Shown here: positions 1-64,000 of the stretch, one piece after another
How the letters are laid out: the number at the start of each line of letters is the position of its first letter
Position numbering within the stretch: position 1 is the stretch's first letter
Assembly (NCBI GenBank): GCA_963798915.1
Contig: CAWCVB010000005.1
Span: forward strand, 25,291 to 89,290
Source: an uncultured Gemmatimonadales bacterium
Lineage (GTDB): Bacteria; Gemmatimonadota; Gemmatimonadetes; Gemmatimonadales; GWC2-71-9
Direction of reading: 5' to 3'
Length of the DNA stretch: 64,000 nt
Notes under the pieces: model-generated
Database searches by the model: none
Told to the model about the DNA's origin: nothing
The model's input: the letters and a program-made list of their open reading frames with translations, nothing else
Program-made: the position numbers and the translations under genes

Positions 1-14
1 GCGCCGGGCAATCT

Positions 15-2045
15 GTGCAATCCGTGAAATCTGTGGACCCGTTCAGGCGGCTGAAGATCGGTTGGGGCCGGCGTCGCTATGAGGAGGCCTGCGAACGGCT
101 GCGCGGCGATCATTTCACCAAGCGGATGTCCCGATGGGAGGATGAGGCGGACGCGGAGTACGCCGAGCGGCAGGCACGCCGCCGTACGGAGCTTGCACCG
201 CTCTTGCCGTTTCTCGAGTGGCTCCTTTCGGTCACGCCACCCGTGCCTGAACTTGGTGCGCACGGCGAGGTTCCCTGCTCATGCGCGCGGCTTGCGAGGG
301 CATTGCGCGCGCTGCTGGCGAGGATGCCGCTGCATGGTGACGCGGACCGGCGAGCCGCCAGGCGGCTGCGCGACCGGCTGTCCGAACTGGCGGAGGGCGA
401 CGACACTGATGTCCGGTTCGCCATGGCCATGGCGGAACTGCGCGACGGCATCAGCGAGCTCCGCGCCTGGACCGAAGCGAGCCCGGCTGAGCGGCCGCGC
501 TTCTCCTCCGGCGGCGCCCTTCACCTGACCGACGTTGCGCATGGCGGCACCACCGGCCGCCCCCGCGTCTTTGTGGTGGGGCTCGATGCCGATCGCACCG
601 GCGGCAGCCGGGTGCAGGATCCGATCCTGTCCGACAGCGCTCGCCGCCTGATCGGTGCCGATCGCCTGCCCCTGAGCAGCGATCGGCGCGAGGAGGGTCG
701 CTGGCAGCTCTCGGCGATGCTGGCCCGCATCACAGGGCGGCTCACGCTCTCGCTATCGACCGCCGATGACGGAGCGGGGGACACGGTGAACCCGGCGCAT
801 GTGGTGCTCGAACTCTTCCGCCAGCAGCAAGGCGATGAGTCGCTGGGATACGAGAAGCTCCACCAATCGCTGGGCGAACCGTGCTGCGCGGTCCCGCGCA
901 ACGGGTCCGCCTTTGACACGCGCGGCATCTGGCTCTCCGCCATTGCCGGCGGCTCAAGCGACTATCGCGATGGCACCGCGCTGGTGCGCGCGGCGTGGCC
1001 CCTGCTCGACGCCGGGCTCACGGCGGCGGCTGCCCGGGCCGGCAGCGCCTTCTCCGCCTGGCAGGGCCTGGTTCCTGCCGCCGCGGGGCGGCTCGATCCA
1101 CGCCAGAGCACGGCGCCCATTTCGGCGACTTCGCTTGAACTGCTCTCGTCCTGTCCGCTGGCCTGGTTCTATCACTACGGCCTTGGCCTGCGGCCGCCCG
1201 AAGTCCAGGAGTATGACAGTGAATGCTGGCTGAGCCCGCTCGATCGCGGCTCGCTGCTGCACAGCGTCTACGAGCAGCTTGCCCGTGCCTATCAGGGTCG
1301 CCAGCCGGAGCTTCTCGACGATGCCGCACGCAGGGCGGCGCTGGCCATTGCTGACGCGCTCCTTCTGCAATACCGCGAGAACCTGGTTCCACCCAGTACG
1401 GCGGTATACGAGACGGAAGCGCGGGAAATTCGTGCCTCGACGCTCGCCTTCCTCGAGGGCGAACGCGACAATGCGTTGAGCGGGCGCACCACGTGGGAAG
1501 GTTTCGAGCTGGCCTTCCCGCGGAAGTCCCAGGCGCGGTTTCCGGTGGGCCAGGGCTCCATCCCGGTCCGGGGATTCATCGACCGGGTGGACCGCACCCG
1601 TGACGGCAAGCTCGTCGTCATCGACTACAAGACCGGCAGGCCTGACAGGTACCGGAAGGACAAGCATGACGGACCGTTCCGGGGCGGGCGGCACCTGCAG
1701 CCCGCCATCTACGCCGCGGCCGCGCATCAGGAACTGAACGCCGAGGTGGCGCGCTTCGAGTATCGCTTTCCCACCGAGCGCGGCGAGAACAATGACGTCG
1801 CGTACGACGCCGCTGAACTTGGCGGCGCGAGTGCCATCGTGGCCGGCCTCATGCGGCACGTGGAGCTGGGGGAGTTTCCGCCCACCAACGACGCGGATGA
1901 CTGCGCCTATTGCGATTACGCGCCAGTGTGCCGGGCCTCGAACGACGGTCGTCGCACCACATCGCCACGCGCGGCGTGGGCCGAGCGCCAAGCGGAATCG
2001 CTGGAGCAATACCGCGACATGCTGGCGCGCCGAGCGGCCGAATGA
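15..2045 (+). CDS. addB: AddB/RexB-like helicase-nuclease subunit B with C-terminal PD-(D/E)XK nuclease (5' part probably lies upstream of the window)
   Basis: RGFIDRVD...VIDYKTG nuclease motif; Cys in SSCPLAW plus C-terminal CAYCDYAPVC fit the four-Cys Fe-S staple of AddB; stop overlaps the addA start (ATGA 2042-2045). Confidence 0.85.
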   Translation: MQSVKSVDPFRRLKIGWGRRRYEEACERLRGDHFTKRMSRWEDEADAEYAERQARRRTELAPLLPFLEWLLSVTPPVPELGAHGEVPCSCARLARALRALLARMPLHGDADRRAARRLRDRLSELAEGDDTDVRFAMAMAELRDGISELRAWTEASPAERPRFSSGGALHLTDVAHGGTTGRPRVFVVGLDADRTGGSRVQDPILSDSARRLIGADRLPLSSDRREEGRWQLSAMLARITGRLTLSLSTADDGAGDTVNPAHVVLELFRQQQGDESLGYEKLHQSLGEPCCAVPRNGSAFDTRGIWLSAIAGGSSDYRDGTALVRAAWPLLDAGLTAAAARAGSAFSAWQGLVPAAAGRLDPRQSTAPISATSLELLSSCPLAWFYHYGLGLRPPEVQEYDSECWLSPLDRGSLLHSVYEQLARAYQGRQPELLDDAARRAALAIADALLLQYRENLVPPSTAVYETEAREIRASTLAFLEGERDNALSGRTTWEGFELAFPRKSQARFPVGQGSIPVRGFIDRVDRTRDGKLVVIDYKTGRPDRYRKDKHDGPFRGGRHLQPAIYAAAAHQELNAEVARFEYRFPTERGENNDVAYDAAELGGASAIVAGLMRHVELGEFPPTNDADDCAYCDYAPVCRASNDGRRTTSPRAAWAERQAESLEQYRDMLARRAAE

Positions 2046-5000
2046 GCAGCAGCGTAACAGCCGACCAGCCCGATCGCGATCGCATCGAAACCGATCTGGA
2101 GACGAATCTCCTCGTCGAAGCGGGTGCGGGGTCCGGCAAGACCAGGGGATTGGTGGACCGCATGCTCGCGCTCATTGCCCGCGGCACGCCGGCCGACCAG
2201 ATCGCCGCGGTCACCTTCACCCGGAAGGCCGCCGCCGAGCTGCGCGAGCGGTTCGAGGAGAAGCTCGAGCAACGCGGGCTGCCCGGCCGGGACCAGGCCT
2301 TCATCGGCACCATCCACGCCTTCTGCGGGCGGTTGTTGCGTGAGCATCCGTTGGAGGCCGGCCTCGATCCGGGGTTCGAAGAGGTGGACGAGGAGGGCTG
2401 GCCGGTGCTGGTGCAGCATTTCTGGCGGCGCTGGCTCGAGCGGCTGCGCAGCGAGGACGATGCCGGGCTCCGCTCGGTCATCGAACTGGGGATTGATCCG
2501 CGCGACCTGGCGGCTGGCTTTGCCACGCTGGTCACATATCCCGATGTCACCTTCCCGTCCCCAGCGGTTGCGGCGCCGGATCCCGCGCATTGCCGGGAGC
2601 GGCTGCTGGCGCTGCTGGCAAGGACACGCGCGATGCTGCCCGGTGAGGAGCCGGACAACGGGTACGACTCCCTCCAGCGCACCTGTCGCCGGCTGGGCTT
2701 CTGGCAGCGGACCCAGGACTGGAGTCACCTGCCGACCCTGGCTGCAGCCCTGGCATCACTGAGCGGCAAGAACTGCAGCGTCACCCAGAATCGCTGGGCC
2801 GACAAGACGCTGGCCAAGGCGCTGGGCGAGGAGTGGGCGGATTTCCTCACCGCTGAGGCCGACGTACTGCTCACGCAATGGCGCGAGCACTGCTACCACC
2901 CGGTCATGGCGCTCCTCACCCACGCCGCCGAAGCATTCAGCCGGGAGCGGATGCGAGCCGGCACCCTCGGCTTCGGCGACCTCCTGGTCGGAGCATCTCA
3001 TCTCTTGCGTGGCAGCGCCCGCGCCCGTCGCGTGCTGGGGGAGCGCTTCCGTCACCTGCTGGTGGACGAGTTCCAGGATACCGATCCAATCCAGGCGGAA
3101 ATCTGCTTCCTGCTGGCGTCCGATCCTTCCGAGGGCGTGGATTGGCGGCAGGTCACGCTGCGTCCCGGCGCCCTCTTCGTTGTGGGTGACCCGAAGCAGA
3201 GCATCTACCGGTTCCGGCGCGCCGACATCCAGACCTACGAGATGGTGAAGCGACGGATGGCCGAGCAAGGTGCGGTGCTCCGGCTCACCAGCAACTGGCG
3301 CTCGGTGCACCCGATCGCGACGATGGTGGATGGCCACTTCGTGCGTCACTTCCCGGCGGATGGCTCGCCGGTGCAGGCGCCGTTTGCGCCACTCGCCACG
3401 GTGAATCCGCCTGCGGATGCCGACGGAGTTTTCTGCTATGGCGTGACACCGGCCGGGAACAACAAGGACGATATCCACGCCGAAGACGCCGCGCGCGTGG
3501 CATCGCTCCTCGCCGAACGCATCCGCAGCGGCAGGTACGTACCCTCGGATTTCCTGCTGCTCGCCATGAACCTCAAGTCCCTCGCACCCTACGCCAGGGA
3601 GCTTTCGGCGCGCAATGTTCCGGTCAGCGTTACCGGCGCGCCGCTGCCGCAGGAGGAGGAACTGGGCGAACTGCTCATCGTCCTCCGCGCGCTGGCTGAT
3701 CCATCCAACCCGGTGCTGGTCGCGGCAGCGCTCGAAGGGCTCTGTTTCGGCCTCTCGCCCGCCGACCTCGACGCCGGCCGCTCGGCCGGGCTCGCGTTCA
3801 CCGGGTGCGAGCCGCCGACGGAGGCGAACACCAGGTGTGGCCAGGCACTCGGGGTTCTGCATGAATGGTGGCAGGCGTCGCGGCGGATGCCGCCTGACCT
3901 TCTGCTGGAGCACCTGCTCGATGCCACCGGGCTGCTGCCGTACGCGGCGGGCCTCGCGCTTGGTGACGCTCGTGCCGGCGCGCTGCTGCATCTCGTCGAG
4001 CTGCTGCGGCGGGAAAGCGGAGCATCGGGTCTGTCGCTGCCGGGCGGGGTCGAGCTGATCGAGACGGCGTTGGACGCGTCGCGAGCCGAGACACCGCTCC
4101 GGCCCGGGCGGCGTGAATCGGTGCGGGTCATGAACCTGCACAAGGCCAAGGGACTCGAGGCGAGGGTCGTGATCCTGGTGGCGCCGGTGGCGCAGTCGGA
4201 GCACGCGCCATCGGTACACGTGCGTCGGGACGGCGATGGTGCGGCGAGCGGCGGCATGCTCATCGCCGGAGACAGGACGGTCCTGGCCCAACCGGCAGGA
4301 TGGCAGGAGATGGCGGCGCGCGAAGCCGAATTTGCGGTGGCGGAACGGCAGCGCCTGCTCTATGTGGCTGCCACCCGGGCCAGAAGGGAGCTGATCGTCT
4401 CGCAGCTGGCCCTGCAACTGAAGACAAAGATGGCGGACGACAAGTCCTTCTGGGCGCCGTTTGCGGACGCCCTCACGGCGCACGCTGTGCGCCTGACGCT
4501 GCCAATGGATGAGCCGGCCGGACGCGAGCAGCCGGTTGAGACGTCGGAACAGATCCGTGCGCGCTGTGCTGAGGCGAGGACGGCTCGCTCTCGCGCGGGA
4601 GTGACCGGTGTTCGGCTGACCTCGGTCACGCGCACCTTGCGTGAGGAGCGCGAGGATGGGCGGATGGATGGCAGTGCGCGCCGGGGTGCTGGGGCGGCAT
4701 GGGGGCGGCTGGTGCACCGTGCCCTGGAGGCGATGGGGCGGGGGCGTGAGGGCTTGTCGCTCGAGCGCTACGTGCGCGCACTCGCGCGCGAGGAGCAGCC
4801 ACTCTCAGCGCCACAGGAAGTCGAGGCGACGGTCGCCCGGGTGCTGGCTCAGGTGCGACGCATGCATGAGGACGCCTCTTGGCAGCGCCTCGCCGCTGCC
4901 ACCGACCGCGCGTTCGAGCTGCCGATTCTGACGGTGGAGCGCGAGGGGGACATGGATGTCATCACCCAGGGCATTGCCGATGCGGCGGCCCTGGTGGAGG

Positions 5001-5164
5001 GTGAGTGGCTGATCTTCGACTGGAAGACCGACCATGCGGACGACACCACATGGAGGCATCGGGAAGCAGAATACCGCCGGCAGGTGGATGCGTACGCGCG
5101 CATGATCGAGCTGCGCTCGGGTGTATCGGCGCGGGGCGAGGTCGTTCGAGTGCAGGAGACCTGA
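2042..5164 (+). CDS. addA: AddA/RexA-like UvrD-family helicase-nuclease subunit A
   Basis: AGAGSGKT Walker A, DEFQDT, VGDPKQSIYRFR, HKAKGLE and LLYVAATRA SF1 motifs; C-terminal GIAD...IFDWKTD nuclease; start taken at ATG 2042 (MSSSV). Confidence 0.9.
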   Translation: MSSSVTADQPDRDRIETDLETNLLVEAGAGSGKTRGLVDRMLALIARGTPADQIAAVTFTRKAAAELRERFEEKLEQRGLPGRDQAFIGTIHAFCGRLLREHPLEAGLDPGFEEVDEEGWPVLVQHFWRRWLERLRSEDDAGLRSVIELGIDPRDLAAGFATLVTYPDVTFPSPAVAAPDPAHCRERLLALLARTRAMLPGEEPDNGYDSLQRTCRRLGFWQRTQDWSHLPTLAAALASLSGKNCSVTQNRWADKTLAKALGEEWADFLTAEADVLLTQWREHCYHPVMALLTHAAEAFSRERMRAGTLGFGDLLVGASHLLRGSARARRVLGERFRHLLVDEFQDTDPIQAEICFLLASDPSEGVDWRQVTLRPGALFVVGDPKQSIYRFRRADIQTYEMVKRRMAEQGAVLRLTSNWRSVHPIATMVDGHFVRHFPADGSPVQAPFAPLATVNPPADADGVFCYGVTPAGNNKDDIHAEDAARVASLLAERIRSGRYVPSDFLLLAMNLKSLAPYARELSARNVPVSVTGAPLPQEEELGELLIVLRALADPSNPVLVAAALEGLCFGLSPADLDAGRSAGLAFTGCEPPTEANTRCGQALGVLHEWWQASRRMPPDLLLEHLLDATGLLPYAAGLALGDARAGALLHLVELLRRESGASGLSLPGGVELIETALDASRAETPLRPGRRESVRVMNLHKAKGLEARVVILVAPVAQSEHAPSVHVRRDGDGAASGGMLIAGDRTVLAQPAGWQEMAAREAEFAVAERQRLLYVAATRARRELIVSQLALQLKTKMADDKSFWAPFADALTAHAVRLTLPMDEPAGREQPVETSEQIRARCAEARTARSRAGVTGVRLTSVTRTLREEREDGRMDGSARRGAGAAWGRLVHRALEAMGRGREGLSLERYVRALAREEQPLSAPQEVEATVARVLAQVRRMHEDASWQRLAAATDRAFELPILTVEREGDMDVITQGIADAAALVEGEWLIFDWKTDHADDTTWRHREAEYRRQVDAYARMIELRSGVSARGEVVRVQET

Positions 5165-6234
5165 TGGCGGGCACCAGACTGCAGCGATGGATGGATCTCC
5201 TGGCGGCACTGCTGCGGCGCCGCTATCCCGTCACGTTTGATGAATTGCGACAGGATGTTCCCGCCTACAGTGGCACGCCGGAGAGCGTCCGGCGGATGTT
5301 TGAGCGCGACAAGGACGACCTGCGCCAGTTTGGCATTCCGATCGAGACGGTGAGGGAAGACGGCGACGTGCTGGGCTACCGGCTCCGCGCACGCGATTTC
5401 TACATGCCCTACCTGGCGGTGGTCGACGCGGAACGACGCACCGAGCCGGCTCGCGTCAACCGGGATGGCTTTCGTGGGCTGGAACTGCTCGCCTTCACCG
5501 CCGATGAGCTCGCGGCGATCGCCGAAGGCGCGCGGCAGGTGCTGCACCTGGGAGACGACGATCTCGCCGGCGACGCGGGCTCGGCGCTCCGAAAACTGGC
5601 CGTGGACCTGCCGATGGATGGCGTGGAGCACGCGTCCAGCCGGGAGCGTGTCGTGCCGGCGACGGCACGCCACGACGAGGCCGTGCTCGACGAACTGGCG
5701 GACGCGATGGAGCGCCGGAAGCGGGTGAGCTTTGACTATGCCTCGGTGGCCACGGCCGCCATGACCCACCGCACAGTCGAGCCGCTGGGTCTCTTCTACC
5801 TCAGCCATCATTGGTATCTCGCCGCCCGGGAACCGGGCGAGGAACTGGTCAAGAATTTCCGGGTGAGCCGCATGACGAGCGCGCACGCCAATGGCCACCG
5901 GCCCGGAAGTCCCGATTTCGATCGACCGCAGGGATTCGATCTTCGCATGCACGCGCGCCAGCGGAACACCTGGGAGCTGGGCGATGGCAACTGGCTGGAG
6001 GCCGTGGTCGCCATCACCAGCCGCTCCGGTGCGGCGGACGCCGCCGCGCAGCTCGGCGCCGAGGTGCCTGGCGAGGCGGCGCAGCGGACCTATCAGGTGC
6101 GCCGCTTGGACGCGTTCGTCCGGTGGATGCTGCCGCTCGCCGGGCAGGTGACACCGATTTCGCCACCGGAACTCATCGAGGCATGGCACGACGCCGTGCG
6201 GGACACGCTCGCACTCTACCAGGGCACCGCATGA
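5164..6234 (+). CDS. WYL-domain transcriptional regulator (PafB-like, HTH-WYL-WCX)
   Basis: N-terminal RLQRWMDLL...RRMFERDKDDLRQFGIPI wHTH typical of PafB; RTVEPLGL..HWYL..FRVSRM; start overlaps the addA stop (TGATG). Confidence 0.88.
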   Translation: MAGTRLQRWMDLLAALLRRRYPVTFDELRQDVPAYSGTPESVRRMFERDKDDLRQFGIPIETVREDGDVLGYRLRARDFYMPYLAVVDAERRTEPARVNRDGFRGLELLAFTADELAAIAEGARQVLHLGDDDLAGDAGSALRKLAVDLPMDGVEHASSRERVVPATARHDEAVLDELADAMERRKRVSFDYASVATAAMTHRTVEPLGLFYLSHHWYLAAREPGEELVKNFRVSRMTSAHANGHRPGSPDFDRPQGFDLRMHARQRNTWELGDGNWLEAVVAITSRSGAADAAAQLGAEVPGEAAQRTYQVRRLDAFVRWMLPLAGQVTPISPPELIEAWHDAVRDTLALYQGTA

Positions 6235-7211
6235 GTGACACCGCAGCAGACCAGCTCCGGCGCGTCCTGCTCCTCATTCCCAAGCTGGCCGACGACGAAA
6301 ATCACGACATCAACGAGGTCGCGGCGTTGCTTGGTGTGGATCGCGCCACTCTGCTGCGGGATGTGCGTTCACTGGCCAGCAGGTTCGACGATCCCGGCGG
6401 CTTCGTGGAGGGAGTCACTATTACCTATGACGACGAGGTCGTGTCGGTGCATGCCAGCCACTTCCTGCGTCCGATGCGGCTCACCGTGAGCGAGCTGGCC
6501 GCGCTGGAGCTGGGACTGGCGATGCTGCGCGGTCTCCGTCCGCCCGAGGACCAGGCCGTGGTGGAGAGCGCACGGGAGCGGCTGCGCAAGGTGCTGGCAG
6601 AGCTGCCCGACAGCTCCGATCATCTGGCGCTGCGTACCGCAAGTCTGGGCGCGCTGACGCCGGCCCTTCGTGCCATGCGGGAGACCCTGCGTCTGGCGTC
6701 GCGCGACCGGCACAAGGTCCGGTTCGGGTACCAGAAGGCGGACGCCGCCTCGGCGAGCGAACGGGTCATCTGTCCCTATGGCCTGCTCTTTTCGCGGGGC
6801 ACCTGGTACCTGGTGGCGCACTGCGAATCGAGTGCTGGCCTGCGGGTGTTCCGGCTCGATCGCGTCACCGCGGTAGAACGGTTGGACGAGCGCTTCGACG
6901 GGCCCGAGGAGGCTGTGCTCGCGAGCGTGGTGCGCGACGGCCATGTGTTTCATACGGAGGATCCGGTGGCCAGCGTCAGCATCCGGTATGCACCGGCCGT
7001 GGCGGGATGGATCGCGGAGCGGGAAGGCGTGGAACTGGCGGAGGATGGCTCGCTCACACGCGACTACCCGCTGGCAGACACCGACTGGGCAGTGCGGCAT
7101 GTACTGCAGTACGGCCCCGACGCGGAAGTGCTGGCGCCGGAGGAAGTGCGGGTGATGCTGCGGGAGCGATTGACGGGGGCCGGACGTCGAGCGTCAAGCG
7201 TCAAGCGCTGA
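6231..7211 (+). CDS. WYL-domain transcriptional regulator (PafC-like)
   Basis: QLRRVLLLIP N-terminus, RPMRLT..E, RVICPYGL..GTWYLVAHC..RVFRLDRV, WCX-like VLQYGPDAEVLAP; ATGA overlap with the previous gene. Confidence 0.88.
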   Translation: MSDTAADQLRRVLLLIPKLADDENHDINEVAALLGVDRATLLRDVRSLASRFDDPGGFVEGVTITYDDEVVSVHASHFLRPMRLTVSELAALELGLAMLRGLRPPEDQAVVESARERLRKVLAELPDSSDHLALRTASLGALTPALRAMRETLRLASRDRHKVRFGYQKADAASASERVICPYGLLFSRGTWYLVAHCESSAGLRVFRLDRVTAVERLDERFDGPEEAVLASVVRDGHVFHTEDPVASVSIRYAPAVAGWIAEREGVELAEDGSLTRDYPLADTDWAVRHVLQYGPDAEVLAPEEVRVMLRERLTGAGRRASSVKR

Positions 7212-7245
7212 GGTTATCGGCGCGCTCGACGCTCAGCGCTCGACA
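7186..7245. terminator. Inverted heptamer hairpin between convergent genes; candidate bidirectional terminator
   Basis: Units GCGTCAA/GCGCTGA on the left are complemented by TCGACGC/TCAGCGC on the right, spanning the WYL stop; no U-tract. Confidence 0.4.
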
Positions 7246-7246
7246 G

Positions 7247-7831
7247 TCAGCCTTCGGCCGCCACGCCATTCCATGCGACTTCCACATCCGCCGCCGCCTG
7301 CTTCAGGATCTCGGCCACCCGGGCAAGGGCCGGATCTTCCGGACCCCGGCGCCAGGCGGTGCCGAAGGTGGTCCTTGCCAGGCGGGCAAAGTTGCGGTGG
7401 ACGTCACCCATCGCGCCGCCGGCCACGTCGCGTACCGTCTCGCGCACCCGGTCCACGATCTCGTCGATCACGTCACGGTTTTCCTTGAGATACGCTTCGC
7501 CCTCGGCGGTAACGTGGTACACCTTCTTGCCGTCAGTTTCCTCCACCCGGACGTACCCTTCGTCCTCCAGCAGCTGCAGGGTGGGGTACACCGTGCCGGG
7601 TGAGGCCGAATAGCAGCCGGAGAGCTTTTCTTCCAGCGCTTTCATTACCTCGTAGCCATGCATCGGCTTTTCCTTGAGCAGGCGCAGGATGATGAACTTC
7701 ACCTCACCCGACTCGAACATCTGCCGGCGGCGCCGGCCCCGGCCGCCACGCGGGCCACCCCAGCCGCCGAAATTGAAGGGAAACTCTCCGGCAAAGCCGC
7801 CGAAGCCCCAGTCACCACGTGCGTTACCCAT
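7247..7831 (-). CDS. PadR-family transcriptional regulator (YqjI-like, Gly/Arg-rich N-terminus)
   Basis: ILRLLKEKPMHGYEVMKALE..YSASPGTVYPTLQLLEDEG..KKVYHVTAEG; SD-like GAGGTG upstream. Confidence 0.92.
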   Translation of the reverse strand: MGNARGDWGFGGFAGEFPFNFGGWGGPRGGRGRRRRQMFESGEVKFIILRLLKEKPMHGYEVMKALEEKLSGCYSASPGTVYPTLQLLEDEGYVRVEETDGKKVYHVTAEGEAYLKENRDVIDEIVDRVRETVRDVAGGAMGDVHRNFARLARTTFGTAWRRGPEDPALARVAEILKQAAADVEVAWNGVAAEG

Positions 7832-7843
7832 GTTGTCACCTCA

Positions 7844-7876
7844 GTATATCGTACGTTGTTACGGACGATATATCGT
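7844..7876. promoter_or_regulatory. Candidate PadR autoregulatory operator
   Basis: Perfect palindrome ACGATATATCGT (7865-7876) and half-site GTATATCGT (7844-7852) just upstream of padR, AT-rich in a GC-rich background. Confidence 0.65.
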
Positions 7877-7960
7877 AATGAGTCGAGGGTCAAGGGTCAA
7901 GGGTCGCGGGTCGGAGCTGCGCCATGGCTCTGTCCGTACAAGGCTCGGGGTGGCTCCGGA

Positions 7961-8200
7961 GCTGTCATCCCGAGCGCAGCGAGGGATCTTGCCCGCCGTG
8001 CTTCGGAGCCGGTTGAGTAGATCCTTCGCTTCGCTCAGCTGTCATCCCGAGCGCAGCGAGGGATCTTGCCCGCCGTGCTTCGGAGCCGGTTGAGTAGATC
8101 CTTCGCTTCGCTCAGCTGTCATCCCGAGCGCAGCGAGGGATCTTGCCCGCCGTGCTTCGGAGCCGGTTGAGTAGATCCTTCGCTTCGCTCAGGATGACAG
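7961..8200. repeat. Three identical 77-bp tandem units of a TGTCATCC...GGATGACA palindromic element
   Basis: Units start at 7961, 8038 and 8115; only the last carries the closing GGATGACA. Confidence 0.95.
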
Positions 8201-8209
8201 ATATTGTCT

Positions 8210-8285
8210 CCGACGACCGACGACCGACGACCGACGACCGCACGACCGCCGACCGACGACCGACGACCGACGACCGACGACCGCC
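8210..8285. repeat. Heptamer array (CGACGAC)n; C-rich partner of the GGTCRAG/GGTCGCG arm at 7880-7913
   Basis: About 10 units read directly. Confidence 0.9.
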
Positions 8286-8350
8286 GAGCCGCCGAGCCAA
8301 CGAGCCGCCGCAACCCTACATTGAACCTTTCCTTCTTCCGGAGACCCGCC

Positions 8351-9574
8351 ATGACCGCAGACGCACGCTTCTTGTTGCTGCTGCTCGCCCTTGTCGCCGC
8401 CGCTTGCAGCGAGGGCAGCGGGGCCACCTCGATCGTGACCGATAGCGCGGGTGTCGAGATCGTGACCAGTTCGGCGCCAGCGTGGACGTCCGGAGAGGCA
8501 TGGACCGTCGACACCGCGCCGCTGCTCGATATCGGCGGCAGCGGCACCGATCCGCACTTCGATCTCGTCGAGGTGGTCGACGCGGTACGGCTCAGCGGCG
8601 GTCGCATTGCGGTCATGAACAACAGCATTCCCGACCTCCGGTTCTACGATTCCAGTGGCGCCTACCTGAGTACCACGGGCCGAGCCGGCGAGGCACCCGG
8701 AGAATTCCGTCGTATCGCATCCATCCTGGCTGGTCCGGGCGACACCCTCTATCTCTATGACTACCAGCTCCGGCGGATGAATCGCATCGCGCCGGATGGG
8801 CGTTTTCTCTCCTCCGTACCGATGCCGCCATCGGGAGGGAAACTTGGCGTCGAGCCATTTGCCCGCCTTCCCGATGGCTCGTGGGCGGCCACGGTGGAGG
8901 AGTTCTCGGTTCAGACTGGCGGCGGTGCACAGCGCGATAGTGTGGCGGTGCTGCACCTGCCCGCCTCGCTGCAAGCCGTGGCGGACACGGTCGGCAGCTT
9001 TCCGGCCAGTGAGCTGTTCATCCAGACGAGCGGCGAGGGCGAGAACCGCTCCGTCAGGGTGATGCCACTCCCGCTGGGTTTGTCGACGACCTTTGCGCTG
9101 CAGGACTCATCCATCCTCGTCGGGAATCCTGAGCGCTATGAAATTCGAGCCTACCGGTCCGACGGCACGCTGACCCGAATCATTCGCCGGCCAGTTGATC
9201 GTGAGCCGCTTAGCCACGGCGAACTCGATCGGTGGAAAGAGGACGAACTCGCCAGCGTGGATGCCAGAGGGAAGGAGCGGCTGGAGGCCGCATGGAAGGT
9301 TGCGCCGCTTACCTCACTCAAACCGGCCTACGGGAGCATCCACGTTGACCAGGACGGCGATCTCTGGGTGGAGCACGTCAAGCTGGTGCGGTCCGACTCC
9401 GGAACGGCGGACGTCTTTGATTCCCTGGGACGCCTGCTCGGTACTGTGGCGCTCCCTCCCGGACTCCAGATCGCCCGGATCGGGCCGGACTATATCCTGG
9501 GAATCTGGCGTGATGAGATGGACTTGGAGCACGTCAGGATGTATCGCTTGAGAAAGCCGGCTGGACGGGACTAG
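8351..9574 (+). CDS. Lipoprotein, probable 6-bladed beta-propeller
   Basis: Lipobox VAAAC; TDSAGVEIV, GRAGEAPGEFR and VDQDGDLWV motifs. Confidence 0.75.
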   Translation: MTADARFLLLLLALVAAACSEGSGATSIVTDSAGVEIVTSSAPAWTSGEAWTVDTAPLLDIGGSGTDPHFDLVEVVDAVRLSGGRIAVMNNSIPDLRFYDSSGAYLSTTGRAGEAPGEFRRIASILAGPGDTLYLYDYQLRRMNRIAPDGRFLSSVPMPPSGGKLGVEPFARLPDGSWAATVEEFSVQTGGGAQRDSVAVLHLPASLQAVADTVGSFPASELFIQTSGEGENRSVRVMPLPLGLSTTFALQDSSILVGNPERYEIRAYRSDGTLTRIIRRPVDREPLSHGELDRWKEDELASVDARGKERLEAAWKVAPLTSLKPAYGSIHVDQDGDLWVEHVKLVRSDSGTADVFDSLGRLLGTVALPPGLQIARIGPDYILGIWRDEMDLEHVRMYRLRKPAGRD

Positions 9575-9640
9575 CGGCCCTGCGCGTTCGACCAGACGAC
9601 CATCGCTGCGCAGACAAATCTCCAACACCGAGGGCCCTCC

Positions 9641-10858
9641 ATGTCAGGCGACTCCCGCCCGATCCTGTTCCTGCTCGCCTTCGTCGCGGCTTGTGGTGAA
9701 GGTGCGCGCGGCCCCACCGCCGTCGTCACCGACAGCGCCGGTGTCGAGATCGTGACCAGCTCGGCGCCAGCGTGGAAGCCAGGAGAGGCGTGGACCATCG
9801 ACACCACGCCACTGCTCGACATCGGCGGCAGTGCGACCGACCCGCATTTTGACCTGCTGCAGGTGGCTGGTGCGACCCGGCTCAATGACGGTCGCGTGGC
9901 GGTACTCAATTCCGGGACATCGGATGTGAGGTACTACGACTCGACCGGCACGTGGCTCTCATCGAGCGGCCGAAAGGGACAGGGTCCCGGTGAATTTGAG
10001 ATGGCGGGAGCACTCTTCCATCTGCCCGGCGACTCGCTCGTTGTCTATGACTACCAGCTTCGGCGCATGAGTCGTCTGGCGCCGGATGGTTCGTTCCTGC
10101 CTTCCGTTTCAGTGGCGGAGGGCAGGGGAGGTCCGATGGTTATCCCCATGGGCCGGCTCGCGGACGGATCGTGGGCAGCCACCATTGGCAACGTCTTTAC
10201 CATGGAGACCCGGGCTGGGGTGGCGCGACCGCGCCTGGTGCTGCTGCACGTCGCCCCCGACATGATCCAGGTGACCGATACCATCACGGTCCTGTTGGAC
10301 AACGAGGCATGGGTGGAGACCGGTGGGAGCGGTGAACAGCGGTTCATGTCCGTGCGGAGCCTGCCGCTGGGGCTCTCGTCCCCCAGCACGGTGGGTGATT
10401 CGCTCATTTTCGCAGGTGACGCAGCACAATACGTCATCGGAGTCTACCGGCCTGACGGGACACTGGTCCGGAGCATCCGCTACCAGGGACCGAGAACGCC
10501 GGTGACCGACGACATCCTGGAACGGGTCAAGGCCAGCGAGCTGGAAGGGGTGTCGGATCACGACCGGGCCGAAGCCGAGGCGCGCTGGGCCAAGATGCCG
10601 AAGCCGAAGGAACTGCCCGCGTTCGATGCATTTCTCGTGGATGCCGACGGCAATCTCTGGGTGAGCGAGGGACGCGCGCTGCCGACGGATCCTGCCGATG
10701 CCGATGTGTTCGATCCCGCGGGGAAACTGCTAGGTCGTGTTCCATTGCCGGCCGGTTTTGCTCTCTCCGAAGTTGGCCACGACTATATGCTGGGTGTCTG
10801 GAAGGACGACGATGGGCTGGAGCACGTCAGGATGTATGGGATTGTGAAAGGCGGCTAG
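9641..10858 (+). CDS. Lipoprotein, probable 6-bladed beta-propeller; tandem paralog of 8351-9574
   Basis: Lipobox FVAAC; GRKGQGPGEF, VDADGNLWV; aligns end to end with the previous gene. Confidence 0.75.
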   Translation: MSGDSRPILFLLAFVAACGEGARGPTAVVTDSAGVEIVTSSAPAWKPGEAWTIDTTPLLDIGGSATDPHFDLLQVAGATRLNDGRVAVLNSGTSDVRYYDSTGTWLSSSGRKGQGPGEFEMAGALFHLPGDSLVVYDYQLRRMSRLAPDGSFLPSVSVAEGRGGPMVIPMGRLADGSWAATIGNVFTMETRAGVARPRLVLLHVAPDMIQVTDTITVLLDNEAWVETGGSGEQRFMSVRSLPLGLSSPSTVGDSLIFAGDAAQYVIGVYRPDGTLVRSIRYQGPRTPVTDDILERVKASELEGVSDHDRAEAEARWAKMPKPKELPAFDAFLVDADGNLWVSEGRALPTDPADADVFDPAGKLLGRVPLPAGFALSEVGHDYMLGVWKDDDGLEHVRMYGIVKGG

Positions 10859-10977
10859 CGGGAGGGGTCGCTAGTCGTCAGTCGTCGGTCGTCCGTTGAG
10901 TTTCCGAGCCCCTATTCAATGCCGGGCCAGGAGATCCTGCCCGTCCCGCCCGTTCCGTCCGTCCCGCCCGTCCTGTG

Positions 10978-11967
10978 CTATCTCATCGCCGTCTTCATGC
11001 CCGACGGCGCATAGCGCTCGCCGGCGCCGGCACCCACCGGCGCCGCCTCGTCCAGATGAGCCATGTCGGCCTCGCTCAGCTCGATGTTGGCGGCGGCGGC
11101 ATTCTCGTCCAGGCGCGACGGCTTCCGGGTGCCGGGAATGGGCACGATATCGTCGCCACGGTGGAGCAGCCAGGCGAGCGCGAGCTGGGCCGGCGTCACG
11201 CCCTTGTCGGACGCCAGACCGGTGACTCGAGACACGAGGCCAAGATTCTGCTGCAGGTTTGCACCCTGGAATCTCGGATGGCGGCGGCGGGTATCGTCTT
11301 CCGCGAGCGCATCAGGGTTGGTGATGCTGCCGGTGAGCAGCCCTCGGCCCAGCGGACTGTAGGCCACGAATCCGATGCCGAGTTCCCGGCAGGTGTCGAG
11401 CCCGCTGGACTCGATCTCGCGCGTCCACAGCGAATACTCCCCCTGCAGCGCCGTGATCGGATGCACCGCATGTGCCCGGCGAATGGTCTCGGGCCTGGCT
11501 TCCGAGAGTCCCAGGTGGCGCACCTTGCCCGCCTCTATCAGGCGGGCCATCGCGCCGACCGTCTCCTCGATCGGCGTCTCCAGGTCCACCCGATGCTGAT
11601 AATACAGGTCGATGTGATCGACGCGGAGCCGCCGGAGCGAGGCGTCGCACGCGGCGCGGACATACTCGGGGCGACCACTCACGCTGAACTTGCTCCGGTC
11701 GTTCGGGTCCCGGACGTTGCCGAACTTGGTGGCCAGCACGACCTCGTTTCGCCGTTTCGCGATGGCCCGCCCGACCAGCTCCTCGTTCTCGCCCACGCCG
11801 TACATGTCCGCGGTGTCGAGGAAGGTGATACCGATATCGAGCGCGTGGTGAATCGTGGCGATCGATTCCCGCTCGTCAGATGGTCCGTAGAACTCCGACA
11901 TTCCCATGCATCCAAGCCCGAGGGCCGAGACGATCAGGCCCGGTGAGCCGAGTGTGCGTGTGTGCAT
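10978..11967 (-). CDS. Aldo/keto reductase
   Basis: [34 protein letters not shown] motifs. Confidence 0.95.
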
Positions 11968-11984
11968 GCTGTGACTCCTGCGTT

Positions 11985-12206
11985 CAGTCGTCGGTCGTCG
12001 GTCGTCGGTCGAGGGTCGAGGGTCGTGGGTCGCAGGCTGCGGGTCGTCAGTCGTCAGTCGTCAACAATGAAGTTTGTCATCCCGAGGCCGCGTAGCGGCC
12101 GAAGGATCTACTGGTCCGGGTCCCGACGCTGGTGAGTAGATCCTTCGCTTCGCTCAGGATGACAGATCTCGCGGACCGACGACCGACGACCGACGACCGA
12201 CGACCA
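11985..12206. repeat. Composite repeat: G-rich heptamer arm (11985-12063), 90-bp TGTCATCC...GGATGACA palindrome (12075-12164), C-rich (CCGACGA)n arm (12175-12206)
   Basis: Read directly; the arms are reverse complements. Confidence 0.9.
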
Positions 12207-12211
12207 TCCCG

Positions 12212-13762
12212 TCACTCCGACTCCACGTCCAGCATTTCCGCATCGAGGTCCGGCAGCAGCGAATCATAGGTCTCCCGCGCAATGCTGCCGGTTCGCACTG
12301 CATCGAGCGCAAAGTCCTTGGTGTGAAGCGCCAGGTGGCGGCGTGCCCGGCGCAGTTCCTCTTCCGCCAGTTCGTGGCGCTTGACATGCAGCGACTTCAA
12401 GCGCCGCTCCCCCTCTTCCATCTGCTCGGTGTACTCCTCCCGCAGGCGCTTGAGGACGCCGGCATGGGTAAACCGAGTGGCTTCCATGCGATCGATTTCC
12501 GCCAGGGCCTCGCGCGCCACCTGGGTGCGCGCCCGCTCGCGCCGGTAGCTGGCCCATTCTTCACTCGAGTGTCCGATGCCCAGCCGGCGCATCAGCGGAC
12601 CCATGGTGAGCCCATTCAGCAGGATCGAGAGCACCACCACGCCAAAGGTGACCGTGATCAGCTCGGACCGGGCGCCGAGTGCTGCGGGAAGGCCGAGCAC
12701 CAGCACCATCGAGATCGCGCCGCGGAGGCCGCCCCAGGTCAGCACCAGGGCCCATGCCTTGGGAATGCGGTGCCGGGAGCGGGCGAGCACCAGCGTGATG
12801 GCGCCGATCACCAGCGCGCGTGCCATGGTGACGGCCAGGAAGCCAAGCAGGATGGGGCGCCATGCCGCCACCAGCGCCGGCAGGCTCACTTCGAAGCCGA
12901 TCAGCAGAAAGACCAGCGAATTGAGCGCAAAGGCCACGTATTCCCAGAAGGTCTCGACTGCCAGGCGGGTGGACGGCGCCATCCCGGTCTGCGCGGCATA
13001 GTTGCCGACGATCAGGCCGGCGACTACGGTGGCGATCACACCCGAGTAGTGAAGCTGTTCCGCGAGCAGGAAGGAACCATACGCGGCGATGGTAGTGAGC
13101 GTGGTCTCGATCATCGGATCGTTGATCCGCTGGATCACGTGCGCCGCGGAGGTGCCCATGAGCCCGCCGATCAGCGCACCCATCCCGACCACGGTGAGAA
13201 ACTCGAGCACCAGCGAGCTGGTATCGGTGTGGTTGCCCAGGACCGCGCCCAGGATGAGCGAGAAGACCACGATGGCCGTGCCGTCATTCAGCAGGCTCTC
13301 GCCTTCCATCAGGGTCGAGAGGCGCCTGGGTGCGCCCATGCTGCGGAACAGCCCGACGACGGCGATCGGGTCGGTGGCCGCGATCAGCGAGCCGAAGATC
13401 AGGGCCACGGGCCAGGTGAACTCACCGCCGGCGGGCAGCAGCCGGGCGGAGGCCACCAGTAGCGCGGCCGTGAGGCCCAGCGACACCAGCACGCCCGGCA
13501 CGGCGAGCGACGCGATGACCAGCCGGTCGCGCCAGAAGGACCGGAACTCCAGGTGAAATGCCGCCTCGAAGATCAGCCCCGGGAGGAAGATGGCGAATAG
13601 CATCTCCTCGGTGAGGTGCGGAGGGTCAAGCACGTGCAGCGCGCCCAGCACCAGGCCGGTCGCCACCAGCGCCGCGGTGTAGGGAACACCCAGCCGACGC
13701 GCGGCGATCGCCACCGCGGTGGCCACCACAAACAGCAGGATGATGAGGATTTCAAGGCTCAT
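12212..13762 (-). CDS. CPA1-family Na+/H+ antiporter
   Basis: Many TM segments; FLPGLIFEAA, ATDPIAV, EGESLLNDG, WGGLRGAIS. Confidence 0.93.
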   Translation of the reverse strand: MSLEILIILLFVVATAVAIAARRLGVPYTAALVATGLVLGALHVLDPPHLTEEMLFAIFLPGLIFEAAFHLEFRSFWRDRLVIASLAVPGVLVSLGLTAALLVASARLLPAGGEFTWPVALIFGSLIAATDPIAVVGLFRSMGAPRRLSTLMEGESLLNDGTAIVVFSLILGAVLGNHTDTSSLVLEFLTVVGMGALIGGLMGTSAAHVIQRINDPMIETTLTTIAAYGSFLLAEQLHYSGVIATVVAGLIVGNYAAQTGMAPSTRLAVETFWEYVAFALNSLVFLLIGFEVSLPALVAAWRPILLGFLAVTMARALVIGAITLVLARSRHRIPKAWALVLTWGGLRGAISMVLVLGLPAALGARSELITVTFGVVVLSILLNGLTMGPLMRRLGIGHSSEEWASYRRERARTQVAREALAEIDRMEATRFTHAGVLKRLREEYTEQMEEGERRLKSLHVKRHELAEEELRRARRHLALHTKDFALDAVRTGSIARETYDSLLPDLDAEMLDVESE

Positions 13763-13910
13763 GGGTGGTCAGCCGACGTCGGGTGAGATCATGCACGCAC
13801 GCGGCCGGACGCCGGCCGAGCATGGGAGGCACCCTGCGCCGTGCCTCTCATGCTCGCAATGATAGCAGTATCAGGATGTGGGCGGGGACCCCCGCGGGCT
13901 GGCGGGCCCC

Positions 13911-14885
13911 TCAGTCGTGCGCGAGCGCGGTTGCGTCGCTGCGGGCGTACCCCATCGCCGTGCCTGCCATTGCCCGGCTGCGCCAGGCCAGGATCGGCAC
14001 CTGCGAATGGCGCAGCAGGTAGTCGGTGACACTGCCGAGGAAGACGCGGTTGGGGGCGCTCCGGTGATGCGCTGCGATGGTCACGAGGTCCACCGATTCA
14101 TCCAGGATCACCTGCAGCAGCGCCTTGGCCGGCTGGTCGTGCATGATGACCCGGCTGGTATGGGCAATGCCGGCGGCTTCCGCGCGGCTTCCGACGCGAT
14201 GGAGGTGCGCTTCCAGCATGGCGACCTGGTCCGTGAGCGGCCCGTCGTCCAGCCCGGCACCCTTGTACTGCGCCAGCACGGCGACCAGCGAGAGCGTCGT
14301 GACGCCGGGTCGTGCGCTGGCCAGCGCGAATTCCATGGCCAGCTCCGCCTCGGACGAGCCGTCCAGCGGAACCAGAATGCGATGCGGATTGATCGGGATG
14401 AGCTTCTGCCTCGTCGCGTTGCCGGCCGGTCCTCGCAGCAGGAGACAGGGAATACCACTCCGGTGGAGCAGGGCGTCGGCCACGCTGCCGAGCCACATCT
14501 TGCCGACCACGTTGCGAGCGTGGGTATGCATCACGATCAGGTTGATCCGGTGCCGATCGCAATACGCCAGCAACTGGTCGCCCACCGGCTCGGTCCCGTC
14601 CAGGAGCGTCGGGCGAATCACCAGGTTGTCGGTCTGCCCCACATTCGTGGCCCATCGGGACAGGTAGTTTTCCAGCTCGGTCCGGGTGATGCGATCGATA
14701 TCACGGAGGTCGGTGAGCGGCACTTCCGGCGAGAGGCCGATCCCGCTCAGCCAGCCACTGGCGGGAATGCTGACTGCCACGAAATGCAGCCGCGCGCCAT
14801 GCCGTTCGGCGATCGCTGCTGCGATGGGAATCGCGTCCTCCGCCAGGCGGCCACCGTCGAGTGGGACCAGGATTTCGGTGAACAT
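13911..14885 (-). CDS. Universal stress protein with two USP domains
   Basis: Two ILVPLDG starts and two LGSVAD/LGSVTD ends; start set at MFTEIL. Confidence 0.9.
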   Translation of the reverse strand: MFTEILVPLDGGRLAEDAIPIAAAIAERHGARLHFVAVSIPASGWLSGIGLSPEVPLTDLRDIDRITRTELENYLSRWATNVGQTDNLVIRPTLLDGTEPVGDQLLAYCDRHRINLIVMHTHARNVVGKMWLGSVADALLHRSGIPCLLLRGPAGNATRQKLIPINPHRILVPLDGSSEAELAMEFALASARPGVTTLSLVAVLAQYKGAGLDDGPLTDQVAMLEAHLHRVGSRAEAAGIAHTSRVIMHDQPAKALLQVILDESVDLVTIAAHHRSAPNRVFLGSVTDYLLRHSQVPILAWRSRAMAGTAMGYARSDATALAHD

Positions 14886-15069
14886 GACGCCTCCCGGGTC
14901 GGATAGCCGGGACTCGCTGGGGAACCTGGGTCTCCCGGCTCTCCCAAATGTGCCCCGCGCCGACACTCGGAATCGTGAAGGAACGGGGAAATTTTCCTCA
15001 CGAATTCCACTGGATCGCCTTCATGCGGATCCGGTCGTTTCATTCACCCGGTGGAAGTATCATCCAGTC

Positions 15070-17001
15070 ATGACAACCCCACCGATCGAGGCATTGCGAT
15101 CCTGGTTCCTGGGTCCACGGGCCGAGAATGCCGCGCTGCTGGAACAGCTGGTGACCGAGGCCTTGCGCGACCACGTCTTCTGGCGCCGCAACTTTCATCC
15201 GGAAGATGGCCTCACCATCCGCGAGTCCGACAAGCGGAGCCCCGGCTACGAGCAGGCAGTGGGCACCCTGACCCAGGAACTCATGGGCCTGCTGGCCGCA
15301 CTCAAGCGCGATGTGCCCTTCTTCAGCGGACGATACAAGGGCCACATGATCTACGAGCCCACCCTGGCGGCGCAGGTGGGTTACATCGCCGCCATGCTCT
15401 ACAATCCCAACAACATTGCGGCAGAAGCGGCCCCGGTCACCACCGGCCTGGAACTGGAAGTTGCGGCTGACCTGGTGCGGATGATCGGCTATGAAGCGGG
15501 GCCGGCCTGGGGCCACCTGACCTCCGGTGGCACGGTGGCCAACTTCGAGGCTCTCTGGATCGCACGCAACATCCATTACCTGCCCATTGCCATTACCGGC
15601 GCGGCCCGGAGCCTGGGCGTCGCGCTCGATGTCACCTTGCCGGATGGAAGCACCGCTCCGCTCGAGTCGCTGCCGCTCTGGGCCCTGCTCAACATCACGG
15701 GCGCGAGCGCGCTCGACCTGCTCGAAGCGCTGCAACGCTCTGCGCCGCCCAAGGACGTGCGCACCGCGCTTGACGCCCACTCGCTGGCATCGGTCGGCTA
15801 TCAGGAGTACGGCGTGCGGCTGGGACACTGGTACGGCGATTCGCTGCCGCCTGCGGTCGTGCTGGTTGCGGCGACGGCGCACTATTCGTGGGAGAAGATC
15901 GTCCGTGCGCTGGGCATCGGTGGCTCGCAACTCGTCTTCGTGCCGGTGGATCGGTGCTGCCGGCTCGATTGTGACGCGCTCTGGAGCCAGTTGCAGGGCC
16001 TCGCGGCCCGGCGCACGCCGGTGCTTGCCTGTATCAGCGTCTGCGGCACCACGGAAGAAAGTGCGGTGGATCGCCTGGACGAGGTGGTGGAGGTGCGGCG
16101 GCGAGCCCAGGCGGAGCTGGGGCTCGCGTTTCACCTGCACGCCGACGCCTGCTACGGCGGCTACGCCGCGGCGATCACACGGCGAGCCGACGGCAGTCGC
16201 CGGCCGGCGCAGGAAGCACGCGCGCGCACCGGCCTGGACTGGCCCGATGACGGTCTGGTGCGCGCGCTTGGGGCGCTGGCGCAGACGGATTCCGTCTCCA
16301 TCGACCCTCACAAGCTGGGGTACATCCCCTATCCCGCCGGCGCGTTCCTGCTCCGCGACCGGCGCGGCCGCGACCTCGTCGCGGTCGACCCGCCCTATCT
16401 CACCGAGGCGGCCGGTACGCCCGCGAACGACGCCACCTTCCTGGGGCGATACATCTTCGAGGGCTCCAAGCCGGGCGCTGCGGCGGCGTCGGTCTGGCTG
16501 AGCCACAAGGTGCTTCCGCTCGATGAGCGCGGCTATGGCTACCTGATCGAACGCACCGCCATGGGTGCGCGCCGGCTCCATGCCGCGCTGGCCAACGCCG
16601 ATCTTGGCGCGTTCCGCACCGTGATGCTGCCGGAGCCCGACATCAACATCGTCTGCTTCCTCCTTACCGCCGGCACTCTCACGTCGCTGGCCGCGGTGAA
16701 CGCGCTCAATGAGGGAATCTTTTCCCGGATGAGCATGCGGGGCGACCAGCAGCCGGAGTACATGATTACCCGGACGCGATTCCAGACGCCCATGTATGAC
16801 GGGGCGATTGCCCCGCTGCTGGCGGAACTTGGCGCCGGATCAGTGGAGGAATGGAAGGCGGGAGGTGCTGAGGGGCTGGTGGTCCTGCGCGCGACGGTGA
16901 TGGATCCCTTCATGGCCGATGAGCACGGCACCGATCACGTCGCCGGCTTCATTTCGGCACTGGGCCGGGCGGCGATCGCCACAGCCATACCCCGCCCGTG
17001 A
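15070..17001 (+). CDS. Group II PLP-dependent decarboxylase (tyrosine-decarboxylase-like)
   Basis: FLGPRAEN, GHLTSGGTVANFEALW, HYSWEK, HADACYGGY, SIDPHKLGY (PLP lysine), EGSKPGA. Confidence 0.88.
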   Translation: MTTPPIEALRSWFLGPRAENAALLEQLVTEALRDHVFWRRNFHPEDGLTIRESDKRSPGYEQAVGTLTQELMGLLAALKRDVPFFSGRYKGHMIYEPTLAAQVGYIAAMLYNPNNIAAEAAPVTTGLELEVAADLVRMIGYEAGPAWGHLTSGGTVANFEALWIARNIHYLPIAITGAARSLGVALDVTLPDGSTAPLESLPLWALLNITGASALDLLEALQRSAPPKDVRTALDAHSLASVGYQEYGVRLGHWYGDSLPPAVVLVAATAHYSWEKIVRALGIGGSQLVFVPVDRCCRLDCDALWSQLQGLAARRTPVLACISVCGTTEESAVDRLDEVVEVRRRAQAELGLAFHLHADACYGGYAAAITRRADGSRRPAQEARARTGLDWPDDGLVRALGALAQTDSVSIDPHKLGYIPYPAGAFLLRDRRGRDLVAVDPPYLTEAAGTPANDATFLGRYIFEGSKPGAAAASVWLSHKVLPLDERGYGYLIERTAMGARRLHAALANADLGAFRTVMLPEPDINIVCFLLTAGTLTSLAAVNALNEGIFSRMSMRGDQQPEYMITRTRFQTPMYDGAIAPLLAELGAGSVEEWKAGGAEGLVVLRATVMDPFMADEHGTDHVAGFISALGRAAIATAIPRP

Positions 17002-17665
17002 GGCCGTCGGTGTTGGGCACGATGCCGACATCGGCCGGCAGCTCCCGGGGATCCAGCAGTCGGGCATTGCCACCGCCGATGTAGAGGCGGTCGAACGCCG
17101 TGAGCGAGCGCAATTGCTCGATGGCGCGCGCCAGGTTGTCCCGCCACGCCGGCTCACCCGATTGCTTGAGTGCACGGTCGCCCAGGGCCTCCTCGTACGT
17201 CCGCCCGTTCCGGAACGGGTGGTGTGCCAGCTCGATGTGCGGCCCCAGCACGCCATCCAGGAACATCGCCGTGCCGAAACCGGTCCCCAGCGTGACCACC
17301 ATCTCCATCCCGTGACCCGAAATGGCCCCGAGCCCCTGGACATCGGCATCGTTGGCCACGCGCACCGGCTTGCCCAGCGCATTCTCCAGCGCTTCTCTCA
17401 GGTCAAAGCCGGCAAAGGCCGGGGTGCCCAGGTTGGGGGCGGTGCGGATGACACCATGCCGGATCATGCCCGGAAATCCGGCCGAGATCCGGTCAAAGGG
17501 CGCGAGCTGGCGGCCCATGTCGGTGAGACCCGCCAGCAACGCGACTGGTGTCGCCGGCCTGGGCGTCGCCATCGAGAGCCGCTGGCTCAGGAAGGATTCG
17601 TCCGGGCCGACCAGCGCGGCCTTGAGATGGCTGCCACCGATGTCGAAGCAGAGGGTGGTGAGCAT
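16949..17665 (-). CDS. ROK-family sugar kinase (polyphosphate glucokinase-like)
   Basis: DIGGSHLK, GFPG, ANDADVQG, TLGTGFG, ELAHH, IGGGN; 53-nt convergent overlap with the decarboxylase. Confidence 0.85.
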   Translation of the reverse strand: MLTTLCFDIGGSHLKAALVGPDESFLSQRLSMATPRPATPVALLAGLTDMGRQLAPFDRISAGFPGMIRHGVIRTAPNLGTPAFAGFDLREALENALGKPVRVANDADVQGLGAISGHGMEMVVTLGTGFGTAMFLDGVLGPHIELAHHPFRNGRTYEEALGDRALKQSGEPAWRDNLARAIEQLRSLTAFDRLYIGGGNARLLDPRELPADVGIVPNTDGLTGGVWLWRSPPGPVPK

Positions 17666-17807
17666 GATGCAACATAAGATGGGCGGGATGGGCAGGATGG
17701 GCAGGACACAACCGGGTGGCCCGCGAGGCTTCCCGCCATGAGACTCCAGAAAGCTCGTAGCGCGCAGCCCACAATTCTCGATCCTCAGCCCTCCACTATC
17801 ATTCCCC

Positions 17808-18828
17808 ATGCCTCATGAATCTGCCATCATCGCTGGTGCAGGCCCGATTGGCCTGGCCTGCGCCATCTCGGCGCGCCGACGGGGCATCGATCCCCTGGTC
17901 ATCGATACCGGCGCCATCGCCAACTCGATTTTCCATTACCCGATCGGGATGACCTTCTTCACGACGCCCGAGCGGCTGGAGATCGGGGGGCATCCGATCG
18001 TGAGCGCGGGCGCCAAGCCCACGCGCGAAGACGCGCTCAAGTATTACCGGGGCGTGGCGCGGGCCGAGGGTCTCCGTCGTCCGCACTTTCACGCGTCTCA
18101 GCGCTGCCCATCGAGAGGACGGCGTGGTGCGCTGTACGCTGGAGAGCCGGGCCGGGAGCGAAACCGTCACCTGTGACCGCCTGGTGCTCGCCACCGGGTA
18201 TTTCGAGCAGACCAACCGCCTGGGCGTGCCAGGTGAGGAGCTGCCGCATGTGCGGCCCTACTTCGACGAAGCGCATGTGGGGGCGGGACTGAACGTGGTG
18301 GTGATCGGCGGCAAGAATTCGGCGGTCGAAGCGGCGCTGCAACTCTTTCGCGCGGGTGCGCACGTCACCCTGGTCTACCGCGGCGCCGCGCTCAAGCCCA
18401 GCGTCAAGTACTGGCTCAGGCCCGATCTCGAGAACCGGATCAAGGCGGGTGAAATCGCGGCCCGTTTCGGCTCGGAGGTGATGGCGATCGAGCAGGATGC
18501 CGTGGTGATTCGTACCGCGGGCGGCGGCATCGAGCGGATCCCCGCCGATCGGGTCTATCCGCTCATCGGGTTTCATCCGGACTTTGCGCTCTTCCGCGAC
18601 ATGGGCATCGAACTGGACGACGCGGGCCGGCCCGCGATCAATCCTGACACGCTCGAAACCAACGTACCGGGAATCTACATGGCGGGCAGCATCGTCTCGG
18701 GCCGCGCCATCTCGGAAGTGTTCATCGAGAACGGCCGCTACGACGGCGAGAAAATCTTTGGCAATCCGGAGGAACGGGCGGAGGCCCAGGCGCGCTACGA
18801 GGCCACGCCCAGGCCGGTGGGGGAGTAG
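17808..18828 (+). CDS. ypdA: YpdA-family FAD-dependent (bacillithiol-type) disulfide reductase, split by one extra base near 18074
   Basis: GAGPIG, YPIGMTFFTT..LEIG..KPTREDALKYY, ATGYF, GGKNSA, VFIENGR; removing one C at 18074-18075 joins the two ORFs (GLVVRTFTRLSAAHREDGVVRC). Confidence 0.85.
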
Positions 18829-18876
18829 GGGCGGCCCGCGAAGACACGCCCGCCCTGATCGGGACTCTCGAGGAAT

Positions 18877-20358
18877 TCAGCTTCCCGGCAACCGCAGCAC
18901 AAGCAGCTGACCGCCATCCTCGCTCAACCCTGCGGATGGCACCGCCAGCGTGTGGGCCTGTACATCAAAGATCCAGGTCCCAGCGCCCAGCCATTCCGAA
19001 GCGTCGATGATGCCGCTGGACTCCCAGCAGGTACCATCGGCATCGACACAGTCATCATTGGTGAGTTTGGCCACGGCACGCGCCGCACCCAGCGAGCCAT
19101 TTCCCTGACGGACAAAGTTCCAGATGCGCGGCGCGCGATTGAACTCGCTGTACGCGGGATCTTCCTGCAGCATGAGACTGGTGGTGCTGGTCGCGATGTT
19201 GTCGGGTGACGCCCAGTCGCCGGCGGCGACGCCACGCGAGCGGGCCAGCAGCGTGAGACGTGCGTGCTGGGTCGGATCGGCCTGGTCGAACTCCATCCGG
19301 TAGATCGAGCCGTAGTGGTCGCATACTCCACCGCATGAAGCATTCACCCGCCCGGCGACGCGCCCGGTGGTGCTCCCGCTTCCCGTATCCACGAAATAGA
19401 GTGCCGGCGCCGTGCCGCTCCGGTAGGCAGCCCGATCGTAGTCGGCATCCTCCAGCCGCACAAACGGGAAGGCGCCGTGATCGCCCACATTGTCCGCGGC
19501 ATCCTGAAGCTCGCTGGCCGAGATGTCGGAGGGCGAGATCGGCAGGAACCGCCCGTCGATGGTCTGTCCGGGTGCGAGATTGCCCGAGTGCGTTGCCCCG
19601 TCGGACGCGAAGACATAGAGCGTACCGTTGCCAGCCAGCAGATCGGCCGTCGAGCTGGCCACATACATGTACAGTTCCGATTTGCCATTCGAATCATCCA
19701 TGCCCATGGTGACGATCGTGCCGCCCTCGAACCCGGGGACCACCACGGTGTTTTCGTGGTTGAATCGACCAAGAGCCCCAAGCGGCGTGATCGATCCGTC
19801 GCCGCCGACGGCCAGGCTGGTGCCGCCATTGGCGCCACTGGTGGTTTCCTCGCCGGTGAAGAAGTAACCGCTGGCGAGGCCCTCCTGACCGTCGGCCCAG
19901 GTGGCGGAGCAGAGGCGTTCGAGCAGCAGCGAGCCGGTCACCGGGTAGGAGCCGTTCAGGACAGATCGGGTGGCTGGATCGAGTTCAAGCCGGGACACGC
20001 GAGAATAGGTGAAGCGGCCGTCAACGCCGCCGGCCGTCAGCTCATGATTGGCGTAGAGAATGAGGCGTCCGTTCGCGAGATAGGCGCCGAGACCGTCTGG
20101 TGCGGGGGCCCAGACGCGAAGATCGGGATCAGCGTTCTGCTCCATGCCGGGGATGGGATCGCCAACGCTGATGATTGGGGTCAGCTCGGCCTGGGGCAGG
20201 AGTGCGATCGCCTGGGCCGGGGCACTGGTAATGAAGCCGGCAGCTCCCGCCTGCGGGGCGGCGGCATGCGAGGCAGCAGGACCGGTCGGGTTGGACGTTC
20301 CACTGCAGGCCGCAACGGTGATCGCCGCCGCCAGCAGGCTCATCGAACAACGTATCAT
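18877..20358 (-). CDS. Secreted lipoprotein, PhoX/DUF839-like alkaline phosphatase family
   Basis: Lipobox VAAC; PDG, NHE, LCSA, GEE, LGRFNHEN, RLED, SPDN, QED, ESSG resemble PhoX metal-ligand motifs. Confidence 0.7.
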   Translation of the reverse strand: MIRCSMSLLAAAITVAACSGTSNPTGPAASHAAAPQAGAAGFITSAPAQAIALLPQAELTPIISVGDPIPGMEQNADPDLRVWAPAPDGLGAYLANGRLILYANHELTAGGVDGRFTYSRVSRLELDPATRSVLNGSYPVTGSLLLERLCSATWADGQEGLASGYFFTGEETTSGANGGTSLAVGGDGSITPLGALGRFNHENTVVVPGFEGGTIVTMGMDDSNGKSELYMYVASSTADLLAGNGTLYVFASDGATHSGNLAPGQTIDGRFLPISPSDISASELQDAADNVGDHGAFPFVRLEDADYDRAAYRSGTAPALYFVDTGSGSTTGRVAGRVNASCGGVCDHYGSIYRMEFDQADPTQHARLTLLARSRGVAAGDWASPDNIATSTTSLMLQEDPAYSEFNRAPRIWNFVRQGNGSLGAARAVAKLTNDDCVDADGTCWESSGIIDASEWLGAGTWIFDVQAHTLAVPSAGLSEDGGQLLVLRLPGS

Positions 20359-20631
20359 GCGAAATCTCCAGGATTGAAGGGACGCGGGACAAGATCGTGC
20401 GTCCCTGTCACTACTGAAGTGGTCTCGGGGTCTCCATCCAGCGACGGCTTTGCAACGAACTCTTGACAGGCGACGGTCGAGGAATCCCATCCCAGGGGTG
20501 TCTTGGCGAGCGTCGTCTCGGCGTCTCGCCGTCTCGGCGTCTCATCTTCCAGCCGTCGGTCCGACCCGCCCATCCTGCCCATCCCGCCCGTCCCGCCCTA
20601 TCTTTATGGCCATCTCCCACCCAGGCCCCAC

Positions 20632-23600
20632 ATGGCTGAGCTCCTCGAGCGGCTTCAGGCAGCACTCGGCGACAGCTTCCGCATAGAGCGGGAGCTGGGC
20701 GGCGGGGGCATGAGCCGTGTCTTCCTGGCGGAAGAGTCGCGGCTGGGCCGCCGGGTGGTGATCAAGCTGCTCCCGCCCGAGGCTGCCGAAGGGATCCCGG
20801 CCGACCGGTTCGAACGTGAGGTCAAGGTCGCCGCCTCGCTGCAGCATCCCCACGTCGTGCCGGTGCTGAGCGCCGGCGTCTCCGATGGGCTCCTGTATTA
20901 CATCATGCCCTACATCGACGGCGAGTCGCTCGCCGCCCGGCTCGCCCGGGTGGGCGCGCTGCCGGTGGGCGAGGCCATCCGCATCATCCGCGACATCGCA
21001 GACGCCCTGGCCTACGCCCATGGTCGCGGCGTGGTGCACCGCGATATCAAGCCCGACAACATCATGCTGGCCGGGCGCCATGCACTGGTCACCGACTTCG
21101 GCGTCGCCAAGGCGGTGAGTGCATCGGTCAACCGGAGCATGGGGCTCACCACCGGCGGCGTGACCATCGGCACGCCCACCTACATGGCGCCGGAGCAGGC
21201 GGCGGCCGATCCCAACCTGGATCATCGCGCCGATATCTATGCGCTGGGTGTGGTGGCGTACGAAATGCTCAGCGGGCGGCCGCCCTTCATGGCGCCCACG
21301 GCGCAGGGCATGCTCGCAGCCCATGTGACCCAGACCCCCGATCCGGTGAGCGCGCACCGCCAGACCATTCCGCCGGACGTGTCGCAGATCGTGATGCGCT
21401 GCCTGGAAAAACATCCGGCCGATCGCTGGCAGAGCGCGGCGGAGCTGGGCGAGAAGCTGGAGATCGCAACCACGCCTTCGGGTGGCATACCCTCCGTCCC
21501 CACCGAACCGGTGCAGGCAGTGCGGGCCCAGGCGGAGCGCTCGGTGCGACGGGCGCATCCCATGCGGGTGCTGGCGCTGTTTGCCTTGGCCACCGCGGCC
21601 GTCACCGCCGGCGCCTTCGGGCTCACCCGGCTCTTTGGATTGGCCGACTGGGTCTGGATCGGCGCGCTTGGCTGCATGCTGCTGGGCCTGCCGGTGCTGC
21701 TCTATACCGGCCGCCTGGAGCGCCAGCGCGCCATCCTCAAGGCCACCGGCGCGTTTCGCTACGAGCCGGAGCCGGCGCACCAGCAGTTCTTCACCTGGCG
21801 CCGGGCCCTGTGGGGCGGCGCATTCGCACTGGGCGCCCTGCTCCTTGCTACGGTGGCGTTCGGCGTCTCCCGGCATTTCGGCGTCGGCCCAGGCGCGACG
21901 CTGCTGAGCGCGGGCACGCTTGGCAGCCAGGACCGGCTCGTGCTCGCCGACTTTTCCAACCACACGTCCGACTCGACGCTGTCCGCATCGCTGGCGGAAG
22001 CGCTGCGGGTGGACCTGGGGCAGTCGAACGTCGTGCGATTGGTGAATCAGCAGGAGATCAATGCGACGCTGCAGCGGATGGGACAGGAGCCGGGCGGCCC
22101 GCTATCCGAAACAGTAGCGCGTGACGTGGCTCGGCGCGCCAATGCCAAGGCCATTGTCTCGGGTGATGTCTCGCCGCTGGGCACGGGGTACGTGCTCACG
22201 GCCCGGCTGGTGTCGGTCGATGGAGCGACCCTGGCGCCGGTGCGTGAAACGGCGGAGAGCGACGCCGAGCTGATTCCGGCGCTCAACCGGCTCTCGAAAT
22301 CGCTGCGGGAAAAGATCGGCGAATCGCTGCGAACCATTCGCCGCAGTGATGCGCTGGAGCAGGTGACGACGGCATCGCTGCCGGCGCTCGAGCTGTATTC
22401 CCGGGCGGAGCGCGCCTTCGAGAGCAACGACTACACGACCGCGCGCGACCTGCTGACACGCGCGGTACAGACCGACAGCAGCTTTGCGATGGCATGGCGG
22501 AAGCTGGCCGTGGTGATCAACAACATGGCCGGCAGCTCGTCGCAGCAGCGCGCCGCGGCGACGGCGGCATTCAATCACCGCGACCGGCTGCCGCCGCTGG
22601 AGCGCGCGCTGTCGGAGGCGTATTTCTACACCAACGTCCAGTTCAAGCCGGAACAGGCGACGCGTGCCTATCAGCGGGCACTGGACGTGGACTCGCTGAA
22701 CCCCGTGGCCATCAACAACCTGGGATTGCTGTACAACAGGCTGGGCGACTTCGCCAGTGCGGAGACGATCCTGCGGCGCGGGATGCGGCACGAGCCCGCC
22801 CTCACCATGTTCGACAACATGAATCAGGCGCTGCTCTCACAGGCCAAGTATGCCGCGGCCGACAGCGTGCTGGAGCAGCTTCGGGCCCGGGCGCCCGATG
22901 CACCGCTTACGGTCATTAACCTTGCCTACGCAGCATCGGTCAAGCGTGACTATGAGACCGTTGATTCCGTCCTCCGGCCGTTGTCGACCGGAGCCAACCC
23001 AGACCGGATTGCGCAGCTCGTCCGGTCCAATGTCTTCGAGGTGCACGGGGAACTGCGCACCATTGACACGCTCTTCGCCACGATGGCCGGCAAACTGCTG
23101 GCCGAAGGAGACTCGTCGCTCGCCGCCGGCGTGTTGCTGGCCGAGCCGAGCCACGATCTGGTGCAGCGCGGGCAACCTGAGCGTGGGCTCGCAAGCCTAG
23201 ATTCGCTGGAGCACTCGCCGCTCTTCACCTCGCTGCGGAGCGTCGACCGCCCGCTCCTCGGTCTGGCGGAACTTGAGGTGCTGCTCGGCCGTGCCCAGGA
23301 GGTCCGGAAACTGCGCGCGGAATGGGAACGCGCCGTTCCGCCCGAAGAGCGCACGCCCTGGCAGGCGCCGCGATGGGATGCCCTGGTGGCCGGGGCGGAA
23401 GGGCGCTGGAAGGATGCGGCGGCCGCGCAGACTCGCGCGGTGGCCACAGCCCACTGCGCGCCCTGCGGCCGCCACTTCATTGCGCAGGCGTGGGACCGCG
23501 CCGGCGTCAGCGACTCGGCGCTCAAGTACTATGACCTGGCCGCCAACCTGCCGAACACCGACAATGAAGGCGTGGAAGACGCAATCTGGCAGCCCTCCGC

Positions 23601-23766
23601 CCTGCGCCGCCTCGGCGAGCTGTACGAAGCCAGAGGTGAACGTCAGAAGGCGCTGGATTACTACGGCAAGTTCGTGGCGTTATGGAAAAATGCCGATGCC
23701 GACTTGCAGCCGCAGGTGACGGAGGTGAAGGCGGCGATGGCGAAGCTGGCGGGGGAGGGGAGGTAG
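20632..23766 (+). CDS. Hanks-type Ser/Thr protein kinase with TM segments and C-terminal TPR region
   Basis: ELGGGGMSRV, HRDIKPDN, DFG, GTPTYMAPE, DIYALG; three hydrophobic stretches; TPR-like helices. Confidence 0.93.
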   Translation: MAELLERLQAALGDSFRIERELGGGGMSRVFLAEESRLGRRVVIKLLPPEAAEGIPADRFEREVKVAASLQHPHVVPVLSAGVSDGLLYYIMPYIDGESLAARLARVGALPVGEAIRIIRDIADALAYAHGRGVVHRDIKPDNIMLAGRHALVTDFGVAKAVSASVNRSMGLTTGGVTIGTPTYMAPEQAAADPNLDHRADIYALGVVAYEMLSGRPPFMAPTAQGMLAAHVTQTPDPVSAHRQTIPPDVSQIVMRCLEKHPADRWQSAAELGEKLEIATTPSGGIPSVPTEPVQAVRAQAERSVRRAHPMRVLALFALATAAVTAGAFGLTRLFGLADWVWIGALGCMLLGLPVLLYTGRLERQRAILKATGAFRYEPEPAHQQFFTWRRALWGGAFALGALLLATVAFGVSRHFGVGPGATLLSAGTLGSQDRLVLADFSNHTSDSTLSASLAEALRVDLGQSNVVRLVNQQEINATLQRMGQEPGGPLSETVARDVARRANAKAIVSGDVSPLGTGYVLTARLVSVDGATLAPVRETAESDAELIPALNRLSKSLREKIGESLRTIRRSDALEQVTTASLPALELYSRAERAFESNDYTTARDLLTRAVQTDSSFAMAWRKLAVVINNMAGSSSQQRAAATAAFNHRDRLPPLERALSEAYFYTNVQFKPEQATRAYQRALDVDSLNPVAINNLGLLYNRLGDFASAETILRRGMRHEPALTMFDNMNQALLSQAKYAAADSVLEQLRARAPDAPLTVINLAYAASVKRDYETVDSVLRPLSTGANPDRIAQLVRSNVFEVHGELRTIDTLFATMAGKLLAEGDSSLAAGVLLAEPSHDLVQRGQPERGLASLDSLEHSPLFTSLRSVDRPLLGLAELEVLLGRAQEVRKLRAEWERAVPPEERTPWQAPRWDALVAGAEGRWKDAAAAQTRAVATAHCAPCGRHFIAQAWDRAGVSDSALKYYDLAANLPNTDNEGVEDAIWQPSALRRLGELYEARGERQKALDYYGKFVALWKNADADLQPQVTEVKAAMAKLAGEGR

Positions 23767-23768
23767 GG

Positions 23769-23872
23769 GACGGCGAGACGGCGAGGCGGCAAGACGGCGA
23801 GGCGGCGAGTTGGCTAGTTGGCTAGTTGGCTAGTCGGCGAGAGGGCGAGTTGGCAAGACGGCAAGTTGGCGG
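23769..23872. repeat. 8-bp tandem array, 13 units (GACGGCGA/GTTGGCTA type); left arm of four-helix cassette 1
   Basis: Counted directly; begins 3 nt after the kinase stop. Confidence 0.92.
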
Positions 23873-23882
23873 CGCTGGTCCA

Positions 23883-24239
23883 TCATGGCGCACTCCGGAT
23901 GCTTCGGTGAAGGCCCCAGAGCAGGCGGCCGACTTCGTCGCACTCATTGAGCAGGCTACCGTCGCTCATTCGGGCATATTCGAGATCGCTCGCCAGCCTG
24001 AGCATGTACTCCACTTCCGCGTGCGACCCCGCAGCGATGTCGAGATAACGACGGAATTCCTTTGACCCTCTCTTGGCCGAGCCCTCGGCCACATTTGCTG
24101 CAATGGAGACCGCGGCGCGCCGAATCTGCGATGTGAGCCCAAATCGCTCGTCAGGAGGCCAGGCCTTCGAGACGGCGTAAATGCGCAGTACCAGCTGATG
24201 CGCCTTCTGCCACACGAGGAGGTCGAGATACGAAGCCAT
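23883..24239 (-). CDS. Four-helix-bundle protein (23S rRNA intervening-sequence protein / Avd-like family)
   Basis: YLDLLVWQKA..ERFGLTSQIRRAAVSIAANVAEG..EFRRYLDIAAGS..E family signature; 118 aa. Confidence 0.93.
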   Translation of the reverse strand: MASYLDLLVWQKAHQLVLRIYAVSKAWPPDERFGLTSQIRRAAVSIAANVAEGSAKRGSKEFRRYLDIAAGSHAEVEYMLRLASDLEYARMSDGSLLNECDEVGRLLWGLHRSIRSAP

Positions 24240-24319
24240 CCCCTAAGATGCCGTCTGCCGCGGTGACCTGGGTATCATTCTCGTGCAGGCCATACCCATG
24301 TCGCGCATTGCCTGGCCGC

Positions 24320-24443
24320 TCGCCGACTTGCCAACTCGCCGTCTTGCCGTCTCGCCGTCTCGCCGTCTCGCCGTCTTGCCGTCTTGCCGTCTCGCCGTCT
24401 CGCCGTCTCGCCGTCTCGCCGTCTCGCCAACTAGCCGCCTAGC
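24320..24443. repeat. 8-bp tandem array, 15 units (TCGCCGTC/TTGCCGTC); right arm of cassette 1, reverse complement of 23769-23872
   Basis: Counted directly. Confidence 0.92.
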
Positions 24444-24730
24444 TCCCCTCCCGCCCTCCTCAAAAACCGCTCCGCCAACTGCTCCAGCCGTTCGTCGTGT
24501 CTTTCCCGTGCGTCCGCCAGGATGATTTCCACTTGAGGTATGAGTTCCGGCGTGCCGAAGGCATAGCCGGTCGCAGCTTCGGCGCCGAGCGAGTCGCCGA
24601 CGTTGGCGCCATCGAGCAGCGCACGCGCGGCGGCGAGCGGAAAGGCAGGGTCGTCCCGCTGGGGCAGGGGATAGCGATGTTCGGGCTGGGCTTCCCCCGC
24701 CGCGTCGTCGTTTACGAATGCTCGGGACAT
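24431..24730 (-). CDS. Hypothetical protein, 99 aa
   Basis: Open frame with GC-typical codons; MSRAFVNDD start; -10-like CATCTT 6 nt before the ATG. Confidence 0.6.
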   Translation of the reverse strand: MSRAFVNDDAAGEAQPEHRYPLPQRDDPAFPLAAARALLDGANVGDSLGAEAATGYAFGTPELIPQVEIILADARERHDERLEQLAERFLRRAGGELGG

Positions 24731-24856
24731 GAGAAAAAGATGGGCAGGATAGGCGGGATGGGCCAGATGGGCGGGGGGCGAGACGGCTGGTTGGCTCAAG
24801 CCGTCATCGCGGCATTCTCACGCGGCTAACCGCCATCACCGGAGAACTGCTTCAAC

Positions 24857-25025
24857 ATAGAGACGCAGAGGACGCGGAGGCACACAGAGGGCTCCTGGTG
24901 CCGAGCTTCTCCGCTTGCCGGGCTCAGTTCACAAAGGTTTTTGTGGGTGCCCGGCTGAGACCCGGATTCTAAGGCCTCTCACGGAGCACTCCGCGTCCTC
25001 TGTGCCTCCGTTCCTCTGTGTTAAA
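24857..25025. repeat. Inverted pair of ~9-bp purine/pyrimidine arrays (GACGCAGAG.../...CTCTGTG) enclosing ~90 bp
   Basis: agagacgcagaggacgcggaggcacacagagg versus ctccgcgtcctctgtgcctccgttcctctgtg. Confidence 0.75.
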
Positions 25026-25119
25026 CCATTGGCGCGACCCGATTGCTTCGTCGGGCCCTTCAGGGCGCACCGCCGTGCCCCCCTGCGGACCCTCCTCGCA
25101 ATGACAGCGCCTGGCGAGC

Positions 25120-25250
25120 TTTCGTCTCGCCAACTCGCCAACTCGCCAACTCGCCAACTCGCCAACTCGCCAACTCGCCAACTCGCCAACTCGCCCTCTC
25201 GCCGTCTTGCCGTCTCGCCGTCTCGCCGTCTCGCCGCTTGCCGCTTGCCG
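25120..25250. repeat. 8-bp tandem array (TCGCCAAC)8 followed by TCGCCGTC units
   Basis: Same family as the cassette 1 arms. Confidence 0.92.
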
Positions 25251-25323
25251 CGGCGGGTGGATCGCGCTTCTATCGTAGGAGGCCCACGCCCTGGGTGCCC
25301 GAGCTTCAGCGACGGAGTGCGAG

Positions 25324-26994
25324 ATGGCGAGCGGCGCGGATGACGTGACTGGCCCTGACCTGGCCAGTGGCATTGACGAAGCAGACCTGCCCGACGGCGC
25401 CATGCTGTCGGGAACGGTCGAAGGCGAGGCGGTACTCCTGGTGCGGCGTGGGCCGAACGTCCATGCCGTCGGCGCCACCTGCACCCACTATGGCGGCCCG
25501 CTCGCCGAGGGGCTGGTGGTCGGCGAAACACTGCATTGTCCCTGGCACCACGCCTGCTTCGACCTCGTCACCGGACGCGCGGTCGGCGCGCCGGCGCTCA
25601 ATCCGGTGAGCTGCTGGAAGGTGGAGTTGGCCGGCGGCCGTATCCGCGTCACCGGCCGCCGCAGTGCGCCGGCGCCGCCCCCGCCGCCGACCGGCGCCCC
25701 CGCGCGCATGGTCATCATCGGTGCTGGCGCGGCCGGCAATGCGGCTGCGGAGGAGCTGCGGAACCAGGGTTTTGACGGCGCCATCACGATGATCGGGATG
25801 GAGAACGAGATTCCCTATGACCGTCCCAATCTTTCCAAGGACTATCTCGCCGGCAACGCGCCGGAAGAATGGATTCCGCTCCGCACCAGCGCGTTCTACG
25901 CCGAGCGCAACATCACCCTTCGGCTCGGCGCCGTCGTCGATCGGATCGAACCCGAGAGCAGGCAGCTCGTGTTCCAGGATGGCGAGACCCTGGACTATGA
26001 CCGGCTCCTGCTCGCGACCGGCGCCGAGCCGGTGCGGATGCCGGTACCGACGGAAGAGGGCGCGCCGGTGCACTACCTGCGTTCGCTCGACGACTGTCGC
26101 GCGATCATCCGGGCGGCCGCCAGCGCGACTCGTGTGGTAGTGATTGGCGCCAGCTTTATCGGCCTGGAAGTCGCGGCCGCGCTGAGGATGCGGAAGCTGG
26201 CGGTCGCGGTGGTTGCCCCCGAAGAGGTGCCCTTCGAGAAGGTGCTGGGCGCTGAGCTGGGCCAGTTCCTCCGTGGCGTTCATGAGGGACAGGGCGTGGA
26301 ATTTCACCTTGGCACCAAGGTCGAACGCATCAACCGCATCGGCGTGCACCTGGATAATGGCGCCGATCTCGCGGCGGACCTGATCGTGATCGGTATCGGT
26401 GTGCGGCCGCGCACCGCATTGGCCGAAGCGGCTGGTGCCAGGATGGACAAGGGCGTGGTGGTGGATGAACGGTTGGAGACCAGTCTTCCGGGCATCTACG
26501 CCGCGGGCGACATCGCGCGGGTTCCCGATGCTCGCGCCGACGGGACCATGCGGGTGGAGCACTGGGTGGTGGCGGAACGCCAAGGCCAGGCCGCCGCGCG
26601 CAACATGCTGGGGCTGGGCGCACCGTTTCGCGACGTGCCCTTCTTCTGGACCACGCACTACGACACCACGATCAGCTACATCGGCCACGCCGATGAGTGG
26701 GACGAGGCCGAACTGGATGGCAGCCTGAAAGCGGGCTCAGCGACGATGCGCTATCGCCGCGAAGGGAAGCTCCTGGCAGTCGCGACACTGGGACGGGACA
26801 TGGATGGACTGCGCGCCGAGCAAGAGCTGGAGTCGTGGCTGAAGGCCTCGTCGGCACATGTCACGCGGCTGAAAGCCGCTGCTCGGCAAATGTCGCCTGC
26901 GGCGACACTCCCTGGGGCGGATTTCACAGCAGGTGTCATCCAGAGGCCGCGAAGCGGCCGAAGGATCTACTGGTCCGGGTCCCGACGCTGGTGA
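25324..26994 (+). CDS. Rieske [2Fe-2S] domain fused to FAD/NAD-dependent ferredoxin-reductase-like oxidoreductase
   Basis: CTHYG and CPWHHACF Rieske motifs; GAGAAG, PYDRPNLSK, ATGA, GASFIGLE, AAGD, VPFFWT; last ~43 codons run through a repeat element. Confidence 0.92.
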   Translation: MASGADDVTGPDLASGIDEADLPDGAMLSGTVEGEAVLLVRRGPNVHAVGATCTHYGGPLAEGLVVGETLHCPWHHACFDLVTGRAVGAPALNPVSCWKVELAGGRIRVTGRRSAPAPPPPPTGAPARMVIIGAGAAGNAAAEELRNQGFDGAITMIGMENEIPYDRPNLSKDYLAGNAPEEWIPLRTSAFYAERNITLRLGAVVDRIEPESRQLVFQDGETLDYDRLLLATGAEPVRMPVPTEEGAPVHYLRSLDDCRAIIRAAASATRVVVIGASFIGLEVAAALRMRKLAVAVVAPEEVPFEKVLGAELGQFLRGVHEGQGVEFHLGTKVERINRIGVHLDNGADLAADLIVIGIGVRPRTALAEAAGARMDKGVVVDERLETSLPGIYAAGDIARVPDARADGTMRVEHWVVAERQGQAAARNMLGLGAPFRDVPFFWTTHYDTTISYIGHADEWDEAELDGSLKAGSATMRYRREGKLLAVATLGRDMDGLRAEQELESWLKASSAHVTRLKAAARQMSPAATLPGADFTAGVIQRPRSGRRIYWSGSRRW

Positions 26995-27140
26995 GTAGAT
27001 CCTTCGCTTCGCTCAGGATGACAGATCTCGCACACCGACGACCGACGACCGACAACTGACGACTGACGACCGACGACCGACAACTGACACTGACGACCAC
27101 CTGCCCGCCTCGCCCGTCCTGCCCGCCTTGCCCGTCCTGT
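26864..27140 (+). repeat. Composite MITE-like element (GTCGCCTGCGGCGAC hairpin, 90-bp palindrome 26934-27023, 7-mer and 9-mer tails)
   Basis: Near-identical to 29235-29485 and, inverted, to 35345-35548. Confidence 0.85.
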
Positions 27141-27142
27141 CA

Positions 27143-28243
27143 TCATGCCGACGTCATGTCCGGCAAAGCGGGCGGGTTGACGCCCGGCGACACCGGCGTC
27201 CGCTCCAGTGCCAGTTCCACGATGGTCGCCAGCATTTCGCCGAAGGTGTGGCCGGCCGCCTCGGCGCTTTCCATGAAGGAGACCCCTTCGGTCAGGTCGG
27301 GATTGGGGTTGATCTCCAGCACGTAAGGATGGTTGTCCTTGGAGATGCGGATGTCGAGCCGGGCGTAATCGCGGCACCCCATCGACCGGTAGGCCTGGAT
27401 GCAGACATCACGCACCCGCTTTTCCAGGCGCTTGGTGAGGGGCGCCGGACAGTGGGTGCCCACGCGATGGAACACCTCCGCCAGCGGATCCCACTTGGCG
27501 GCAAAGCTGATGATCGACGGCTCACCGGCAGGCAATTCCGAGAAATCGTATTCCAGGGCTGGCAGCACTTCGGGCGGGTCGTTGCCCAGCACGCCAATGT
27601 GCAGCTCGCGGCCCTCGATGAATTCCTCCACCAGGATCGGCGGCTGGAATTCGGTGAACATGTGCTCCAGGCGCGAGAGCAGCTGGGCCCGGTCCGTCAC
27701 CACGGAGGCCGCGTCCACCCCGGCACTGGCATCTTCCCGCGCCGGTTTCACGATCAGCGGATACTTGAGCCCGTGTCGCACTGCGATCCGGGGTTTCCAG
27801 AGGCTCAGGAACTTGGGGGTCGGCACGTCGTGCGACTGCAGGATCCGCTTGGTCAGTCCCTTCCGCCGGCACATGGACAGCGCCATCGGCGGAGCGCCGG
27901 TGTAGGGAATGCCGTAGAGTTCGAGAAAGGCGGGTATGGCGCTTTCCAGCTCGGCGTCGTCCCGGAACGATTCCACCAGGTTGAAGATCACGTCGGGCCG
28001 GTTGCGGCGGACCACCCGCTCCAGCTGCTTCACGTCGTCCAGCAGGTTGAGCGCGCGGACCCGGAACCCTTCGCCCTTGAGCGCCTTGACGATGGCCTCG
28101 TACTCCTCGCTGACCGTGGGCACGACGATGTCGTACTCCGGCTCGAAACCCAGCGTCGCGGGATCGACGTGCTTGAGCTGGTCGTAGCCTTCCTCGCTCA
28201 GCGCATTGTACAGCACCATCACGTTGGCTCGTGTCCTGGCCAA
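27143..28243 (-). CDS. D-Ala-D-Ala ligase-like ATP-grasp protein
   Basis: PDVIFNLVE, IPYTG, YPLIVKPAREDASAG, VEEFIEGRE, CRDYARLD, LEINPNPDL; TTG start at 28243 after an AGGAGA SD. Confidence 0.85.
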   Translation of the reverse strand: MARTRANVMVLYNALSEEGYDQLKHVDPATLGFEPEYDIVVPTVSEEYEAIVKALKGEGFRVRALNLLDDVKQLERVVRRNRPDVIFNLVESFRDDAELESAIPAFLELYGIPYTGAPPMALSMCRRKGLTKRILQSHDVPTPKFLSLWKPRIAVRHGLKYPLIVKPAREDASAGVDAASVVTDRAQLLSRLEHMFTEFQPPILVEEFIEGRELHIGVLGNDPPEVLPALEYDFSELPAGEPSIISFAAKWDPLAEVFHRVGTHCPAPLTKRLEKRVRDVCIQAYRSMGCRDYARLDIRISKDNHPYVLEINPNPDLTEGVSFMESAEAAGHTFGEMLATIVELALERTPVSPGVNPPALPDMTSA

Positions 28244-28310
28244 GGCACTCTCCTGGGCGCCGGTTGGCAAGCGCCCGGTTCCGTATACTTTCCCAAGGTC
28301 TCCGGCCGGG

Positions 28311-29201
28311 ATGTCCATGGGAATATACCCCCAACCGAACCTCTGGCAGTGCGGGCCGTTCGCCCTCAAGCATGCGTTGGTGGTTCTGGGCATCCTGCGC
28401 GACGAGCGCGAGATCTCCCGGATCGCCGGCACGCACTGGTGGACCGGCACCGACGAGATCCAGTTGGGGCGAGCCGCGCGCAAGTACGATTGCGACCTGC
28501 TGCAGGTACGGCGCAACGATCCTGAGCGCGCGCGCAAAGCGCTGGTCGCCTACCTCAGGCGCGGCATTCCGGTGCTGCTCTGCGTGGACGAGTGGAGTCA
28601 CTGGCTCACCGCGGTGAAGGCGGAATCGGGCAAGTTCATCCTGCTCGACAGCCGGGTGAAGCGCGTGGTGGAGATCGCTTCATGGGCTCAGCTTCGGCGC
28701 ATGTGGGTCTTCCACGAGGAAGACGAAGATGATGAGGATGCCTACCTCACCCGCTTCGACCTGCATCCCGTGGTGCCTCGCTTCAAGCCGCGAACCCACG
28801 CCCAGTTCTCGCTGGCCCGGGCCCGCACGCTGCAGCGCGAAACCAATCGCCGGCTGGCACAGCGCTGGGACGAGTATGTCGAGGACCTGCTCGCCATCTG
28901 CCGGCCCCGCTCTTCCCGCGCGTCCAAGGTGTTCTCCCTCGGCGAGTTCATCCGCCGCCACGGCGCCATGATCCTGGAGACCGTGGACTACTGGCATGGC
29001 TCGGTCGAACGCCAGGCTGCCCGCCAGATCCTCAACAACCTGCACTTCGTGGCCGACACCTATGGCCTGGTGATCCACGACGAGGACGAGAAACGCGCCA
29101 TCGCCGGGATCTCGACGCTGCTCACGCTCTGGGCCGCCGGTGAATTCGGCGCCACGCCGGTCTATGGGCCGAGGCTGGTGCAGAAGAAGAGGCGGCGGTA
29201 A
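28311..29201 (+). CDS. Papain-fold cysteine-peptidase-like protein (C39-like) with C-terminal helical domain
   Basis: Q-x5-C (QPNLWQCGPFAL), SHWL and LLDS give a plausible Cys-His-Asp triad. Confidence 0.65.
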   Translation: MSMGIYPQPNLWQCGPFALKHALVVLGILRDEREISRIAGTHWWTGTDEIQLGRAARKYDCDLLQVRRNDPERARKALVAYLRRGIPVLLCVDEWSHWLTAVKAESGKFILLDSRVKRVVEIASWAQLRRMWVFHEEDEDDEDAYLTRFDLHPVVPRFKPRTHAQFSLARARTLQRETNRRLAQRWDEYVEDLLAICRPRSSRASKVFSLGEFIRRHGAMILETVDYWHGSVERQAARQILNNLHFVADTYGLVIHDEDEKRAIAGISTLLTLWAAGEFGATPVYGPRLVQKKRRR

Positions 29202-29234
29202 CTCGGCGGCTCGAGGGAGGCTTCGCGCGTTCTC

Positions 29235-29485
29235 ACGCGGCTGTAGCCGCTGCTCAGCCCGTGTCGCCTGCGGCGACAACGCCTGAGGTGGAGCTCACAG
29301 CAGGTGTCATCCAGAGGCCGCGAAGCGGCCGAAGGATCTGCCGGTCCGGGTCCCGACGCTGGTGAGAAGATCCTTCGCTTCGCTCAGGATGACAGATCGG
29401 CGGCGGAGACCGAGACCCGCCGACCGACGACCGACGACCGACGCCGACGACCACCCACCCGCCTTGCCCGTCCTTGCCCGTCCTG
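29235..29485 (+). repeat. Composite MITE-like element, second copy (palindrome 29305-29394)
   Basis: Direct similarity to 26864-27140. Confidence 0.85.
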
Positions 29486-29556
29486 CAAAGCGACCCTCAC
29501 GCCACCTCATGCATCCCTCTACCGGAACCCCTTTTACCGACCGGAGATGGAGACCC

Positions 29557-30441
29557 ATGCGAATGCAACTCACCACCGCTCTCACGGCGCTGCTGGCGCT
29601 GGCGCCGGCAGCGGTCCTGGCGCAGGACGCACCCAAGACCCCGGCACCGCGGGCGGAAGCGCGCACCCGCGTCCGAACCATGGAAATGCCCGGGATGTCC
29701 CGACTCACCATGATGATGGGCCAGCCCCGCCTGGGCCTCACGCTCACCAACGATTCCACGGCCAAGGGCGCCGTGGTCCAGGACGTGATGGACGACAGCC
29801 CGGCCGAGAAGGCCGGTCTCAAGCAGGGTGACATCGTCACCCGGATGAACGGCACGGCGCTCACCGGCGAGGATCCGGCCGGCACCATGGCCGACATGGC
29901 CCACAAGCTCGAGCCGGGCGACACGGTGAAGCTCGATTACCGCCGGAATGGTTCGTCGCACTCCGCCACCATCGTGGCCGCGGACCTGGCCCGCGGCACG
30001 TACGCCATGGCGATGCCGGACATGCGAGGCCTCGATCGGATGCAGGCCGAGCTGCCGCGCGAGTGGGTCGCGCAGGGCGGAGCCATGCCGCACGGGTTCA
30101 GCGTGGTCATGGGCCGGCCGATGGGTCTCCAGCTGGTGGAGATGAATGCCGGACTGGGCGACTACTTCGGTACTGCCAAGGGACTGCTGGTGACCGACAC
30201 CCCGCGTGACTCGACCATGCCGCTCCGCGCCGGCGACGTCATCCTCACCATCGGTGGCCGCACTCCCAATAGCGAGGGGCACGCACAGCGCATTCTCGGC
30301 TCCTACGCCCCGGGCGAGACGGTGCAGTTCGAGATCATGCGCAAGAAGAGCAAGCAATCGGTGTCGTGGACCGTGCCGGAACATGGCGAGATGAAATGGA
30401 TGCAGCCGATGCGACGGGAAGTGCGGGTGGAGAAGAGCTGA
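29557..30441 (+). CDS. Secreted protein with two PDZ domains
   Basis: Signal peptide ending AVLA; PRLGL..SPAEKAGLKQGDIV and LRAGDVILTIGG. Confidence 0.85.
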   Translation: MRMQLTTALTALLALAPAAVLAQDAPKTPAPRAEARTRVRTMEMPGMSRLTMMMGQPRLGLTLTNDSTAKGAVVQDVMDDSPAEKAGLKQGDIVTRMNGTALTGEDPAGTMADMAHKLEPGDTVKLDYRRNGSSHSATIVAADLARGTYAMAMPDMRGLDRMQAELPREWVAQGGAMPHGFSVVMGRPMGLQLVEMNAGLGDYFGTAKGLLVTDTPRDSTMPLRAGDVILTIGGRTPNSEGHAQRILGSYAPGETVQFEIMRKKSKQSVSWTVPEHGEMKWMQPMRREVRVEKS

Positions 30442-30442
30442 G

Positions 30443-30629
30443 GCTGCGCTGTGCGCTGTGCGCTGTGAGCTATGCGCCGTGAGCTGCGAGCTGCGAGCTC
30501 GTGTGAATGAACGGACACCTATGTGAACCAAGGGTCGGAACTGCGATAGCTCCGACCCTTGTTCACATAAGTGATGCCTTCAGCTCACAGCGCGCTCGCA
30601 GCTCGCAGCTAGCTCACAGCGCATAGCTT
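30443..30629. repeat. ~190-bp nested hairpin: heptamer arms around a long inner stem
   Basis: GCTGTGA/GCTGCGA units left, TCACAGC/TCGCAGC right; inner TATGTGAAC-CAAGGGTCGGA...TCCGACCCTTG-TTCACATA. Confidence 0.85.
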
Positions 30630-30641
30630 ATGTCGCCTCGC

Positions 30642-30740
30642 TCACCGCGCCCTCACGATCAGCGAGATCAAGGTCGCCAGCAATGCCACGATCACGACGA
30701 TCTCGATAAACGCAGGCCCCCGTCGTGCTCGTCGTGACAT
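30642..30740 (-). CDS. 32-aa small membrane peptide with prepilin-like N-terminus
   Basis: MSRRARRGPAFIEIVVIVALLATLISLIVRAR; GGAAGG SD-like sequence upstream. Confidence 0.45.
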   Translation of the reverse strand: MSRRARRGPAFIEIVVIVALLATLISLIVRAR

Positions 30741-30768
30741 CACCCTTCCTCCGATCAGGTGTTCGGGC

Positions 30769-31074
30769 TCAATGGCCCAGCGCTGACTCGAACAGGTGCG
30801 AGGCCGTCGTGTCCGCGGCAATGGCGTAGAGCGCTGCCTCGAACCGATCCACCGTGAATCCATTGGCGGCGAGGATGCTGTCGGCCTTGTCCGGCATGGC
30901 CTGGACCGCGAGCGTGACCGCCGCCGCCGGAATGACCCGGGCCATCATCGAATCAACTTCTCCCGCACGCACGGTGGCCGCCGTGTCGCTGGAGGCCGAC
31001 GCGGGTGCAGCGCGGTGCTCGCCGCCACACGCCAGCAGCAGCATCGCCATGGGCACCATCAGGCGCCGCATCAT
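30769..31074 (-). CDS. Hypothetical lipoprotein
   Basis: Lipobox LLLAC; 4-nt overlap with the upstream gene. Confidence 0.7.
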   Translation of the reverse strand: MMRRLMVPMAMLLLACGGEHRAAPASASSDTAATVRAGEVDSMMARVIPAAAVTLAVQAMPDKADSILAANGFTVDRFEAALYAIAADTTASHLFESALGH

Positions 31075-31505
31075 CGATCGGGCCTCGGCCTGACGCGTGG
31101 CTTCCCCTTGGGCGGGTGCGCCGCATTCCGCTTCCCGGCACGTGCCGCGGTGATGGCCTGCGCCAGGGCGCGGCCGCGCAAGCCCCGATCGAGGCTCTCC
31201 TGAACAACCGACCCGAACTCCTGCTCCGGAACCCGGTCCTCGACCCGCGCCTGATACTCCGACCGCAAGACCTGCATGGCGTCATCGGCGGGGACCCGGG
31301 CACTGTGCATGGCCTCGAGGGCCGTCCTGACTTCGGCTTGGGGCACGCCGAGGTCACGCAGGTCCGAGGCGAGACGCGGCAGCGAACTGGCATTCAGGAC
31401 ACGTGCGCTGAGGGTCGCCTGCGCGCGGGCCAGGCCGGGCGCGAAGGCCACGCCAAGGGCTGCCGCCATGGCGGCGGCCCGGAGACTCCATCTGATGGGG
31501 ATCAT
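31071..31505 (-). CDS. Hypothetical secreted protein
   Basis: Signal peptide ending LARA; TATCTT 6 nt before the ATG; overlap with the next gene. Confidence 0.65.
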   Translation of the reverse strand: MIPIRWSLRAAAMAAALGVAFAPGLARAQATLSARVLNASSLPRLASDLRDLGVPQAEVRTALEAMHSARVPADDAMQVLRSEYQARVEDRVPEQEFGSVVQESLDRGLRGRALAQAITAARAGKRNAAHPPKGKPRVRPRPDR

Positions 31506-31543
31506 GGCACCAAGATAGCGAAAGTCCCGACCTGCGCGAGGCG

Positions 31544-32440
31544 CTACCGCCGGCTCATGGGAATATCGTTGCTGGTTCGGGCGCCCAGGCCGAGAATCAG
31601 GCGGCGCGGCCGGAAGCCATCCTTGGACACCTGGACGTACTGGGTACGGCACGCATCGACCAGACTCTGGTCGAACGACAGCCGATACCAGCCATCATCG
31701 TCGGCAAAAGTGCTGTACGACGTCCCCAGGATCTGCAGGAAGGCGCCGCCCAGCGGGACATGCGTTCCCTCCCGGAAGACCCGCCCCGTCACTTCGCCCA
31801 GCACCACGGGCGCGCCTGGGTCGACACGGGGCCGCTGACTCGGCCGGCAGTCATTGTCCCGGTCATCAGCGAGCTCCCGGAGCCAGCGGGCAGTCGGTTG
31901 CGGTCCTGTCGCGTTGGTGACGCCATGCTGTTGGCGGCCAAACAGTCGTTGGGCCTCCTCGGTCATGGCGAGCTCATCAGGGGTTGAGCGACGGGAATTC
32001 AGGGTCGATCGATCGGGCTGCGGTGCTGGGCGCTCGACGCTCGACGACGGTGGCGCCTCAGCCAACGGCCCGGTTTCGGGCGGTGGCTGCGGCGAGACAG
32101 TGACTTCCTCGGGCAGGTGCTCGCCCCGCTTCACCTGCGGGCGCGGCATCCGGTCTGGGGGCGGCTGGGGGACCGGGCGGCTCGGCGCCACGGGAGCGCT
32201 TGTGACCGGCTTGGGAGCGGCCGGAGGTCGATAGGGTGGCAGCGTCGCCAGCTCGACCCGGCGCTCGGGCTGGGCCGCGGTCGCCTCAGTCCTGGGGTCC
32301 CGCTTCGCCTCGCTGCGGGTCCACACCAAGGCCGCCACCAGCAGCGCGACATGCAGGACCGCACTCAGTGTCAGGCCGAGCCAGGGCTGGCGCGGCGGCG
32401 CCAGTTCGGTATCGAGGAAGAGGTGAGGCGTGCTGGACAT
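31544..32440 (-). CDS. TonB-like anchored protein: TM anchor, Pro-rich linker, C-terminal carboxypeptidase-regulatory-like beta domain
   Basis: SAVLH anchor motif; Pro-rich middle; VTGRV..PLGGAFLQI..ADDDGWYRL..VSKDGF. Confidence 0.6.
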   Translation of the reverse strand: MSSTPHLFLDTELAPPRQPWLGLTLSAVLHVALLVAALVWTRSEAKRDPRTEATAAQPERRVELATLPPYRPPAAPKPVTSAPVAPSRPVPQPPPDRMPRPQVKRGEHLPEEVTVSPQPPPETGPLAEAPPSSSVERPAPQPDRSTLNSRRSTPDELAMTEEAQRLFGRQQHGVTNATGPQPTARWLRELADDRDNDCRPSQRPRVDPGAPVVLGEVTGRVFREGTHVPLGGAFLQILGTSYSTFADDDGWYRLSFDQSLVDACRTQYVQVSKDGFRPRRLILGLGARTSNDIPMSRR

Positions 32441-32565
32441 GACCCGCGAAAGTTAGATACCTGTGCGCCTGGACGGGTGAAAGACCTTCCGGCGGGCAAC
32501 CAGAAGAAGGCGGCCTTCAAGCCCGAGAGCTGACGGGGCGCAGATCCCCAAAGCACGCGCAATGC

Positions 32566-32594
32566 TTGACTAGTTAATTATTCGTATGCAGCTT
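32566..32594 (+). promoter_or_regulatory. sigma70-type promoter of marR, probably leaderless
   Basis: TTGACT-17 bp-CAGCTT, ATG 5 nt downstream, no SD. Confidence 0.55.
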
Positions 32595-32599
32595 GCCTT

Positions 32600-33022
32600 A
32601 TGCAAACCAGCCAAGAGGAAGTGCTCATGGCGCTGTGGCAGGCCGGTGAGGCCGCCCGCGCCCGCCTCAGTGCCATTGCCACCAGCCTCGGTGTGACCTT
32701 CCAGCAGTACATGATACTCCGGATTCTCCTCGAGCATCCTGATCACGGGCTTCCGACGCTCGAGATTGCCAGGCGCGTGGTGGAACGCGCTCCCGGCATT
32801 ACCGGCCTGATCGATCGCCTGGAACGCCGGGGGCTGGTTCGACGGGAGCGGGACAAGTCCGATCGCCGGCAGATACGATGCGTCCTGACTGATGAAGGTC
32901 GCGCCCTGGCGGGCCAGCTCGAGCAACAGTCCGCATCAGCCAGAAGCGAGGCGGTATCAATGCTTACGAGCCACGAAGTCGCGGCGTTGCGGCACCTGCT
33001 GCTGCGAATGGCGAGAAAATAG
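32600..33022 (+). CDS. MarR-family transcriptional regulator
   Basis: VTFQQYMILRIL..ITGLIDRLERRGLVRR..DRR..LTDEG. Confidence 0.92.
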   Translation: MQTSQEEVLMALWQAGEAARARLSAIATSLGVTFQQYMILRILLEHPDHGLPTLEIARRVVERAPGITGLIDRLERRGLVRRERDKSDRRQIRCVLTDEGRALAGQLEQQSASARSEAVSMLTSHEVAALRHLLLRMARK

Positions 33023-33057
33023 GCTGTAAATGAATAGTTGACAATTGAATATTACTG

Positions 33058-33253
33058 CCGGGTCGCGGGTCGCGGGTCGCGGGTCGCGGGTCGCGGGTCG
33101 CGGGTCGTGGGTCGTGGGTCGTGGGTCGTGGGCCGATGACGGCGAGTGATGAGCTTTGGCCTGCCCATCCTGCCCATCCTGCCCATCCTGCCCATCCCGC
33201 CCATCCCGCCCATCCCGCCCGTCTTGCCCGTCCTGCCCGTCCTGCCCGTCCTG
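33058..33253. repeat. (GGGTCGC/T)~10 heptamer array followed by (CCCATCCYG/CCCGTCCTG)~10 nonamer array
   Basis: Read directly. Confidence 0.92.
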
Positions 33254-33258
33254 TGATA

Positions 33259-33298
33259 GCAAGCACCCACTTGCATCCCGGCCGGAGCGTGCTACGTT
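33259..33298 (+). promoter_or_regulatory. Promoter and candidate TetR operator of the efflux operon
   Basis: GCAAG-N6-CTTGC palindrome (33259-33274) overlapping TTGCAT-16 bp-TACGTT. Confidence 0.55.
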
Positions 33299-33307
33299 CC
33301 GCCCGCT

Positions 33308-33880
33308 ATGGACGTACGTGAACGCATTCTCGAGGCGGCGGCCGCCCTGTACGCAACCTCAGGATTCCGGGGCACGACCACCCGGCGCATCGCCGCGGAG
33401 GCCGGGGTCAACGAGATCACGGTCTTCCGCCATTTCGGGTCCAAGGAAGCGCTGCTGCGCGAAGTGATCGGCCTGGGCTGGAGCCGTTTCGAACTGCCGG
33501 CACTGCCGGAGGAACCCGCACACCCCGCCGACGAGCTGAAGGCGTGGGCCATCCAGTATCACACACTGCACAGCGATTGCGCCGCCTTCATTCGCACCCG
33601 CCTCGGCGAATTCCAGGACCATCCGGAGATCATTCCGCGCGAGGGATCGCCGCCGGCGCGGACAGCGGCACTGCTGGCGGGTTACCTGTCGCGGCTCAAG
33701 GCCCGCGGCCAGATGCATGCTGACGTGGACCCCAGGCGGGCTGCGGCCATGCTGATCGGGACGCTCTTTGCCGACGCCATCACCCGCGAGGGCGTGGCGG
33801 AGATGTTCACCGAGAGCTGCGGCGATGACGTGGCGGAATACGTCCGGATCTTTCTGCGCGGCATCGGGGTGACTGCATGA
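33308..33880 (+). CDS. TetR/AcrR-family regulator
   Basis: RERILEAA..GFRGTTTRRIAAEAGVNEITVFRHFGSKEAL. Confidence 0.95.
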   Translation: MDVRERILEAAAALYATSGFRGTTTRRIAAEAGVNEITVFRHFGSKEALLREVIGLGWSRFELPALPEEPAHPADELKAWAIQYHTLHSDCAAFIRTRLGEFQDHPEIIPREGSPPARTAALLAGYLSRLKARGQMHADVDPRRAAAMLIGTLFADAITREGVAEMFTESCGDDVAEYVRIFLRGIGVTA

Positions 33881-35343
33881 GACTGCTGCGTCATCTCGCG
33901 TGGGCGCCATTGCTGCTCGTCGCTCTGCGTCCGGCCGTGGCGCAGGTCCCCGCGGTGCGTTCACTCTCACTGCAGGAAGCACTGACGCAGGGTCAGCAGG
34001 CGAGCGAACGCACCGGAATCGCGCGTGCCGGCGTGCTGCGCGCCCGCGGGCAGCTCAAGCAGGCGCGCAGCGCGTTCTTTCCGCAGCTCAGTGGCAGCGC
34101 CAGCTACACCCGGACGCTTGCCTCGCAGTTTTCGCGGGCGGCAGAGGCCGACACGACCAGCGAGCCAGCACCGGAGTGCCGCCGCTTCACCGCGGATCCC
34201 ACCTTGCCGATCGGCGACCGGGTCGATTCGCTCGAAAGCGCGCTCGAATGCCAATCGCGGCAGAACCCCCTCGCACTCTTCAAGGACCTGCCCTTCGGCC
34301 GGGCCAACCAGTACAACCTCGGGCTGCAGGCCTCCCAGACGCTCTTTGCCGGTGGCCGCGTGGCTGGCCGGGCCGATGCTGCGCGGGCTGGCCTGCGCTC
34401 GGCGGAGATCGCCCTCTCGAGCGCCCAAGCACAGACGGCGCTCGACGTGACGCAGGCCTACTACGACGCCGTTCTGGCGGACCGGCTGCTCGCCATTGCC
34501 GACTCGACCCTGCGACAGGCCGAACGGACCTACGAGAACACTCGCCTCGGCTACCAGGTTGGCAACGTGGCCGAATTCGACCTGCTGCGGGCGCAGGTGG
34601 CCCGCGACAACGCACGGCCCGCCGTGATCACGCGTCGCTCGCAACGTGACGTCGCCTATCTCCGTCTCAAGCAGTTGCTGGAGATTCCGCTGGCCGATAC
34701 GATCGCGCTCGAAACGCCACTGGGCGATTCCAGCGACTCGCTGCCGCCACCGCCACTCGGCGCGATGTCGGCCGATACCGGCGTCGAGTCGCGCGCCAGC
34801 GTTCGCCAGGCGGTGGAAGCGGTGCGCGCTGCGGAGGGGACCGAGAAGTCCGTGCGGGGCGGGGCGCTGCCACAGGTGCAGGTCACGTCCAGCTACGCCC
34901 GGCTGGGCTATCCTGACGATGTGTTCCCTTCGTGGAGCGACTTTGTCACCGACTGGACCGTCTCGCTGGCGGTATCGGTGCCGCTCTTTACCGGCGGCCG
35001 CATTGCCGGCGAGAAGCAGGTAGCGCAAGCCAACGTGGACGAAGCCCGGCTGCAGCTGCGGCAGGCGCGGGAACTGGCGGCGCTCGACAACAGGAGCGCG
35101 GACGCCAACCTCGCCGCCGCCGAGGCGGGCTGGCAGGCGAGCAGCGGCGTGGTGGCGCAGGCGCAGCGGGCCTATCACATCGCCGAGATCCGATTTCGTG
35201 AGGGCCTCTCGACCCAGACAGAACTGGGTGATGCCCGGGTGCAGCTGCAGCAGGCCATGGCCAACCGGGCGCAAAGTGCGCGCGATCTCCAGGTGGCGCG
35301 GGTGCGGACGGCGCTATTGGGAAATTTGCCGACGTCACCATGA
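33877..35343 (+). CDS. TolC-family outer-membrane efflux protein
   Basis: Signal peptide; LSLQEAL, FPQLSGSASY, VTQAYY, VSVPLFTGG two-repeat OEP pattern; operon context. Confidence 0.9.
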   Translation: MRLLRHLAWAPLLLVALRPAVAQVPAVRSLSLQEALTQGQQASERTGIARAGVLRARGQLKQARSAFFPQLSGSASYTRTLASQFSRAAEADTTSEPAPECRRFTADPTLPIGDRVDSLESALECQSRQNPLALFKDLPFGRANQYNLGLQASQTLFAGGRVAGRADAARAGLRSAEIALSSAQAQTALDVTQAYYDAVLADRLLAIADSTLRQAERTYENTRLGYQVGNVAEFDLLRAQVARDNARPAVITRRSQRDVAYLRLKQLLEIPLADTIALETPLGDSSDSLPPPPLGAMSADTGVESRASVRQAVEAVRAAEGTEKSVRGGALPQVQVTSSYARLGYPDDVFPSWSDFVTDWTVSLAVSVPLFTGGRIAGEKQVAQANVDEARLQLRQARELAALDNRSADANLAAAEAGWQASSGVVAQAQRAYHIAEIRFREGLSTQTELGDARVQLQQAMANRAQSARDLQVARVRTALLGNLPTSP

Positions 35344-35344
35344 C

Positions 35345-35548
35345 GGACAGGATGGGCAGGGCAGACAGGACGGGACCGAACGTCGCGCATGGCCCCTGTC
35401 ATCCCGAGCGAGGGATCTGGCGGCCAGCGTCGGGACGGGGGCAGGTAGATCCTTCGGCCGCTGCGCGGCCTCTGGATGACACCTGCCATGAGATCGCCTC
35501 GAGCAGAGTCGCCGCAGGCGACACGAGCCGAGCCGCCGCTTTCGCGGA
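35345..35548 (-). repeat. Composite MITE-like element, inverted third copy, between tolC-like and MFP genes
   Basis: Reverse complement matches 26864-27140; palindrome 35397-35481. Confidence 0.8.
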
Positions 35549-35630
35549 GGTGACGATATGCTCGACCCGCGCACGGGCAGAGCCATGGCTCTGCACCGAC
35601 GCGTAGCTCAATGACCGACGACGATACACC

Positions 35631-36761
35631 ATGAAAGCAGCACACATCGCCCTCGCCGCATTCCTCATTCTTGCCGGCTGCAAGAGCAAGGCAGAGGAGA
35701 CGCCGGCCGCACCACCGCCCGCGCTGCTGGGCCCGGAGAACATCGCCGTGGCGGACACGGCGACCCTGGTGGCGGGCCCGGTAATCTCGGGGACGCTCAC
35801 GCCTGAGCTGGGGGCTACGGTGCGAGCCGAGATTGGCGGATCGCTGGTGGAGGTGGACGCCGACCAGGGGATGACGGTGAAGAAGGGCCAGGTGCTGGGG
35901 CGGATTGACGACACCTCGCTGCGCGATGCATTTCTGAGCGCGCGCGCTGGCCTGCGCACCGCCGAGAGCAACCTCGAGCTGCAGCGCCGCAACCTGGAGC
36001 GCACCCAGCGACTGCATGCAGCGGGCGCGGTGGCGGAGCGCGACCTCGAGACGGCAGCGCTCAGCGTCAAGAACGCCGAAGGCGCCGCAGCCGACGCCCG
36101 GGCGCGCCTCACATCAGCACAGCGCCAGCTCGACAAGACCACCCTGCGTGCTCCGTTCAGCGGCATCGTGAGCGAGGCGGGCGTGAGCGAGGGAGACGTG
36201 GTCACCACCGGCACGGCGCTCTTTTCCGTGGTGGATCCTTCCACCATGCGGCTGGAGGGATCGGTGCCGGTGCAGCAGCTCTCGGAGGTGAAGCAGGACA
36301 TGGCGGTGCGGTTCTCGGTGAGCGGATACCCCGATCGCGTGTTCGAGGGGCGGATCGAACGGGTCAACCCGGTGGTCGATCCCACGACCCGCCAGGTGCG
36401 GGTGATCGTGACGGTGCCGAATGCGTCGCGCTCGCTGGTGGGTGGCCTCTATGCCGAGGGCCGTGTGGCGACGGAAATGCGCCACGCCGTGGTGGTCCCG
36501 ACGGCCGCCGTGAACCGGCGGGGCATCCGCCCTGAAGTGGTGCGCCTCAAGCGCGGCCGGGTCGAGAAGGTGCGGGTGGGGCTGGGGATCGAGGATGCGG
36601 TGAACGAGCGTGCCGAGGTGACCTCGGGCCTGGCAGCCGGCGACACGGTGCTCATCGGCGCGGCGCAGGGGCTGACACCGGGCACCGTGGCGCGGGTGCG
36701 GGCGCCTCGCGAGACTGAGACCGAGGCGGCGACGCCGGGTGATACCAATGTTCATCAGTGA
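35631..36761 (+). CDS. RND efflux periplasmic adaptor (MFP) lipoprotein
   Basis: Lipobox LAGC; VKKGQVL, LRAPFSGIV, EGRIERVNPVVDPTTR. Confidence 0.93.
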   Translation: MKAAHIALAAFLILAGCKSKAEETPAAPPPALLGPENIAVADTATLVAGPVISGTLTPELGATVRAEIGGSLVEVDADQGMTVKKGQVLGRIDDTSLRDAFLSARAGLRTAESNLELQRRNLERTQRLHAAGAVAERDLETAALSVKNAEGAAADARARLTSAQRQLDKTTLRAPFSGIVSEAGVSEGDVVTTGTALFSVVDPSTMRLEGSVPVQQLSEVKQDMAVRFSVSGYPDRVFEGRIERVNPVVDPTTRQVRVIVTVPNASRSLVGGLYAEGRVATEMRHAVVVPTAAVNRRGIRPEVVRLKRGRVEKVRVGLGIEDAVNERAEVTSGLAAGDTVLIGAAQGLTPGTVARVRAPRETETEAATPGDTNVHQ

Positions 36762-39700
36762 TTTTGCGATCAGGCGGCCCATCGTCACCATCGTGACGAT
36801 GCTGGCGCTGGTTGTCTTTGGCCTGTTCTCGCTGCTGCGCCTCCAGACCGATGAGTTTCCCGAGGTCGCGCCGCCCTACGTCTCCGTCAGCCTGGTCTAT
36901 CCGGGCGGATCGCCCGAAGGGGTGGAGAACGAAGTACTGGATCCAGTGGAAGAAGCCATCTCCTCCATCAGCGGCGTGAAGAAGATCATGGGAACGGCCG
37001 AGGACAACTACGGCCTGATCCTCATCGAGTTCGTGTTCGACAAGCCGCTGCCCGAGGCGACCCAGGACATCCGCGACGCCATCTCGGAGATCCGCTCCGA
37101 CCTGCCGGACGAGCTGGAAGAGCCCATCATCAAGAAGATGAACGACACCGACCAGCCGATTGTCTCGCTGGCGCTGACGTTCATCGTCGCTGTCGCCGGC
37201 GGAACTCACGCGGCTGGCCGATCCTGGCATCACCCGTGAATTACGCTCGATTCCGGGCGTGGCCGAGGTGAATGTGGTGGGCGAACTGGAGCGTGAACTC
37301 ACGGTCGAGTTGCGGCCGGACGCACTCCAGGCCGCGGGCGTGAGCGTGGCGCAGGTGGTCCAGGCACTCAACCAGCAGAACCTCGCTGCGCCGGTGGGAC
37401 GGGTGACCGGCAACCTGCAGGAACGCTCCATCCGGCTGGTGGGGCGGTTGCAGGGGCCAGCCGAGTTCGAGCAGCTGGTGGTGAGCGAGCGGGATGGGAA
37501 CATCATCCGGCTGGGACAGGTCGCGACGGTGCACGACGGGACCGAGGAACAGCGCAGCCTGGCGCTGTTCAACCAGAAGGAAGCGGTCGGCATCGACATC
37601 AAGAAGTCGCGCGGCTACAGCACCACCGACGTGAGCTCCCGGATCCTGACGCGGGTTCGCCAGCTCGAGTCCACGCTGCCGGAGGACGCCAAGCTCGAGG
37701 TGGTGGTGGACGCGGGCACGCGAGTCCACGCGGCGGTGCGCAACGTGCAGGAGGCGCTGGTCGAAGGCGCCATCCTCACGGTGTTCGTGGTCTTCCTGTT
37801 TCTGAACTCCTGGCGCAGTACCGTCATCACCGGTCTCGCCCTGCCCGTCTCGGTGCTGGCGTCGTTCGTGGCGGTGTGGGCCTTCGGGTTCACGCTCAAC
37901 ACCATGTCGCTGCTGGGACTCTCGCTCGCCATCGGGATCCTGATCGACGATGCCATCGTGGTGCGCGAGAACATCGTGCGCCACGTGGAGATGGGAAAGG
38001 ATCACTACACGGCGGCGCGTGAGGGCACCGACGAGATCGGGCTCGCGGTGGCGGCGACCACCTTCTCGATCCTCGCCGTCTTCGCGCCGATCGCTTTCAT
38101 GTCGGGTGTCGGCGGGCAGTGGTTCAAGCCCTTCGCGCTGACCATCGCCTGTTCGGTGCTGGTCTCGCTCTTTGTCTCCTTCTCGCTCGACCCGATGCTC
38201 TCGGCCTACTGGCCTGACCCTCAGCTCGAAGAGGGCGAGAAGAACTGGATTACCCGGAAGCTCGACCGCTTCAATGACTGGTTCGGTCGGCTGGCGGACG
38301 GGTACCGGCATGTGATCGGATGGGCGCTCGACCATCGCCTGGCCGTGGTGGTCGTGGCGCTGGGCGCCTTCTTCGGCTCATTCACCCTGCCCATGAAGGG
38401 CCTGAGCGGCCTGGGCGCCGTGGCGGTCGGCATCGTGGTCATGGTCTGGGGCCTGACGCATTTCCACGACAAGCGCTGGCTGCGGCTCCTGTTCATCCCG
38501 CTGGGCCTGCTGGTAGCTGGGGGGATCTACTCGCGGATGGGCGAGTGGGGGAAGGTGGGCGTCGGTTTCTTCCCGGAAGAAGATCGGTCGGAGTTCTACA
38601 TCAAGATCGAGACGCCGCCCGGGTCGAATCTCGAGTACACCCGGCTCAAGGCCGCCGAAGCGGTGCGACTGGTCGCAGCGCACCCCGAAGTGCGCTACAC
38701 CTACACCACGCTCGGCGGCCAGGGCTCGGGCGCGGTGGATGTGGGACAGATCTACGTGCGGCTCACGCCGCGCGGGGACCGTGACATCAGCGCCGAGGAG
38801 TTTGCGGCGGTGGTGCGCGGCGAGATCGCCCGCCTTACCGGCTCCACCATGGCAGTGTTTACCAGTGGGTTCGGCGGCGGACGAAAACAGCTCGCGCTGC
38901 AGATCACCGGGCCCGACATCGCGTCCATCAACAAGGTGGCCGACTCCGCGCTGGCGATCGTCAAGGCCACACCCAATGCCGTGGATGCGGCGTTGTCCAG
39001 CAAGGGACAGAAGCCCGAATTCAACGTCGAGCTCCATCGGGGGCTGGCCGGTGCGCTGGGCGTGACCGCGGGCCAGGTGGCGCAGTCACTGCGGCCGGCA
39101 TTCGCCGGCATCGACGCGGGCGACTGGGTGGACCCCAGCGGTGAAACGCGTGACGTCGAGATCCGCTTTGCGCCCGAGTCACGGCAGAGCGCCGCCGACC
39201 TGCGGCAGGTGCCGCTGGTGATCCCGGGCCCGGGCGGCGGCGCGCCGGTCACGGTGCCGCTGGGTCAGGTGGCGACCATCCAGCCGGTCATGGGGCCGGC
39301 GATCATCAATCACCTCAATCGTGACCTCGTGGTCAACGTGGAATGGAACGTCTCGGGCCGGTCCACCAACGAGGTGATGACCGACGTACAGACCCAGGTG
39401 GACAAGATTCCCCTGCCGGCAGGCGTGGCCATGTCGGTGGGCGGCGACCAGGAGCAGCAGAACGAAGTGTTCGGCAGCATCTTCTTTGCCCTTGGCACGG
39501 CGCTTCTGCTCATGTACCTGATCCTCGTGGTCCAGTTCGGGTCGTTCCTTGCGCCGCTCGCCATTCTCATGTCGCTGCCGCTTTCGCTGATCGGGGTCAT
39601 GCTGGCGCTCGCCTTCAGCGGGATGACCATCAACATCATGAGCCTCATCGGAGTCATCCTGCTCGCGGGTATCGTAGCGAAGAACGCCATCCTGCTGATT

Positions 39701-40042
39701 GATTTTGCCAAGTGGTCGCGGGAACGGGACGGCGTGCCGCTGCGCGAGGCGTTGATCGAAGCCGGCGCCATCCGCCTGCGTCCGATCCTGATGACCACCT
39801 TCGCGCTGATCGCCGGCATGATCCCGGTGGCCATGGGGATCGGTGAGGGCGCCCAGTTCCGTGCGCCGCTCGGCATTGCCGTGATCGGCGGTGTCATCAC
39901 CTCCACCTTGCTCACTTTGCTCGTCATCCCAACGGTATACGAGATCCTCGAAGGGTGGAAAGAGGGACTCACCGGGTTGATCCGGCGCAAGCGGGGTGCG
40001 GACGCGCAGCCGGTGGAGGTGGACGCGTTGGCGGTGGATTAG
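36748..40042 (+). CDS. RND efflux permease (AcrB/MdtB family), split by one extra base at 37180-37181
   Basis: MFISDFAIRRP, GILIDDAIVVRENI, KNAILLIDF, RLRPILMTT; removing one T joins the ORFs (LTSSSLSPAELTRLADPG). Confidence 0.92.
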
Positions 40043-40284
40043 GCGAGATGGGCAGGATGGGCAGGATGGGCGAGATGGGCACGCAGTTGCGGGTCGAGGA
40101 TCGAGGTTGTCGAGGCTCGAGCGTCCTGAGCCTGCCCTCTCGTCATTCCTGCGAAAGCCCGGTTTCCCCCGGGGTGACGAGCGGGCGAGCTTCGGCCCGC
40201 CCATCCCGCCCGCTGAAACTTTCCGGCTTGGCGGTTCGTGATGCCAGGTGCAGCGAACTACCCGCGCCCCTTCGTGGACTTCAG

Positions 40285-41136
40285 ATGTCATTCGAACAGA
40301 CCGCTGCTGGCACCCAGCTGCTACCCTACGCGCAATGTTTCGGTGATGCCGACAGGCGGGTGGAGCTCGACGGCTTCAACCTTGCGCTCATGCGACCCGA
40401 CCCGATCCTCGAAGTGAATCTCCACACACACGAAGCCGCACACTTCATCCTCCATCTTGAGGGGATCTATCTCTCGTCGGCGGCCGGTGCGCCCGCCCGG
40501 GCGACCGGTCCGATTCTGATCTATAATCCGCCAGGCACGACCCATCGCGATCGCTATGAACGGGTGAAAGGTGCCGCCATGGGCCGCTTCCTCTCGATTG
40601 CGGTCGCGGCAGATGTATTACCCGAGCGGTGGCGGACGGCGACAGACGCTTGCCGCCTGTCCCATCCGCGTGCGTTCGATGCTGCCATGCGGGTGCTGGG
40701 CCTGTGCCGCACCTCGCGGGACCGAGGCTCGATGCATGCCGAAGGCTATTGCATGGAGCTGCTCGGCACCCTTCGCGAGCGAGCTTCGTCCGAGCCTGGC
40801 GGCAGGGCCTGGCTCCGTCATGCGCGCGAAGTGCTGCACGATTGCTGTCCCGAGAGGCTCACCATTCGCGATGTCGCGGTCCGCTGCGGCGTGCACCCCG
40901 TTTACCTCGCCCGGGAATTTCGCCGGCACTTCGGCATGTCACCCGGCAGTTACTTGCGCCATTGCCGGCTTGCGCGTGCAGCCACCTTGGTCGCCAGGGG
41001 AGGAAGCACATTGAGCGCCGTGGCTGCGGCCAGCGGGTTCGCTGACCAGAGCCATCTCACCAATCTGTTCCGCAGTGTGTACGGTGTTACTCCTGGAGTG
41101 TACCGAAAGCTTCTTGAGGGGCCGGCCGGGAGCTGA
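40285..41136 (+). CDS. AraC-family transcriptional regulator
   Basis: Cupin HTHE..H; GVHPVYLAREFRRHFG..YLR..RL; GFADQSHLT..F..G.TPG.YR. Confidence 0.92.
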   Translation: MSFEQTAAGTQLLPYAQCFGDADRRVELDGFNLALMRPDPILEVNLHTHEAAHFILHLEGIYLSSAAGAPARATGPILIYNPPGTTHRDRYERVKGAAMGRFLSIAVAADVLPERWRTATDACRLSHPRAFDAAMRVLGLCRTSRDRGSMHAEGYCMELLGTLRERASSEPGGRAWLRHAREVLHDCCPERLTIRDVAVRCGVHPVYLAREFRRHFGMSPGSYLRHCRLARAATLVARGGSTLSAVAAASGFADQSHLTNLFRSVYGVTPGVYRKLLEGPAGS

Positions 41137-41247
41137 TTCGAGGTTGCATCCGTTCAAGACTGTCCTGCGTCACCATGGCATGATTCCTCGAGCGCGTGCG
41201 CCACGACGACGCACGAGACGAAATGCTTCTCTCATCCGAGGCCGGCC

Positions 41248-43002
41248 ATGCCTGTGCGTTCCGTCCTGCTTCCCCTCGCTTCGGCGCTCGCCCTGGCGGC
41301 GCTGACACCGTTTCCGCTCCTGGCCCAGGGCGATACCATGCCAGCTCCAGATGCCGAGCTTGAAGGACTCTGGGGGACCGAAGCCTTGCTCGGGCCCGCG
41401 GTGCGAGGGGAGCTGTTGCTGGAGCAGCGCGGAGATCGCTGGACGCTGCGTGCCGGAGGCCTGGAAGCGGCCGCGCGTGCCGACGCCGACACCGTGCGCA
41501 TCTCTCTGCCGGGGGGAGCCGGCACGCTGCGCATCCGCCTCGGAGGCGCGACGGAGCCGCACGCCATGTGGATCCAGCCGTCAGGTAACCTCCCGGAGTA
41601 CGCATCGCCGGTGATGCTGCGAGCTGAGGGGCCCGGCGCATGGCGCGGCACTATCCGCCCGCTCGACGACCACTTCTCGCTGTACCTGCTTGTGCGACGC
41701 GCAGCCGACGGAAGCCGGACCGGCATTTTTCGCAACCCTGAATTCGGCTGGAATGCCGGACGTGCCTACCGCCTCAGCCGTGAGGATGACAATCTCGCGT
41801 TTACCAATATCGCCACCGGCAAGGTGCAGTGGCATCAGCCCTATGACCCGGACCAGCGGACGATCCTGTTCGATTTCGGCGCGCCGCTCCAGCTTCGGCC
41901 ATTGCGGCGTGAGGAAGCGCGTGGTTTCTACCCGCGGATCGGGGCGGCGTCGTATGTCTACCGTGTGCCACTCCCGGGGAACGATGGCTGGGTTGCCGCA
42001 CCCGCCGCCGAGACCGGCATGGACCAGGCACCGCTGGTGGCGATGGTGGAGCGCCTCATGCAGATGGATCCAGCATCCGATTCGACACCACTGGTGCACT
42101 CGGTGCTCGTGGCCCGGCATGGCAAGCTGGTGCTGGAAGAGTACTTCTACGGCTTCACGCCGGACCGATTACACGACATGCGCTCGGCGTCCAAGACCAT
42201 GACGTCGCTCATGGTCGGGGCAGCGATGGATCGAGGGGCACCGTTCACCACCGAGTCGCCGGTGTACCCCATATTCGGGCTCGATTCCATGCTGCGATCG
42301 GACCTGCGGCGGGCGCGGATCACCGTGGGTCAGCTCCTGACGCATAGCACCGGCCTCGCCTGTGACGACAACGACGAAACGTCACCAGGCAATGAGGAGA
42401 GATTGCAGCAACAGCGAACGCAGCCGGACTGGTATCGTTACATGCTCGACCTGCCCGTGGTGCATGAGCCGGGCTCGACATACGCATACTGTTCCGGCAC
42501 CATGAATCTCGCGGCGGGCGTGGTGGCGCGGGCAACAGGGCGGTGGCTGCCCGAGTTCTTCGATGAGTCGCTGGCGCAGCCCTTGGACATTACCGACTAC
42601 GCGATGAACTTGATGCCGAATGGTGAGGCCTATGGTGGGGGCGGACTCTACCTGCGGCCTCGTGACCTGCTCAAGTTCGGCCAGCTGGTGCTGACGGGCG
42701 GCACGTGGAATGGTGTGCGGGTGGTGAGCAAGCGCTGGATCGAGCGCTCGACCGCAAGCCAGATCGTCACGCCGGATGGCAGCTCGGACGGATTCGGCTG
42801 GCACCGCCACATCCTGCGGCTCAACGGACGCAGCTATCAGGAGGTGGAGGCGAACGGCAATGGCGGGCAGTTCCTGATCGTGGTCCCCGAGCTGGACCTC
42901 GTAGTGGTGTTTACAGCGGGCAACTACAACCACTATGGCGTCTGGCGCAAGCTGCGCGATGAGTGGGTGCCGCGGTACGTGATGGCGGCAGTGCGCCGCT
43001 GA
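41248..43002 (+). CDS. Secreted serine hydrolase (class C beta-lactamase-like family)
   Basis: Signal peptide; SASK (SxxK), LLTHSTG, YAYCS, LRPRDLLKFG, GNGGQ. Confidence 0.9.
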   Translation: MPVRSVLLPLASALALAALTPFPLLAQGDTMPAPDAELEGLWGTEALLGPAVRGELLLEQRGDRWTLRAGGLEAAARADADTVRISLPGGAGTLRIRLGGATEPHAMWIQPSGNLPEYASPVMLRAEGPGAWRGTIRPLDDHFSLYLLVRRAADGSRTGIFRNPEFGWNAGRAYRLSREDDNLAFTNIATGKVQWHQPYDPDQRTILFDFGAPLQLRPLRREEARGFYPRIGAASYVYRVPLPGNDGWVAAPAAETGMDQAPLVAMVERLMQMDPASDSTPLVHSVLVARHGKLVLEEYFYGFTPDRLHDMRSASKTMTSLMVGAAMDRGAPFTTESPVYPIFGLDSMLRSDLRRARITVGQLLTHSTGLACDDNDETSPGNEERLQQQRTQPDWYRYMLDLPVVHEPGSTYAYCSGTMNLAAGVVARATGRWLPEFFDESLAQPLDITDYAMNLMPNGEAYGGGGLYLRPRDLLKFGQLVLTGGTWNGVRVVSKRWIERSTASQIVTPDGSSDGFGWHRHILRLNGRSYQEVEANGNGGQFLIVVPELDLVVVFTAGNYNHYGVWRKLRDEWVPRYVMAAVRR

Positions 43003-43020
43003 AGCCCATGTCGTCTCCAC

Positions 43021-43095
43021 GTCATTGCGAGGGCGCGGAGCGTCGGCGCCTTGGGCGACGCAGGCGTCGCCCCTACGGCGCCTCCTCGCAATGAC
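43021..43095. repeat. GTCATTGCGAGG...CCTCGCAATGAC palindrome enclosing a GTAG-type REP (43053-43076)
   Basis: 12-bp terminal inverted repeat; inner reverse-strand GTAGGGGCGACGCCTGCGTCGCCC. Confidence 0.8.
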
Positions 43096-43154
43096 AACGC
43101 TTGGCAGCTTCGGCCTGCCCATCCCGCCCATCCCGCCCATCCCGGCCATCCCGC

Positions 43155-44423
43155 CTAGCGAAACGTCCCCGGGCTCACCTGATATACCATCTGATAGGCG
43201 CCCGCTTCTTGGTCCGCGCCCCAGAAGCCCAGTTGCTCCGACCAGCGGGTTGACTGAAGCCGGCGGCCGCCGAGGGTGAGGAAGCCGGCGGCGCGCGTGG
43301 TGACCACGCCCAGCTTGCGGAGATCGGCCAGGCCGCGGAAGACTGCCGAGTGGCGCTCGGCCACGATGCGCGCAGCACTGCCGGGACCGATTCCCGGCAC
43401 CCGCACCAGCTCATCGTATCCCGCGGTCCGTACCTCGACCGGGAACCGCTCCGGATGGGTCAGCGCCCACGAGGCCTTGGGGTCGCGGGCCAGCGGGATG
43501 TTGCCGGCGTCGTCGTAGACTACCTCATCGGCAGTGAAGCCATAGTCGCGAATCAGGTGATCGGTCTGATAGAGCCGGTGCTCCCGCAGGGCAGGCGCAG
43601 CGCGGAGCTGTTCCAGCGGCGTGTCGGCAATCGGCCGAAAGGCGCTGAACTGGGAATGGTGCATGCCGCCGCCGGCGTACACGTCCGTCACCCGCTCCAT
43701 GATGGTGCGGTCGCTGTCGGGCGTGGCACCCACGACGAACTGCATGGTGATGCCCGACGTGCCGCCTGGATGCAGCGGATCTCGCGGCCGGCCCATGCGC
43801 TCCTCGATCCGGTTCTGCACCACCTGCGCTCGTGCGCGCTCCAGCGTCTCGAGCGCAACCGGCAGGCTCTTCTCCGGGGCGATGGCGGCGAGCGACTGAC
43901 CGCAGGGTGCCTCGAGGTTCACCGAGACCCGGCTCGCCAGCGCGGTGATGCGCTGGATCTGGTCGGCATCGGCGCCGGGAACAATCTTGACGTGAATGTA
44001 CCCGCCGAACCGATGCTTCTCCCGGATCAGTGCGAGCGCGGTGATGAGGTCGTCCATGACCTTGACCGGGCGGCCCGGAATGCCGGTGGTGACAAAGAGC
44101 CCATCGCACCAGTTGCGCGCGAGGGCGCCCATGAAGATCCGCACCAGCTCCTCGGGCTTGAGCAGCGTGCGTGGCAGGTTGCGGTCACGCCGCATGGGGC
44201 AGTAGTGGCAGTTGTAGCTGCAGGCGTTGGTCATCAGGATGCGAAGCAGCCGGCGCCGGCCGCCGCCCACCCGGAGGTCGCGGATGTTGAGCGGGCGCAG
44301 CGCACCCACGTCCCGGGTATGGCGGAGACGTGGGGGCAGGGGCCGGTCGCTGGCGGACTCCCGGTCGTCCTGGGCCAGCGACATCAGGATGGCCAGTTTC
44401 TGCTCGAGTTCGGCACCGCGCAT
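43155..44423 (-). CDS. Putative DNA modification/repair radical SAM protein with C-terminal helix-hairpin-helix
   Basis: LMTNACSYNCHYC (CxxxCxxC), FGGYIHVK, VNLE, REHRLYQ.D.LIRDYGF, LVRVPGIG. Confidence 0.9.
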   Translation of the reverse strand: MRGAELEQKLAILMSLAQDDRESASDRPLPPRLRHTRDVGALRPLNIRDLRVGGGRRRLLRILMTNACSYNCHYCPMRRDRNLPRTLLKPEELVRIFMGALARNWCDGLFVTTGIPGRPVKVMDDLITALALIREKHRFGGYIHVKIVPGADADQIQRITALASRVSVNLEAPCGQSLAAIAPEKSLPVALETLERARAQVVQNRIEERMGRPRDPLHPGGTSGITMQFVVGATPDSDRTIMERVTDVYAGGGMHHSQFSAFRPIADTPLEQLRAAPALREHRLYQTDHLIRDYGFTADEVVYDDAGNIPLARDPKASWALTHPERFPVEVRTAGYDELVRVPGIGPGSAARIVAERHSAVFRGLADLRKLGVVTTRAAGFLTLGGRRLQSTRWSEQLGFWGADQEAGAYQMVYQVSPGTFR

Positions 44424-44450
44424 GGGGACCTCGCTACCTTGGTTGACTGC

Positions 44451-44479
44451 AAAGTACCGAAGAAATACCGAAAGGTCAA
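44451..44479 (-). promoter_or_regulatory. sigma70-type promoter with overlapping direct-repeat operator
   Basis: Minus strand TTGACC-17 bp-TACTTT containing TTCGGTA-N4-TTCGGTA. Confidence 0.6.
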
Positions 44480-44512
44480 TCGGCCCTCCACACGTCCGGA
44501 CCCTCGGAATCA

Positions 44513-44648
44513 ACCGCAGAGCCACAGAGGACCCAGAGGAACTGCTGCGGTGTACTCGAGCCGGCCGCCGATGCGCAGCTGGGTAACGCAAGAGTGCTCA
44601 CTTTGAGACCACATCAAAGAACTCTGCGCTCTCTGCGTCTCCGCGGTG
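44513..44648. repeat. Inverted purine/pyrimidine array pair, same family as 24857-25025
   Basis: accgcagagccacagaggacccagag versus ctctgcgctctctgcgtctccgcggt. Confidence 0.7.
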
Positions 44649-44700
44649 GATTCCAAGGACCTGGGGCTTTCCTGCGGTGGATTCCGGTGCCATCGAACCT

Positions 44701-44785
44701 TGCCTAGCCGTCTCGCCGTCTCGCCGTCTCGCCGTCTCGCGGTCTCGCCGTCCAGCCGTCTAGCCGTCTCGCCGTCCAGCCGTCT
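44701..44785. repeat. 8-bp tandem array (TCGCCGTC/CAGCCGTC), ~10 units
   Basis: Read directly. Confidence 0.9.
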
Positions 44786-44797
44786 ATTATGCCCCCA

Positions 44798-46345
44798 ATG
44801 CCCACACCCACCCACGACGTCCTCATCATCGGCAGCGGGTTCGGCGGCGTCTTTGCCGCGGCGGGGCTGATGGACCGGGGATTGCGCGTCCTCATGCTGG
44901 AACGCGGCCGCCGGGTGACCCGGGGACCGGAGAACTGGGAGCCGGGTGCCGCCGCCCAGCTCTCCGAGCACTATCAGGAAGACACTCCCTATTTCATCAC
45001 CGACGATCACGGCTCGTCCACCACCGGGGGGTTCTTCTGCCTCGGCGGTCCCTCGGTGTTCTATGGTGGCGTCTCGCTGCGATATCGCGAGCGCGACTTC
45101 GGGCCCCATGCAAGCGTACCTGGTGACTCGGGCGCGGCATGGCCCTTCAGGTACGCCGAACTGGAACCGTGGTACTCGCGCGCCGAAGCAATGCTGGGAG
45201 TCGCCGGACGTGCGGGTGAAGACCCTACCGATCCATTCAGGAGCCAGGACTACGTGGCGGCGCCGCGTCCACTGGCGCCGATCTCGGCGCGCCTGGCGCG
45301 GGCGGCGAGGGAACTGGGCTACCACCCGTTCCGGTTGCCGCTCGCCATCAACTATGCCGGCGAGGGCCGGAACCCCTGCATCGAGTGCGCGACCTGCGAC
45401 GGATTTCCCTGCGCCATCGAGGCCAAGAACGATCTCGCCACCGCAGTGCTGCCGTCACTGGTCGAGCGCGGCCTCGAGGTGCGAACCGGTGTGGCGGTCA
45501 CGAAATTGCACATCGTCGACGGTCGACTGTCGACTGTCGACGTTGTTGATACGGCCACCGGTGCATGTGAGACGCTGCATGCCCGGCATTACATCCTCGC
45601 GGCCGGCGCCATTGCCACGCCGCACCTCCTGCTGGCCTCGGGCGCGGACGAACTGAGTCCTGCGCGCGAGGCGGTCGGCGCGTATCTCATGCGCCATTGC
45701 AATCGCATCGTGTTCGGGCTCTTCCTCAGGCGCCCCGATCCCGAGGGCCGGCATCACAAGCAGATCGGCATCCACGACCTCTACGGCGAGGCCGGTGGGC
45801 TGCAGCAACTGGTCACGCCACCGGTGTCGCTGGTCCGGGCCCAGATTCCCCGCGTTCTTGGCCCGGTCGCTGCCCGGCTGGTGCCGCATATCACCGGGTT
45901 CCTCGCCATCGCGGAGGACCAGCCGCAGGCCGGCAATCGCATCCGCATCGATGCGACGGCGCGGGACCGGTTGGGCATGCCGGTGGCCAGGATTACGCAT
46001 CACTACAGCCAACGTGATGAGCGCGCGGTGGATCGGCTGGCCGGGGCGGGGAAGCGAATTCTTCGTGCGGCGGGAGCGGTTGCGTTCTATCGTCACCGCA
46101 TCTGGACCTTCTCGCATGCCATCGGCACGGTGCGGATGGGGACCGATCCGGCGCGCTCGCCGCTGGACCAGCGCGGCCGCTATCGCGGACTCGCCAATCT
46201 CACCGTCACGGACGCGAGTGCCCTGCCCACATCGGCCAGCGTGAATCCCAGTCTCACCATTGCCGCCACCGCCTTTCGCGCCGGCACCCTGCTGGGCGCG
46301 GAGCTGGGCCAGACCCGTCACAACGCGGATATCCGCATCGCATGA
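44798..46345 (+). CDS. GMC-family FAD oxidoreductase
   Basis: GSGFGG, CIECATCDGFPC, HAIGTVRMG, VNPSLTI; start chosen 7 nt after TATTAT (alternative start 44789). Confidence 0.9.
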   Translation: MPTPTHDVLIIGSGFGGVFAAAGLMDRGLRVLMLERGRRVTRGPENWEPGAAAQLSEHYQEDTPYFITDDHGSSTTGGFFCLGGPSVFYGGVSLRYRERDFGPHASVPGDSGAAWPFRYAELEPWYSRAEAMLGVAGRAGEDPTDPFRSQDYVAAPRPLAPISARLARAARELGYHPFRLPLAINYAGEGRNPCIECATCDGFPCAIEAKNDLATAVLPSLVERGLEVRTGVAVTKLHIVDGRLSTVDVVDTATGACETLHARHYILAAGAIATPHLLLASGADELSPAREAVGAYLMRHCNRIVFGLFLRRPDPEGRHHKQIGIHDLYGEAGGLQQLVTPPVSLVRAQIPRVLGPVAARLVPHITGFLAIAEDQPQAGNRIRIDATARDRLGMPVARITHHYSQRDERAVDRLAGAGKRILRAAGAVAFYRHRIWTFSHAIGTVRMGTDPARSPLDQRGRYRGLANLTVTDASALPTSASVNPSLTIAATAFRAGTLLGAELGQTRHNADIRIA

Positions 46346-47352
46346 GCGACACTCCACGCACGGTGCCGGGTGACCGGCCGGTTCGGCTGGCTTTTCTTGG
46401 CGCCGGCAGCATTGCCCGCCGCCATGCCCGGCTGCTGGCCGGCCGGCGCGACGAGGTGCGCTGCTACTTTGCCAGCCGGGATGCCGCCAAGGCCTCGCTC
46501 TTCCAGCGCGAGTTGGGCGGCGTCGGCGCGTTCGGCAGCTATGAAGCGGCGCTGGCCGACCCGGCGATTGACGTGGCCATGGTCACCACTCCCACGCAGC
46601 AGCACCTCGAGCTGACCCTGGCCGCGCTGGAAGCGGGCAAGCATGTCATCGTGGAGAAGCCGCCCTTTCTTCATGCCGCCGATTTCGACGCGGTGGAGGC
46701 GGCCCAGGCCCGTCATGGTGGCCGGGTCTTCGTGGCGGAGAACTATTACTACCGGCCGCTGGCGCGGACCCTTCGGCGGCTCATTGCCGATGGGGCCATC
46801 GGCGAAGTGCGCTACCTGATCGTCAAGGCGCTCAAGGAGCAGCGCACCGGTGGCTGGCGCGACGACCAAGCGATGGCCGGCGGCGGCGCGCTGTTCGAGG
46901 GCGGTATTCACTGGGTCAACTTCATGGCCGGTATCGGGCTGCACGCGAAGTCGGTGGAGGGTTTCCGGCCGGGCCGGAAGCTTGACGGTCCCGAGCGCAG
47001 CATGCTGGCCGTGTTCCGCTACGCCGAGGGCGCGGTAGGCACCTTGTTCCATGCCTGGGACACGCCGTCGCTGCTCAAGGGGCTCCGGCTCTCGCGGATC
47101 TACGGGAGCGAGGGCTCCATTGCGTTCGAGTCGAACGGGCTCGGCGTGGTGGTGTTCGGCCCGCGCCGCCGGCTTATCTTTCCCGGTTTTCGCGACATCA
47201 GCGGCTTCGGCGCCATGTTCAGCGACATCCTGGCTTCGCTCCGGAGTGGACGGGCGGCCCAGCTCACCCTTGCCCGTGCGCGGCGCGACCTCGAACTGGT
47301 CGAAGCCGCGTATCGCACTGCCCTGGACCCTGATCGGGAGACACCTGCATGA
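46342..47352 (+). CDS. Gfo/Idh/MocA-family oxidoreductase
   Basis: GAGSIA, AGKHVIVEKP, GAIGEV, GGGALFEGGIH; ATGA overlap. Confidence 0.92.
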   Translation: MSDTPRTVPGDRPVRLAFLGAGSIARRHARLLAGRRDEVRCYFASRDAAKASLFQRELGGVGAFGSYEAALADPAIDVAMVTTPTQQHLELTLAALEAGKHVIVEKPPFLHAADFDAVEAAQARHGGRVFVAENYYYRPLARTLRRLIADGAIGEVRYLIVKALKEQRTGGWRDDQAMAGGGALFEGGIHWVNFMAGIGLHAKSVEGFRPGRKLDGPERSMLAVFRYAEGAVGTLFHAWDTPSLLKGLRLSRIYGSEGSIAFESNGLGVVVFGPRRRLIFPGFRDISGFGAMFSDILASLRSGRAAQLTLARARRDLELVEAAYRTALDPDRETPA

Positions 47353-48194
47353 CGCCCTGGCTCATCGCCGCCATCGTGGGATTCCTGGCCGGCGCGCACG
47401 CCTCCATCTGGGGCATGTACAAGGATGCGCCGCACGAGGGATTCACCGTGCGCACGTTCATGCGCAGCATGCTCTTTGCCGCGGTGATCGGGGCGCTTGT
47501 CTGGCGGGTGACCGGGCTCTGGCCGGCGGATGCTGCCTCGGGTGTGCTCTTCTTCGGCGTGGTGTACGTGGTCGAGCGCGCCATCATGGAAGCGTACAAG
47601 ACCTTCTTCCGCGAGTCGGACCAGTCCAAGTACACCATCCCGATGCAGTTCGCGGTGTTCGGCAAGGTGGTCACCCATCGTGGGCTGCGGGCGCTGCTGG
47701 GACTCTGCTATCTCGGCATCATGCTGGTCACCGTCTGGCTCATCATCATCTTCCAGCGCATCATCGGCGGGCCGCCCCCGCTCTGGGCCATCTTCATCAT
47801 CGGCGCGGCCGGCGGCTGGATCTCGGCCTTTGGCGGAGCATGGAAGGATGCGCCCATCGAGGGATTCCAGATCCTCAAGTTCTTCCGCAGTCCGCTGATG
47901 GCGGGCACCTATGCGCTGCTGATGTCCCGGCTCACCGATGACCTGGTGTTCATCACCCTTGCGGCCGAGGGCTTCGTCATCGCCACGACCGAGACGTACA
48001 AGACCTTCTTCTTTCCCAGCAAGCCGCGCGGCAAGTTTGCCAACAAGCCGGTGATCTTTCCCGAGTGGCTCACGCTGCGGCAGTTCTTCGTGCCGCTCTA
48101 TGTCGCCATCTGGATCGGTGTGATCGCAGCTTATGTCGTGGCGATCGTCCGCCACCAGCAGGTCCTGCCCAGCGTGGTCTTTCCACAGGCGTGA
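47349..48194 (+). CDS. Hypothetical membrane protein with internal duplication
   Basis: Two copies of G..KDAP.EGF....F.RS...E.YKTFF; multiple TM helices; ATGA overlap. Confidence 0.8.
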   Translation: MTPWLIAAIVGFLAGAHASIWGMYKDAPHEGFTVRTFMRSMLFAAVIGALVWRVTGLWPADAASGVLFFGVVYVVERAIMEAYKTFFRESDQSKYTIPMQFAVFGKVVTHRGLRALLGLCYLGIMLVTVWLIIIFQRIIGGPPPLWAIFIIGAAGGWISAFGGAWKDAPIEGFQILKFFRSPLMAGTYALLMSRLTDDLVFITLAAEGFVIATTETYKTFFFPSKPRGKFANKPVIFPEWLTLRQFFVPLYVAIWIGVIAAYVVAIVRHQQVLPSVVFPQA

Positions 48195-48850
48195 TCCAGG
48201 GGGCCGCTGAAGCGGGCAAGTTCAGCGCCTTCGTGGTGACCTCGCTCTGGGTGCACGGGCCGTGGTCGCCCCTGCTGCCGGCCGCCTACGAGCCGGTGCT
48301 CATGCTCTACGGCAAGTGGTACCCGCCCTGGCTCGTCGCGGTCACCGGTGCCACGCTGAGCTGCATCGTCGAGTGGATCAACTACCGGGTCTACGACTGG
48401 ATCTCCGACCTCAAGCGGCTGGAAAACCTCAAGCACAAGGCCACCAGCGGCCGCTTTGTGCGGCTGTTCCAGAAGCAGCCCTTTCTGGTGGTCTGGATCT
48501 TTGCCTGGTCTCCGCTGCCCGACTGGGCCGCGCGGATCATGAGTGTGATCGCGGGCTACTCGATCTGGCGCTATGTGCTGGCGTTCTGGCTGGGAAGGCT
48601 GCCCAAGTTTCTCTTTCTCGCCTGGCTGGGCCAGAAGCTCCCACTCACGGCGCTGCAGCTCACCATCATCGCCGTGGCGGCAGTGATCGTGGGGTATGGG
48701 TGGGGATGGTGGAGGCGACGGGATGGGCGAGATGGGCAGGATGGGCGGATGGGCGGATGGGCAGGATGGGCGAGATGGGCAGGATGGGCGAGATGGGCAG
48801 GATGGGCGAGATGGGCAGGATGGACGGGGTGGGCAGGTCTCACGTTCTGA
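48191..48850 (+). CDS. VTT/DedA-like (SNARE-associated) membrane protein; C-terminus encoded by a repeat array
   Basis: GTGA overlap; SPLPDW..Y..AFWLGRLPKF; tail GWARWAGW comes from the nonamer array. Confidence 0.65.
   Translation: MIQGAAEAGKFSAFVVTSLWVHGPWSPLLPAAYEPVLMLYGKWYPPWLVAVTGATLSCIVEWINYRVYDWISDLKRLENLKHKATSGRFVRLFQKQPFLVVWIFAWSPLPDWAARIMSVIAGYSIWRYVLAFWLGRLPKFLFLAWLGQKLPLTALQLTIIAVAAVIVGYGWGWWRRRDGRDGQDGRMGGWAGWARWAGWARWAGWARWAGWTGWAGLTF
48722..48837. repeat. 9-bp tandem array, ~13 units (GATGGGCAG/GATGGGCGA); left arm of four-helix cassette 2
   Basis: Counted directly; two units are 8 bp. Confidence 0.92.
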
Positions 48851-49193
48851 GTGACCGATACAGCAGCCATGTGACTCGACCTGCGGCATCGCGGGCTGCT
48901 TCAATTGCTTGCCAGTCCGCCTCTCTGAGGAAGCCCAGATCTCGGGCAAGTTCCAGCTGGTAGCTGACCTCAGAGAGCGATCCGAGTGAGATGTCGAGAA
49001 ACCGGCGGAATTCCGCCTTTCCGCGCTTCGCGGATCCTTCGGCTATGTTCGTGGGCGCAGAGGCTGCTGCACGGCGTATTTGTGCCGTCAGCCCGTAGCG
49101 TTCGGTGGCGGGCCAAATCTCGGTCGCCCGATAGATCGCCAGCGCCAGTTCGTGACAGCGCTGCCACGCGATCAAGTTCTTGTATCGTTTCAT
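48840..49193 (-). CDS. Four-helix-bundle protein (23S rRNA IVS / Avd-like family), second paralog
   Basis: YKNLIAWQRC..ERYGLTAQIRRAAASAPTNIAEG..EFRRFLDISLGSLSE; 117 aa. Confidence 0.93.
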   Translation of the reverse strand: MKRYKNLIAWQRCHELALAIYRATEIWPATERYGLTAQIRRAAASAPTNIAEGSAKRGKAEFRRFLDISLGSLSEVSYQLELARDLGFLREADWQAIEAARDAAGRVTWLLYRSLRT

Positions 49194-49256
49194 GCTGCCA
49201 AGATCGCGGGTCGTTCGCTCCTGCCGAGCATCGAAATGCTTCACCTCGTACCAATC

Positions 49257-49346
49257 CTGCCCATCCCGCCCATCTCGCCCATCTCGCCCATCCCGCCCAT
49301 CCTGCCCATCCTGCCCATCCCGCCCATCCCGCCCATCTCGCCCATC
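49257..49346. repeat. 9-bp tandem array, 10 units (YYGCCCATC); right arm of cassette 2, reverse complement of 48722-48837
   Basis: Counted directly; ends 3 nt from the thrE stop. Confidence 0.92.
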
Positions 49347-49349
49347 CTC

Positions 49350-50573
49350 TCACCCAACTTGCCGCCTCACCGTCACCACATTTGCGATCAGGATACCGGC
49401 GACGATCGACACCGCGATCACGATCATCTTGAAGGCCGTCTCGATCCCGGAGACCACCTCGCGATCCATGAGCGCGGCGAGGCTGCGGAAGCCGACGCTG
49501 CCCGGCACCAGCAGCAGGATGCCAGGCACCAGATAGATCTGCGACGGCCGGTCCAGCAAGCGTGCGATGATGTTGCTGCCGCCACCCACCGCCAGCGCAC
49601 CCACGAACGATCCCAGGTCGGGACCAAAGACGATGGCGCCGAGCTGGCTGGCGTAGAATGCCAGCAGGCCCATCACCACGATCCAGGGCGCGTCCCTGGG
49701 TTCCGCCTTGAGCAGCACCACGAAGCCCAGTGGCGCCAGCAGCAGGACCACCGGAATGAGCCAGGACGGCGGGGCGGATGGCTGCAGGTTGGCGGACGCA
49801 CCGAACAGTTGGGCCGCGAGCGTATTGCCCAGCGCCACGCCGAAGGCGATCCCCAGGAAGGTCATGAACGCGGCGCTCATGCGGGCGGTGCCGGAAGCGA
49901 GGTGGCGGGTGGAGAGTTCGGTCATCGCCACGGTGAGCGTGAAGCCGGGCAGCAGCACGATGAGCCCGGCCAGCGTCGCGATGAAGACCGAATGGGGAAA
50001 GACATGACTCACCGCGCCGGCCAGGAACGCCGCCGCGAACGCGGCCATGGGCTCGAACACCCGTGCCACCGATGCGTAGCGTACCGCGCCGAGCGAGAGC
50101 AGGCCGATCACCAGTCCGAGGAACCCGCCCACCAGCATTTCCCTGGCGCCGCCGCCCAGGAACCGAGTCACGGTACCACTGGTCAGCGCAAAGGCCGCCA
50201 CCATCGCCCAGTTGCCGTACGTGGGCGGTGCCGCCGAGACCAGCGCCACCTGTTCGGTGCCGTCGCCAGGCGTCATGGTCCCCTTGAGCACCTCCACCAC
50301 GATCCGGTCGAGCTTGGCCAGCTTGCCGAGATCATGATCGCCGGGCTCCACCCGGATCATGTAGGTGCGCTGGCGATCGAGCTTGCCGAAGGAAGCGAAG
50401 ATGGAGGTCGGCGTGGAGAAGAACTGCGCCTCCATTCCCAGCTGGCGGGCGGCGAGTCCCAGGACATCCTCCAGCCGGCCCGCCTCGTAGCCGTAGCCAT
50501 GCAGCGCTCGACCCAGGGTGAGGATGAAATTCCCGGCGTCGGTGGGGAAGGAGTCGGGATCGGGTGAGGGCAT
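49350..50573 (-). CDS. thrE: Threonine/serine exporter (ThrE family)
   Basis: LGRALHGYG..RLED, FSTPTSI, IVLLPGFTLT.AMTEL...L.SG..R, ILLLVPGS; ~10 TM. Confidence 0.85.
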   Translation of the reverse strand: MPSPDPDSFPTDAGNFILTLGRALHGYGYEAGRLEDVLGLAARQLGMEAQFFSTPTSIFASFGKLDRQRTYMIRVEPGDHDLGKLAKLDRIVVEVLKGTMTPGDGTEQVALVSAAPPTYGNWAMVAAFALTSGTVTRFLGGGAREMLVGGFLGLVIGLLSLGAVRYASVARVFEPMAAFAAAFLAGAVSHVFPHSVFIATLAGLIVLLPGFTLTVAMTELSTRHLASGTARMSAAFMTFLGIAFGVALGNTLAAQLFGASANLQPSAPPSWLIPVVLLLAPLGFVVLLKAEPRDAPWIVVMGLLAFYASQLGAIVFGPDLGSFVGALAVGGGSNIIARLLDRPSQIYLVPGILLLVPGSVGFRSLAALMDREVVSGIETAFKMIVIAVSIVAGILIANVVTVRRQVG

Positions 50574-50582
50574 GGGGGAAAT

Positions 50583-50618
50583 AAGTCGGGAGGACGGGAA
50601 GACGGGAAGACGGGAGGA
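50583..50618. repeat. 8-bp array (AAGTCGGG/AAGACGGG); left arm around the Uma2 gene
   Basis: Reverse complement of 51421-51455. Confidence 0.8.
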
Positions 50619-50844
50619 AAGGGCGAAGCCCGTAGGGGCGGGTCTTCGACCCGCCCCACCGCCGGCACACGTCCCGGTGCCGACATGCATCCCGATGCCG
50701 CCCCCCAGAGGAAGAGGCGAGGGCCCGATCATCGCGTCATTGCGCGCCGTCATGCAGCAATGCGGTCACGCAACTGCCGAGCCGGGCCGCATCATGCGGC
50801 ATGTCCGCTTGCCATTTCCCGACCGCCGAGCGTACCGTATGGGC

Positions 50845-51396
50845 ATGCCCCTCACGTCGCATCACTGGACTCGCGCCGAGGTACTGGCACTGCCGGACGA
50901 CGGCACGCGCCATGAGCTGGTGGATGGCGAGCTGCTGGCGAGTCCGACACCCCGGCCTCCTCATCAGGTGGCCGTCATGAAGCTGACCGGTGCACTGGCG
51001 CCGTACGTCGCCGCGCACGATCTCGGGATCCTCTGCAGTGTGCCGGCCGATCTGGACCTCGGGTCCGGGCAGATTGTCCAGCCTGACCTGTTTGTGGCCA
51101 GCGTGGACCCCGGCCACCCGCCCGCCAACTGGGAAGACTGGGGTGTGCCAATCCTGGTGGTGGAGGTGCTGTCGCCCGCCACGGCGCGCTATGATCGCCT
51201 CACTAAACGGCGCTGCTACCAGCGCTCGGGCGTCTGCACGTACTGGATCGTGGACTTGGATGCTCGGCTGGTCGAGGTGTGGGCGCCACATGCCATGTCA
51301 CCCGTGATCGAGGACACCCGGCTTGCCTGGCAGCCCGATGCGACGGTGGAACCTCTGGTGATTGATCTTGACCGCCTGTTCCGGACGGGGTGGTAG
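50845..51396 (+). CDS. Uma2-family putative endonuclease (PD-(D/E)XK fold)
   Basis: WT...LALPDDG.RHELVDGEL..SP.P...HQ, VQPDL, LVVEVLSP.T..YD..K..Y...GV..YWIVD; start 50845 or 50839. Confidence 0.92.
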   Translation: MPLTSHHWTRAEVLALPDDGTRHELVDGELLASPTPRPPHQVAVMKLTGALAPYVAAHDLGILCSVPADLDLGSGQIVQPDLFVASVDPGHPPANWEDWGVPILVVEVLSPATARYDRLTKRRCYQRSGVCTYWIVDLDARLVEVWAPHAMSPVIEDTRLAWQPDATVEPLVIDLDRLFRTGW

Positions 51397-51417
51397 TCGG
51401 CTCGACAGCCCATGCCC

Positions 51418-53698
51418 CTACTTCCCGTCCACCCGACTTCCCGTCTTCCCGACTTCAATCACAAACGCATACTCCTCCGCCACCTCCCGCAGCATGTCGT
51501 AGCGCCCTGACGCGCCGCTGTGGCCCGCGCCCATGTGCACCCGGAGCAGCACCGGATTCCGGCTGGTGTTCATGGTGCGAAGCTTGGCGACCCACTTGGC
51601 CGGCTCCCAGTATCCCACGCGCGGATCGTTGAGGCCCGCCGTGACCAGCAACGCCGGATACCCCTTCCGCTCCACGTTGTCGTAGGGCGAGTAGCTGCGG
51701 ATGTAGTCGAAATAGTCCGCCTCGTTGGGGTTGCCCCACTCCTCGTATTCCATCACCGTCAGCGGGATGCTCTCGTCCAGCATGGTGGTGAGCACATCCA
51801 CGAACGGCACCTCGGCGACGGCGCCGGCAAAGAGGTCGGGCCGCTGGTTCAGCACCGCGCCCACCAGCAGCCCGCCGGCGCTGCCGCCCCACATCACCAG
51901 CCGGTCCGGGCTGGTCCAGCCGGTGGCGATCAGGTGCTCCGCCGACGCGATGAAATCGCTGAACGTATTCCGCTTCTCCAGGAGCTTGCCGTGGCGATAC
52001 CACGGGCGCCCCAGCTCCTCGCCGCCGCGCACGTGCGCAATCGCCACCACGATGCCCCGGTCCAGCAGACTCACCGCGTTGGAGGAAAAGACCGGTTCGA
52101 AGTTGACACCGTAGGCGCCGTAGCCGCGGAGGAGGAGGGGAGAGGAGGTCGACGGTCCACGGTCAACAGTCGACCGTTGACCGTTGACTGTTGACCCCTG
52201 CTCCCCATCCGCCCATCCCGCCCCTCCTGCCCATCCCGCCCCTCTCTCCACACCAGCGACACGGGTATCCGCGCGCCGTCCGCTGCAATGGCAAAATCCC
52301 GTGCGGTCCGGTACTGGCTCGCGTCGTAGCCAAGCACCGGCTGGCGCTTCCGCTCGTGCCAGGTCCGCGTCGCCATGTCATAGTCAATGACGGATGGCGG
52401 CGTGACCAGCGAGGTGTACACCAGCCGGAGCGTGGCCGAGTCGAATTCCGGGTTGGCGCCCGGCCGGACCGAGAACACCTCTTCCGGAAACTCGATCCGG
52501 TGATCCTCGCCGGTGCGGAGATTACGGATTGTCACCCGGGGTGTCGCGTCGGCCCGCTCCCAGATGACGAGATAGTCCCGGAAGGCGTCGACGGCGTCGA
52601 GTTTCACGTCATGATCGAAGATGGGTTCCAGGTCTTCGGTCTTCGGTCTTCGGTCGTCAGAGGGGTCGTCGGTCGTCGGTCGTCGGTCTTCCACTGCTCC
52701 CGACGACTGAAGACCGAAGACAGACGACCCGTCCAGCAGCATCTCCACCAGCTGAAAATTCTCCGCGCCCTCGTTGGTCACGATGAAAAGCCGCTCGTCG
52801 TGATGCTCCACCAGGTATTCGATCTGGGGCCGGCGCGGGATCACCACCTGGGGCGGCTCCAACGGGCGCTCGGCGTCGATGAGCCACACTTCGCTGGACG
52901 AGTGGCTGGCCAGATAGAGCCGGATGAAGCGGCGGCTGCGGGTGGTGTCGAGGCCGACGACGAAGCGGGCGTCCAGCTCGTCATAGATGATCGGATCTGA
53001 GTCAACGGTCGACGGTCTACGGTCTACGCTCGACTGTTGGCCGTCGACTGTTGACTGTTGACTGTTGACCGTCGACTGTCGACCATCACCAGCGCCCAGC
53101 TCATGCCTCATCACCCGCCACGGCCTCAGCGTCTCGTCCAGCGTGACATAGAACAGGTACCGCCCGTCCGCACTCCACTCGGCGCCGGCGGCAATACTCT
53201 GGATCGGGTCACCCAGCAGTTCGCCGGTGGCGATGTTCCTGACCGCCAGGTCGTATTTCTCGTTGCCATCGGTGTCGGTGGAATACGCCAGCAGGGTGTG
53301 GTCGGGCGAGGGCTCGAAGGCGCCCAGCCGGAAATAGGGCTGGTCCCGGGCCAGCGCGTTCTGGTCCAGCAGGATTTCTTCCGGAGCATCCAGCGAGCCG
53401 CGCTTCCGGCAGAGGATGGCGTACTGTTTCCCCTCCTCGGTGCGGCTGTAATAGAGCCACCCGTCCCTCAGCTCGGGGACGCTGAGGTCAGTCTCCTGGA
53501 TCCGCCCCAGCATCTCGGTGTACAGCTCACCGCGCAGGTCACCGCTGGCGGCAAACCAGGCATCGGTATGGGCATTCTCGGCCTCGAGATAGGCCAGGAC
53601 GTCGGGATCCTCACGATCGCGGAGCCAGAACCAGTCGTCGGTGCGGACGGCACCGTTGTGGGAGAGGGTGACGGGACGGCGCTGGGCATGGGGGGCAT
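51418..53698 (-). CDS. ptrB: Oligopeptidase B (S9A) with three repeat insertions and two 1-nt apparent deletions
   Basis: N-terminal RTDDWFWLRD..LEAEN, LRGYGAYG, HVRGGEELG, GGSAGG (Ser), NDPRV (Asp), AGH (His); frame restored by one C in the C6 run at 53690-53695 and one G near 52209. Confidence 0.9.
51421..51455. repeat. 8-bp array (CTTCCCGT/CTTCCCGA); right arm around Uma2, encoding the ptrB C-terminus
   Basis: Read directly. Confidence 0.8.
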
Positions 53699-53700
53699 GG

Positions 53701-53792
53701 GGTTAGTTGGCGAGTTGGCTGGTTGGCGAGTTGGCGAGTTGGTTAGTTGGCTAATTGGCGACCGTCGACCGTCGACCGTTGACCCTCGACCC
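53701..53792. repeat. G-rich 8-mer array (AGTTGGCG) followed by C-rich heptamers (ACCGTCG)
   Basis: Read directly, immediately upstream of ptrB. Confidence 0.85.
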
Positions 53793-53922
53793 CCGTAGCG
53801 CCGAACGGTCCCTCGGGGCAATCTTCCATGGGCGGCGAGCATGCCGCATCCACTGGCAAGATAGTCGGACTCTCGTGCTCCCCGGGTTGCGATCCCCCGT
53901 CGTTCCAGGGAAGAGGTTGGCA

Positions 53923-54543
53923 ATGGCGCAGTGCTGGAAGTGTGGCGGTCAGATGCCCGCCTACGCGGCGCGGTGCAGCTGGTGCGGTCGGAGCACCTCG
54001 CTCAGCGCGCTGTTGCAGGTCGTTTCCGTTACGGTCGTGGTCGTGGGCGCGCTGGTGGTGGGCGGGGTGGTGCCGATGGGCGCCATCAGCCGCTTTCTGC
54101 CGGGACTCCACTCCGATGGCGGTCCCGTGGCGGTCGAGGCCAGTGCCACGCCCGAGCCGGACCAGCCGGCCGCCGCGCCGGGGAGCCCGGCGGCGCCCCG
54201 GACCACCGGCCCCGCGACCGCGGGGGCAGGTAGGGGCGGCCTGCGGCCGCCCACCCGAGCCGCCGAGCCGCCCACCCAAGCCCTCACCAGCGGCCGCAAC
54301 AGCTGCGAATCGAGCGACCGGGTGAACGCCCTGGCCGTGCTGCACCGCGATTGGAGCCGAGCCGACCTGCTCCTCATTGCCTGCCGCAAGGTCGCCGTCG
54401 GCTTCTCGGCGGCCAAGGTCACGGCCTCGATCGGCCGGCCCCGGCTGGTGAACCGTCAGGAAGGCACCTTGGTGGAAGAATGGGTCTATCCCGACCGTGT
54501 GGTGGTGCTGGACCGCGGAGTGGTGGTCTCGGTGAGGAAGTAG
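53923..54543 (+). CDS. Hypothetical protein: zinc ribbon, TM helix, Pro-rich linker, small C-terminal domain
   Basis: CWKC..CSWC; hydrophobic segment; IGRP...EEWVY motif; GAGG SD. Confidence 0.7.
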   Translation: MAQCWKCGGQMPAYAARCSWCGRSTSLSALLQVVSVTVVVVGALVVGGVVPMGAISRFLPGLHSDGGPVAVEASATPEPDQPAAAPGSPAAPRTTGPATAGAGRGGLRPPTRAAEPPTQALTSGRNSCESSDRVNALAVLHRDWSRADLLLIACRKVAVGFSAAKVTASIGRPRLVNRQEGTLVEEWVYPDRVVVLDRGVVVSVRK

Positions 54544-54659
54544 GTCGCGATTTTTCGCTCTTGATCGCGCATCGTGTCTGTTGCATCTCATGAGATCGCA
54601 AGATTGCATACGTGCAGTGATGACCGACTTATGCGGCGGACACGTGCCGAGGAGCGGGC

Positions 54660-55073
54660 ATGAAACTGAAGTACGCTCACCTGGCGGATTACGCCGGGGC
54701 AGGGGCGAATGGCAAGATGACGGTCGTGGGGATCTTCGACCACGTGTTTACGGCACCAGGCATCTCGCCCGTTCCATTTCCCCCATGCCATCTTCTCGCG
54801 GTGTTCGAGGCCAGCGTCGCGGAGGGCTCGGATCATCGAATTCGGGCTCGCATCCTGAATGCGGACGAAGAGGCCGCTGGATTTCAGCTCGATGGCGAGT
54901 TGACCTTCTACGCCACCGGGCCTGGCCATCCTATGCGGGCAGTCCTGTCGGTTGGGCTCGGTCCGGGCGTGTTGTCTGTGCCGGCACCCGGGGATTACTG
55001 CCTTGCTTTCTGGGTAGACGGAGCGCGCATTGGGGAGGCTCCGTTCTCCGTCCTGGTCCGGCCTGGAGCGTAG
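54660..55073 (+). CDS. Hypothetical beta-sandwich protein (DUF6941-like)
   Basis: LADYA....GKM.VVGIFD..PGDY motif pattern; GAGGAG SD. Confidence 0.65.
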   Translation: MKLKYAHLADYAGAGANGKMTVVGIFDHVFTAPGISPVPFPPCHLLAVFEASVAEGSDHRIRARILNADEEAAGFQLDGELTFYATGPGHPMRAVLSVGLGPGVLSVPAPGDYCLAFWVDGARIGEAPFSVLVRPGA

Positions 55074-55079
55074 TACGTT

Positions 55080-55388
55080 GTGGCCCACTGGGAGAAGACG
55101 CTTACACGCATGGCAAGACGCGGCAGTGCATCGGGTTACACGTACCGGGAAGCCGCCGCGGTCCTGTCAGGTCTGGGCCTCAAACTTGCGCGCTCGACGG
55201 GCACGAGTCATCGTACATGGCGAGGAGTTGGCCGGGACGGTCTGCCATTCTACGTTGGCCTGGTGGATCATGGCAGTGGTACGCTGAAACCGTATCTGAT
55301 CCGCGACATGATTTCAACATTGCGCCAGCACGGCATTATCGCTCCGGAAGAAGAGGTCGCCGATGTGGACAATGGAACAGAAACTTGA
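55080..55388 (+). CDS. hicA: HicA-like toxin (putative mRNA interferase)
   Basis: Basic ~100 aa; L..LGL.L....GTSH.T....H....LKPY.I pattern; followed by a HicB-like gene. Confidence 0.6.
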   Translation: MAHWEKTLTRMARRGSASGYTYREAAAVLSGLGLKLARSTGTSHRTWRGVGRDGLPFYVGLVDHGSGTLKPYLIRDMISTLRQHGIIAPEEEVADVDNGTET

Positions 55389-55722
55389 CCTGCTGATGCG
55401 CCTCCCCTGGACTGTTCAGAAGGAAAGGACACCGGAGGGGGATGACATTCTTCGTATCAGGGAACTGCCGGGAGTCTCCGGGGCGGGCGCCGAGGAGGCC
55501 GGCCGCGAAGGCGAGCTCTGGGCGTCGCTCAGATCCCGATTGGCAGCGCATCTGGAATTCGGCGACGCTGTCCCCATGCCGGAGGGGGCAGCGTTGCCTT
55601 GGGCCTCCGACACTGATCGACCGGTCGCGACATGGGTGCTGCAAACGCCCGACGAGGCGCCAACGCCTCGGGACGGCACCGGCGCAAATGCTGGGCATGT
55701 GACTGAATTGTGTTCCATGTAG
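55372..55722 (+). CDS. hicB: HicB-like antitoxin
   Basis: IRELPGVSG.G......L...L..GDAVPMP HicB N-terminal pattern; overlaps the toxin stop. Confidence 0.6.
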   Translation: MEQKLDLLMRLPWTVQKERTPEGDDILRIRELPGVSGAGAEEAGREGELWASLRSRLAAHLEFGDAVPMPEGAALPWASDTDRPVATWVLQTPDEAPTPRDGTGANAGHVTELCSM

Positions 55723-55850
55723 GAGAGCGGTCCCGGTCACCGTGACTCGTGTGGTAACCGTACGGTACCCTGTTTGGCTGATCATCGCTGCACTCATTCC
55801 ACAACCGCTGCTTCAGACTGGGTGCCCGTCCGTGGCCCTGACGCTCCGGG

Positions 55851-55935
55851 ACGCCGATTGACGGTTGCCTTGGCACTCGGCTTCGCCCTGCTGGGCCTCC
55901 TGCCGCAGGCGCTTTGGCGCACCCTGTCTCATAGC
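55851..55935 (+). pseudogene. Remnant paralog of the 5' end of the membrane gene at 57335
   Basis: [25 protein letters not shown] versus [25 protein letters not shown]; similarity stops abruptly. Confidence 0.7.
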
Positions 55936-56005
55936 GGTGGGCTCGCAAGCGAGCCGGTGATCGCGGCGCTGGTCCCGCGTCTATCACCCACCGCCAGCCT
56001 TTTCG

Positions 56006-57172
56006 TCACGCGGACCCTGATGGAGGGCCGACCGACTGCCGGATCCAGCATCCGAAGAGCGGATCTTCGAGCCGGAGTCGGGTGGTTCCGAGATGGCTTT
56101 GTCGCCAGCAGGTACGTTTTCCAATGAGTCCGTCTATCGCGCGCTGCATGCTTGCCGCGGTCATGTTGAACTGCTTCAGCGTCCCTTTGCTGAAAAGGCC
56201 ATCGCCACCTTCAAGAACGGCGGCCTGAAGCGCGCGACGCTGCGGGGCGGTCAATCCCAGCCAGATCTGGCTATACACGGGGTCGAGCCGGGTTGCTGAG
56301 CGGGCCTGGAGGGCATGAACCTGGGCTACGGAGAGCGTGGCATTCGGGCCGGCGTCGCGCAAGTCGTTCCAGCATTCGTGCGCCAGAAGCTGGACATTGT
56401 ATGGTACATCGTCTGCTTCATCGAGGATGGCGTCAAGCGCGCGCTCCGGGACCTGGGCGCCAAGCGGCGCGAAGCCCGCCGCGAGATGTAAATGAAATGC
56501 TGGCCGGGGGATCTCCTCGAGCATACGTACCAGGCCCAGCCGGTAGAATGGGCGGGCCGAGTCACTTGTCATCGCGGTGAGCAGGCGGGTATCGGAGCCA
56601 GCGAACAGGTATCCCACATGGCGGTGTTCCTGCACGGCGGCGCGAAGCTGACGCTCGGCATCCGCGCCATCCGCCACGAGATGCTGAATCTCGTCCAGGA
56701 CCAGGCCGACCGGCCGATCGCTCCTGGCTGCCAGGGATTCCAGGCCGTTCAGCACATCCACCAGCTGAGGGATGACCCCGTGTCCGGCGCGGCTGCCGAG
56801 GCTTACGCTCCAGGTCGGGTCCAGTGGACTGTAGGTGACTTGTGGCCGTACATGCTTGAAGATTTCTGCCAGGCGCCTGGCAACCCGCTCGACAGGGCCG
56901 GTGATGGCCTTCGCGGCATCGGCAACGATGGCGCTGAGAAGAGCCTCGAGATCGGCATAGGCCTCGACGTTGTGGCGGAGTACGATGGCTCCAGCATCGC
57001 GTGCCTTGTGTGACGCGACGTTATGGACCGAGCTCTTGCCGTACCGTCGGGGACCGATCAGAAATTCCTTGGCGCCCGATGTCAGCGTCTGGCCGGCCTC
57101 GGCGACCTCGGCCTCTCGGTCAGCGAGTTCCCCGGGGCCAAGTTCCCGGCCATACTCAAAGGGGTTGTCCAT
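56006..57172 (-). CDS. Archaeal-type/STAND-like P-loop ATPase with probable C-terminal winged helix
   Basis: NPFEYG..LADRE, GPRRYGKSS Walker A, LVLDEIQ Walker B, FAGS, PYNVQLL, EDPLF..W. Confidence 0.85.
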   Translation of the reverse strand: MDNPFEYGRELGPGELADREAEVAEAGQTLTSGAKEFLIGPRRYGKSSVHNVASHKARDAGAIVLRHNVEAYADLEALLSAIVADAAKAITGPVERVARRLAEIFKHVRPQVTYSPLDPTWSVSLGSRAGHGVIPQLVDVLNGLESLAARSDRPVGLVLDEIQHLVADGADAERQLRAAVQEHRHVGYLFAGSDTRLLTAMTSDSARPFYRLGLVRMLEEIPRPAFHLHLAAGFAPLGAQVPERALDAILDEADDVPYNVQLLAHECWNDLRDAGPNATLSVAQVHALQARSATRLDPVYSQIWLGLTAPQRRALQAAVLEGGDGLFSKGTLKQFNMTAASMQRAIDGLIGKRTCWRQSHLGTTRLRLEDPLFGCWIRQSVGPPSGSA

Positions 57173-57188
57173 GTGCCCCAAACCTTTA

Positions 57189-57214
57189 TGCGTTATACAA
57201 AATTGTATTATGCA
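57189..57214. promoter_or_regulatory. AT-rich inverted repeat upstream of the ATPase; candidate operator
   Basis: ATACAA-AA-TTGTAT core (57195-57208) extending to 10/12 matching arms. Confidence 0.5.
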
Positions 57215-57334
57215 AATCAGTATAATGCAAGCGGCTGCTGGGGCGGACCCGATCGCTTCGCCCTGCGGGCTCGCCATGACGCACCGAAACCCGTGACCCG
57301 TGACTCGTAACCCACGACCCGCGACCCGCGACCC

Positions 57335-59144
57335 TTGACCCTCGACTCTCGACGCTTGACCATCAGTCTGGCGCTGCTCTTCGCGCTCCTGGGCCTCCTC
57401 CCCCAGGCACTTTCCCGCACCCTGCCCGATATCGCTTTCCCGCTGTGGGCGGCGGACCGGATGCAGCACGGCGCCCGGCTCTACGTGGACATTCTCGAGA
57501 TCAACCCGCCGCTGTTCATCTGGCTGGATCTGCCGCTGGCCTGGCTGTCGCGGGTCACGGGTCTCGAGTCCATAACGTGGTATCGAGTCGCTGTCAGCCT
57601 TCTGCTGTTCGCGTCTCTTGCCGGTTCGTGGTGGGCGCTCAGGAAAGGCCTGGACGACGAACCGCCGGCCTATCGCCGGCTGCTCTGGCTTGTCGCCGCG
57701 TTTGCGTTGCTGCTCCTGCCCCGGCTCGACTGGGGCGAGCGGGAACATCTCTCCCTTGCCCTGACGCTCCCCTACATCCTGTTGGGCATTGCTCGGGCAC
57801 GGGGGAAGGCCGTGTCCACGCGCGGCGCAGTGCTGGCTGGCCTCGCGGCGGGCATGGGGATCGCGCTGAAACCGCATTTTGTGCTGGTGTGGCTCGGGAG
57901 GGAGCTGGGAATATGGTCGTCAGTCGTCGGTCGTCAGTCGTCGGAGGCGGCAGCTGGTTCTGGATCGCGACGACAGATGACCGATGACCGACGACCCTGG
58001 AGCGGCGCCCGGCTCCTCATCAACGCCGAGGCACTCATCGTCCCTCTCCTCTGCATCGGCTACCTGCTGGCCGTCCAGCTCATTCACCCCGAATACTTCC
58101 ATCTCCTGCGCCAGCTGGGATGGGCCTACCAGCGATTCCTGCGCAACAGCATGCTGATCACGCTCTTGCTGGGCGATGGGTCGGCCATCGTGCTCGGCGC
58201 GCTCATCGTGGCCGTGGCGCTTCGGAAGCTCCCCAAGCATGCTTCCGTGTGGCGGGTGCTGACCGGCTCGATGCTGGGCTATTTTGTGGCCGCGGTGATT
58301 CAGGCCAAGGGATGGCGCTACCATTTCTATCCGGCGCTGGGGCTCGCCATGCTGCTTTTCGCCGCGATGGCGTGGGACGCGTGGCGGCCAGCTCCGAGTC
58401 GTCTGATGCGAGTCTTTGCTGCCATTCCGCCGGCGGCGCTGGCCACCGCGGTGGCGGTGAGCGCCGTGCTGGCCGTGCGGCAGACGGCGCGGCCGCTCGA
58501 TCCGCGCTATGACCCCGATCCCAGTCTTGGCGCGTTGATCCCGATGGTGCAGGAGCGTGCCGCTGGCCGGCCGGTCTTCATCATCAGCCCCAACATGGCG
58601 AGCGGGTTTCCGCTCACCAACTACGCCGGCAATATCTGGCCCTCGCGGCTCTCCAACATGTGGCCGGTGGTGGTGGCCTATGACAGCGCCATCTGGCAGC
58701 CGGCGCCGGTGACGGCTACGTCGGCCCGGGGCGGCAACCGGGCTCGAGCGGCTGGGGCGGCAGATTGCGGTCGAGGATTTTCTCGCCTCCCGTCCTCCGC
58801 TGGTGCTCTCGCTGGTCGCGGTGCACCAGCGGGGCTGGGGAATGCAGCGGCTGGACCTGCTGCAATGGCTCAAGCAGGACGCCAGCTTCCGCGCCGCGTG
58901 GACGGCCTACGACTCCCTCGGCCGGCGCGGCAACTACCTCGTCTGGGCCAGGCGAGACGATGCGCGGGCCGCGGCGCCGCTGGCCGCGGGACAGGCGAAT
59001 ATCTCCGCTGCCAGCGCGGCGCCATCGGAAGTGCGGGTGAACCTGGCGGCGGTCGCGGCGGGCGGTCTCTTCCTGCTGCTGCTGGCGGTCGTCATGCGGC
59101 GGCAGCGGACGGAACCAGTCCCGGAGGAAACCCAATGCGGCTGA
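57335..59144 (+). CDS. Polytopic membrane protein (GT-C-like), split by one extra G at 58714-58715, with an in-frame heptamer hairpin
   Basis: [30 protein letters not shown]; the ORF-track fusion to the GT2 disappears if one G is removed, giving stop 59144; start uncertain. Confidence 0.7.
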
Positions 59145-59836
59145 GCGTCATCATCGCGGCATACAACGAGGAGCGCACCGTGCGCGAGATCGTGCAGCGG
59201 GTGCGGAGCGTCCCGCTGGAACTCGAAATCGTGGCGGTGAACGACTGCTCCAGCGACGGCACCGCGGCCGAGCTGGACCGTCTCAGCGCCGAGGGGCTGG
59301 TGGATGCCGTGGAGCACCATGCGGTGAACCGGGGCAAGGGCGCGGCCATCCGGACCGGCATCGCCCGGGCCAGCGGCGATGTCATCGTGGTGCAGGACGC
59401 AGACCTGGAGTACGACCCGCAAGAGTATCCGGCGCTGCTCGCGCCCATTCTCGCCGACCAGGCCGATGCGGTGTTCGGCTCGCGCTTTCTCGGCGGGCCG
59501 CACCGGGTGCTCTATTTCTGGCACTCGGTGGGGAACCGCTTTCTCACCTTGCTTTCCAACATGCTGACCGACCTCAACCTCACCGACATGGAGACCTGCT
59601 ACAAGATGGTGCGGGCTCCATTGATGAAATCGCTGGTGCTCACCAGCGACCGGTTCGGGTTCGAGCCGGAGCTGACGGCGCGGCTGGCCCAGGCGGAAGC
59701 GCGGGTCTGGGAGATTCCCATCTCCTATGCCGGCCGGACTTATGAGGAAGGGAAGAAGATCGGCTGGCGGGACGGGATGGCGGCCATTCTGCACATTGTC
59801 CGGTTCAACCTCTTTGTCCGGCAGCCGATGCAGTGA
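59135..59836 (+). CDS. Family 2 glycosyltransferase (polyprenol-phosphate sugar synthase-like)
   Basis: [57 protein letters not shown]. Confidence 0.93.
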
Positions 59837-61398
59837 AGCGCGGCCAAGCGGTGCTGCTCGCCGCCATCACGATCGTTGGCGGGTTGCTGCGGCTCTGGTC
59901 ACCCGGTCGCATTGGACTCTGGAGCGATGAGGTGCAGTTCTTGAACCTCTCGGCGCTGCCGGGATATCATGCCATCGTCTCCTTCCTCGTTGCGCACGAA
60001 TCACATCCGCCGCTGCTGTACTTTGTCGCCCATGCGCTGGGCTCGTTCACCGGCAATGCCACTGCCAGCATGGGTGCGCTCAGTCTGGCCGCGAGCATTG
60101 GACTGATCCCGGCCGTGTGGTGGCTGGGTACGCTGGCCGGCCGTCCGGCGACGGGAGCATTGAGCGCCGCGCTGGTAGCGCTCTCAGTTCCGCTCAGCTT
60201 CCTTGGCGTCCAACTTCGACCCTATGCGCTCTTCAGCCTGCTGCTGGTCGTTTCTGCGGCGGCGATGCTCAGGGCAATAGGTTCCCGCCGCACTGGATGG
60301 CGCGCTCTGTGGATAGCGCTACTCCTGCTGCTGCTCTATCTCCATCACCTGGCGATCTTCGTGGTGGCGGCGCAGGTGATCATCGTGGTTGTGGTGCGTC
60401 AGGGAGACGAAACATTCGTTGCCCACGCTGGTCGATGGACGCCGTGGCTGGTGGGACTGGGACTCGCCGCGCTTCCGGACCTGATTCTGCTGTGGCACCA
60501 GTCCCATGTCACGGGCTATCTGCCAGCCCATCCCTCCGGTCCGCTGGCGCCATTGGGGCAGTTCGGGCGGCTGGGCCTGACGGCGCCCGGAGAATTGCTG
60601 CTGGGGCTGGTTGCGTCGATCGCGGTCCTGGTGCGTGGCGGGGGTGTCCGGCGCCGGCAGCTCGCGGATGCGATGCCGGAACCCGTGCGCATCATCGCAG
60701 CGATGTTCCTGGCCTTCTGCCTGTGTCTCATCATCATGGGCTATCGCGCCAGCGTTCTGGTGGAGCACCTGGTGCTTCCCTTTGCGCCGCTGGGCCTGGT
60801 TGCGGCGGGTGCACTCATTGTCGGGAGCGTGACGGCGGGGCGGCGGCTGGCCGTCATGATTTGGATCCAGGGTTCGGTGGTGTGCGTCGCGCTGAGCGCG
60901 ATCTTCAGCGTGGGCCTGGTCAAGACCAACATGGACCTGGTGGCGCGCTACATCGCCGCCGAGGCAACGCCATCGGACCTGGTGCTGGTGATTCCGGGCT
61001 CCTTCGGGCCGGGCCTGAATCAGGTGGAGGGTATCCGGGCCAGCCAGATCGACTACCCTTTCATGGGACCGGTGCAGTTGTTCCCGTTTGATCATTTCAT
61101 GGAACGCATTACTGATGGTGCGGCGTTGGCGGCAGCCCTGGACACCCTCCGGGCGGCGCGTCTGGCTGGCCGCACCGTCTGGCTGGTCCAGCCTGCCAGT
61201 TGGATGCTTGAGGAGACGATGGAGCCTGAGCGGGCCGGCCCGGCCGCAGCGTGGCGCAGCCGGGCCGGGTTCTTGCGAGACTCGCTGGCGGCCAACTTCG
61301 GACATGTCACTCAACCGATCGATACTCACTACGCCTCATGGAGCACGGAACTCGTGACTCTCGAGCGATTTGGGGTCCAACCGGAAGCCAGCCCGTGA
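59833..61398 (+). CDS. Membrane GT-C-fold glycosyltransferase (PMT/ArnT-like)
   Basis: [16 protein letters not shown] motifs; many TM helices; GTGA overlap. Confidence 0.75.
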
Positions 61399-61506
61399 CT
61401 TGGCCTGGCCGAGCGGGCCTCGCTAATGGCTGCTGCCGGGACTCGCAGGCGGCACTCTGTCGTTGCGTCCAGGCCTCAGTGCCGATGGTACGCTCTGGGT
61501 CGGGCA

Positions 61507-63036
61507 ATGCGCCCCGCTGACTCGACGGCTGGCGCAAGCACGCTGGTCGTGGGCGGAGGCCCCGCCGGACTGACGGCCGCGTGGCTGCTGGCGCGGAAGG
61601 GCGTGCCTGTCGTGGTGGCCGAGGCGCATCCGCGTCTTTGGGGCGGCATTTCACGCACCGAGGAGTACAAGGGATACCGCTTCGACATCGGCGGGCACCG
61701 ATTCTTTTCCAAGTCGGCGGCGGTGGAGCAGCTTTGGGATGAGATCCTGCCTGAGCCGATGCTGGTGCGGCCCCGCAAGTCGCGGATCTTCTACCGCGGG
61801 AAGTTCTACTCCTATCCCATACGTCCGTTTGAGGCGCTGGCCAACCTCGGCGGCGTCGAGGCCATCCGCTGCCTTGCGTCCTACGTTGCTAGCCGGCTGC
61901 ATCCTGTCCGCCCGGTACGTTCATTTCAGGACTGGGTGAGCAACGCCTTCGGGCGTCGGCTGTTCGGAATCTTCTTCAAGACGTACACTGAGAAGGTCTG
62001 GGGCATGGACTGCCGGGACATCTCGGCGGACTGGGCTGCCCAGCGGATACGAGGGCTCTCGCTGAGCCGGGCGGTGCTGCACGCATTCCGTCGGCGTCCG
62101 GCCGGCGGCGCTGACACGATCAAGACCCTGATCAACACCTTTCGTTATCCCCGGCTGGGACCGGGAATGATGTGGGACGCCGCAGCCGAGCAGGCAGCCG
62201 CCGCCGGCGCCCGGCTGATGCAAGGCGCGCTGGTGACCGCGCTTCACTGGGATGCAGTCGCAGGGGAGTGGACCGCCAGCGTGAGGCGAGGCGACGAGCA
62301 GGAGACCATCCGCGCCCGCCATGTCGTCTCGTCCATTCCACTGGGCGATCTTCCCGCGATGCTCGCGCCCTCCCTCTCGGCGGAGGCAGCCGAGGCCGCA
62401 TCGGGACTGCGGTACCGGGACTTCCTGACCGTCGCGCTCATCATGCGCGAACGGAACCGATTTGACGATAACTGGATCTACGTCCATGACCCGGGCGTCA
62501 GGGTGGGACGAATCCAGAACTTCAAGTCCTGGTCGCCCGACCTGGTGCCCGATCCGGCCACGGCGTGTTACGGGCTGGAATATTTCTGCAATGCCGGCGA
62601 CAGCGTCTGGACCATGCCTGATAGTGACCTGGTGGCGCTTGCAGCGCGGGAGTTTGCCCAACTGGGACTGGGCAGCACCGATGACCTCCTTGACGGCACC
62701 GTTGTGCGACAGGCGCGGGCCTATCCAGTGTATGACGCCGAGTATCAGGGGAGGGTGGACGTGGTGCGGCGCGAGCTGGACGAGTGCTTCCCCACCTTTC
62801 ATCCGGTGGGTCGGAACGGCATGCACAAGTACAACAACCAGGATCACGCCATGATGACCGCCATGCTGACGGTGGAGAACATTCTGGCCGGCTGTCGGAC
62901 GTTTGACACATGGCAAGTTAATGATGATGCACAGTATCATGAGTCTGGCGAGCGACCACCACGTATTTGGGGAGACGGGGCTTCGAGCAGTGCCGATGCC
63001 GATCGAACCGTGAAGATCACCATTGGGGTTCCGTGA
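61507..63036 (+). CDS. FAD-dependent oxidoreductase (protoporphyrinogen-oxidase / UDP-galactopyranose-mutase-like fold)
   Basis: GGGPAG, GGISRT, DIGGHRFFSK, YTEKVWG, WAAQRI, AYPVY, GRNGMHKYNNQDH. Confidence 0.88.
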   Translation: MRPADSTAGASTLVVGGGPAGLTAAWLLARKGVPVVVAEAHPRLWGGISRTEEYKGYRFDIGGHRFFSKSAAVEQLWDEILPEPMLVRPRKSRIFYRGKFYSYPIRPFEALANLGGVEAIRCLASYVASRLHPVRPVRSFQDWVSNAFGRRLFGIFFKTYTEKVWGMDCRDISADWAAQRIRGLSLSRAVLHAFRRRPAGGADTIKTLINTFRYPRLGPGMMWDAAAEQAAAAGARLMQGALVTALHWDAVAGEWTASVRRGDEQETIRARHVVSSIPLGDLPAMLAPSLSAEAAEAASGLRYRDFLTVALIMRERNRFDDNWIYVHDPGVRVGRIQNFKSWSPDLVPDPATACYGLEYFCNAGDSVWTMPDSDLVALAAREFAQLGLGSTDDLLDGTVVRQARAYPVYDAEYQGRVDVVRRELDECFPTFHPVGRNGMHKYNNQDHAMMTAMLTVENILAGCRTFDTWQVNDDAQYHESGERPPRIWGDGASSSADADRTVKITIGVP

Positions 63037-64000
63037 GTCCTGGATCCACTGCCGCGGCTAGGGGCGCAGCAAGTGTCGTCGTTGAGAAACATGGCAATGC
63101 AACGAGATTGGCTGGCAGCGCGATGATCCTCAGTCCTGTCAGGCCAAATTCTTACCATCAGCCGGTTCGATCGGCATCGTCACGGGCGGCGATCTCAGGC
63201 CTCATGGATGCAAAACCGCGATGTTAGTGGCCGCTCGGCTATCGTTCAACTGGCCTTAAAACTCTGGCAAAAAGCTTTCGCCAGCGGAGCGAACTGGCCG
63301 TGATCGCCGACATGATGAGCTGCCCGACTCCGGCAGCTGGTTCTTCTCTCCATTCTCTCGCACCCCAGTTCTTCCGGGCCACCCCCCCCTTGGAGGTTGC
63401 CAGTGCCGAGTCTCTGTGGGTCGGCTTCGAACCAAAGCGGATGCTGATGGGCGGGTACAGGAGGTTTAATAGGCGCCTTTACGCACCAATGAGGGAGCCT
63501 CGTTAGGCTAATCCGTCTTCGCTTATTCGGGCGAAATGCCGCCGCCACGCGATGGCCCCGCCCTTCATATTTTTCTTCTGCTTCACTGAAGCAATCGGAT
63601 AGCCTCCGTTTGCTTTCCCTCATTCGCTTGTCGTTGCGCCCCGGCTGGCGCAGGTTTCGCGTTATCTGCCCCGATGCCACGACATCGCCTGAATCCCGAA
63701 GGGCCAGCCCTCTGGCCGCTGGTGTGGCGCGACACGCGTTGGCCGGTAGTGATAATGGCGTTCCATATCGCCCTCGCCTTGATGGTTACCTGGCTTGGCG
63801 TCATGCAGATAGAACAGCCACGGTTCTGGCGCATCACCGGCTATGTCCATGGCTTGATTGGTTTTTGCGCGCCTATCCCATTCCTTTTCGCTGCGGAGAT
63901 GATCCGGCACCGGTCCATCAGACGCTTTCAGCGGCGATACATCACGATCCGGTCATTCATTGGCGTCCTCGTGGTCCTGCTCTTTGTGGCCCAGGAGAGC

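Follow-up and report, generated by a model that had tools for sequence, protein, structure and literature searches.

Polar G-rich tandem heptamers have been described between the genes of Xanthomonas (GGGAATC) and Nostoc (GGGGAYT) (Rehm et al. 2015, PMC4692102). In the accessible part of that paper the G-rich strand begins within about 50 bp of an ORF, on the 5' side and with the ORF in any direction, the pairs are always convergent and the copy number changes fast. The polarity rule is not new, being reported there for one heptamer family in the two genera, and the same part of the paper links the repeats to no cassette and offers no mechanism. According to its supplementary table an array lies at the beginning of XCC0516; this gene is homologous to the PF05635 gene of the window (E = 6e-21). 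In the genome studied here the G-rich strand likewise leads away from the nearest ORF in either ORF orientation and the pairs are convergent. The differences are that a single rule governs three periods (7, 8 and 9) and dozens of units, and that the arrays flank defined cargo and are also found in frame within genes. The G-tract units with their four-unit preference have no counterpart here: most heptamers (GGTCGNN) are devoid of G-tracts, which rules out a quadruplex as the shared factor. No GGG run occurs in the most frequent units (GGTCGTC, GGTCGAC and GCTGAAG) and the median copy number of the arrays is 4.4-5.1.

MITEs and the palindromic elements of Rickettsia are small non-coding insertions, tolerated in frame in the surface loops of proteins. 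Inverted ends are present here; no target-site duplication, conserved full-length copy or transposase partner was found. Another close system is the intervening sequence (IVS) of the Coxiella burnetii 23S rRNA, where terminal inverted repeats pair into a stem whose loop holds an S23p gene and tandem heptamers of variable copy number occur within the element (as given in the accessible part of PMC4990558). Here too the PF05635 (S23p) ORF lies in the loop of an inverted-repeat stem, in all 8 genes of this genome. Unlike the IVS, which occupies helix 25 or helix 45 of the 23S rRNA and is excised by RNase III, both copies in the window are between protein-coding genes, the arms are long tandem arrays, the cassettes are placed between or inside protein-coding genes, and derivatives that lack cargo or are loaded with a core are far more numerous than those with a gene. 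A further system is that of REPINs, in which the replicating unit is an inverted hairpin doublet, singlets are interpreted as what is left of doublets, and older elements serve as insertion sites, inside or alongside, for new ones (Bertels and Rainey 2011, PMC3116915, in its accessible part). The cognate doublets of this genome are also inverted and hairpin-forming, with tandem arrays as arms instead of the 20-30-nt REPs of that part of the paper. Unlike REPIN/RAYT systems, the RAYT-like Y1 transposase gene of the genome (C2:384373-384810) is flanked by its own different hairpin REPs and not by 7-9-mer arrays; as a mobiliser of the arrays it was rejected for this lack of linkage. In the literature searched on Gemmatimonadetes tandem or heptameric repeats, STRR and PF05635 inverted repeats, arm order or cassettes appeared only in Rehm et al. 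and in the Coxiella IVS paper.

The host is a soil bacterium of the Gemmatimonadales with a genome assembly of 3.31 Mb in 17 contigs, and the window is the whole stretch of 64,000 nt that was analysed. Its features are collected in Table 1; the Rfam scan of the window gave 0 matches. The first-pass annotation had proposed that arrays beside the left-hand gene are G-rich and those beside the right-hand gene C-rich, and this observation is confirmed: the composition was true of all 29 positions it listed, 27 of them being arrays with at least 3 copies. Among the 13 G-rich positions 12 are TRF arrays of period 7-9 and at least 3 copies, with a GC skew of +0.21 to +0.70 in 11 and of just +0.08 in the array at 10873; the remaining one, 35345, is a degenerate stretch (skew +0.33) and no array. 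Fifteen of the 16 C-rich positions are arrays with skews of -0.22 to -0.70, the other being a low-copy repeat at 30583 (period 11/18, skew -0.21). The absence of clear exceptions also held for the intergenic arrays of the window.

Table 1. Repeat arrays, cores and cargo genes of the window (positions of the whole stretch)
Feature	Position	Strand	Remarks
G-rich array (GTCGAGG x4.6), left arm	7882..7913		skew +0.45
Family-B palindromic core (GTCATCC..GGATGAC), 3 tandem copies of 77 bp, between arms	7960..8202		
C-rich array (CCGACGA x11), right arm	8210..8303		skew -0.24
Heterologous pair: 7-mer AGTCGTC, then 9-mer TCCCGCCCG	10873..10973		skews +0.08 and -0.48; folding no better than shuffles (z +0.15)
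Cognate cassette: (GTCGTCG)n, family-B core, (GACCGAC)n	11987..12205		core 12063-12173
Lone G-rich 9-mer array (GATGGGCAG)	17678..17706		
Two C-rich arrays (CGTCTCGG; CCCGCCCAT)	20514..20598		adjoin right-hand gene
Cassette: (GACGGCGA)x11.8, PF05635 four-helix-bundle gene, (GCCGTCTC)x14.4	23769..24428	-	gene 23883-24239
Two G arrays, family-C core, C array (CTCGCCAA)	24737..25235		G 24737-24775 and 24862-24890; core 25041-25121; C 25126-25235
Family-B core, then two C arrays (ACCGACG; CCTGCCCGT)	26934..27139		core 26934-27031
Family-B core, then C arrays (GACCGAC; CCCGTCCTTG)	29305..29484		core 29305-29398
G array (TGCGCTG) and low-copy C-rich partner (GCTCACAGCGC)	30445..30620		
Heterologous pair: 7-mer (CGGGTCG)x10.6, 9-mer (CCTGCCCAT)x10.4	33059..33253		gap 27 bp; no hairpin signal in folding against shuffles (z -1.05)
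Degenerate G-rich 9-mer-like stretch, then family-B core	35345..35481		core 35396-35481
Lone G-rich 9-mer array	40047..40081		begins 5 bp past stop codon
Family-C core, then C array (GCCCATCCC)	43041..43155		core 43041-43105
Lone C-rich 8-mer array (GCCGTCTC)	44707..44785		upstream of + gene
Cassette: (CGGGATGGG)x13, second PF05635 gene, (ATCCCGCCC)x10.4	48719..49347	-	gene about 48843-49196
Uma2 nuclease gene between 8-mer arms (AAGACGGG / CCCGACTT)	50583..51456	+	gene 50839-51396
S9 prolyl-oligopeptidase gene carrying three repeat inserts, each G then C	51418..53690	-	52130-52245 shifts frame; 52630-52735 and 53000-53085 both in frame
G, G, C arrays: GGGCATGGG, (AGTTGGCG)x7, (CGACCGT)x4.7; heterologous	53684..53791		no hairpin signal in folding against shuffles (z +0.03)
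C-rich 7-mer array (ACCCGTG)	57289..57361		directly before + gene
Weakly skewed pair, GTCGTCA then CGACGAC	57916..57996		within called glycosyltransferase ORF

The genome comprises 723 merged arrays, with periods 7-9 predominating. They are mostly intergenic: 519 lie outside gene calls and 524 are covered by called genes over less than 50% of their length. All gene-based counts depend on our own codon-usage caller, whose start codons are uncertain. The arrays scored for side were the 476 outside gene calls with an absolute skew of at least 0.1, of which 185 were left and G-rich, 185 right and C-rich, 61 left and C-rich and 45 right and G-rich (Fisher odds ratio 12.5, p = 1.5e-35), far from 50:50. 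The rule was independent of gene direction, being significant in the ++, +-, -+ and -- configurations (p from 1e-6 to 7e-14), and was followed by 203 arrays and broken by 21 among those within 10 bp of a gene end. Spacers with a single array of each kind, G-rich and C-rich, had them in the order G then C (GC) in 73 cases and in the reverse (CG) in 0. The best descriptor of the polarity is G minus C (AUC 0.898); purine/pyrimidine, keto/amino and A-T were tried as better ones and rejected (AUC 0.863, 0.853 and 0.58). The zero-skew family GGTCAAC is still fixed in orientation (9 of 11).

Ordinary slippage with replication skew, or an artefact of assembly or ORF calling, has a practically negligible probability as the source of this pattern, even if the copy numbers of the units are clearly unstable between species, as slippage would predict. 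It is refuted by adjacent pairs (arrays up to 400 bp apart) counted with no gene calls, 122 GC against 10 CG, the latter with long gaps (median 257 bp), and by five other assemblies of the genus, with 11 GC pairs and 0 CG. G-rich and C-rich arrays alternate within about 100 bp, even in one spacer, and their counts per contig are balanced, so the replichore is ruled out as a cause. Among the 199 arrays set aside as ORF-covered, those at ORF 3' ends were G-rich in 40 cases, C-rich in 7 and neutral in 9; since they also obey, ORF calling is not the source. Background skew of the spacer DNA outside arrays, about +-0.05, was considered as a seed and rejected as too weak.

Many of the arrays, a real subset, form the paired arms of insertion cassettes with a hairpin shape. 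Cognate pairs, whose units are reverse complements with at most 1 mismatch, form 37 of the 122 adjacent GC pairs. Three families of palindromic cores account for 39 of the 66 centres of at least 40 bp. A new finding is that arrays flank these cores, at 55 of their 65 loci genome-wide, with a C-rich array on the left or a G-rich one on the right at none. Core A is flanked mostly by 9-mers (25 of 41 arrays) and core B by 7-mers (18 of 26). The genes found between arms were solely PF05635, Uma2 and GIY-YIG, with no transposase among them, and the search for a conserved loop gave none. Also new are the in-frame hairpin inserts of the S9 peptidase gene: in one congener (G004) all three sites are likewise filled, though by other units, in another (G009) one site is and in a third (G007) none, the two arms matching each other within each genome. 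The two inserts tested for folding gave z = -4.0 and -5.9, and no target-site duplication is visible at the in-gene sites. The earlier proposal of inverted-arm insertion remnants thus stands for a subset, on the cognate hairpin pairs, the cargo confined to the centre and the inserts missing in some congeners. Its nesting part fares less well: arrays of the same polarity do abut (GG 22 and CC 43 adjacent pairs), but a full G-G-C-C nest was found in 0 of 348 spacers, and arms of unequal period, in 50 of the 122 GC pairs, exceed what nesting plus loss yields.

The best explanation, to which we give a little less than an even chance, is that the arrays in general are arms of such cassettes and that the arm order is inherited architecture. 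The gene-carrying form consists of a small four-helix-bundle gene (PF05635) between two inverted arms of 7-9-base tandem repeats, and versions without cargo or loaded with a core would have spread in the genus into spacers and some genes. A unit with inverted arms reads the same on either strand, and the mirror symmetry and the indifference to gene direction and replichore would follow from this geometry. The order would persist because slippage, arm-to-arm copying, inversion of the whole element and recombination between arrays cannot flip it, and the identity of the first arm would be heritable within an element lineage, G-first across Gemmatimonadota and reversed in Acidobacteriota. In favour of this explanation are the cargo confined to centres, the arms that accompany the PF05635 genes, the insertion as a unit in the peptidase gene and the kept orientation of the zero-skew family. 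The weak point is that the majority of arrays are unpaired or mismatched, yet equally rule-abiding. Three heterologous pairs show no folding beyond that of shuffles, which counts against this explanation, and the 166 arrays that start within 10 bp of stop codons need an extra assumption, either spread to a functional boundary or target preference. Single and mismatched arms may descend from cassettes: a hidden complementary stretch of at least 12 nt was identified inward of 62 of 262 apparently single arrays against 16 outward, and about 200 single arrays have no detectable partner. The idea that singles are decayed remnants was rejected, as they are neither shorter nor, unlike REP singlets (Bertels and Rainey 2011, PMC3116915, accessible part), more decayed than paired arms (lag identity 0.857 vs 0.871, p = 0.43).

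The first-pass annotation had also held that neither replication nor transcription skew could give the mirror symmetry. This is correct for replication skew, but transcription outward from both flanking genes (3' read-through and divergent 5' promoters) could make each array polar by itself, an alternative regarded as unlikely although far from negligible. G-rich non-template repeats would form stable R-loops and expand or persist, or would be selected since G-rich exit and C-rich entry RNA suits expression, the hairpin pairs being a secondary by-product. Most of the comparable repeats of Xanthomonas are transcribed (Rehm et al. 2015, PMC4692102, accessible part). Single arrays obey the rule (80 of 104 G-rich ones are closer to the left gene, and 62 of 86 C-rich ones to the right gene) and so do heterologous pairs, as had been claimed for arms of different families; the rule is also strongest at gene ends and somewhat more pronounced in convergent spacers than in divergent ones. 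However, G-then-C pairs inside genes cannot arise from outward transcription, the arms of all 8 PF05635 genes are wrongly oriented relative to the ends of the enclosed gene, the arm order of Acidobacteriota is reversed, and the outward strand is slightly richer in A than in T (AUC 0.58), the opposite of a deamination signature. A version based on Rho would fail for Nostoc, which is not known to have Rho.

All 8 PF05635 genes of this genome, a further new observation, lie between a left array and a C-rich right array; the left arms are G-rich in 6 and neutral in 2, with units cognate to those of the right arms, and three near-identical gene copies have one arm family in common. In six other genera arrays are rare (13 in 400 kb), but among 20 PF05635 loci sampled from 11 other genomes of the order an inverted repeat (E <= 0.01) was identified at 18, 17 of them G-first, so the arms travel with the gene even in array-poor genera. 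As a divider of array-rich from array-poor genomes PF05635 was rejected, being present in 26 of 31 relatives. Among 80 loci of other species, 72 of which had enough flank, 65 have flanking inverted repeats. Also new is that the order is G-first at 43 of 43 Gemmatimonadota loci and reversed at 17 of 20 Acidobacteriota loci, with (AGCAYTC)n arms; in three Acidobacteriota genomes 9 of 9 close (AGCAYTC)n pairs are reversed, some just 22-41 bp apart. An order that is specific to the lineage speaks against a cause that is chemical alone, for instance a quadruplex or telomerase-like synthesis.

A more specific proposal, thought quite unlikely, is that a PF05635 (S23p/Avd-like) pentamer acts in trans on selfish elements of a class not recognised before. 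Each paralogue would read its own arm unit directionally and, like RAYTs with REPINs, cause arm pairs without cargo to be copied into spacers and genes. The fixed arm order would be the footprint of directional recognition, and the PF05635 paralogues present in a genome would be reflected in its array families. The arm families of the 8 genes (GGTCGTC, GGTCGAC/GGTCAAC, GGGTCGT, GACGGCGA and GGGCGGGAT) are among the commonest genome-wide. 

The directional addition of repeats to both ends of a break, suggested by the first reading, was considered in two forms. In the broad one the centre is fragile (SbcCD cutting a hairpin tip would be one case), repair synthesis runs inward from both 3' ends, slippage favours G-rich nascent strands and foreign DNA is captured, so that G-rich growth occurs on the strand with its 3' end towards the centre. 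This is very unlikely. The geometry agrees with the rule, unrelated kinds of cargo occur at the centre only, Ku is present in the genome, the same gene sites hold different arrays in congeners, as if repeatedly rewritten, and the inner fifth of the arrays is the most uniform, though not significantly (0.897 vs 0.876, p = 0.13). Against this, neither a significant gradient of uniformity, the sign of one-ended growth, nor degeneracy past the array borders was found, both borders being sharp; the reversed order in Acidobacteriota does not fit, and in many spacers the arrays adjoin genes rather than one another. The unit families also recur at many loci, and copying is therefore favoured over local birth. 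The presence of Ku is in itself uninformative either way.

The narrow form, a telomerase-like reverse transcriptase that adds RNA-templated G-rich repeats to both break ends, is extremely unlikely. Head-to-head telomere fusions yield a G-then-C order too, and there is a resemblance between the PF05635 proteins and Avd, which in diversity-generating retroelements works together with a reverse transcriptase. The search for reverse transcriptases gave 0 RVT_1 matches in the genome (84.8% complete), the terminal age gradient is absent, the distinct units are 83 of period 7, 52 of period 8 and 57 of period 9 instead of one or a few templated ones, and the order is reversed in Acidobacteriota.

Many bacteria carry polar short tandem repeats at their gene ends. 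This genome joins these repeats, the very large PF05635/S23p family and small palindromic elements into one system. In practical terms the arrays disrupt short-read assemblies and displace ORF calls at stop codons. If the reading of the arrays as cassette arms is true, a selfish hairpin element would occupy about a quarter of the spacers of the genus, and its in-frame insertion would be tolerated by proteins.

Tandem Repeats Finder returned 105 rows for the 64-kb window, with periods 7, 8 and 9 dominant. The first-pass annotation had listed 13 G-rich sites on the left arm of spacers and 16 C-rich sites on the right arm, and the composition was correct at 29/29. All but one of the 13 G sites proved to be arrays with 3 copies or more (skew +0.21 to +0.70, except 10873 with +0.08), the remaining one, 35345, being a degenerate G-rich stretch; the C sites comprised 15 arrays (skew -0.22 to -0.70) and one low-copy repeat, 30583. 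As had been reported, no intergenic exception to this polarity was seen within the window. The first array-bearing spacer is adjoined on its left (window 1-7211) by a UvrD/PD-(D/E)XK helicase-nuclease gene, then two WYL-domain regulator genes (PafC-like). The gene of an AcrB-type efflux pump (window 36748-40042) is present as two ORFs, 36748-37239 and 37259-40042, owing to a frameshift or to misassembly.

Genes of the window with repeat inserts or enclosed by inverted arms
Feature	Window position	Strand	Repeats
PF05635 gene, copy 1	23883-24239		
PF05635 gene, copy 2	about 48843-49196		
Uma2 nuclease gene	50839-51396		enclosed by cognate arms
S9 prolyl-oligopeptidase gene	51418-53690	minus	three G-then-C repeat inserts

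The assembly holding the window comprises 3.31 Mb in 17 contigs (66% G+C, 84.8% complete). After merging, whole-genome TRF yielded 723 arrays (period 7-9, at least 3 copies), the copy numbers being possibly imprecise in metagenome assemblies, and 2871 genes were called with our own codon-usage model, gene calls and start codons being crude. Outside called genes there were 519 arrays, 476 of them with |skew| of at least 0.1, and in these side and skew were strongly associated: left and G 185, right and C 185, left and C 61, right and G 45 (odds ratio 12.5, p = 1.5e-35). Each of the 4 flanking-gene arrangements showed it, which bears out the claim that the rule is independent of gene direction, and so did nearly every unit family analysed singly. 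In spacers with one G-rich and one C-rich array, the G-rich one came first in 73 cases and the C-rich one in 0; adjacent arrays no more than 400 bp apart, taken without gene calls, were GC in 122 cases and CG in 10, the CG gaps being long (median 257 bp) and thus leaving space for a gene. Where an array was no more than 10 bp from a stop codon, which often lies in the first repeat unit, the rule was obeyed in 152 cases and violated in 14; about 90% of arrays 5' of start codons obeyed it, out to 60 bp. At ORF 3' ends the 199 ORF-covered arrays initially excluded show the same polarity (G 40, C 7, neutral 9), so the pattern is not created by ORF calling. G minus C predicted side with an AUC of 0.898 vs 0.863 for purine content, and spacer DNA outside arrays had weak skew only. 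Replication skew, already discarded in the first-pass annotation, is excluded as the cause since, contig by contig, G and C arrays occur in balanced numbers. Density of skewed arrays was very uneven: 20 in C6 (500 kb), 122 in C5 (517 kb), 109 in C1 (334 kb) and none in C12 and C16. Contig C6 could be another replicon, a recent acquisition or mis-binned.

We tentatively favour the reading that the arrays are the two arms of hairpin cassettes, with inverted tandem repeats around an empty centre, a palindromic core or a small gene; the mirror symmetry would then come from the geometry of the cassette. The 122 G-then-C pairs had the same period in 72 cases, vs 48 expected for independently drawn arms, and reverse-complement units (at most 1 mismatch) in 37; periods differed in 50. 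Pairs of unlike arms also keep the rule, as first noted. Compared with shuffles, two cognate pairs formed far stronger DNA hairpins (z = -3.96 and -5.88; 0/200 shuffles as good), and three heterologous pairs folded no better (z = -1.05, +0.15 and +0.03). The cassette reading is weakest in that single or mismatched arrays form the majority, yet abide by the rule without visible decay. Single arrays equal paired arms in uniformity and length, and a hidden complementary stretch of at least 12 nt was identified inward of 62 of the 262 singles vs outward of 16. Inward repair synthesis at a fragile centre, as another source of the polarity, appears improbable. At C17:46796-47425 a G array precedes eight C arrays of the same AGATGGG unit at even spacing (gaps 38-42 bp), a higher-order tandem repeat of arm and spacer.

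Three palindromic core families with ends GTCAT...ATGAC account for 39 of the 66 centres of at least 40 bp. Genome-wide these cores were identified at 65 loci, 55 with a flanking array, and the opposite arrangement (C-rich left or G-rich right) was found at none. Core A is mostly accompanied by 9-mers (25/41 flanking arrays) and core B by 7-mers (18/26); the family-B core at window 7960-8192 is itself tandemly triplicated (3.0 copies of 77 bp, 100% identity). Genes of PF05635, the four-helix-bundle family of the S23p protein of 23S rRNA intervening sequences (IVS), lie between cognate arms in 8/8 cases, with period 7, 8 or 9 by locus and one arm family common to three near-identical copies. 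The window protein matches PDB 2GSC (XCC0516, Xanthomonas campestris; E = 6e-21). A GIY-YIG gene is likewise enclosed by cognate arms. Uma2 nuclease genes also occur in tandem clusters of three (C1:153330-155431 and C3:112158-114124), with the same GGACGCG array before each gene in the C1 cluster. A stand-alone Y1 transposase (RAYT-like) gene at C2:384373-384810 has its own hairpin repeats on both sides (CGCGGCTTTCAGCCGCG type), unrelated to the 7-9-mer arrays.

Two of the S9 peptidase inserts are in frame and one is frame-shifting. The same three sites are filled in congener G004 with different units, one site only in G009 and none in G007. Within each genome the two arms match one another, so they arrive or get rewritten jointly, at the DNA level. 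These are places where a transcription signal is unwanted; that transcription running out of both flanking genes, or selection for expression signals, sets the polarity of each array seems rather unlikely.

Five congeners (72.7 kb, a biased sample because syntenic to the window) contained 44 arrays, whose adjacent pairs were GC in 11 cases and CG in 0, the preferred units differing species by species. In 400 kb from six further genera in the family and order, only 13 arrays and no pairs were counted, which places the spread of arrays at genus level. PF05635 genes were identified in 26/31 relatives. Among 20 loci from 11 other genomes of the order, 18 had a flanking inverted repeat (E <= 0.01), G-first in 17 (exception L049) and mostly with 7-8-mer arrays as arms. 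A scan of 80 PF05635 loci in species genomes, with taxon labels taken from record titles and related species not being independent samples, gave an inverted repeat at 65, none at 7 and too short a flank at 8. Loci labelled Gemmatimonadota were G-first in 43/43, and the 20 labelled Acidobacteriota comprised 17 C-first with (AGCAYTC)n arms, 2 G-first and 1 neutral; close (AGCAYTC)n pairs in three Acidobacteriota genomes were reversed in 9/9, including centres of 22-41 bp. The GGCGGACC arms of a PF05635 cassette on a contig labelled Actinomycetota are also found on a Gemmatimonadota contig (L076/L072), the sample series being similarly named; mis-binning or a recent transfer could account for this. 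The telomerase-like addition of repeats first proposed was not borne out and is very improbable: a search of the 84.8%-complete genome for RVT_1 gave no match, array borders are sharp on both sides, no significant gradient of uniformity runs along arrays, units are many and different, and arm order is reversed in another phylum, the Acidobacteriota.

Rehm et al. (2015, PMC4692102) describe intergenic GGGAATC repeats of Xanthomonas and GGGGAYT repeats of Nostoc that have the ORF close by on the 5' side, 'irrespective of the ORFs orientation', with pairs always convergent; their account offers no mechanism, and in a supplementary table XCC0516 is listed with a GGGAATC array at its start. Given that description, the polarity rule as such is not new. 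The Coxiella IVS, as described in PMC4990558, has an S23p gene within a 28-bp terminal stem and tandem heptamers of variable number, and shares with the cassettes here a PF05635/S23p gene enclosed by inverted arms. Under the cassette reading, the identity of the first arm would be inherited along the element lineage, simple rearrangements being unable to flip the order.

What the first reader, a model, noticed from the sequence alone, without database searches (positions are those of the whole stretch)
23769..24443. Four-helix-bundle (Avd/23S-IVS-like) gene enclosed by long inverted 8-mer tandem arrays: candidate new element
Seen: a lone 118-aa four-helix-bundle gene lies between 13 units of a GACGGCGA-type repeat and 15 units of its reverse complement. 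The cassette fills the gap between two convergent stop codons and could fold into a ~100-bp stem with the ORF in the loop. Known: this family includes ORFs carried in the hairpin intervening sequences of some 23S rRNAs and resembles Avd, the pentameric RNA-binding partner of DGR reverse transcriptase. There is no rRNA, RT, TR/VR pair or transposase in the window. Inference: this is a repeat-flanked cassette whose protein may bind, process or spread its cognate repeat, for example a ring oligomer wrapping repeat RNA. Solo arrays of the same 8-mer occur at 20515, 25120, 44701 and 53701.
Basis: partly seen in the sequence, partly recalled or inferred. Interest (0 to 1): 0.88.

Follow-up and report, generated by a model that had tools for sequence, protein, structure and literature searches.

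The report
Four-helix gene inside repeat-array hairpin
A small, conserved gene of unknown function sits in the loop between two mirror-image runs of an 8-base repeat, and this packaged unit behaves like a mobile cassette whose repeat arms match the short repeats scattered through the same genome.

Summary
A 118-aa PF05635/TIGR02436 gene (23883-24239, minus) lies between an 8-mer array (23769-23871) and its reverse complement (24315-24428), exactly filling the gap between two convergent stop codons. The scan has noted this layout before on other DNA (180 notes, 171 genomes). No paper I could search describes it outside 23S rRNA intervening sequences.

- All 8 family genes of this genome are enclosed this way. 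They are the only protein-coding cargo of matched inverted arrays 300-800 bp apart.
- Arms and gene are duplicated, inherited and horizontally transferred together. Repeat period and unit sequence track the protein tree.
- Each genome's dispersed arrays match the arms of its own cassettes.
- Strict arrays were 0 in 461 kb sampled from five related genomes that lack the gene.
- One recent paralog sits in a hairpin of the same unit that relatives keep empty.
- The G-rich arm comes first on both strands (70 vs 3).
- Arm mismatches show no RNA wobble bias, and RNase III was not found in 40 of 41 genomes of the order.

Best reading (0.5): a selfish, IVS-type hairpin cassette that spreads at the DNA level among cognate array hairpins. 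What the protein does biochemically is untested.

The parts
23769..23871 (+). Left arm on the + strand, which is the 3' arm in the sense of the gene. It is an 8-mer tandem array of GACGGCGA type with GAGTTGGC/TAGTTGGC variants, about 12 units. It starts 3 nt after the kinase stop.
23883..24239 (-). Four-helix-bundle gene, 118 aa (PF05635 / TIGR02436). The model has four helices with mean pLDDT 94.2. The closest solved structures are 2GSC and 2RLD.
24240..24314 (-). Leader of 75 nt between the 5' arm and the ATG. It holds a small hairpin and no sigma-70-like promoter.
24315..24428 (+). Right arm on the + strand, which is the 5' arm (G-rich, GACGGCGA) in the sense of the gene. It is 14.4 units of GCCGTCTC, the reverse complement of the left arm.
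20503..23766 (+). Flanking gene: Ser/Thr protein kinase with TPR repeats. It is convergent with the 122-aa ORF and conserved in 9 congeners.
24431..24799 (-). Flanking 122-aa ORF with no Pfam or NCBIfam family, conserved at 79-82% nt identity in congeners. It lies upstream of the cassette gene and in the same orientation, so read-through could supply transcription.
48719..49347 (-). Second cassette of the same kind in the window. The arms are 9-mers, at 48719-48837 (GATGGGCAG type) and 49254-49347 (its complement). The PF05635 ORF is 48840-49244.
44706..44785 (+). Free array of the focal unit (GCCGTCTC, 9.9 units). Others lie at 20514-20543, 25126-25235 and 53704-53761.

Best explanation
The locus is one copy of a selfish, horizontally transferable cassette with this layout: [G-rich tandem-array arm] - leader of about 75 nt - PF05635 four-helix-bundle gene - [complementary C-rich arm]. 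It is the free-standing counterpart of the ORF-bearing intervening sequence of 23S rRNA.

**Shown here**
- The arms belong to the cassette. They are duplicated with the gene, and their period and unit are co-inherited with the protein, even across phyla.
- The protein is under purifying selection.
- The same intergenic slot is occupied, emptied or re-occupied by different elements in sister species.
- The dispersed 7-9-mer arrays of a genome match the arms of its own cassettes.
- Such arrays were not seen in relatives that lack the gene.

**Inferred**
- Within a genome the cassette spreads at the DNA level. It is copied by host homologous recombination or gene conversion, through its two arms, into hairpins made of the same unit.
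- Free hairpins and solo arrays are arm-only derivatives or targets of such cassettes.
- The gene has no promoter of its own and is transcribed by read-through from the gene upstream.
- The protein, an Avd-like oligomer, acts on the repeat arms by binding or protecting them. It is not itself a recombinase.
For: - **All copies enclosed.** 8 of 8 PF05635 genes of the genome lie between inverted arrays, with 419-452 bp between the arms. All 7 inverted-matched array pairs 300-800 bp apart hold such a gene.
- **Specific to this gene.** MITE-like palindromes have arrays on both sides in only 4 of 19, 9 of 59 and 14 of 265 copies.
- **Relatives.** 25 of 29 best loci from other genomes of the order have at least 5 inverted shared 8-mers in their flanks. 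Two of the 4 misses have truncated flanks.
- **Across phyla.** The figure is 58 of 73 loci against 37 of 380 shifted control windows. At 8 or more shared 8-mers it is 45 of 73 against 8 of 380.
- **Duplicated as a unit.** Three paralogs, 92-93% identical, share homology from the outer edge of one arm to the outer edge of the other and no further. Their dN/dS is 0.11-0.30.
- **Co-inheritance.** Both arms have the same period in 75 of 78 cassettes. The nearest protein neighbour in another genome has the same period in 68 of 75; 2000 shuffles gave a mean of 55.8 and a maximum of 66. Unit distance falls with protein identity, from 3.34 to 2.06 for 7-mers, and 0 of 500 permutations reached this.
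- **Own units.** Units of the 8 own cassettes match 24.75 free arrays each. Units from 7 congeneric cassettes match 1.29, and units from 61 other cassettes match 0.70.
- **Reciprocal pattern counts** in G000/G001/G004/G005/G007: focal unit 70/0/0/0/1; G001 unit 0/148/5/0/0; G004 unit 15/22/176/2/11.
- **Genomes without the gene.** Strict arrays number 0 in 461 kb from five PF05635-less relatives, against 11.1 per 100 kb here.
- **Dose within the genus.** Array density at matched loci rises with gene count (Spearman 0.75, n = 9).
- **Cognate target.** The paralog at C10:106494-107076 differs from its paralogs by dS 0.07-0.14. It sits where G001, G002 and G005 have an empty hairpin of the same GGTCRAC unit, although the flank gene has dS 0.79-0.91.
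- **Turnover.** At the focal site G001 has a different PF05635 cassette in the opposite orientation. G004 and G008 have the G001-type arms around palindromic elements. G006 has an empty hairpin.
- **Expression context.** No promoter-like site was found. The upstream neighbour is co-oriented in 81 loci against 15, from crude calls.
Against: - No step of movement was observed. There are no target-site duplications, no recombinase and no reads (one search listed no run).
- Only 1 of 6 sites examined shows a cognate empty hairpin in relatives. That unit family makes up about 7% of arrays (59 of 802), so a chance match is not excluded. Loss of the ORF in the sister lineage plus gene conversion among paralogs would also fit.
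- Cassette-bearing genomes G031, G032 and G033 showed no free arrays in 80-120 kb. The gene is therefore not sufficient for dispersed arrays.
- Clear arms are missing in 15 of 73 loci. In the metagenome set, 36 of 68 testable loci fall under my arm-alignment threshold.
- The arms are not strictly mirrored. One copy has 17 units of GGTCAAC against 5 units, mostly GGTCGAC.
- The protein's role is inferred from fold only.
- Proteins 70-73% identical carry units that differ at 2-3 of 8 positions, so strict sequence recognition is doubtful.
- Kin are not independent in the across-genome counts.
- The gene calls behind the orientation count are crude; the focal locus itself was mis-called.
Confidence: 0.5

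Rival explanations
1. Protein-driven repeat system, like REPIN-RAYT. The PF05635 oligomer would itself be the agent that lays down, extends and disperses the 7-9-nt arrays, working with a host polymerase. The arrays would then be its product rather than passive relics. The cassette would be the single-copy 'master' and the free arrays its dependants.
For: - Strict arrays were seen only in genomes with the gene: 0 in 461 kb from 5 gene-less relatives.
- Array density rises with gene count within the genus.
- Genome-specific unit families match the resident cassettes.
- Repeat period follows the protein clade. Among 38 metagenome relatives of the focal 8-mer cassette with arrays on both sides, 13 have period 8 or 9.
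- The G-rich strand runs 5'->3' towards the centre in 70 of 73 cassettes and 38 of 40 empty hairpins. This is what synthesis at 3' ends would leave.
- The protein is under purifying selection and has Avd-like fold.
Against: - No polymerase or reverse transcriptase partner was found; RVT_1 gave 0 matches.
- G031, G032 and G033 have cassettes but no free arrays in the samples.
- Near relatives of the protein carry different units.
- Several abundant array families of this genome have no cassette in the assembly, for example GCTGAAG with 36 arrays.
- No biochemical data exist.
Confidence: 0.2
2. A purely RNA-level device, as in 23S rRNA intervening sequences. The arms would pair in a read-through transcript, a double-strand-specific RNase would cut the stem, and the gene's mRNA would be released while the host transcript is little harmed. 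The arms would have no role in movement.
For: - The RNA stem of about 110 bp is very stable (z = -15.4).
- No promoter was found.
- The upstream gene is usually co-oriented (81 vs 15).
- In Coxiella the IVS around a homologous ORF has tandem heptamers in its 5' region, and RNase III cuts at the start of the first repeat (PMC4990558; abstract and passages read).
Against: - The RNase III domain was not found in 40 of 41 genomes of the order. The one hit is on a 1.5-kb contig. tblastn with that protein finds nothing in this genome.
- Arm mismatches show no wobble bias in the sense of the gene: 84 GU-type against 80 AC-type.
- One recent copy has A-C mismatches in every unit.
- This reading does not explain the genome-wide cognate arrays.
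Confidence: 0.12
3. Host hairpins with passive cargo. Inverted arrays would be ordinary host features of gene ends, such as terminators or 3'-end protectors. The PF05635 gene, like the palindromic elements, would merely land in their loops.
For: - 42 empty inverted pairs exist in this genome, many between convergent genes.
- Palindromic elements and RAYT-type genes use the same slots.
- G004 and G008 keep the arms seen around the G001 cassette but with other loop content.
Against: - Cassettes carry arms in genomes with no free arrays.
- Period and unit follow the protein tree, also across phyla.
- Gene-less relatives have no such arrays.
- Paralogs share their arms.
- The consensus scan placed no hairpin-plus-U-run terminator at the arms; its single terminator-like hit lies inside the ORF.
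Confidence: 0.1
4. A remnant of a diversity-generating retroelement, with the gene being its Avd.
For: There are weak matches to bAvd and to the Avd equivalog. The fold resembles Avd in 8UB8 and 4DWL (TM 0.72-0.80).
Against: - Both Avd models score below their cut-offs: 26.3 against 40, and 23.7 against 80.
- No reverse transcriptase was found in the genome.
- There are 8 dispersed copies, each alone between host genes.
Confidence: 0.02

Closest known systems
ORF-bearing intervening sequence (IVS) of 23S rRNA (Coxiella burnetii helix 45; also Leptospira, recalled)
   Same: A PF05635-family ORF is enclosed by terminal inverted repeats that form a stem. In Coxiella the 5' region holds tandem heptamers (GACAGAT) whose copy number varies between strains. 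That element is regarded as selfish and horizontally acquired (PMC4990558; abstract and passages read).
   Different: - Here the cassette is not in rRNA but between protein genes.
- The arms are about 100 bp of 8-mers rather than a 28-bp stem.
- There are 8 copies per genome.
- The same units are dispersed genome-wide.
- The RNase III that excises IVSs was not found in this order.
REP / REPIN - RAYT systems
   Same: A gene is flanked by inverted copies of a short repeat that is also dispersed through intergenic regions. Repeat families are genome-specific and tied to the resident gene. In G004 and G005 the slot of the second window cassette holds a REP-flanked Y1-transposase gene instead.
   Different: - The gene is a 118-aa helical bundle without a HUH/Y1 domain.
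- The repeats are tandem 7-9-mers, not 20-40-nt palindromes.
- This genome also has a separate, ordinary REP-RAYT set that is not array-flanked.
Intergenic heptamer arrays of Xanthomonas (GGGAATC) and Nostoc/Anabaena (GGGGAYT), Rehm et al. 2015
   Same: These are G-rich 7-nt tandem arrays in intergenic DNA. In Xanthomonas, 70-75 occur as convergent inverted pairs that can form stem-loops (PMC4692102, passages read). This matches the G-first polarity found here.
   Different: That paper names no associated gene: 'four helix' and 'hypothetical protein' each occur 0 times in it. Here there are many unit families of 7, 8 and 9 nt, and each cassette carries its own.
Avd, accessory protein of diversity-generating retroelements
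   Same: The four-helix-bundle fold is shared (TM 0.72-0.80 to 4DWL and 8UB8). Avd is part of an RNA-protein complex according to the entry titles. The two closest solved relatives were deposited with five chains each.
   Different: The Avd models score below their cut-offs. Identity is 12-14%. There is no reverse transcriptase.

Membership tests
PF05635 / TIGR02436 (23S rRNA-IVS protein, 'four helix bundle protein') | Score above the curated cut-off of the family model over its whole length | tested here: met
   PF05635 scores 123.1 bits (cut-off 33.8) over profile positions 2-105 of 106. TIGR02436 scores 117.4 bits (cut-off 24).
PF05635 / TIGR02436 | Four-helix-bundle fold like the solved members | tested here: met
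   The model has mean pLDDT 94.2 and four helices. Foldseek gives TM 0.82-0.89 to 2GSC and 0.79-0.84 to 2RLD. phmmer gives E = 6.4e-21 to 2GSC.
DGR accessory protein Avd | Score above the cut-off of the Avd models | tested here: not met
   NF033474 scores 23.7 bits (cut-off 80). PF22296 scores 26.3 bits (cut-off 40).
DGR accessory protein Avd | Adjacent reverse transcriptase with a template/variable repeat pair | tested here: not met
   RVT_1 gave 0 matches in the genome, which is 84.8% complete. A TR/VR pair was not searched for.
23S rRNA intervening sequence | Inserted in a helix of the 23S rRNA gene | tested here: not met
   No Rfam family reaches its gathering score anywhere in the window. 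The flanks are a kinase gene and a 122-aa ORF.
23S rRNA intervening sequence | ORF of this family enclosed by terminal inverted repeats that pair into a stem | tested here: met
   A stem of about 110 bp closes the ORF, z = -15.4.
23S rRNA intervening sequence | Excision of the stem-loop from the transcript by RNase III | not testable with these tools
   No RNA data were available; no run was listed. The enzyme itself was not found: PF14622 matched 1 of 41 genomes and PF00636 matched 0 of 10. tblastn found nothing.
REP/REPIN-RAYT | Gene encodes a Y1 (HUH) transposase | tested here: not met
   No such domain is in the protein. The Y1_Tnp genes of the genome lie elsewhere.
REP/REPIN-RAYT | Gene flanked by inverted copies of a repeat that is dispersed in the same genome and specific to it | tested here: met
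   The focal unit occurs 70 times here against 0, 0, 0 and 1 in four congeners.
Transposon / MITE with terminal inverted repeats | Transposase, and target-site duplications at the ends | tested here: inconclusive
   There is no transposase domain. By eye, no duplication is seen at the outer arm edges of the three paralogs, but the arrays abut the flanks and would hide short ones.
Intrinsic terminator | Short GC-rich hairpin followed by a run of U | tested here: not met
   The consensus scan finds none at the arms. The single terminator-like hit lies inside the ORF.
Anti-phage defence families (PADLOC) | Match to a model of a known or candidate defence protein | tested here: not met
   0 families matched for two cassette proteins.

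The most novel reading that the evidence does not exclude
PF05635 proteins would be the trans-acting factor of a so far unrecognised kind of self-propagating element. An Avd-like oligomer without an enzyme domain would direct host enzymes to lay down and spread short G-rich tandem repeats, with a telomere-like polarity pointing at the cassette. That would make this protein family the long-missing cause of the intergenic heptamer (STRR-type) arrays of many bacteria. It would also make 23S rRNA intervening sequences one special landing site of the same element.
Probability: 0.2. Interest if true: 0.92.

Novelty: new variant of a known kind. Interest (0 to 1): 0.78.

Why it matters
PF05635/TIGR02436 is a very large family with solved structures and no known function. 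Intergenic heptamer arrays have been described for decades without a cause. The ORFs inside 23S rRNA intervening sequences have never been explained.

The data here tie the three together as one cassette design. They also add constraints that any mechanism must meet:
- arms and gene are co-inherited;
- each genome's dispersed arrays match its own cassettes;
- no such arrays were seen in relatives that lack the gene;
- the G-rich arm comes first on both strands;
- arm mismatches show no wobble bias;
- the cassette persists in a lineage where RNase III was not found.

If the protein proves to act on the repeats, this would be a new way for a small non-enzymatic protein to propagate DNA. It would also offer a handle on rapid turnover of intergenic regions.

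Tried and rejected
- **Sequencing runs:** none was listed for 23300-24900, so there was no read-level test of inversion, excision or RNA ends.
- **Metagenome pattern:** an exact 28-nt pattern from the kinase end found 0 stretches.
- **Known families:** Rfam gave nothing in the window. PADLOC gave nothing.
- **Promoter scan:** no sigma-70-like promoter in 23600-24600.
- **Leaders:** the leaders of the 8 cassettes each fold into a hairpin, but I saw no shared sequence motif.
- **Gene fragments:** tblastn with all collected family proteins against the genome, with the 8 genes masked, gave only noise (best E = 0.03).
- **First array-density sample:** with a loose filter it was noisy. I replaced it with a stricter filter and more DNA.
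- **Gene caller:** my own caller covered only 51% of the genome. Its count of array orientation after stop codons (G-rich 94, C-rich 53) was therefore not used.
- **Arrays near Y1 transposase genes:** the five genes have 1, 2, 4, 2 and 0 arrays within 5.3 kb, against a random mean of 1.2. None is array-flanked, so RAYT as the cause of the arrays was set aside.
- **DGR reading:** rejected, because there is no reverse transcriptase and the Avd models score below their cut-offs.
- **Alignment A1:** it was too diverse for the search for related loci. A four-sequence alignment was used instead. This biased that sample towards one protein clade with 7-mer arms.
Full report
**1. What is there**

ORF 23883-24239 on the minus strand encodes 118 aa. 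It matches PF05635 (123.1 bits, cut-off 33.8) and TIGR02436 (117.4 bits, cut-off 24). The Avd models stay below their cut-offs.

The AlphaFold model has four helices and mean pLDDT 94.2. It is closest to 2GSC (TM 0.82-0.89) and 2RLD, and then, at 12-14% identity, to Avd in 8UB8 and 4DWL (TM 0.72-0.80) (by sequence).

Tandem Repeats Finder places 11.8 units of GACGGCGA at 23769-23862, running on to 23871, and 14.4 units of the reverse complement at 24315-24428. The arms start 3 nt after the kinase stop and end 3 nt before the stop of a conserved 122-aa ORF.

As RNA the arms pair over about 110 bp around the ORF (-368.7 against -293.7 kcal/mol for shuffles, z = -15.4). No sigma-70-like promoter lies inside. 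The 122-aa ORF upstream has the same orientation.

The window has no Rfam family. The genome is 84.8% complete and has no RVT_1 match.

**2. Is it more than chance in a repeat-rich genome?**

The genome (3.3 Mb, 17 contigs) has 802 arrays of period 6-10 with at least 3 copies. It has 8 PF05635 genes, all intact.

All 8 lie between inverted arrays, each with its own unit: an 8-mer, a 9-mer and several 7-mers.

Of 787 adjacent array pairs, 68 are 300-800 bp apart. Seven of these are inverted matches and all 7 hold a PF05635 gene, with 419-452 bp between the arms. The 8th gene has degenerate arms.

Beyond that range, matched inverted pairs around ordinary genes are rare: 5 of 77 at 800-1500 bp and 3 of 134 at 1500-3000 bp.

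Three families of palindromic MITE-like elements are far less tied to arrays. Both sides carry arrays in 4 of 19, 9 of 59 and 14 of 265 copies, against 2 of 2000 random windows. No gene fragments of the family lie elsewhere.

**3. Elsewhere**

I did not test this. Titles of related records are consistent with it.

In 41 genomes of that order, 36 have the gene. Of the 29 best loci from other genomes, 25 show at least 5 inverted shared 8-mers in their 300-bp flanks, and two of the four misses have truncated flanks. Most have TRF arrays with reverse-complementary units, each unit different.

One scan of named genome records gave 80 loci. They came from Acidobacteriota, Planctomycetota, Cyanobacteria, Bacteroidota, Proteobacteria, Firmicutes, Patescibacteria and one archaeon.
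- 73 of the 80 had full flanks.
- At least 5 inverted shared 8-mers: 58 of 73, against 37 of 380 shifted control windows in the same loci.
- At least 8: 45 of 73, against 8 of 380 (Fisher p about 1e-33).

A metagenome set seeded with the focal protein was weaker. Of 68 testable loci out of 80, 32 passed my arm-alignment threshold and 38 had arrays on both sides.

One locus (L028) and one genome in these tallies come from G023, which is flagged unpublished.

**4. The arms belong to the cassette**

- **Paralogs.** Three paralogs in this genome (92-93% nt identity) are homologous from the outer edge of the 5' array through leader and ORF to the outer edge of the 3' array, and not beyond. Their dN/dS is 0.11-0.30.
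- **Period.** Of 112 cassettes with usable flanks, 78 have arrays on both sides. The period is 7 in 66, 8 in 10, and 9 and 10 once each. The two arms share the period in 75 of 78.
- **Period follows the protein.** The nearest protein neighbour from another genome has the same period in 68 of 75; 2000 shuffles gave a mean of 55.8 and a maximum of 66.
- **Unit follows the protein.** Among 7-mers the unit distance falls from 3.34 to 2.06 as protein identity rises, and 0 of 500 permutations reached this. Pairs across phyla are included, for example a betaproteobacterial and a Chitinophaga cassette at 67% identity whose units differ by one base.
- **Near relatives of the focal cassette.** Its nearest relatives, at 70-73% identity, carry 8-mers that share a GACGG core.

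**5. The dispersed arrays are cognate to the resident cassettes**

Units of the 8 own cassettes match on average 24.75 free arrays exactly. Units of 7 congeneric cassettes match 1.29, and units of 61 others match 0.70. In all, 318 of 691 free 7-9-mer arrays match an own unit within one mismatch.

Pattern counts in G000/G001/G004/G005/G007:

| Unit from | G000 | G001 | G004 | G005 | G007 |
|---|---|---|---|---|---|
| G000 (focal) | 70 | 0 | 0 | 0 | 1 |
| G001 | 0 | 148 | 5 | 0 | 0 |
| G004 | 15 | 22 | 176 | 2 | 11 |
| G005 | 6 | 104 | 12 | 25 | 0 |

G001 has its own cassette next to matches of the G005 unit.

With a strict filter (period 7-9, at least 4 copies, at least 80% matches) I found 0 arrays in 461 kb from the five relatives without the gene. 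This genome has 11.1 per 100 kb, G024 has 19.8 and G026 has 10.0. However, G031, G032 and G033 also gave 0 in 80-120 kb, although they carry 8, 4 and 2 gene matches.

Within the genus, at loci orthologous to four G000 cassette sites, array density rises with gene count (Spearman 0.75, n = 9; kin are not independent).

**6. Turnover at orthologous sites** (9 congeners)

None of the six G000 cassette sites examined holds the same cassette in a congener.

- **Focal site.** G001 has a different PF05635 cassette, in the opposite orientation and with other arms. G004 and G008 keep G001-type arms around palindromic elements. G005 has other arms and a palindrome. G006 has a short empty hairpin. G009 has only a palindrome.
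- **Site of the paralog at C10:106494-107076.** G001, G002 and G005 have an empty hairpin of the same GGTCRAC unit. The flank gene differs by dS 0.79-0.91, whereas the paralogs differ by 0.07-0.14. The copy is therefore much younger than the shared hairpin, unless gene conversion keeps the paralogs alike.
- **Site of the second window cassette.** G004 and G005 hold a REP-flanked Y1-transposase gene, decayed in G002. G004 keeps the C-rich 9-mer array on one side.
- **Elsewhere.** Hairpins of other units, nested arrays or nothing were found.

**7. Constraints on mechanism**

- **Polarity.** On either strand the first arm is G-rich and the second C-rich. This holds in 70 against 3 cassettes, 26 against 5 in the metagenome set, and 38 against 2 of the 42 empty inverted pairs in this genome. 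Rehm et al. describe the Xanthomonas pairs as 'convergent', which is the same polarity (PMC4692102, passages read).
- **No wobble bias.** In 75 arm alignments there are 84 GU-type and 80 AC-type mismatches in the sense of the gene. I see no sign of selection on an RNA stem of one strand.
- **RNase III not found.** PF14622 matched 1 of 41 genomes, on a 1.5-kb contig of G038. PF00636 matched 0 of 10 genomes of the genus. tblastn with the G038 protein found nothing in this genome. The same family searches hit 8 of 14 control genomes. Rho is present.
- **Orientation.** The upstream neighbour is co-oriented in 81 loci and opposed in 15, with 21 undetermined. Tandem contexts split 54 to 11, and a divergent context occurs once. 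These come from crude ORF calls that mis-called the focal locus.

**8. Reading**

Shown:
- a discrete cassette of arms plus gene that is duplicated, exchanged between sites and transferred between lineages;
- a protein under purifying selection;
- dispersed arrays that are cognate to resident cassettes and were not seen without them.

Inferred:
- copying into hairpins of the same unit by host recombination through the arms. This fits the replacement of the whole loop, the arm-to-arm extent of homology, the opposite orientations seen at one site, and the lack of any recombinase.
- read-through expression.
- a nucleic-acid-binding role for the protein.

The polarity is unexplained. One possibility is that a long C-rich single-stranded 5' arm is avoided because it would load Rho. 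Another is that the arrays are laid down by synthesis at 3' ends pointing to the centre. Both are speculation.

**9. Known or new?**

Six searches of the held literature found the Coxiella IVS paper (abstract and passages read) and the Xanthomonas/Nostoc heptamer paper (passages read). They also found mentions of PF05635 as Avd-like in DGR surveys (PMC10053308, passages read). None described this gene family between inverted tandem arrays outside rRNA. Subscription journals are largely outside that library.

The scan itself holds 180 earlier notes of the layout in at least 171 genomes. I re-tested the cross-phylum claim myself. A look-up for notes on RNase III absence or arm polarity returned none that held all the words.

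Noticed in passing
whole genome G000 and 40 relatives: The RNase III domain was not found in 40 of 41 genomes of the order. PF14622's only hit is on a 1.5-kb contig of G038, and PF00636 matched 0 of 10 genomes in the genus. tblastn with the G038 protein finds nothing in G000. Several of these genomes are 98-100% complete with 3-10 contigs.
   Followed up: partly
window 48719-49347: A second PF05635 cassette lies here, with 9-mer arms (GATGGGCAG type and its complement) around ORF 48840-49244 (minus). At the same site G004 and G005 hold a REP-flanked Y1-transposase gene, and G009 holds another ORF between palindromic elements.
   Followed up: yes
G000:C2:384349-384693 and four other places: There are five Y1_Tnp (PF01797) matches. 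The best is flanked by REP-like palindromes (GCGGCTGAAAGCCGCG and GAGTCGCCCTGCGGGCGACTC types), which makes it an ordinary REP-RAYT set separate from the tandem arrays.
   Followed up: partly
window 7960-8192, flanked by arrays 7882-7913 and 8210-8287: A 77-bp unit is repeated three times without mismatch. It contains a GTCATCCCGAGCGCAGCGAGGGATC-type palindrome. Related palindromic elements (starting GTCATTCCCGCG..., GTCATTGCGAGG..., GTCAYCCTGAGG...) fill many hairpin loops in this genome and its congeners.
   Followed up: partly
G000 genome-wide: The third most common array family, GCTGAAG (36 arrays), has no cassette in this assembly. It resembles the loop of the REP palindrome (GGCTGAAAGCC).
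   Followed up: no
G000:C10:14836-15206: This paralog has lost its stop codon (TAG to CAG). The ORF runs on into its own 3' array.
   Followed up: no
arms of related cassettes in G000, G001, G004: The 8-mer units of the three most closely related cassettes share a GACGG core with three variable bases (GACGGCGA, GACGGTTA, GACGGCTG). Many 7-mer units of this genome share GGTC. This was seen by eye only.
   Followed up: no
loci L091-L095 (site of G000:C7 cassette in congeners): The arrays are nested. An outer CACGAAAG/CTTTCGTG pair encloses inner arrays of other units or a palindromic element, as if new hairpin elements land in the loops of older ones.
   Followed up: no

Follow-up and report, generated by a model that had tools for sequence, protein, structure and literature searches.

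The locus lies within the 64,000-nucleotide stretch of DNA that was analysed as a whole (the window). It consists of a small gene on the reverse strand, enclosed by two complementary tandem arrays and by two larger genes. Its features are listed below by position, followed by a second cassette of the window (cassette 1).

48065 to 48850, forward strand: VTT-domain membrane protein gene, the convergent neighbour (ORF and profile match)
48719 to 48837, reverse strand: downstream arm with some 13 YYGCCCATC units (sense-strand reading), the complement of the upstream arm (TRF and pattern)
48840 to 49193, reverse strand: coding sequence of 117 aa (stop included), a PF05635/TIGR02436 four-helix-bundle protein (profile matches)
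49194 to 49253, reverse strand: leader of 60 nt from arm to ATG, putatively promoter-like (positional motifs)
49254 to 49347, reverse strand: upstream arm, a G-rich array of 10.4 GATGGGCRR units as read on the sense strand of the gene (TRF; pattern matches in 49259 to 49346)
49350 to 50753, reverse strand: ThrE-family exporter gene, the upstream neighbour (ORF and profile match)
23769 to 24428, reverse strand: cassette 1, a 118-aa paralog (24239 to 23883) inside 8-mer arms (GACGGCGA family)

The downstream array was called by TRF at 48719 to 48834 with a period of 9 nt (13.1 copies, 80% matches), and also at 48722 to 48837 with a period of 18 (91% matches). Two 8-nt units (GATGGGCG) lie within the former. 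The complementary 9-nt array at 49254 to 49347 has 10.4 copies with 91% matches. The array pattern, defined as three GATGGGCNN units with at most one mismatch, had 29 matches in the window and none in 100 shuffles; seven were found in 48722 to 48825 on the forward strand and eight in 49259 to 49346 on the reverse strand. TRF and the pattern thus confirm the original prediction that the 117-aa paralog is flanked by about 13 GATGGGCRR units and about ten complementary ones. The predicted likeness to the geometry of cassette 1, whose protein is 52% identical to the 117-aa protein, also holds. Between the upstream arm and the ATG lie 60 nt (75 nt in cassette 1), and the downstream arm begins 5 nt after the stop by the TRF boundaries, or 2 nt by eye (11 nt in cassette 1). 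As also predicted, convergent 3' ends, those of the VTT (forward) and ThrE (reverse) genes, border the cassette on its two sides. A gap of 2 nt separates the ThrE stop from the outer edge of the upstream arm. The VTT reading frame extends through the downstream arm, giving a repeat-encoded tail, which is not so in the G008 and G004 orthologs.

The ORF (48840 to 49244, reverse strand) has a GTG start and encodes 134 aa, and the family match begins at an internal ATG at 49193, giving 117 aa. It is the only ORF of the cassette, which encodes no recombinase or transposase. The match to PF05635 had an E value of 4.2e-33 and 114.2 bits (cut-off 33.8), and that to TIGR02436 had 106.4 bits (cut-off 24). 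The family is very common in bacteria and structures have been solved, and we know of no function for it outside diversity-generating retroelements (DGRs). The nearest solved relative was 2GSC (XCC0516 of Xanthomonas campestris; E 2.4e-26, residues 4 to 104), an entry with five chains. The published family motif GxxRxxxSxxxNxxE, as quoted in an excerpt of PMC3936711, corresponds to R41, S45, N49 and E52 of the 117-aa protein. Among 28 aligned proteins, R41, N49, E52 and G53 were invariant, and S45 was conserved in at least 90%. The protein is basic (pI 9.9), and pI exceeds 8 in 81 of 92 family proteins. Compared with the G004 ortholog, the gene had a dN/dS of 0.073 and is thus under strong purifying selection.

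In the leaders of the cassettes, GGT[AT][AC] was found at -40 to -36 in 36 of 90 and C at -1 in 63 of 90. The 60-nt leader at this locus shows the same positional motifs of the family: GGTAC some 40 nt before the start, a box rich in A/T between -11 and -6, and C at -1. We infer that the leader is promoter-like, with a possible leaderless start. No sigma-70 consensus sites or intrinsic terminators were found in 48500 to 49500.

Arms and gene in the genome and its relatives

Each of the eight paralogs of the genome lay within a pair of inverted arrays, at a constant spacing of 416 to 443 nt. Across the order, in which the compared genomes are kin, the arms had matching units (at most one mismatch) in 56 of 70 two-armed cassettes, compared with 122 of 4830 mismatched partners (2.5%). 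At least ten 8-mers were shared between the arms in 49 of 86 cassettes, compared with 1.3% of mismatched partners. The earlier argument that matching arms speak against chance is borne out by these counts. The arms were G-first in 80 cassettes and C-first in 4 in this order, and G-first in 25 and C-first in 19 in other phyla. A telomerase-like source of the G-first polarity was dropped in view of the latter ratio and of the search for reverse transcriptase (PF00078), which had no match in the 84.8%-complete genome.

The unit and period of the repeats were mapped on a tree of 92 proteins, with 1000 label shuffles as the null. The period changed 8 times on the tree (shuffle mean 24.1, minimum 18), and the unit family changed 43 times, where 36 is the least possible (shuffle mean 58.7, minimum 55). 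The correlation between clade and repeat that the original prediction had looked for was therefore found. Among pairs of cassettes at different sites, the unit was the same in 7 of 9 with at least 80% protein identity and in 19 of 106 at 60 to 80%, falling to 22 of 582 at 45 to 60% and 19 of 2742 below 45%. On this tree, unit and period are shown to track protein clade and not chromosomal site.

Comparisons between loci bear on how cassettes arise and change. Three copies at three loci were 91.5 to 93.2% identical from within the upstream arm to within the downstream arm, and their flanks were unrelated; this shows that arms, leader and gene were duplicated as a single unit. Other alignments show unrelated cassettes replacing each other at fixed intergenic sites, which in sister genomes are taken by members of unrelated clades whose arms differ. 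G000_C3_116212 and L058 match in both flanks and have 38% protein identity and different units. L011, L020 and L063 share one site at 29 to 35% protein identity, as do L032 and each of L051 and L061 at 35 to 36%. From the tree correlation and the different-arm cassettes at one site, it follows that the arms go with the gene. The idea that each paralog is coupled to its own repeat family stands in this sense, as co-inheritance of arms and gene on the 92-protein tree; the clade-repeat correlation shows such co-inheritance, which by itself accounts for the correlation. The comparison of L046 with L047, which have collinear flanks, an inverted cassette, 88 to 89% identity and breakpoints in the arms, shows that a cassette has flipped in place with breakpoints inside its arms. 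Orientation also differs in L006/L032 and L029/L057.

The cassette site was occupied, empty or otherwise filled in sister genomes. The G004 ortholog (90% identical) lies just upstream of ThrE, and the window copy just downstream. Between VTT and ThrE, inverted pairs of 8-mer arrays without a gene were present in G008 and G007, whereas a REP-associated transposase was found in G004 and G005 together with a 9-mer remnant beside ThrE. We call the cassette "mobile" for these comparative patterns only. No catalytic gene, target-site duplication or sharp-ended pair of empty and filled sites was identified in the cassette comparisons; the outer ends of the arms are repetitive, and no target-site duplication is readable there.

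Arrays without a gene

The genome holds 581 arrays with a period of 7 to 9 nt, with 564 solo arrays against 17 cassette arms. The unit of 326 of the 564 solo arrays equals that of some cassette arm (shuffles: mean 37, maximum 131). In samples of 93 to 304 kb from eight genomes, array density was 15 to 30 per Mb in all four relatives without the gene and 162 to 310 per Mb in all four with it. For GAGCTGN arrays, the top three counts among ten genomes belonged to the three that carry the cognate cassette. There were 43 GACAGNTG arrays in G005, which is without a cognate cassette. Arrays of the 9-mer were plentiful (55 to 172 pattern matches) in G001, G002, G005, G006 and G008, whose assemblies are 69 to 91% complete, break at repeats and yielded no cognate cassette. 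Local spread was not detected: 29 cognate solo arrays lay no more than 30 kb from their cassette, and 24 were expected (p 0.18). In the window, the original prediction had counted ten or more solo 9-mer arrays; by the pattern of three units with at most one mismatch, seven carry the GATGGGCRR unit (17678, 20568, 24739, 33163-33223, 40047, 43117 and 52211). Other 9-mer families also occur there (TRF).

Gene-less 9-mer pairs enclose a separate 115-nt palindromic element, found in 38 places and often bordered by arrays of two different families. That these pairs are internally deleted cassettes was ruled out, their spacers sharing at most 9 nt with the cassette interior. An inverted pair in G009 encloses another gene. 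Solo arrays abutting gene 3' ends have a fixed polarity relative to the gene (156 versus 30). In other lineages, none of 80 loci with four-unit GGGAATC arrays had a PF05635-like ORF within 800 nt, as searched with an HMM from the genome's eight paralogs alone, which distant members might escape; an inverted pair was present at 2 of the 80.

The claim that solo arrays are non-autonomous derivatives of the cassettes is thus supported in part and only indirectly. The shared unit vocabulary and the array-poor relatives without the gene favour it. The unrelated 115-nt element inside the pairs with its flanks often of two families, the arrays in five sister genomes that yielded no cognate cassette and the lack of clustering near the cassette do not.

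A candidate foldback-like cassette and its alternatives

We propose a self-contained, DNA-level "foldback-like" cassette of which the locus is one copy, and the probability of this whole explanation is roughly 50%. The order of the cassette would be a G-rich tandem arm, a promoter-like leader of 60 to 80 nt, a basic PF05635 gene and a complementary C-rich arm. The four-helix-bundle protein may be the element's sole trans-acting product. As a pentamer, which homology with XCC0516 and Avd suggests, it would bind nucleic acid bearing the unit of its own arms. The gene-less arrays would be arms left or seeded by cassettes.

It is less likely that the element acts as RNA in the manner of an ORF-bearing intervening sequence (IVS) in 23S rRNA. 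The arms of read-through transcripts would then form a duplex of about 100 bp as a substrate for RNase III, and the cut would end or process the mRNAs of the neighbours and release a small ORF RNA. The arms are indeed paired over about 100 bp in the predicted fold of the sense RNA (-395.8 kcal/mol, compared with -275 ± 6.5 in 20 shuffles; z -18.7), but the same stem could form as DNA. A protein of the same family is encoded by the S23p ORF of the 428-nt IVS in Coxiella burnetii 23S rRNA, an IVS that RNase III excises according to an excerpt of PMC4990558. Between convergent 3' ends, transcripts from either side would include a bidirectional stem, and the polarity of solo arrays at gene 3' ends also agrees with this alternative. 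However, strand asymmetry of G.U pairs was absent: the more stable duplex was the sense one in 32 of 71 cassettes and the antisense one in 39, and G.U pairs numbered 130 versus 132 between the strands, so that a sense-RNA signal was not found in these 71 cassettes. The locus also lies outside rRNA genes, and no Rfam family matched in 48500 to 49500. Moreover, transcription from the conserved promoter-like leader, which is enclosed by the arms and separates the upstream one from the ATG, would give the gene an mRNA of its own without the 5' arm. The DNA-level foldback-like cassette is favoured over an IVS-like RNA stem because no sense-strand RNA signal was found. The place of the leader within the arms and the free orientation of cassettes with respect to neighbouring genes also speak for DNA.

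We also doubt that the arrays came first, as a slippage-made feature of the host genome retained for a role in termination, insulation or G-quadruplex formation. A module of leader and ORF would then insert into the loops of pre-existing array hairpins, and clade-specific targeting or homogenisation after insertion would make the arms match the clade. Such a history would suit the excess of solo arrays over cassette arms, the gene-less inverted pairs with other cargo, the contents of the VTT-ThrE site in the sister genomes and the GGGAATC arrays elsewhere, none of the 80 being near the gene. It is opposed by the homology between loci, which takes in the arms and stops at their outer edges, by the different arms of cassettes at the same site and by the array-poor relatives without the gene, unexpected for an independent host property.

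A nucleic-acid-binding regulator of the host or of its defence, with the arrays as operator or RNA sites and one regulon per paralog, is very improbable. Turnover would then reflect horizontal exchange by homologous recombination via the flanking genes and not mobility of an element. The strong purifying selection, the basic protein and the array polarity fixed at gene ends would fit. PF05635 genes are reported in cas loci in the part of PMC3936711 consulted, and the DGR accessory protein Avd is placed in the same family in an excerpt of PMC10053308. In contrast, three near-identical copies lie at unrelated loci of one genome, the cassette lies on opposite sides of ThrE in two species, and no defence genes were noted among its annotated neighbours. 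Finally, the idea that a small gene has come to lie by chance beside two of the many arrays in the genome is refuted, with next to no probability left, by the eight of eight paralogs inside same-family inverted arrays at a fixed distance and by the matched arms in the relatives.

Within the foldback-like cassette, a bolder and doubtful, though conceivable, extension is that each paralog, as a putative pentamer, reads the sequence of its own 7-, 8- or 9-nt unit periodically, one unit per subunit (compare TRAP and spaced triplets), and drives the creation or spread of those arrays. If so, the cassette would be a transposase-free, protein-guided, repeat-propagating element, and ORF-bearing rRNA IVS and the heptamer and STRR arrays of many phyla would be accounted for. 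Intergenic tandem arrays of 7 to 9 nt have, to our knowledge, been described repeatedly with no cause given. If the link between gene and array is true, protein family and arrays would both be open to simple binding and mobility assays, for which the genus is a natural matrix of 7-, 8- and 9-nt-unit paralogs for work on cross-specificity. ORF-bearing rRNA IVS would be a special case, one landing place among those of a much wider family of cassettes. In annotation, the cassettes would account for contig breaks, for repeat-encoded C-terminal tails such as that of the VTT gene and for fast turnover of intergenic spacers.

Comparison with known systems

Leptospira, like Coxiella, has an ORF-bearing 23S rRNA IVS. 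The cassette shares with such IVS a PF05635 ORF flanked on both sides by complementary termini able to pair into a long stem, a pairing that is predicted here. ORF-bearing IVS are regarded as selfish and horizontally acquired, and the cassette may be seen likewise. Unlike the 23S IVS, it lies between two protein-coding genes and not in an rRNA gene, and it has clade-specific arms of 7-9-nt tandem units, a promoter-like leader, purifying selection and no sense-strand RNA signal.

Avd is pentameric and basic, and binds the reverse transcriptase and RNA. The 117-aa protein belongs to a homologous four-helix-bundle fold family and is likewise small and basic. It scored 19 bits against the Avd equivalog NF033474, below the cut-off of 80. 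Unlike at Avd/DGR loci, there is no adjacent reverse transcriptase and no template or variable repeat, the neighbours being VTT and ThrE. A DGR was rejected on the NF033474 score and the lack of PF00078 matches in the genome.

The STRR repeats of cyanobacteria are comparable short tandem repeats. G-rich heptameric tandem repeats, including convergent inverted pairs, are described for Xanthomonas (GGGAATC) and Nostoc (GGGGAYT) in the sections consulted of Rehm et al. 2015 (PMC4692102), where the four-helix-bundle or IVS protein is not mentioned. Like these arrays and STRR, the present ones are intergenic, have G-rich units of 7 to 9 nt, often form convergent pairs capable of a stem-loop and vary in length among relatives. 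Unlike in Rehm et al., many unit families lie side by side here, each tied to a protein clade, and the sampled GGGAATC arrays differ by having no PF05635-like gene within 800 nt at any of the 80 loci. A full-text literature search found no paper that links the PF05635 protein family to flanking tandem repeats.

Foldback elements are eukaryotic and have terminal inverted repeats made of short tandem repeats. The cassette differs from foldback elements and MITEs in its prokaryotic host, in having no known transposase and in that no target-site duplication was identified. It resembles them in its inverted arms of tandem units, which are unequal and variable in length, in inversion between the arms, in gene-less copies that far outnumber coding copies, and in copies at non-homologous sites with presence/absence polymorphism.

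The cassette at its locus and in other genomes

The original prediction, a 117-aa paralog lying between about 13 and about 10 complementary 9-mer units and flanked by convergent neighbours, was correct. We counted 10.4 and about 13 units. The features of the locus, in window positions, were as follows.

49347-49254, minus strand: G-rich upstream arm, 10.4 units of GATGGGCRR
49253-49194, minus strand: leader of 60 nt between upstream arm and ORF
49193-48840, minus strand: ORF of 117 aa
48837-48719, minus strand: downstream arm, about 13 complementary units, starting 2-5 nt past the stop
Neighbour, plus strand, convergent on the cassette: VTT-domain gene
Neighbour, minus strand, convergent on the cassette: ThrE-family exporter gene, stop 2 nt from the upstream arm

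Matches to three consecutive 9-mer units (at most one mismatch) numbered 29 in the window and zero in 100 shuffles, and 15 of the 29 fell within these two arms. The protein was a member of PF05635 (114 bits, cut-off 33.8) and TIGR02436 (106 bits, cut-off 24), and its closest solved structure was XCC0516 (PDB 2GSC, E 2.4e-26), an entry with five chains. Identity as the Avd equivalog was rejected, at 19 bits far under the cut-off of 80. Against the ortholog of the related genome G004, dN/dS was 0.073 at a dS of 0.79. The four-helix-bundle gene itself is conserved. The VTT-domain reading frame passed through the repeat arm (window 48700-48850, plus strand) to a stop at 48850, giving its protein a repeat-encoded tail of about 40 residues; the orthologs in G004 and G008 stopped shortly past the last membrane helix. 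Elsewhere in the window, at 7960-8192, a 77-nt unit with an internal palindrome was repeated perfectly three times in tandem (TRF: 100% matches, score 466), and heptamer arrays followed at 8210-8303.

The assembly of this genome (3.3 Mb, 17 contigs, 66% G+C, 84.8% complete) held eight PF05635 paralogs, the same set being returned by tblastn, phmmer and profile search. All eight were flanked by an array upstream and its complement downstream, with arms 416-443 nt apart and units of 7, 8 or 9 nt that differed among paralogs; in the paralog at C10:14821 the downstream arm was only weak and was overlapped by an altered C-terminus. The family was present in 25 of 30 relatives of the order (26/31 with this genome). 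From the relatives 89 further loci were taken, three of them without a profile match; proteins of 100 aa or longer, 92 in all, were retained. Their median pI was 9.7, with 81/92 above 8 (9.9 for the protein studied here). Among the 92 cassettes, the upstream arm was recognisable in 80, the downstream arm in 75 and both in 70. The units of a cassette's two arms agreed exactly in 26 of these 70 and with one mismatch in 30, whereas equally good agreement was seen in 122/4830 pairings of arms from different cassettes. Across the 92, the upstream arm ended a median of 75 nt (IQR 66-86) before the start codon, the downstream arm began a median of 6 nt (IQR 0-19) past the stop, and median copy numbers were 5.3 and 4.4, respectively. 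The same design was seen in 80 independently sampled named records spanning many phyla: at least five common eight-mers were shared by a locus's own arms in 47/73 loci with full flanks, and in 27 of the 47 loci titled outside Gemmatimonadota. These results show that the cassette is real and recurrent, a rule and not an accident.

Repeat unit, protein clade and site

The original prediction coupled each paralog to its own repeat family and proposed a tree test. We built a maximum-likelihood tree of the 92 proteins and compared the number of changes needed with that in 1000 label shuffles. Repeat period required 8 changes (shuffles: mean 24.1, minimum 18) and unit family 43, with a floor of 36 (shuffles: mean 58.7, minimum 55), in support of a correlation of clade with repeat. 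The 117-aa protein clustered with other 9-mer cassettes, and its closest relative, L034 of G004 (90% identical), also had GATGGGC arms. In the named set, an 8- or 9-nt period was found in 21/28 Gemmatimonad-titled loci, which are nearest to the 8/9-mer clade, and a 7-nt period in 41/52 loci of other phyla.

Since kin share labels by descent, site was separated from clade. Among pairs at different sites, the same unit was found in 7/9 at protein identity of at least 80%, 19/106 at 60-80%, 22/582 at 45-60% and 19/2742 below 45%. Two loci were taken as the same site when both flanks matched. Such shared sites could hold unrelated cassettes whose units differed: G000_C3_116212, from the window's own genome, versus L058 (38% identity), L011/L020/L063 (29-35%), and L032 versus L051/L061 (35-36%). 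The arms thus travel with the gene. The predicted coupling holds at the level of co-inheritance, which alone does not amount to recognition of the repeat.

At one further shared site, L037 of G005 and L042 of G008 encoded proteins 93% identical but had different arm units, AGACGGTCG and GGTCAAGAT. Arm sequence can evolve ahead of the protein, yet both arms of a given cassette remain related. The heptamer family AGCT[AG][TA]C / AGCTGAC formed the upstream arm in L124, L129, L130, L132, L137, L145, L146, L148, L150, L180 and L181, records titled Desulfobaccales, Cyanobacteriota, Geothrix, Chloroflexota, Methylobacillus, Nitrospinota and Acidobacteriota. Its occurrence in several phyla suggests either whole-cassette transfer between phyla or a shared specificity.

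Homology among three near-identical copies at three loci of the window's genome began 115-146 nt upstream of the start, inside one arm, and ended 385-399 nt beyond the start, inside the other; identity was 91.5-93.2%, and the flanks were unrelated. At one site in G006 and G008, the flanks were collinear and the cassette was inverted (88-89% identity, breakpoints within the arms); orientation differed at two more sites. The 9-mer cassette lay just downstream of ThrE in the window's genome and just upstream of the ThrE start in G004 (L034, C340), adjoining a divergent response-regulator gene, a placement on a 3.5-kb contig where misassembly at repeats is possible. In G008 and G007, the spacer between the VTT-domain and ThrE genes carried inverted 8-mer pairs without a gene, drawn from two other unit families. 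In G004 (L093, C224) and G005 (L094, C44) it contained a REP-associated gene resembling a tyrosine transposase, with palindromes on either side, and a short remnant of the 9-mer array beside the ThrE stop; G002 had a decayed version of that transposase arrangement. In G009 the spacer had other cargo enclosed by 9-mer arms of a different family, and in G003 it held nothing. By these comparisons, the cassette is a unit that is copied, flipped and replaced, and apparently also moved.

Gene-less arrays and the role of the arms

The genome contained 581 arrays of 7-9-nt period, 17 of which were cassette arms. In the window, seven solo arrays of the GATGGGCRR unit were counted, fewer than the ten or more of the original prediction. 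The proposal that solo arrays are derivatives of cassettes found partial, indirect support. In its favour, the consensus unit of 326 of the 564 solo arrays was identical, allowing for rotation and strand, to an arm unit found among the 92 cassettes (composition-preserving shuffles: mean 37, maximum 131), and that of 156 to one found among the eight cassettes of the genome itself (mean 5.9, maximum 47). Array density was 15-30 per Mb in four same-family relatives without a PF05635 match (samples of 108-304 kb) versus 162-310 per Mb in four genomes with the gene, one of them counted whole and the others sampled over 197 kb (one) or 93-97 kb (two). The three highest counts of GAGCTGN arrays among ten genomes belonged to the three with the cognate cassette; for GACAGNTG and 9-mer arrays, cassette-bearing genomes ranked first and third. 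Against it, 9-mer arrays were many in five sister assemblies where the cognate cassette was not found, cognate solo arrays did not cluster locally near their cassette, and none of 80 GGGAATC arrays drawn from other lineages had a PF05635 gene within 800 nt. Gene-less 9-mer pairs also enclosed a separate dispersed element, about 115 nt long and palindromic at its ends (CGTCATTCCCGCG ... CGCGGGGGTGACG), which was present at 38 places in the genome (for example C2:335149-335267 and C5:120968-121081, both outside the window) and elsewhere as partial copies. It was almost always array-flanked, G-rich left and C-rich right, often by two different unit families.

Arm polarity was strict in the Gemmatimonadales cassettes: the G-rich arm came first, on either strand, in 80 versus 4 (3 ties). 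The corresponding figures for other phyla were 25 versus 19. Solo arrays abutting one gene's 3' end were G-rich on the sense strand in 156 versus 30 cases, and those near 5' ends C-rich in 70 versus 20, by crude GC3-based gene calls with 158 of the 564 arrays dropped as inside called genes.

Read-through transcripts from either neighbour would hold both arms, and so the arms could act in an IVS-like manner; we consider this role unlikely. The predicted fold of the sense transcript pairs the arms (z -18.7), and the protein shares its family with the S23p ORF carried by the 23S rRNA IVS of Coxiella, an IVS that is excised by RNase III (PMC4990558). However, G.U pairs were not in excess over A.C mismatches on the sense strand in 71 cassettes (130 versus 132), and the sense duplex was the more stable in 32/71. 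In the leaders of 90 cassettes, GGT[AT][AC] occupied -40 to -36 in 36/90, and GGTAC-like sequence peaked again at -60 to -55. Nearer the start codon came an A/T box spanning -11 to -6, with A conserved at -11/-10 and T at -7/-6; position -1 was C in 63/90, and no run resembling a Shine-Dalgarno sequence was present. These conserved positions, which lie inside the arms, may mark a promoter particular to the lineage that gives leaderless transcripts starting at the ATG. Cassette orientation relative to neighbouring genes was free. A stem selected in the gene's own RNA is disfavoured because of the lack of strand asymmetry, the promoter-like leader inside the arms and the free orientation. Searches of the locus for Rfam families, a sigma-70 consensus and intrinsic terminators gave no match, and no reverse transcriptase was found in the 84.8%-complete assembly.

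Relation to known elements

The PF05635 family and its pentameric structures, Avd and the ORF-bearing rRNA IVS are known. Earlier papers describe G-rich heptamer arrays, including convergent pairs, from Xanthomonas and Nostoc (PMC4692102), TAACTGA heptamers (PMC4679880) and PF05635 genes within cas loci (PMC3936711). In the texts covered by full-text search, no literature connecting the PF05635 family with flanking tandem-repeat arms was found. New in this study are the quantitative test of clade against unit, the distinction drawn between site and clade, the in-place inversions, the array-poor relatives without the gene and the negative strand-asymmetry test. Compared with the ORF-bearing rRNA IVS, the cassette is an IVS-like element but lies outside rRNA, and its arms are tandem units specific to the protein clade.

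Follow-up and report, generated by a model that had tools for sequence, protein, structure and literature searches.

Can a gene that carries three blocks of short repeats, and that is read in two frames, still specify a conserved enzyme, and do the repeats become part of the protein? The question is raised by PtrB (oligopeptidase B), whose gene lies on the minus strand at about 51418-53698 of the window, the 64,000-nucleotide stretch of DNA from a soil bacterium of the Gemmatimonadales that was analysed here. The answer we favour, with a probability of roughly two in three, is that arrays of the kind found in intergenic spacers are tolerated in PtrB as in-frame loops, and that both of the frame defects now seen in the gene are assembly errors.

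The PtrB gene and its repeat blocks

The two-domain architecture typical of family S9A is present in PtrB but is split over two frames. The features of the locus are as follows.

53705..53791, unstranded: arrays just upstream of PtrB, with 8-base units AGTTGGCG at 53705-53761 and 7-base units CGACCGT at 53759-53791 (Tandem Repeats Finder, TRF)
53690..53698, minus strand: probable start ATG at 53696-53698, with six C in a row after it at 53690-53695
52246..53702, minus strand: upstream open frame, beta-propeller domain with inserts A and B (PF02897, E = 1.6e-85)
53001..53084, minus strand: insert A, an imperfect hairpin made up of 12 heptamers (GTCGAC/GTCAAC type), net +81 bases against insert-free relatives
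52631..52729, minus strand: insert B, GGTCGTC/GGTCTTC units against their facing complement, hairpin of -54.6 kcal/mol, net +75 bases
52148..52245, minus strand: insert C, G-rich nonamers (GGGCGGGAT type) and then a short heptamer hairpin, net +77 bases
52207..52214, minus strand: lone 8-base unit GGGCGGAT among 9-base units, seen in the sequence, with both frames open across C
51421..52143, minus strand: downstream frame, catalytic alpha/beta-hydrolase domain (PF00326, E = 5e-69)
51416..51456, unstranded: 8-base array reaching over the stop codon at 51418-51420 and the final PtrB codons before it (…VGKTGSRVDGK; TRF, translation)

A single uninterrupted PtrB frame with a start codon is absent from the window: the reading switches frame within insert C, and the ATG lies one base off. 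The catalytic motifs, which a first-pass annotation of this DNA had described as intact, are all located in the downstream frame, with the serine in GGSAGG at 51880-51882, the aspartate in GLNDPRV at 51625-51627 and the histidine in GAGHSG at 51520-51522. We take these to be the motifs of the catalytic Ser-Asp-His triad, and they are nearly invariant among 66 homologues.

Oligopeptidase B owes its specificity for basic P1 residues to an acidic residue pair. The best match among solved sequences to P0003, the nearest intact relative, is the oligopeptidase B 7ywp (E = 6e-162), with prolyl endopeptidases at about 1e-60 or weaker, and 7ywp is also its best solved match by fold (Foldseek target TM 0.94). 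Solved oligopeptidase B is thus a closer match than prolyl oligopeptidase, a comparison made with P0003, to which the upstream PtrB frame is 76% identical, and not with the broken protein of the window.

The first-pass annotation had also reported three repeat blocks in the gene, and each was found where listed above. Insert A is 84 bases long, reads as GRQSTVNSQQSTVDGQQSSVDRRPSTVD on the minus strand and is covered by period-7 arrays at 53001-53028 and 53008-53084 (TRF); insert B, whose peptide begins SSVFGLQSS, is covered by period-7 arrays at 52631-52688 and 52700-52729. The units of both are degenerate, with 78-79% matches. Insert C lies between the flanks SLVWR and PLLLRGYG and consists of heptamers at 52147-52196, four units facing three, and nonamers at 52204-52241. 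The heptamer pattern GTCRACNGTCRACNGTCRAC, allowing at most one mismatch, has 22 matches in the window and none in 100 dinucleotide-preserving shuffles. Inserts A and B each form a long imperfect hairpin (z = -4.2 and -3.7), and none of 200 shuffles folds as well. The fold of insert C as a whole (z = -1.4) is matched by 21 of 200 shuffles, pairing being restricted to its heptamer part, and the arrays just upstream of the gene fold no better than shuffles (z = +1.6).

Measured between conserved anchor peptides, sites A and B span 138 and 171 bases, both multiples of three, in agreement with the claim that these inserts keep the frame. Insert C had been described as one base short, and its span of 146 bases does leave a remainder of two; the same site spans 132, 123, 102 and 69 bases in four relatives, every one a multiple of three. 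Repeats that can make stop codons (CGTTGAC, TGTTGAC and CGTAGAC) occur in insert A only singly or in pairs, and in stop-free phases.

Loop sites in relatives and in a structure model

Thirty-seven PtrB rows were compared, loci L273 and L276 being left out for want of a full open frame. In 29 of them the loops are short at all three sites, with 7-10 residues at A, 17-21 at B and 11 at C. An extension at C only, of 21-29 residues, is seen in four rows (P0006, L003, L117 and L260), and extensions at A, B and C together in another four, P0003 (761 aa), P0004 (744 aa), P0005 (756 aa) and the same-genus locus L002, always in frame. The possibility had been raised that orthologues carry equally long loops at these sites, and the 29 short-looped rows speak against it. 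PtrB is uninterrupted in each of P0003 to P0008 (682-761 aa), and the DNA spans at all three sites are divisible by three in L002, L003, L117 and L005. Contig searches returned mostly distant relatives at 25-52% identity, with L117 at 66%. By the comparison of the 37 rows, the inserts of PtrB are lineage-specific. The distribution of loop lengths, with C common to a wider clade and A and B confined to a narrower one, points to insert C as the older acquisition.

The units themselves differ between species. At site A the window has GTCGAC/GTCAAC where L002 has GGTCGAG facing CCTCGAC, with a hairpin of -65 kcal/mol, and at site C locus L003 has GGACGCG facing CGCGTCC, with a hairpin of -62.5 kcal/mol; L002 has the same nonamer block as the window at site C, in frame. 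Repeat units are thus replaced between species at one and the same site while the two arms are still complementary.

To place the inserts on a fold, we used an AlphaFold model of P0003 (mean pLDDT 84.2, pTM 0.87). Confidence falls below a pLDDT of 50 in the three inserts (residues 211-224, 327-344, 346-357 and 490-504) and at the C-terminal residues 756-761. Mapping the inserts on this model, as the first-pass annotation had proposed, puts each of them between beta strands as low-confidence coil, and the phmmer alignment of P0003 with 7ywp breaks exactly at the three inserts. On this model and on the sequences of the intact relatives, it is most likely that here too inserts A, B and C add flexible loops to the protein. 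We infer that they are translated in this organism, and the neutrality of the loops and the origin of the arrays are likewise put forward as conclusions of that kind.

The repeats had originally been thought either to create new peptide loops or to be removed at the RNA level. The intact relatives and the P0003 model uphold the first half of that suggestion. The second belongs to an explanation in which the peptide would differ from the one that the arrays spell out, because their hairpins are cut from the mRNA or because G-rich nonamers shift the frame of the ribosome. Stable hairpins in A and B are what excision would call for, but the inserts of the relatives all keep the frame and are free of stop codons, which would be needless under excision, and removal from the RNA is therefore unsupported. 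We regard the explanation as a whole as extremely unlikely.

On the reading favoured here, PtrB has acquired three blocks of the short arrays, with 7-, 8- or 9-base units often in two facing arms, that otherwise fill the gene spacers of this genome. An array inside a gene would persist only if it falls in a loop that joins beta strands, has a total length divisible by three and brings no stop codon into the reading frame. It would there become a hydrophilic, probably disordered loop rich in Ser, Thr, Asp, Arg, Pro, Gln and Gly. Insert C would have been gained first, with A and B following in the narrower clade, and the arrays would then turn over fast, their units changing between species with arm complementarity kept.

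Two frame defects and the quality of the assembly

The most likely site of the frame break is the 8-base unit at 52207..52214, and the repair proposed for insert C in the first-pass annotation, one G added to this unit, is consistent both with the periodicity of the nonamers and with the relatives. The gene has a second defect, which that annotation had not noticed: its start ATG (53696-53698) is displaced by one base from the PtrB frame, and from the TAA at 53703-53705 to an internal Met at 53513 the open frame offers none of ATG, GTG and TTG. PtrB begins MAPNAPRHP in L002 and MPPDP in L003, the latter in the same CCCCATGCCCCCC context, and a seventh C in the run at 53690-53695 would yield an in-frame MPPHAQRRP. 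The likeliest source of both defects is error in the consensus of an indel-prone assembly, in which case the organism probably makes an intact PtrB of about 760 residues.

The state of the assembly, which is only 84.8% complete and comprises 17 contigs, bears on this directly. The gene rpoC is split across two frames by one extra base, and about 25 more frame shifts came to light when about 377 kb of coding DNA was compared. Five frame shifts were counted among 43,700 aligned residues, and 20 distinct frame-break junctions, PtrB among them, in 81,922 aligned residues; nine of the junctions fall inside Pfam domains of the intact orthologue in the related genome G009. Two of the first six candidates were dropped on inspection, C1:137100 as intergenic and C1:217150 as a shadow frame. 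Homopolymers are not supported as a general cause: runs of at least four occur in 5 of 15 junction windows, compared with 24% of random 40-base windows. The errors that were inspected are not tied to homopolymers, so the undercall proposed for the C run at the start codon would be untypical for this assembly.

A rather unlikely alternative is that PtrB is a real and very recent pseudogene, which tolerated the inserts and has since lost single bases in the nonamers of C and beside the start codon. Its strength lies in numbers: PtrB has two independent lesions in 2.3 kb against an average of roughly one frame defect per 15-25 kb, an excess that recent decay explains more easily. Indels are moreover frequent in the arrays of this genome (about 10-14 positions per kb), and two other genes that look non-essential, a second DnaE-family gene (C2:502011) and an ABC-ATPase-like gene (C5:22412), are broken inside nonamer arrays. 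Against this, neither open part of PtrB contains a stop codon, and dN/dS, suggested earlier as a means of recognising a decaying pseudogene, is not relaxed downstream of the break, at 0.10-0.13 against close relatives and 0.115 between two intact relatives. In the upstream part it is 0.21-0.25, equal to the value between relatives. That the essential rpoC and many conserved genes are also broken means that a break in PtrB carries little weight, and the sample from G009 contains no clearly frame-broken in-gene array. Two candidates from G009 fell away: at L255 one gene ends and another begins, and L224, near a contig end, is uninterpretable. For contiguous but indel-prone long assemblies, frame breaks in arrays should not, without reads, be counted as pseudogenes or as recoding.

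Arrays across the genome and known repeat systems

Genome-wide there are 511 strict arrays in 443 elements, with 97 distinct unit families of 7, 8 or 9 bases, and the PtrB units belong to the commonest of these (GGTCGTC with 41 arrays, GTCGAC with 38 and GGGCGGGAT with 21). The coding map, which is crude and undercounts genes, takes in 59.4% of the genome and 19.6% of array bases, and 30 of the 443 elements are found 150 bases or more inside it: the arrays are mostly intergenic and depleted in coding sequence. A first screen within open reading frames (77 of 672 elements) was dropped as a count, consisting mostly of trivial two-copy repeats of 14-21 bases. Rfam at its gathering threshold gave no match in the window, and a literature search for heptanucleotide or intergenic palindromic tandem repeats in Gemmatimonadetes found no paper.

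The genome-wide count of in-gene arrays proposed by the first-pass annotation gives 20 elements across which the frame of the coding flanks continues without a break, among them arrays inside kinase and GMC oxidoreductase domains, and three that break the frame. All three broken elements contain G-rich nonamers, as against one of the 20 in-frame elements, a non-random link that may arise from systematic consensus trouble or from biology. Frames broken in three of four nonamer-carrying elements would suit nonamers that shift the ribosome, as would the G-quadruplex-induced frameshifting cited by Rehm et al. (PMC4692102, in its accessible portion). The shift required is -1 in PtrB, however, and +1 in the DnaE-family and ABC-ATPase-like genes, so that no single frameshift mechanism fits, and the in-gene nonamer arrays of G009 are read through in frame.

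A bolder proposal combines these elements: paired arrays would be actively maintained in-frame hairpins that dictate the loop peptides, and nonamers frameshift-prone spots that silence or modulate PtrB, the second DnaE-family polymerase and the ABC ATPase. The arms stay complementary although their units are replaced, so under this proposal it would be DNA or RNA structure, and not protein, that is conserved. We consider it decidedly doubtful.

Phase variation is very improbable. Here in-gene arrays would be switches, with 7-base slippage toggling PtrB and the assembled state being 'off', and one more heptamer would indeed restore the frame as one base does (the net insert going from 77 to 84 bases). 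The degenerate units of A and B disfavour frequent slippage, however, and all 19 in-gene elements that consist solely of 7- or 8-base units are in frame, contrary to the expectation under active switching. PtrB is also a cytoplasmic housekeeping-type peptidase, atypical for a phase-variable surface function. The model for such a switch is neuO of E. coli K1, whose heptanucleotide VNTR is translated only at copy numbers divisible by three and whose heptad peptides are unstructured in the crystal, as given in the available text of PMC3046976. Insert A, with 12 heptamers, resembles the neuO+12 allele. The neuO array is single, perfect, slippage-prone and N-terminal, whereas those of PtrB are degenerate, internal and hairpin-paired, with no sign of switching.

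The name STRR is used for cyanobacterial heptameric repeats. The arrays described here are like the heptameric simple-sequence repeats of Xanthomonas and Nostoc/Anabaena in having short units head to tail at many loci, mostly intergenic. Those repeats are single-unit, G-rich arrays that were studied for G-quadruplexes (Rehm et al. 2015, as far as the accessible text goes), unlike the 97 unit families found here, which commonly have two facing arms forming hairpins. The same portion of that paper contains no description of repeat-encoded loops in conserved enzymes.

The first-pass annotation had likened the inserts to Rickettsia palindromic elements. These, like intragenic MITEs, are palindromic repeats that lie in frame in unrelated housekeeping genes and are translated as fold-compatible segments (PMC10969869, in the part available). 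The PtrB inserts similarly derive from the genome's own dispersed repeats and sit in frame at fold-compatible sites. The Rickettsia elements are dispersed, about 100-150 bp long and have a conserved consensus and peptide per family, whereas the PtrB inserts consist of 7-9-base units in tandem, lack a full-length consensus and can differ in their unit from species to species at one site. The likeness therefore holds for the outcome, in-frame peptide segments, and fails for family membership. What PtrB adds is three array sites in one enzyme, an ordered acquisition and a frame break: genome-wide, hairpin-forming short arrays would spill into genes and write new disordered loops into a conserved enzyme. 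With a datable order of acquisition and quick replacement of units between species, PtrB of this clade offers a natural series in which to ask whether the loops are neutral passengers and what maintains the complementarity of the arms.

A smaller instance is found at the end of the gene, where the array at 51416..51456 overlaps the last codons, so that the C-terminal tail of PtrB is also repeat-encoded; the tails of its relatives are different, and repeat-like.

Repeat inserts in the oligopeptidase B gene

In this assembly (3.31 Mb, 66% G+C, 17 contigs), whose named homologues fit a placement in the order Gemmatimonadales, open frames and Pfam domains place the oligopeptidase B (PtrB) gene in two overlapping frames, with the Ser, Asp and His motifs all intact. 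Arrays of short tandem units located with Tandem Repeats Finder (TRF) lie at three internal sites, A, B and C, as well as at both ends of the gene.

Features of the oligopeptidase B gene (window positions)
53705-53791: 8- and 7-base arrays flanking the gene
about 53698 to 51418, minus strand: oligopeptidase B gene
52071-53702, minus strand: upstream open frame, N-terminal beta-propeller (PF02897, prolyl-oligopeptidase N-terminal, E = 1.6e-85)
53001-53084: insert A, period-7 array (TRF)
52631-52688 and 52700-52729: insert B, period-7 arrays (TRF)
52147-52196 and 52204-52241: insert C, period-7 arrays adjoining a period-9 array (TRF)
51418-52251, minus strand: downstream frame, catalytic domain (PF00326, peptidase S9, E = 5e-69)
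51880-51882, minus strand: Ser motif
51625-51627, minus strand: Asp motif
51520-51522, minus strand: His motif
51416-51456: 8-base array encoding the last residues, stop codon inside (TRF and translation)

A degenerate three-unit heptamer pattern matches the window 22 times and none of 100 shuffles. Inserts A and B each fold as a long imperfect hairpin (z = -4.2 and -3.7, with none of 200 shuffles folding as well in either case); insert C as a whole forms no such hairpin (z = -1.4), pairing being confined to its heptamer part. The first-pass annotation had read A and B as in frame and C as one base short, and the located arrays and their spans bear this out: between conserved peptide anchors, site A measures 138 bases and site B 171, each divisible by three, and site C 146, leaving a remainder of 2 (132, 123, 102 and 69 bases in four relatives). 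The translations that it quoted for the inserts are also correct. A single 8-base unit, GGGCGGAT, stands at 52207-52214 amid the 9-base units of insert C. The window protein gains 27 codons at A, 25 at B and about 26 at C. Within insert A, units that force a stop when in tandem (CGTTGAC, CGTAGAC) appear no more than two at a time and in phases free of stops; the remainder consists of the stop-free units GTCAACA and GTCGACN. In relatives, the PtrB tails are other repeat-like ends (VGKTGRREDGR, VGRDGQDGRDGQ…, VGQGEQGEQGE).

Extended loops in relatives

Arrays of the type found in gene spacers lie inside PtrB, keep the frame in relatives, and turn over in their units whilst retaining matched arms. 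We aligned 37 PtrB rows, made up of four database proteins and 33 open frames of related genomes, leaving out loci L273 and L276 because the full frame is missing. Equally long, unrelated loops in orthologues, which the first-pass annotation had named as evidence against insertion, are not what is seen: 29 of the 37 rows have short loops (A 7-10, B 17-21, C 11 residues). Four rows are extended at C only, to 21-29 residues (database protein P0006 and loci L003, L117 and L260), and a further four at all three sites (proteins P0003, P0004 and P0005 and the same-genus locus L002), where the loops reach 30-34 residues at A, 28-47 at B and 26-38 at C. The latter are closest to the window protein, at 70-76% identity, and the C-only rows are next, at 64-67%. 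Taken unrooted, this distribution suggests as the simplest history that insert C was acquired first, and A and B later.

Every insert observed in relatives keeps the frame. At loci L002, L003, L117 and L005 the DNA spans at all three sites are divisible by three, and database proteins P0003-P0008 are unbroken, with 682-761 residues and both domains covered. The units themselves differ: site A is built of GTCGAC/GTCAAC in the window and of GGTCGAG facing CCTCGAC in L002 (hairpin of -65 kcal/mol), site B of AGCGCT-based units in L002, and site C of GGACGCG facing CGCGTCC in L003 (-62.5 kcal/mol). In these few DNA sequences, the unit at a given site has thus changed between species with the two arms still matching each other, and peptide pairs in P0003-P0005 (e.g. 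SSV… facing …DDRR) stand in the same reverse-complement relation as the DNA arms.

An AlphaFold2 model of the relative P0003, built from 66 aligned sequences (mean pLDDT 84.2, pTM 0.87), places the arrays in predicted loops. pLDDT falls below 50 in the three inserts (residues 211-224, 327-344, 346-357 and 490-504) and at the C-terminal six residues; in the model each insert is flanked by two beta strands. Superposed on Serratia oligopeptidase B, the model reaches a target-normalised TM of 0.94, and the sequence alignment to the Serratia chain is interrupted exactly at the three inserts. The frame in relatives and the modelled loop position support the earlier proposal that the repeats create new peptide loops; its alternative, removal at the RNA level, is unsupported.

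Arrays across the genome and their possible origin

Strict arrays, defined by a period of 7, 8 or 9 and 3.5 or more copies, number 511 in the whole genome and form 443 elements and 97 unit families. Those in PtrB fall in the commonest families: GGTCGTC (41 arrays), GTCGAC (38) and GGGCGGGAT (21). Only 19.6% of array bases fall inside a crude coding map that itself covers 59.4% of the genome, a coding depletion that is rough because the map undercounts genes; 30 of the 443 elements sit 150 bases or more inside it. When 180 bases of coding sequence are demanded on each side, 20 elements genome-wide are read through in frame. These include arrays within Pfam domains of five Ser/Thr kinase paralogues, a sixth kinase and a GMC oxidoreductase, and others that occupy linkers between domains in NadE, ThiC and a GH2 enzyme. 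In the five paralogues the array marks either a hot spot or an old insertion that was duplicated together with the gene. The coding flanks of eight elements differ in frame; five were rejected as broken genes, being ordinary gene ends, and three, one of them PtrB insert C, break a gene.

In-gene arrays (C2 and C5 are contigs of the genome holding the window)
window 45515-45542: GTCGAC-type heptamer array, in-frame VDGRLSTVDV, N-terminal domain of the GMC oxidoreductase
C2: 154368-157343, 258749-261340, 264049-266670, 279954-282695 and 311984-314989: Ser/Thr kinase paralogues, each with a heptamer array some 70-85 residues inside the kinase domain (Pfam)
C2:502011-502077: second DnaE-family polymerase gene, frame changing exactly inside G-rich nonamers
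C5:22412-22443: ABC-ATPase-like gene (presumed from an LVLDEPTNHLD motif), frame changing exactly inside G-rich nonamers

Such arrays would be made by a process that also fills spacers, possibly slippage together with inverted duplication. They may land or expand anywhere and then be purged from genes unless frame, freedom from stops and loop position permit, and the resulting loops would be near-neutral. The complementarity of the arms could mean either that the generating mechanism keeps making inverted copies or that the hairpin itself is selected.

The likeness to Rickettsia palindromic elements suggested earlier holds for the outcome, judging by a MITE review (PMC10969869), but not for their defining feature, a conserved dispersed consensus, which the PtrB inserts lack. 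The arrays belong rather with the heptameric simple-sequence repeats of Xanthomonas and Nostoc as presented in PMC4692102, but their unit families are many and their arms are paired. A search of the Gemmatimonadetes literature outside subscription journals found nothing on such arrays.

At 7960-8192 the window also holds a perfect 77-base unit in three copies, each with a GTCATCCCGAGCGCAGCGAGGGATC-type palindrome, and has heptamer arrays on either side of it (7882-7913 and 8210-8303). No Rfam family matches anywhere in the window.

The frame break at insert C

The break at insert C is probably an assembly artefact (probability about 0.7). PtrB has a second defect at its start, which the first-pass annotation did not mention: its frame contains no ATG, GTG or TTG from the TAA at 53703-53705 to an internal Met at 53513, and the ATG at 53696-53698, whose sequence context is that of the orthologue's start in a same-genus comparison genome (G009), lies one base out of frame and has six C in a row after it. 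The rpoC gene, which lies outside the window, is split between two frames by an extra base in the conserved …RDLERVL/YY… (C5:489509-489513), a sign of indel errors in the assembly. In two samples, G009 open frames were searched against this genome with tblastn. The first showed 5 shifts over 43,700 aligned residues (two of its six candidates were rejected), and the second 22 candidate rows, or 20 distinct junctions with PtrB among them, over 81,922 residues. Nine of the 20 fall inside Pfam domains of the intact G009 orthologues, four of them in one SprA-like protein (gene on contig C10, four frame changes). The rate, about one frame change in every 15-25 kb of coding sequence, is far above what a free-living bacterium should carry, and fits the odd pairing of 17 contigs with 84.8% completeness.

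Against an artefact, two defects within 2.3 kb exceed the average rate, and the inspected errors show no link to homopolymers, which occur in 5 of 15 windows around junctions and in 24% of random windows. Breaks also associate non-randomly with G-rich nonamers, present in all three frame-breaking elements versus one of the 20 in-frame ones (chance of the split 4/1771, calculated by hand). Indel positions in arrays of this genome number about 10-14 per kb and may reflect natural irregularity or consensus trouble.

That PtrB is instead a real, recent pseudogene seems unlikely. Neither part contains a stop, and the dN/dS sign of decay that the first-pass annotation had named as counter-evidence is not seen: downstream of the break the ratio is 0.10-0.13 against L002, L003 and L117 (0.115 between two intact relatives), and upstream it is 0.21-0.25, the value between relatives. 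Nor does 611 kb of G009 contain a clearly frame-broken in-gene array. For neuO it is established (PMC3046976) that a heptamer array in coding sequence is translated only when its number of units is divisible by three. For PtrB, we consider switching and recoding, even taken together, very improbable.

Also outside the window, rpoB contains at C5:488160-488515 some 118 additional residues, lying between positions 1076 and 1106 of the model; this segment is Ala/Glu/Lys-rich, helical-looking and not array-built.
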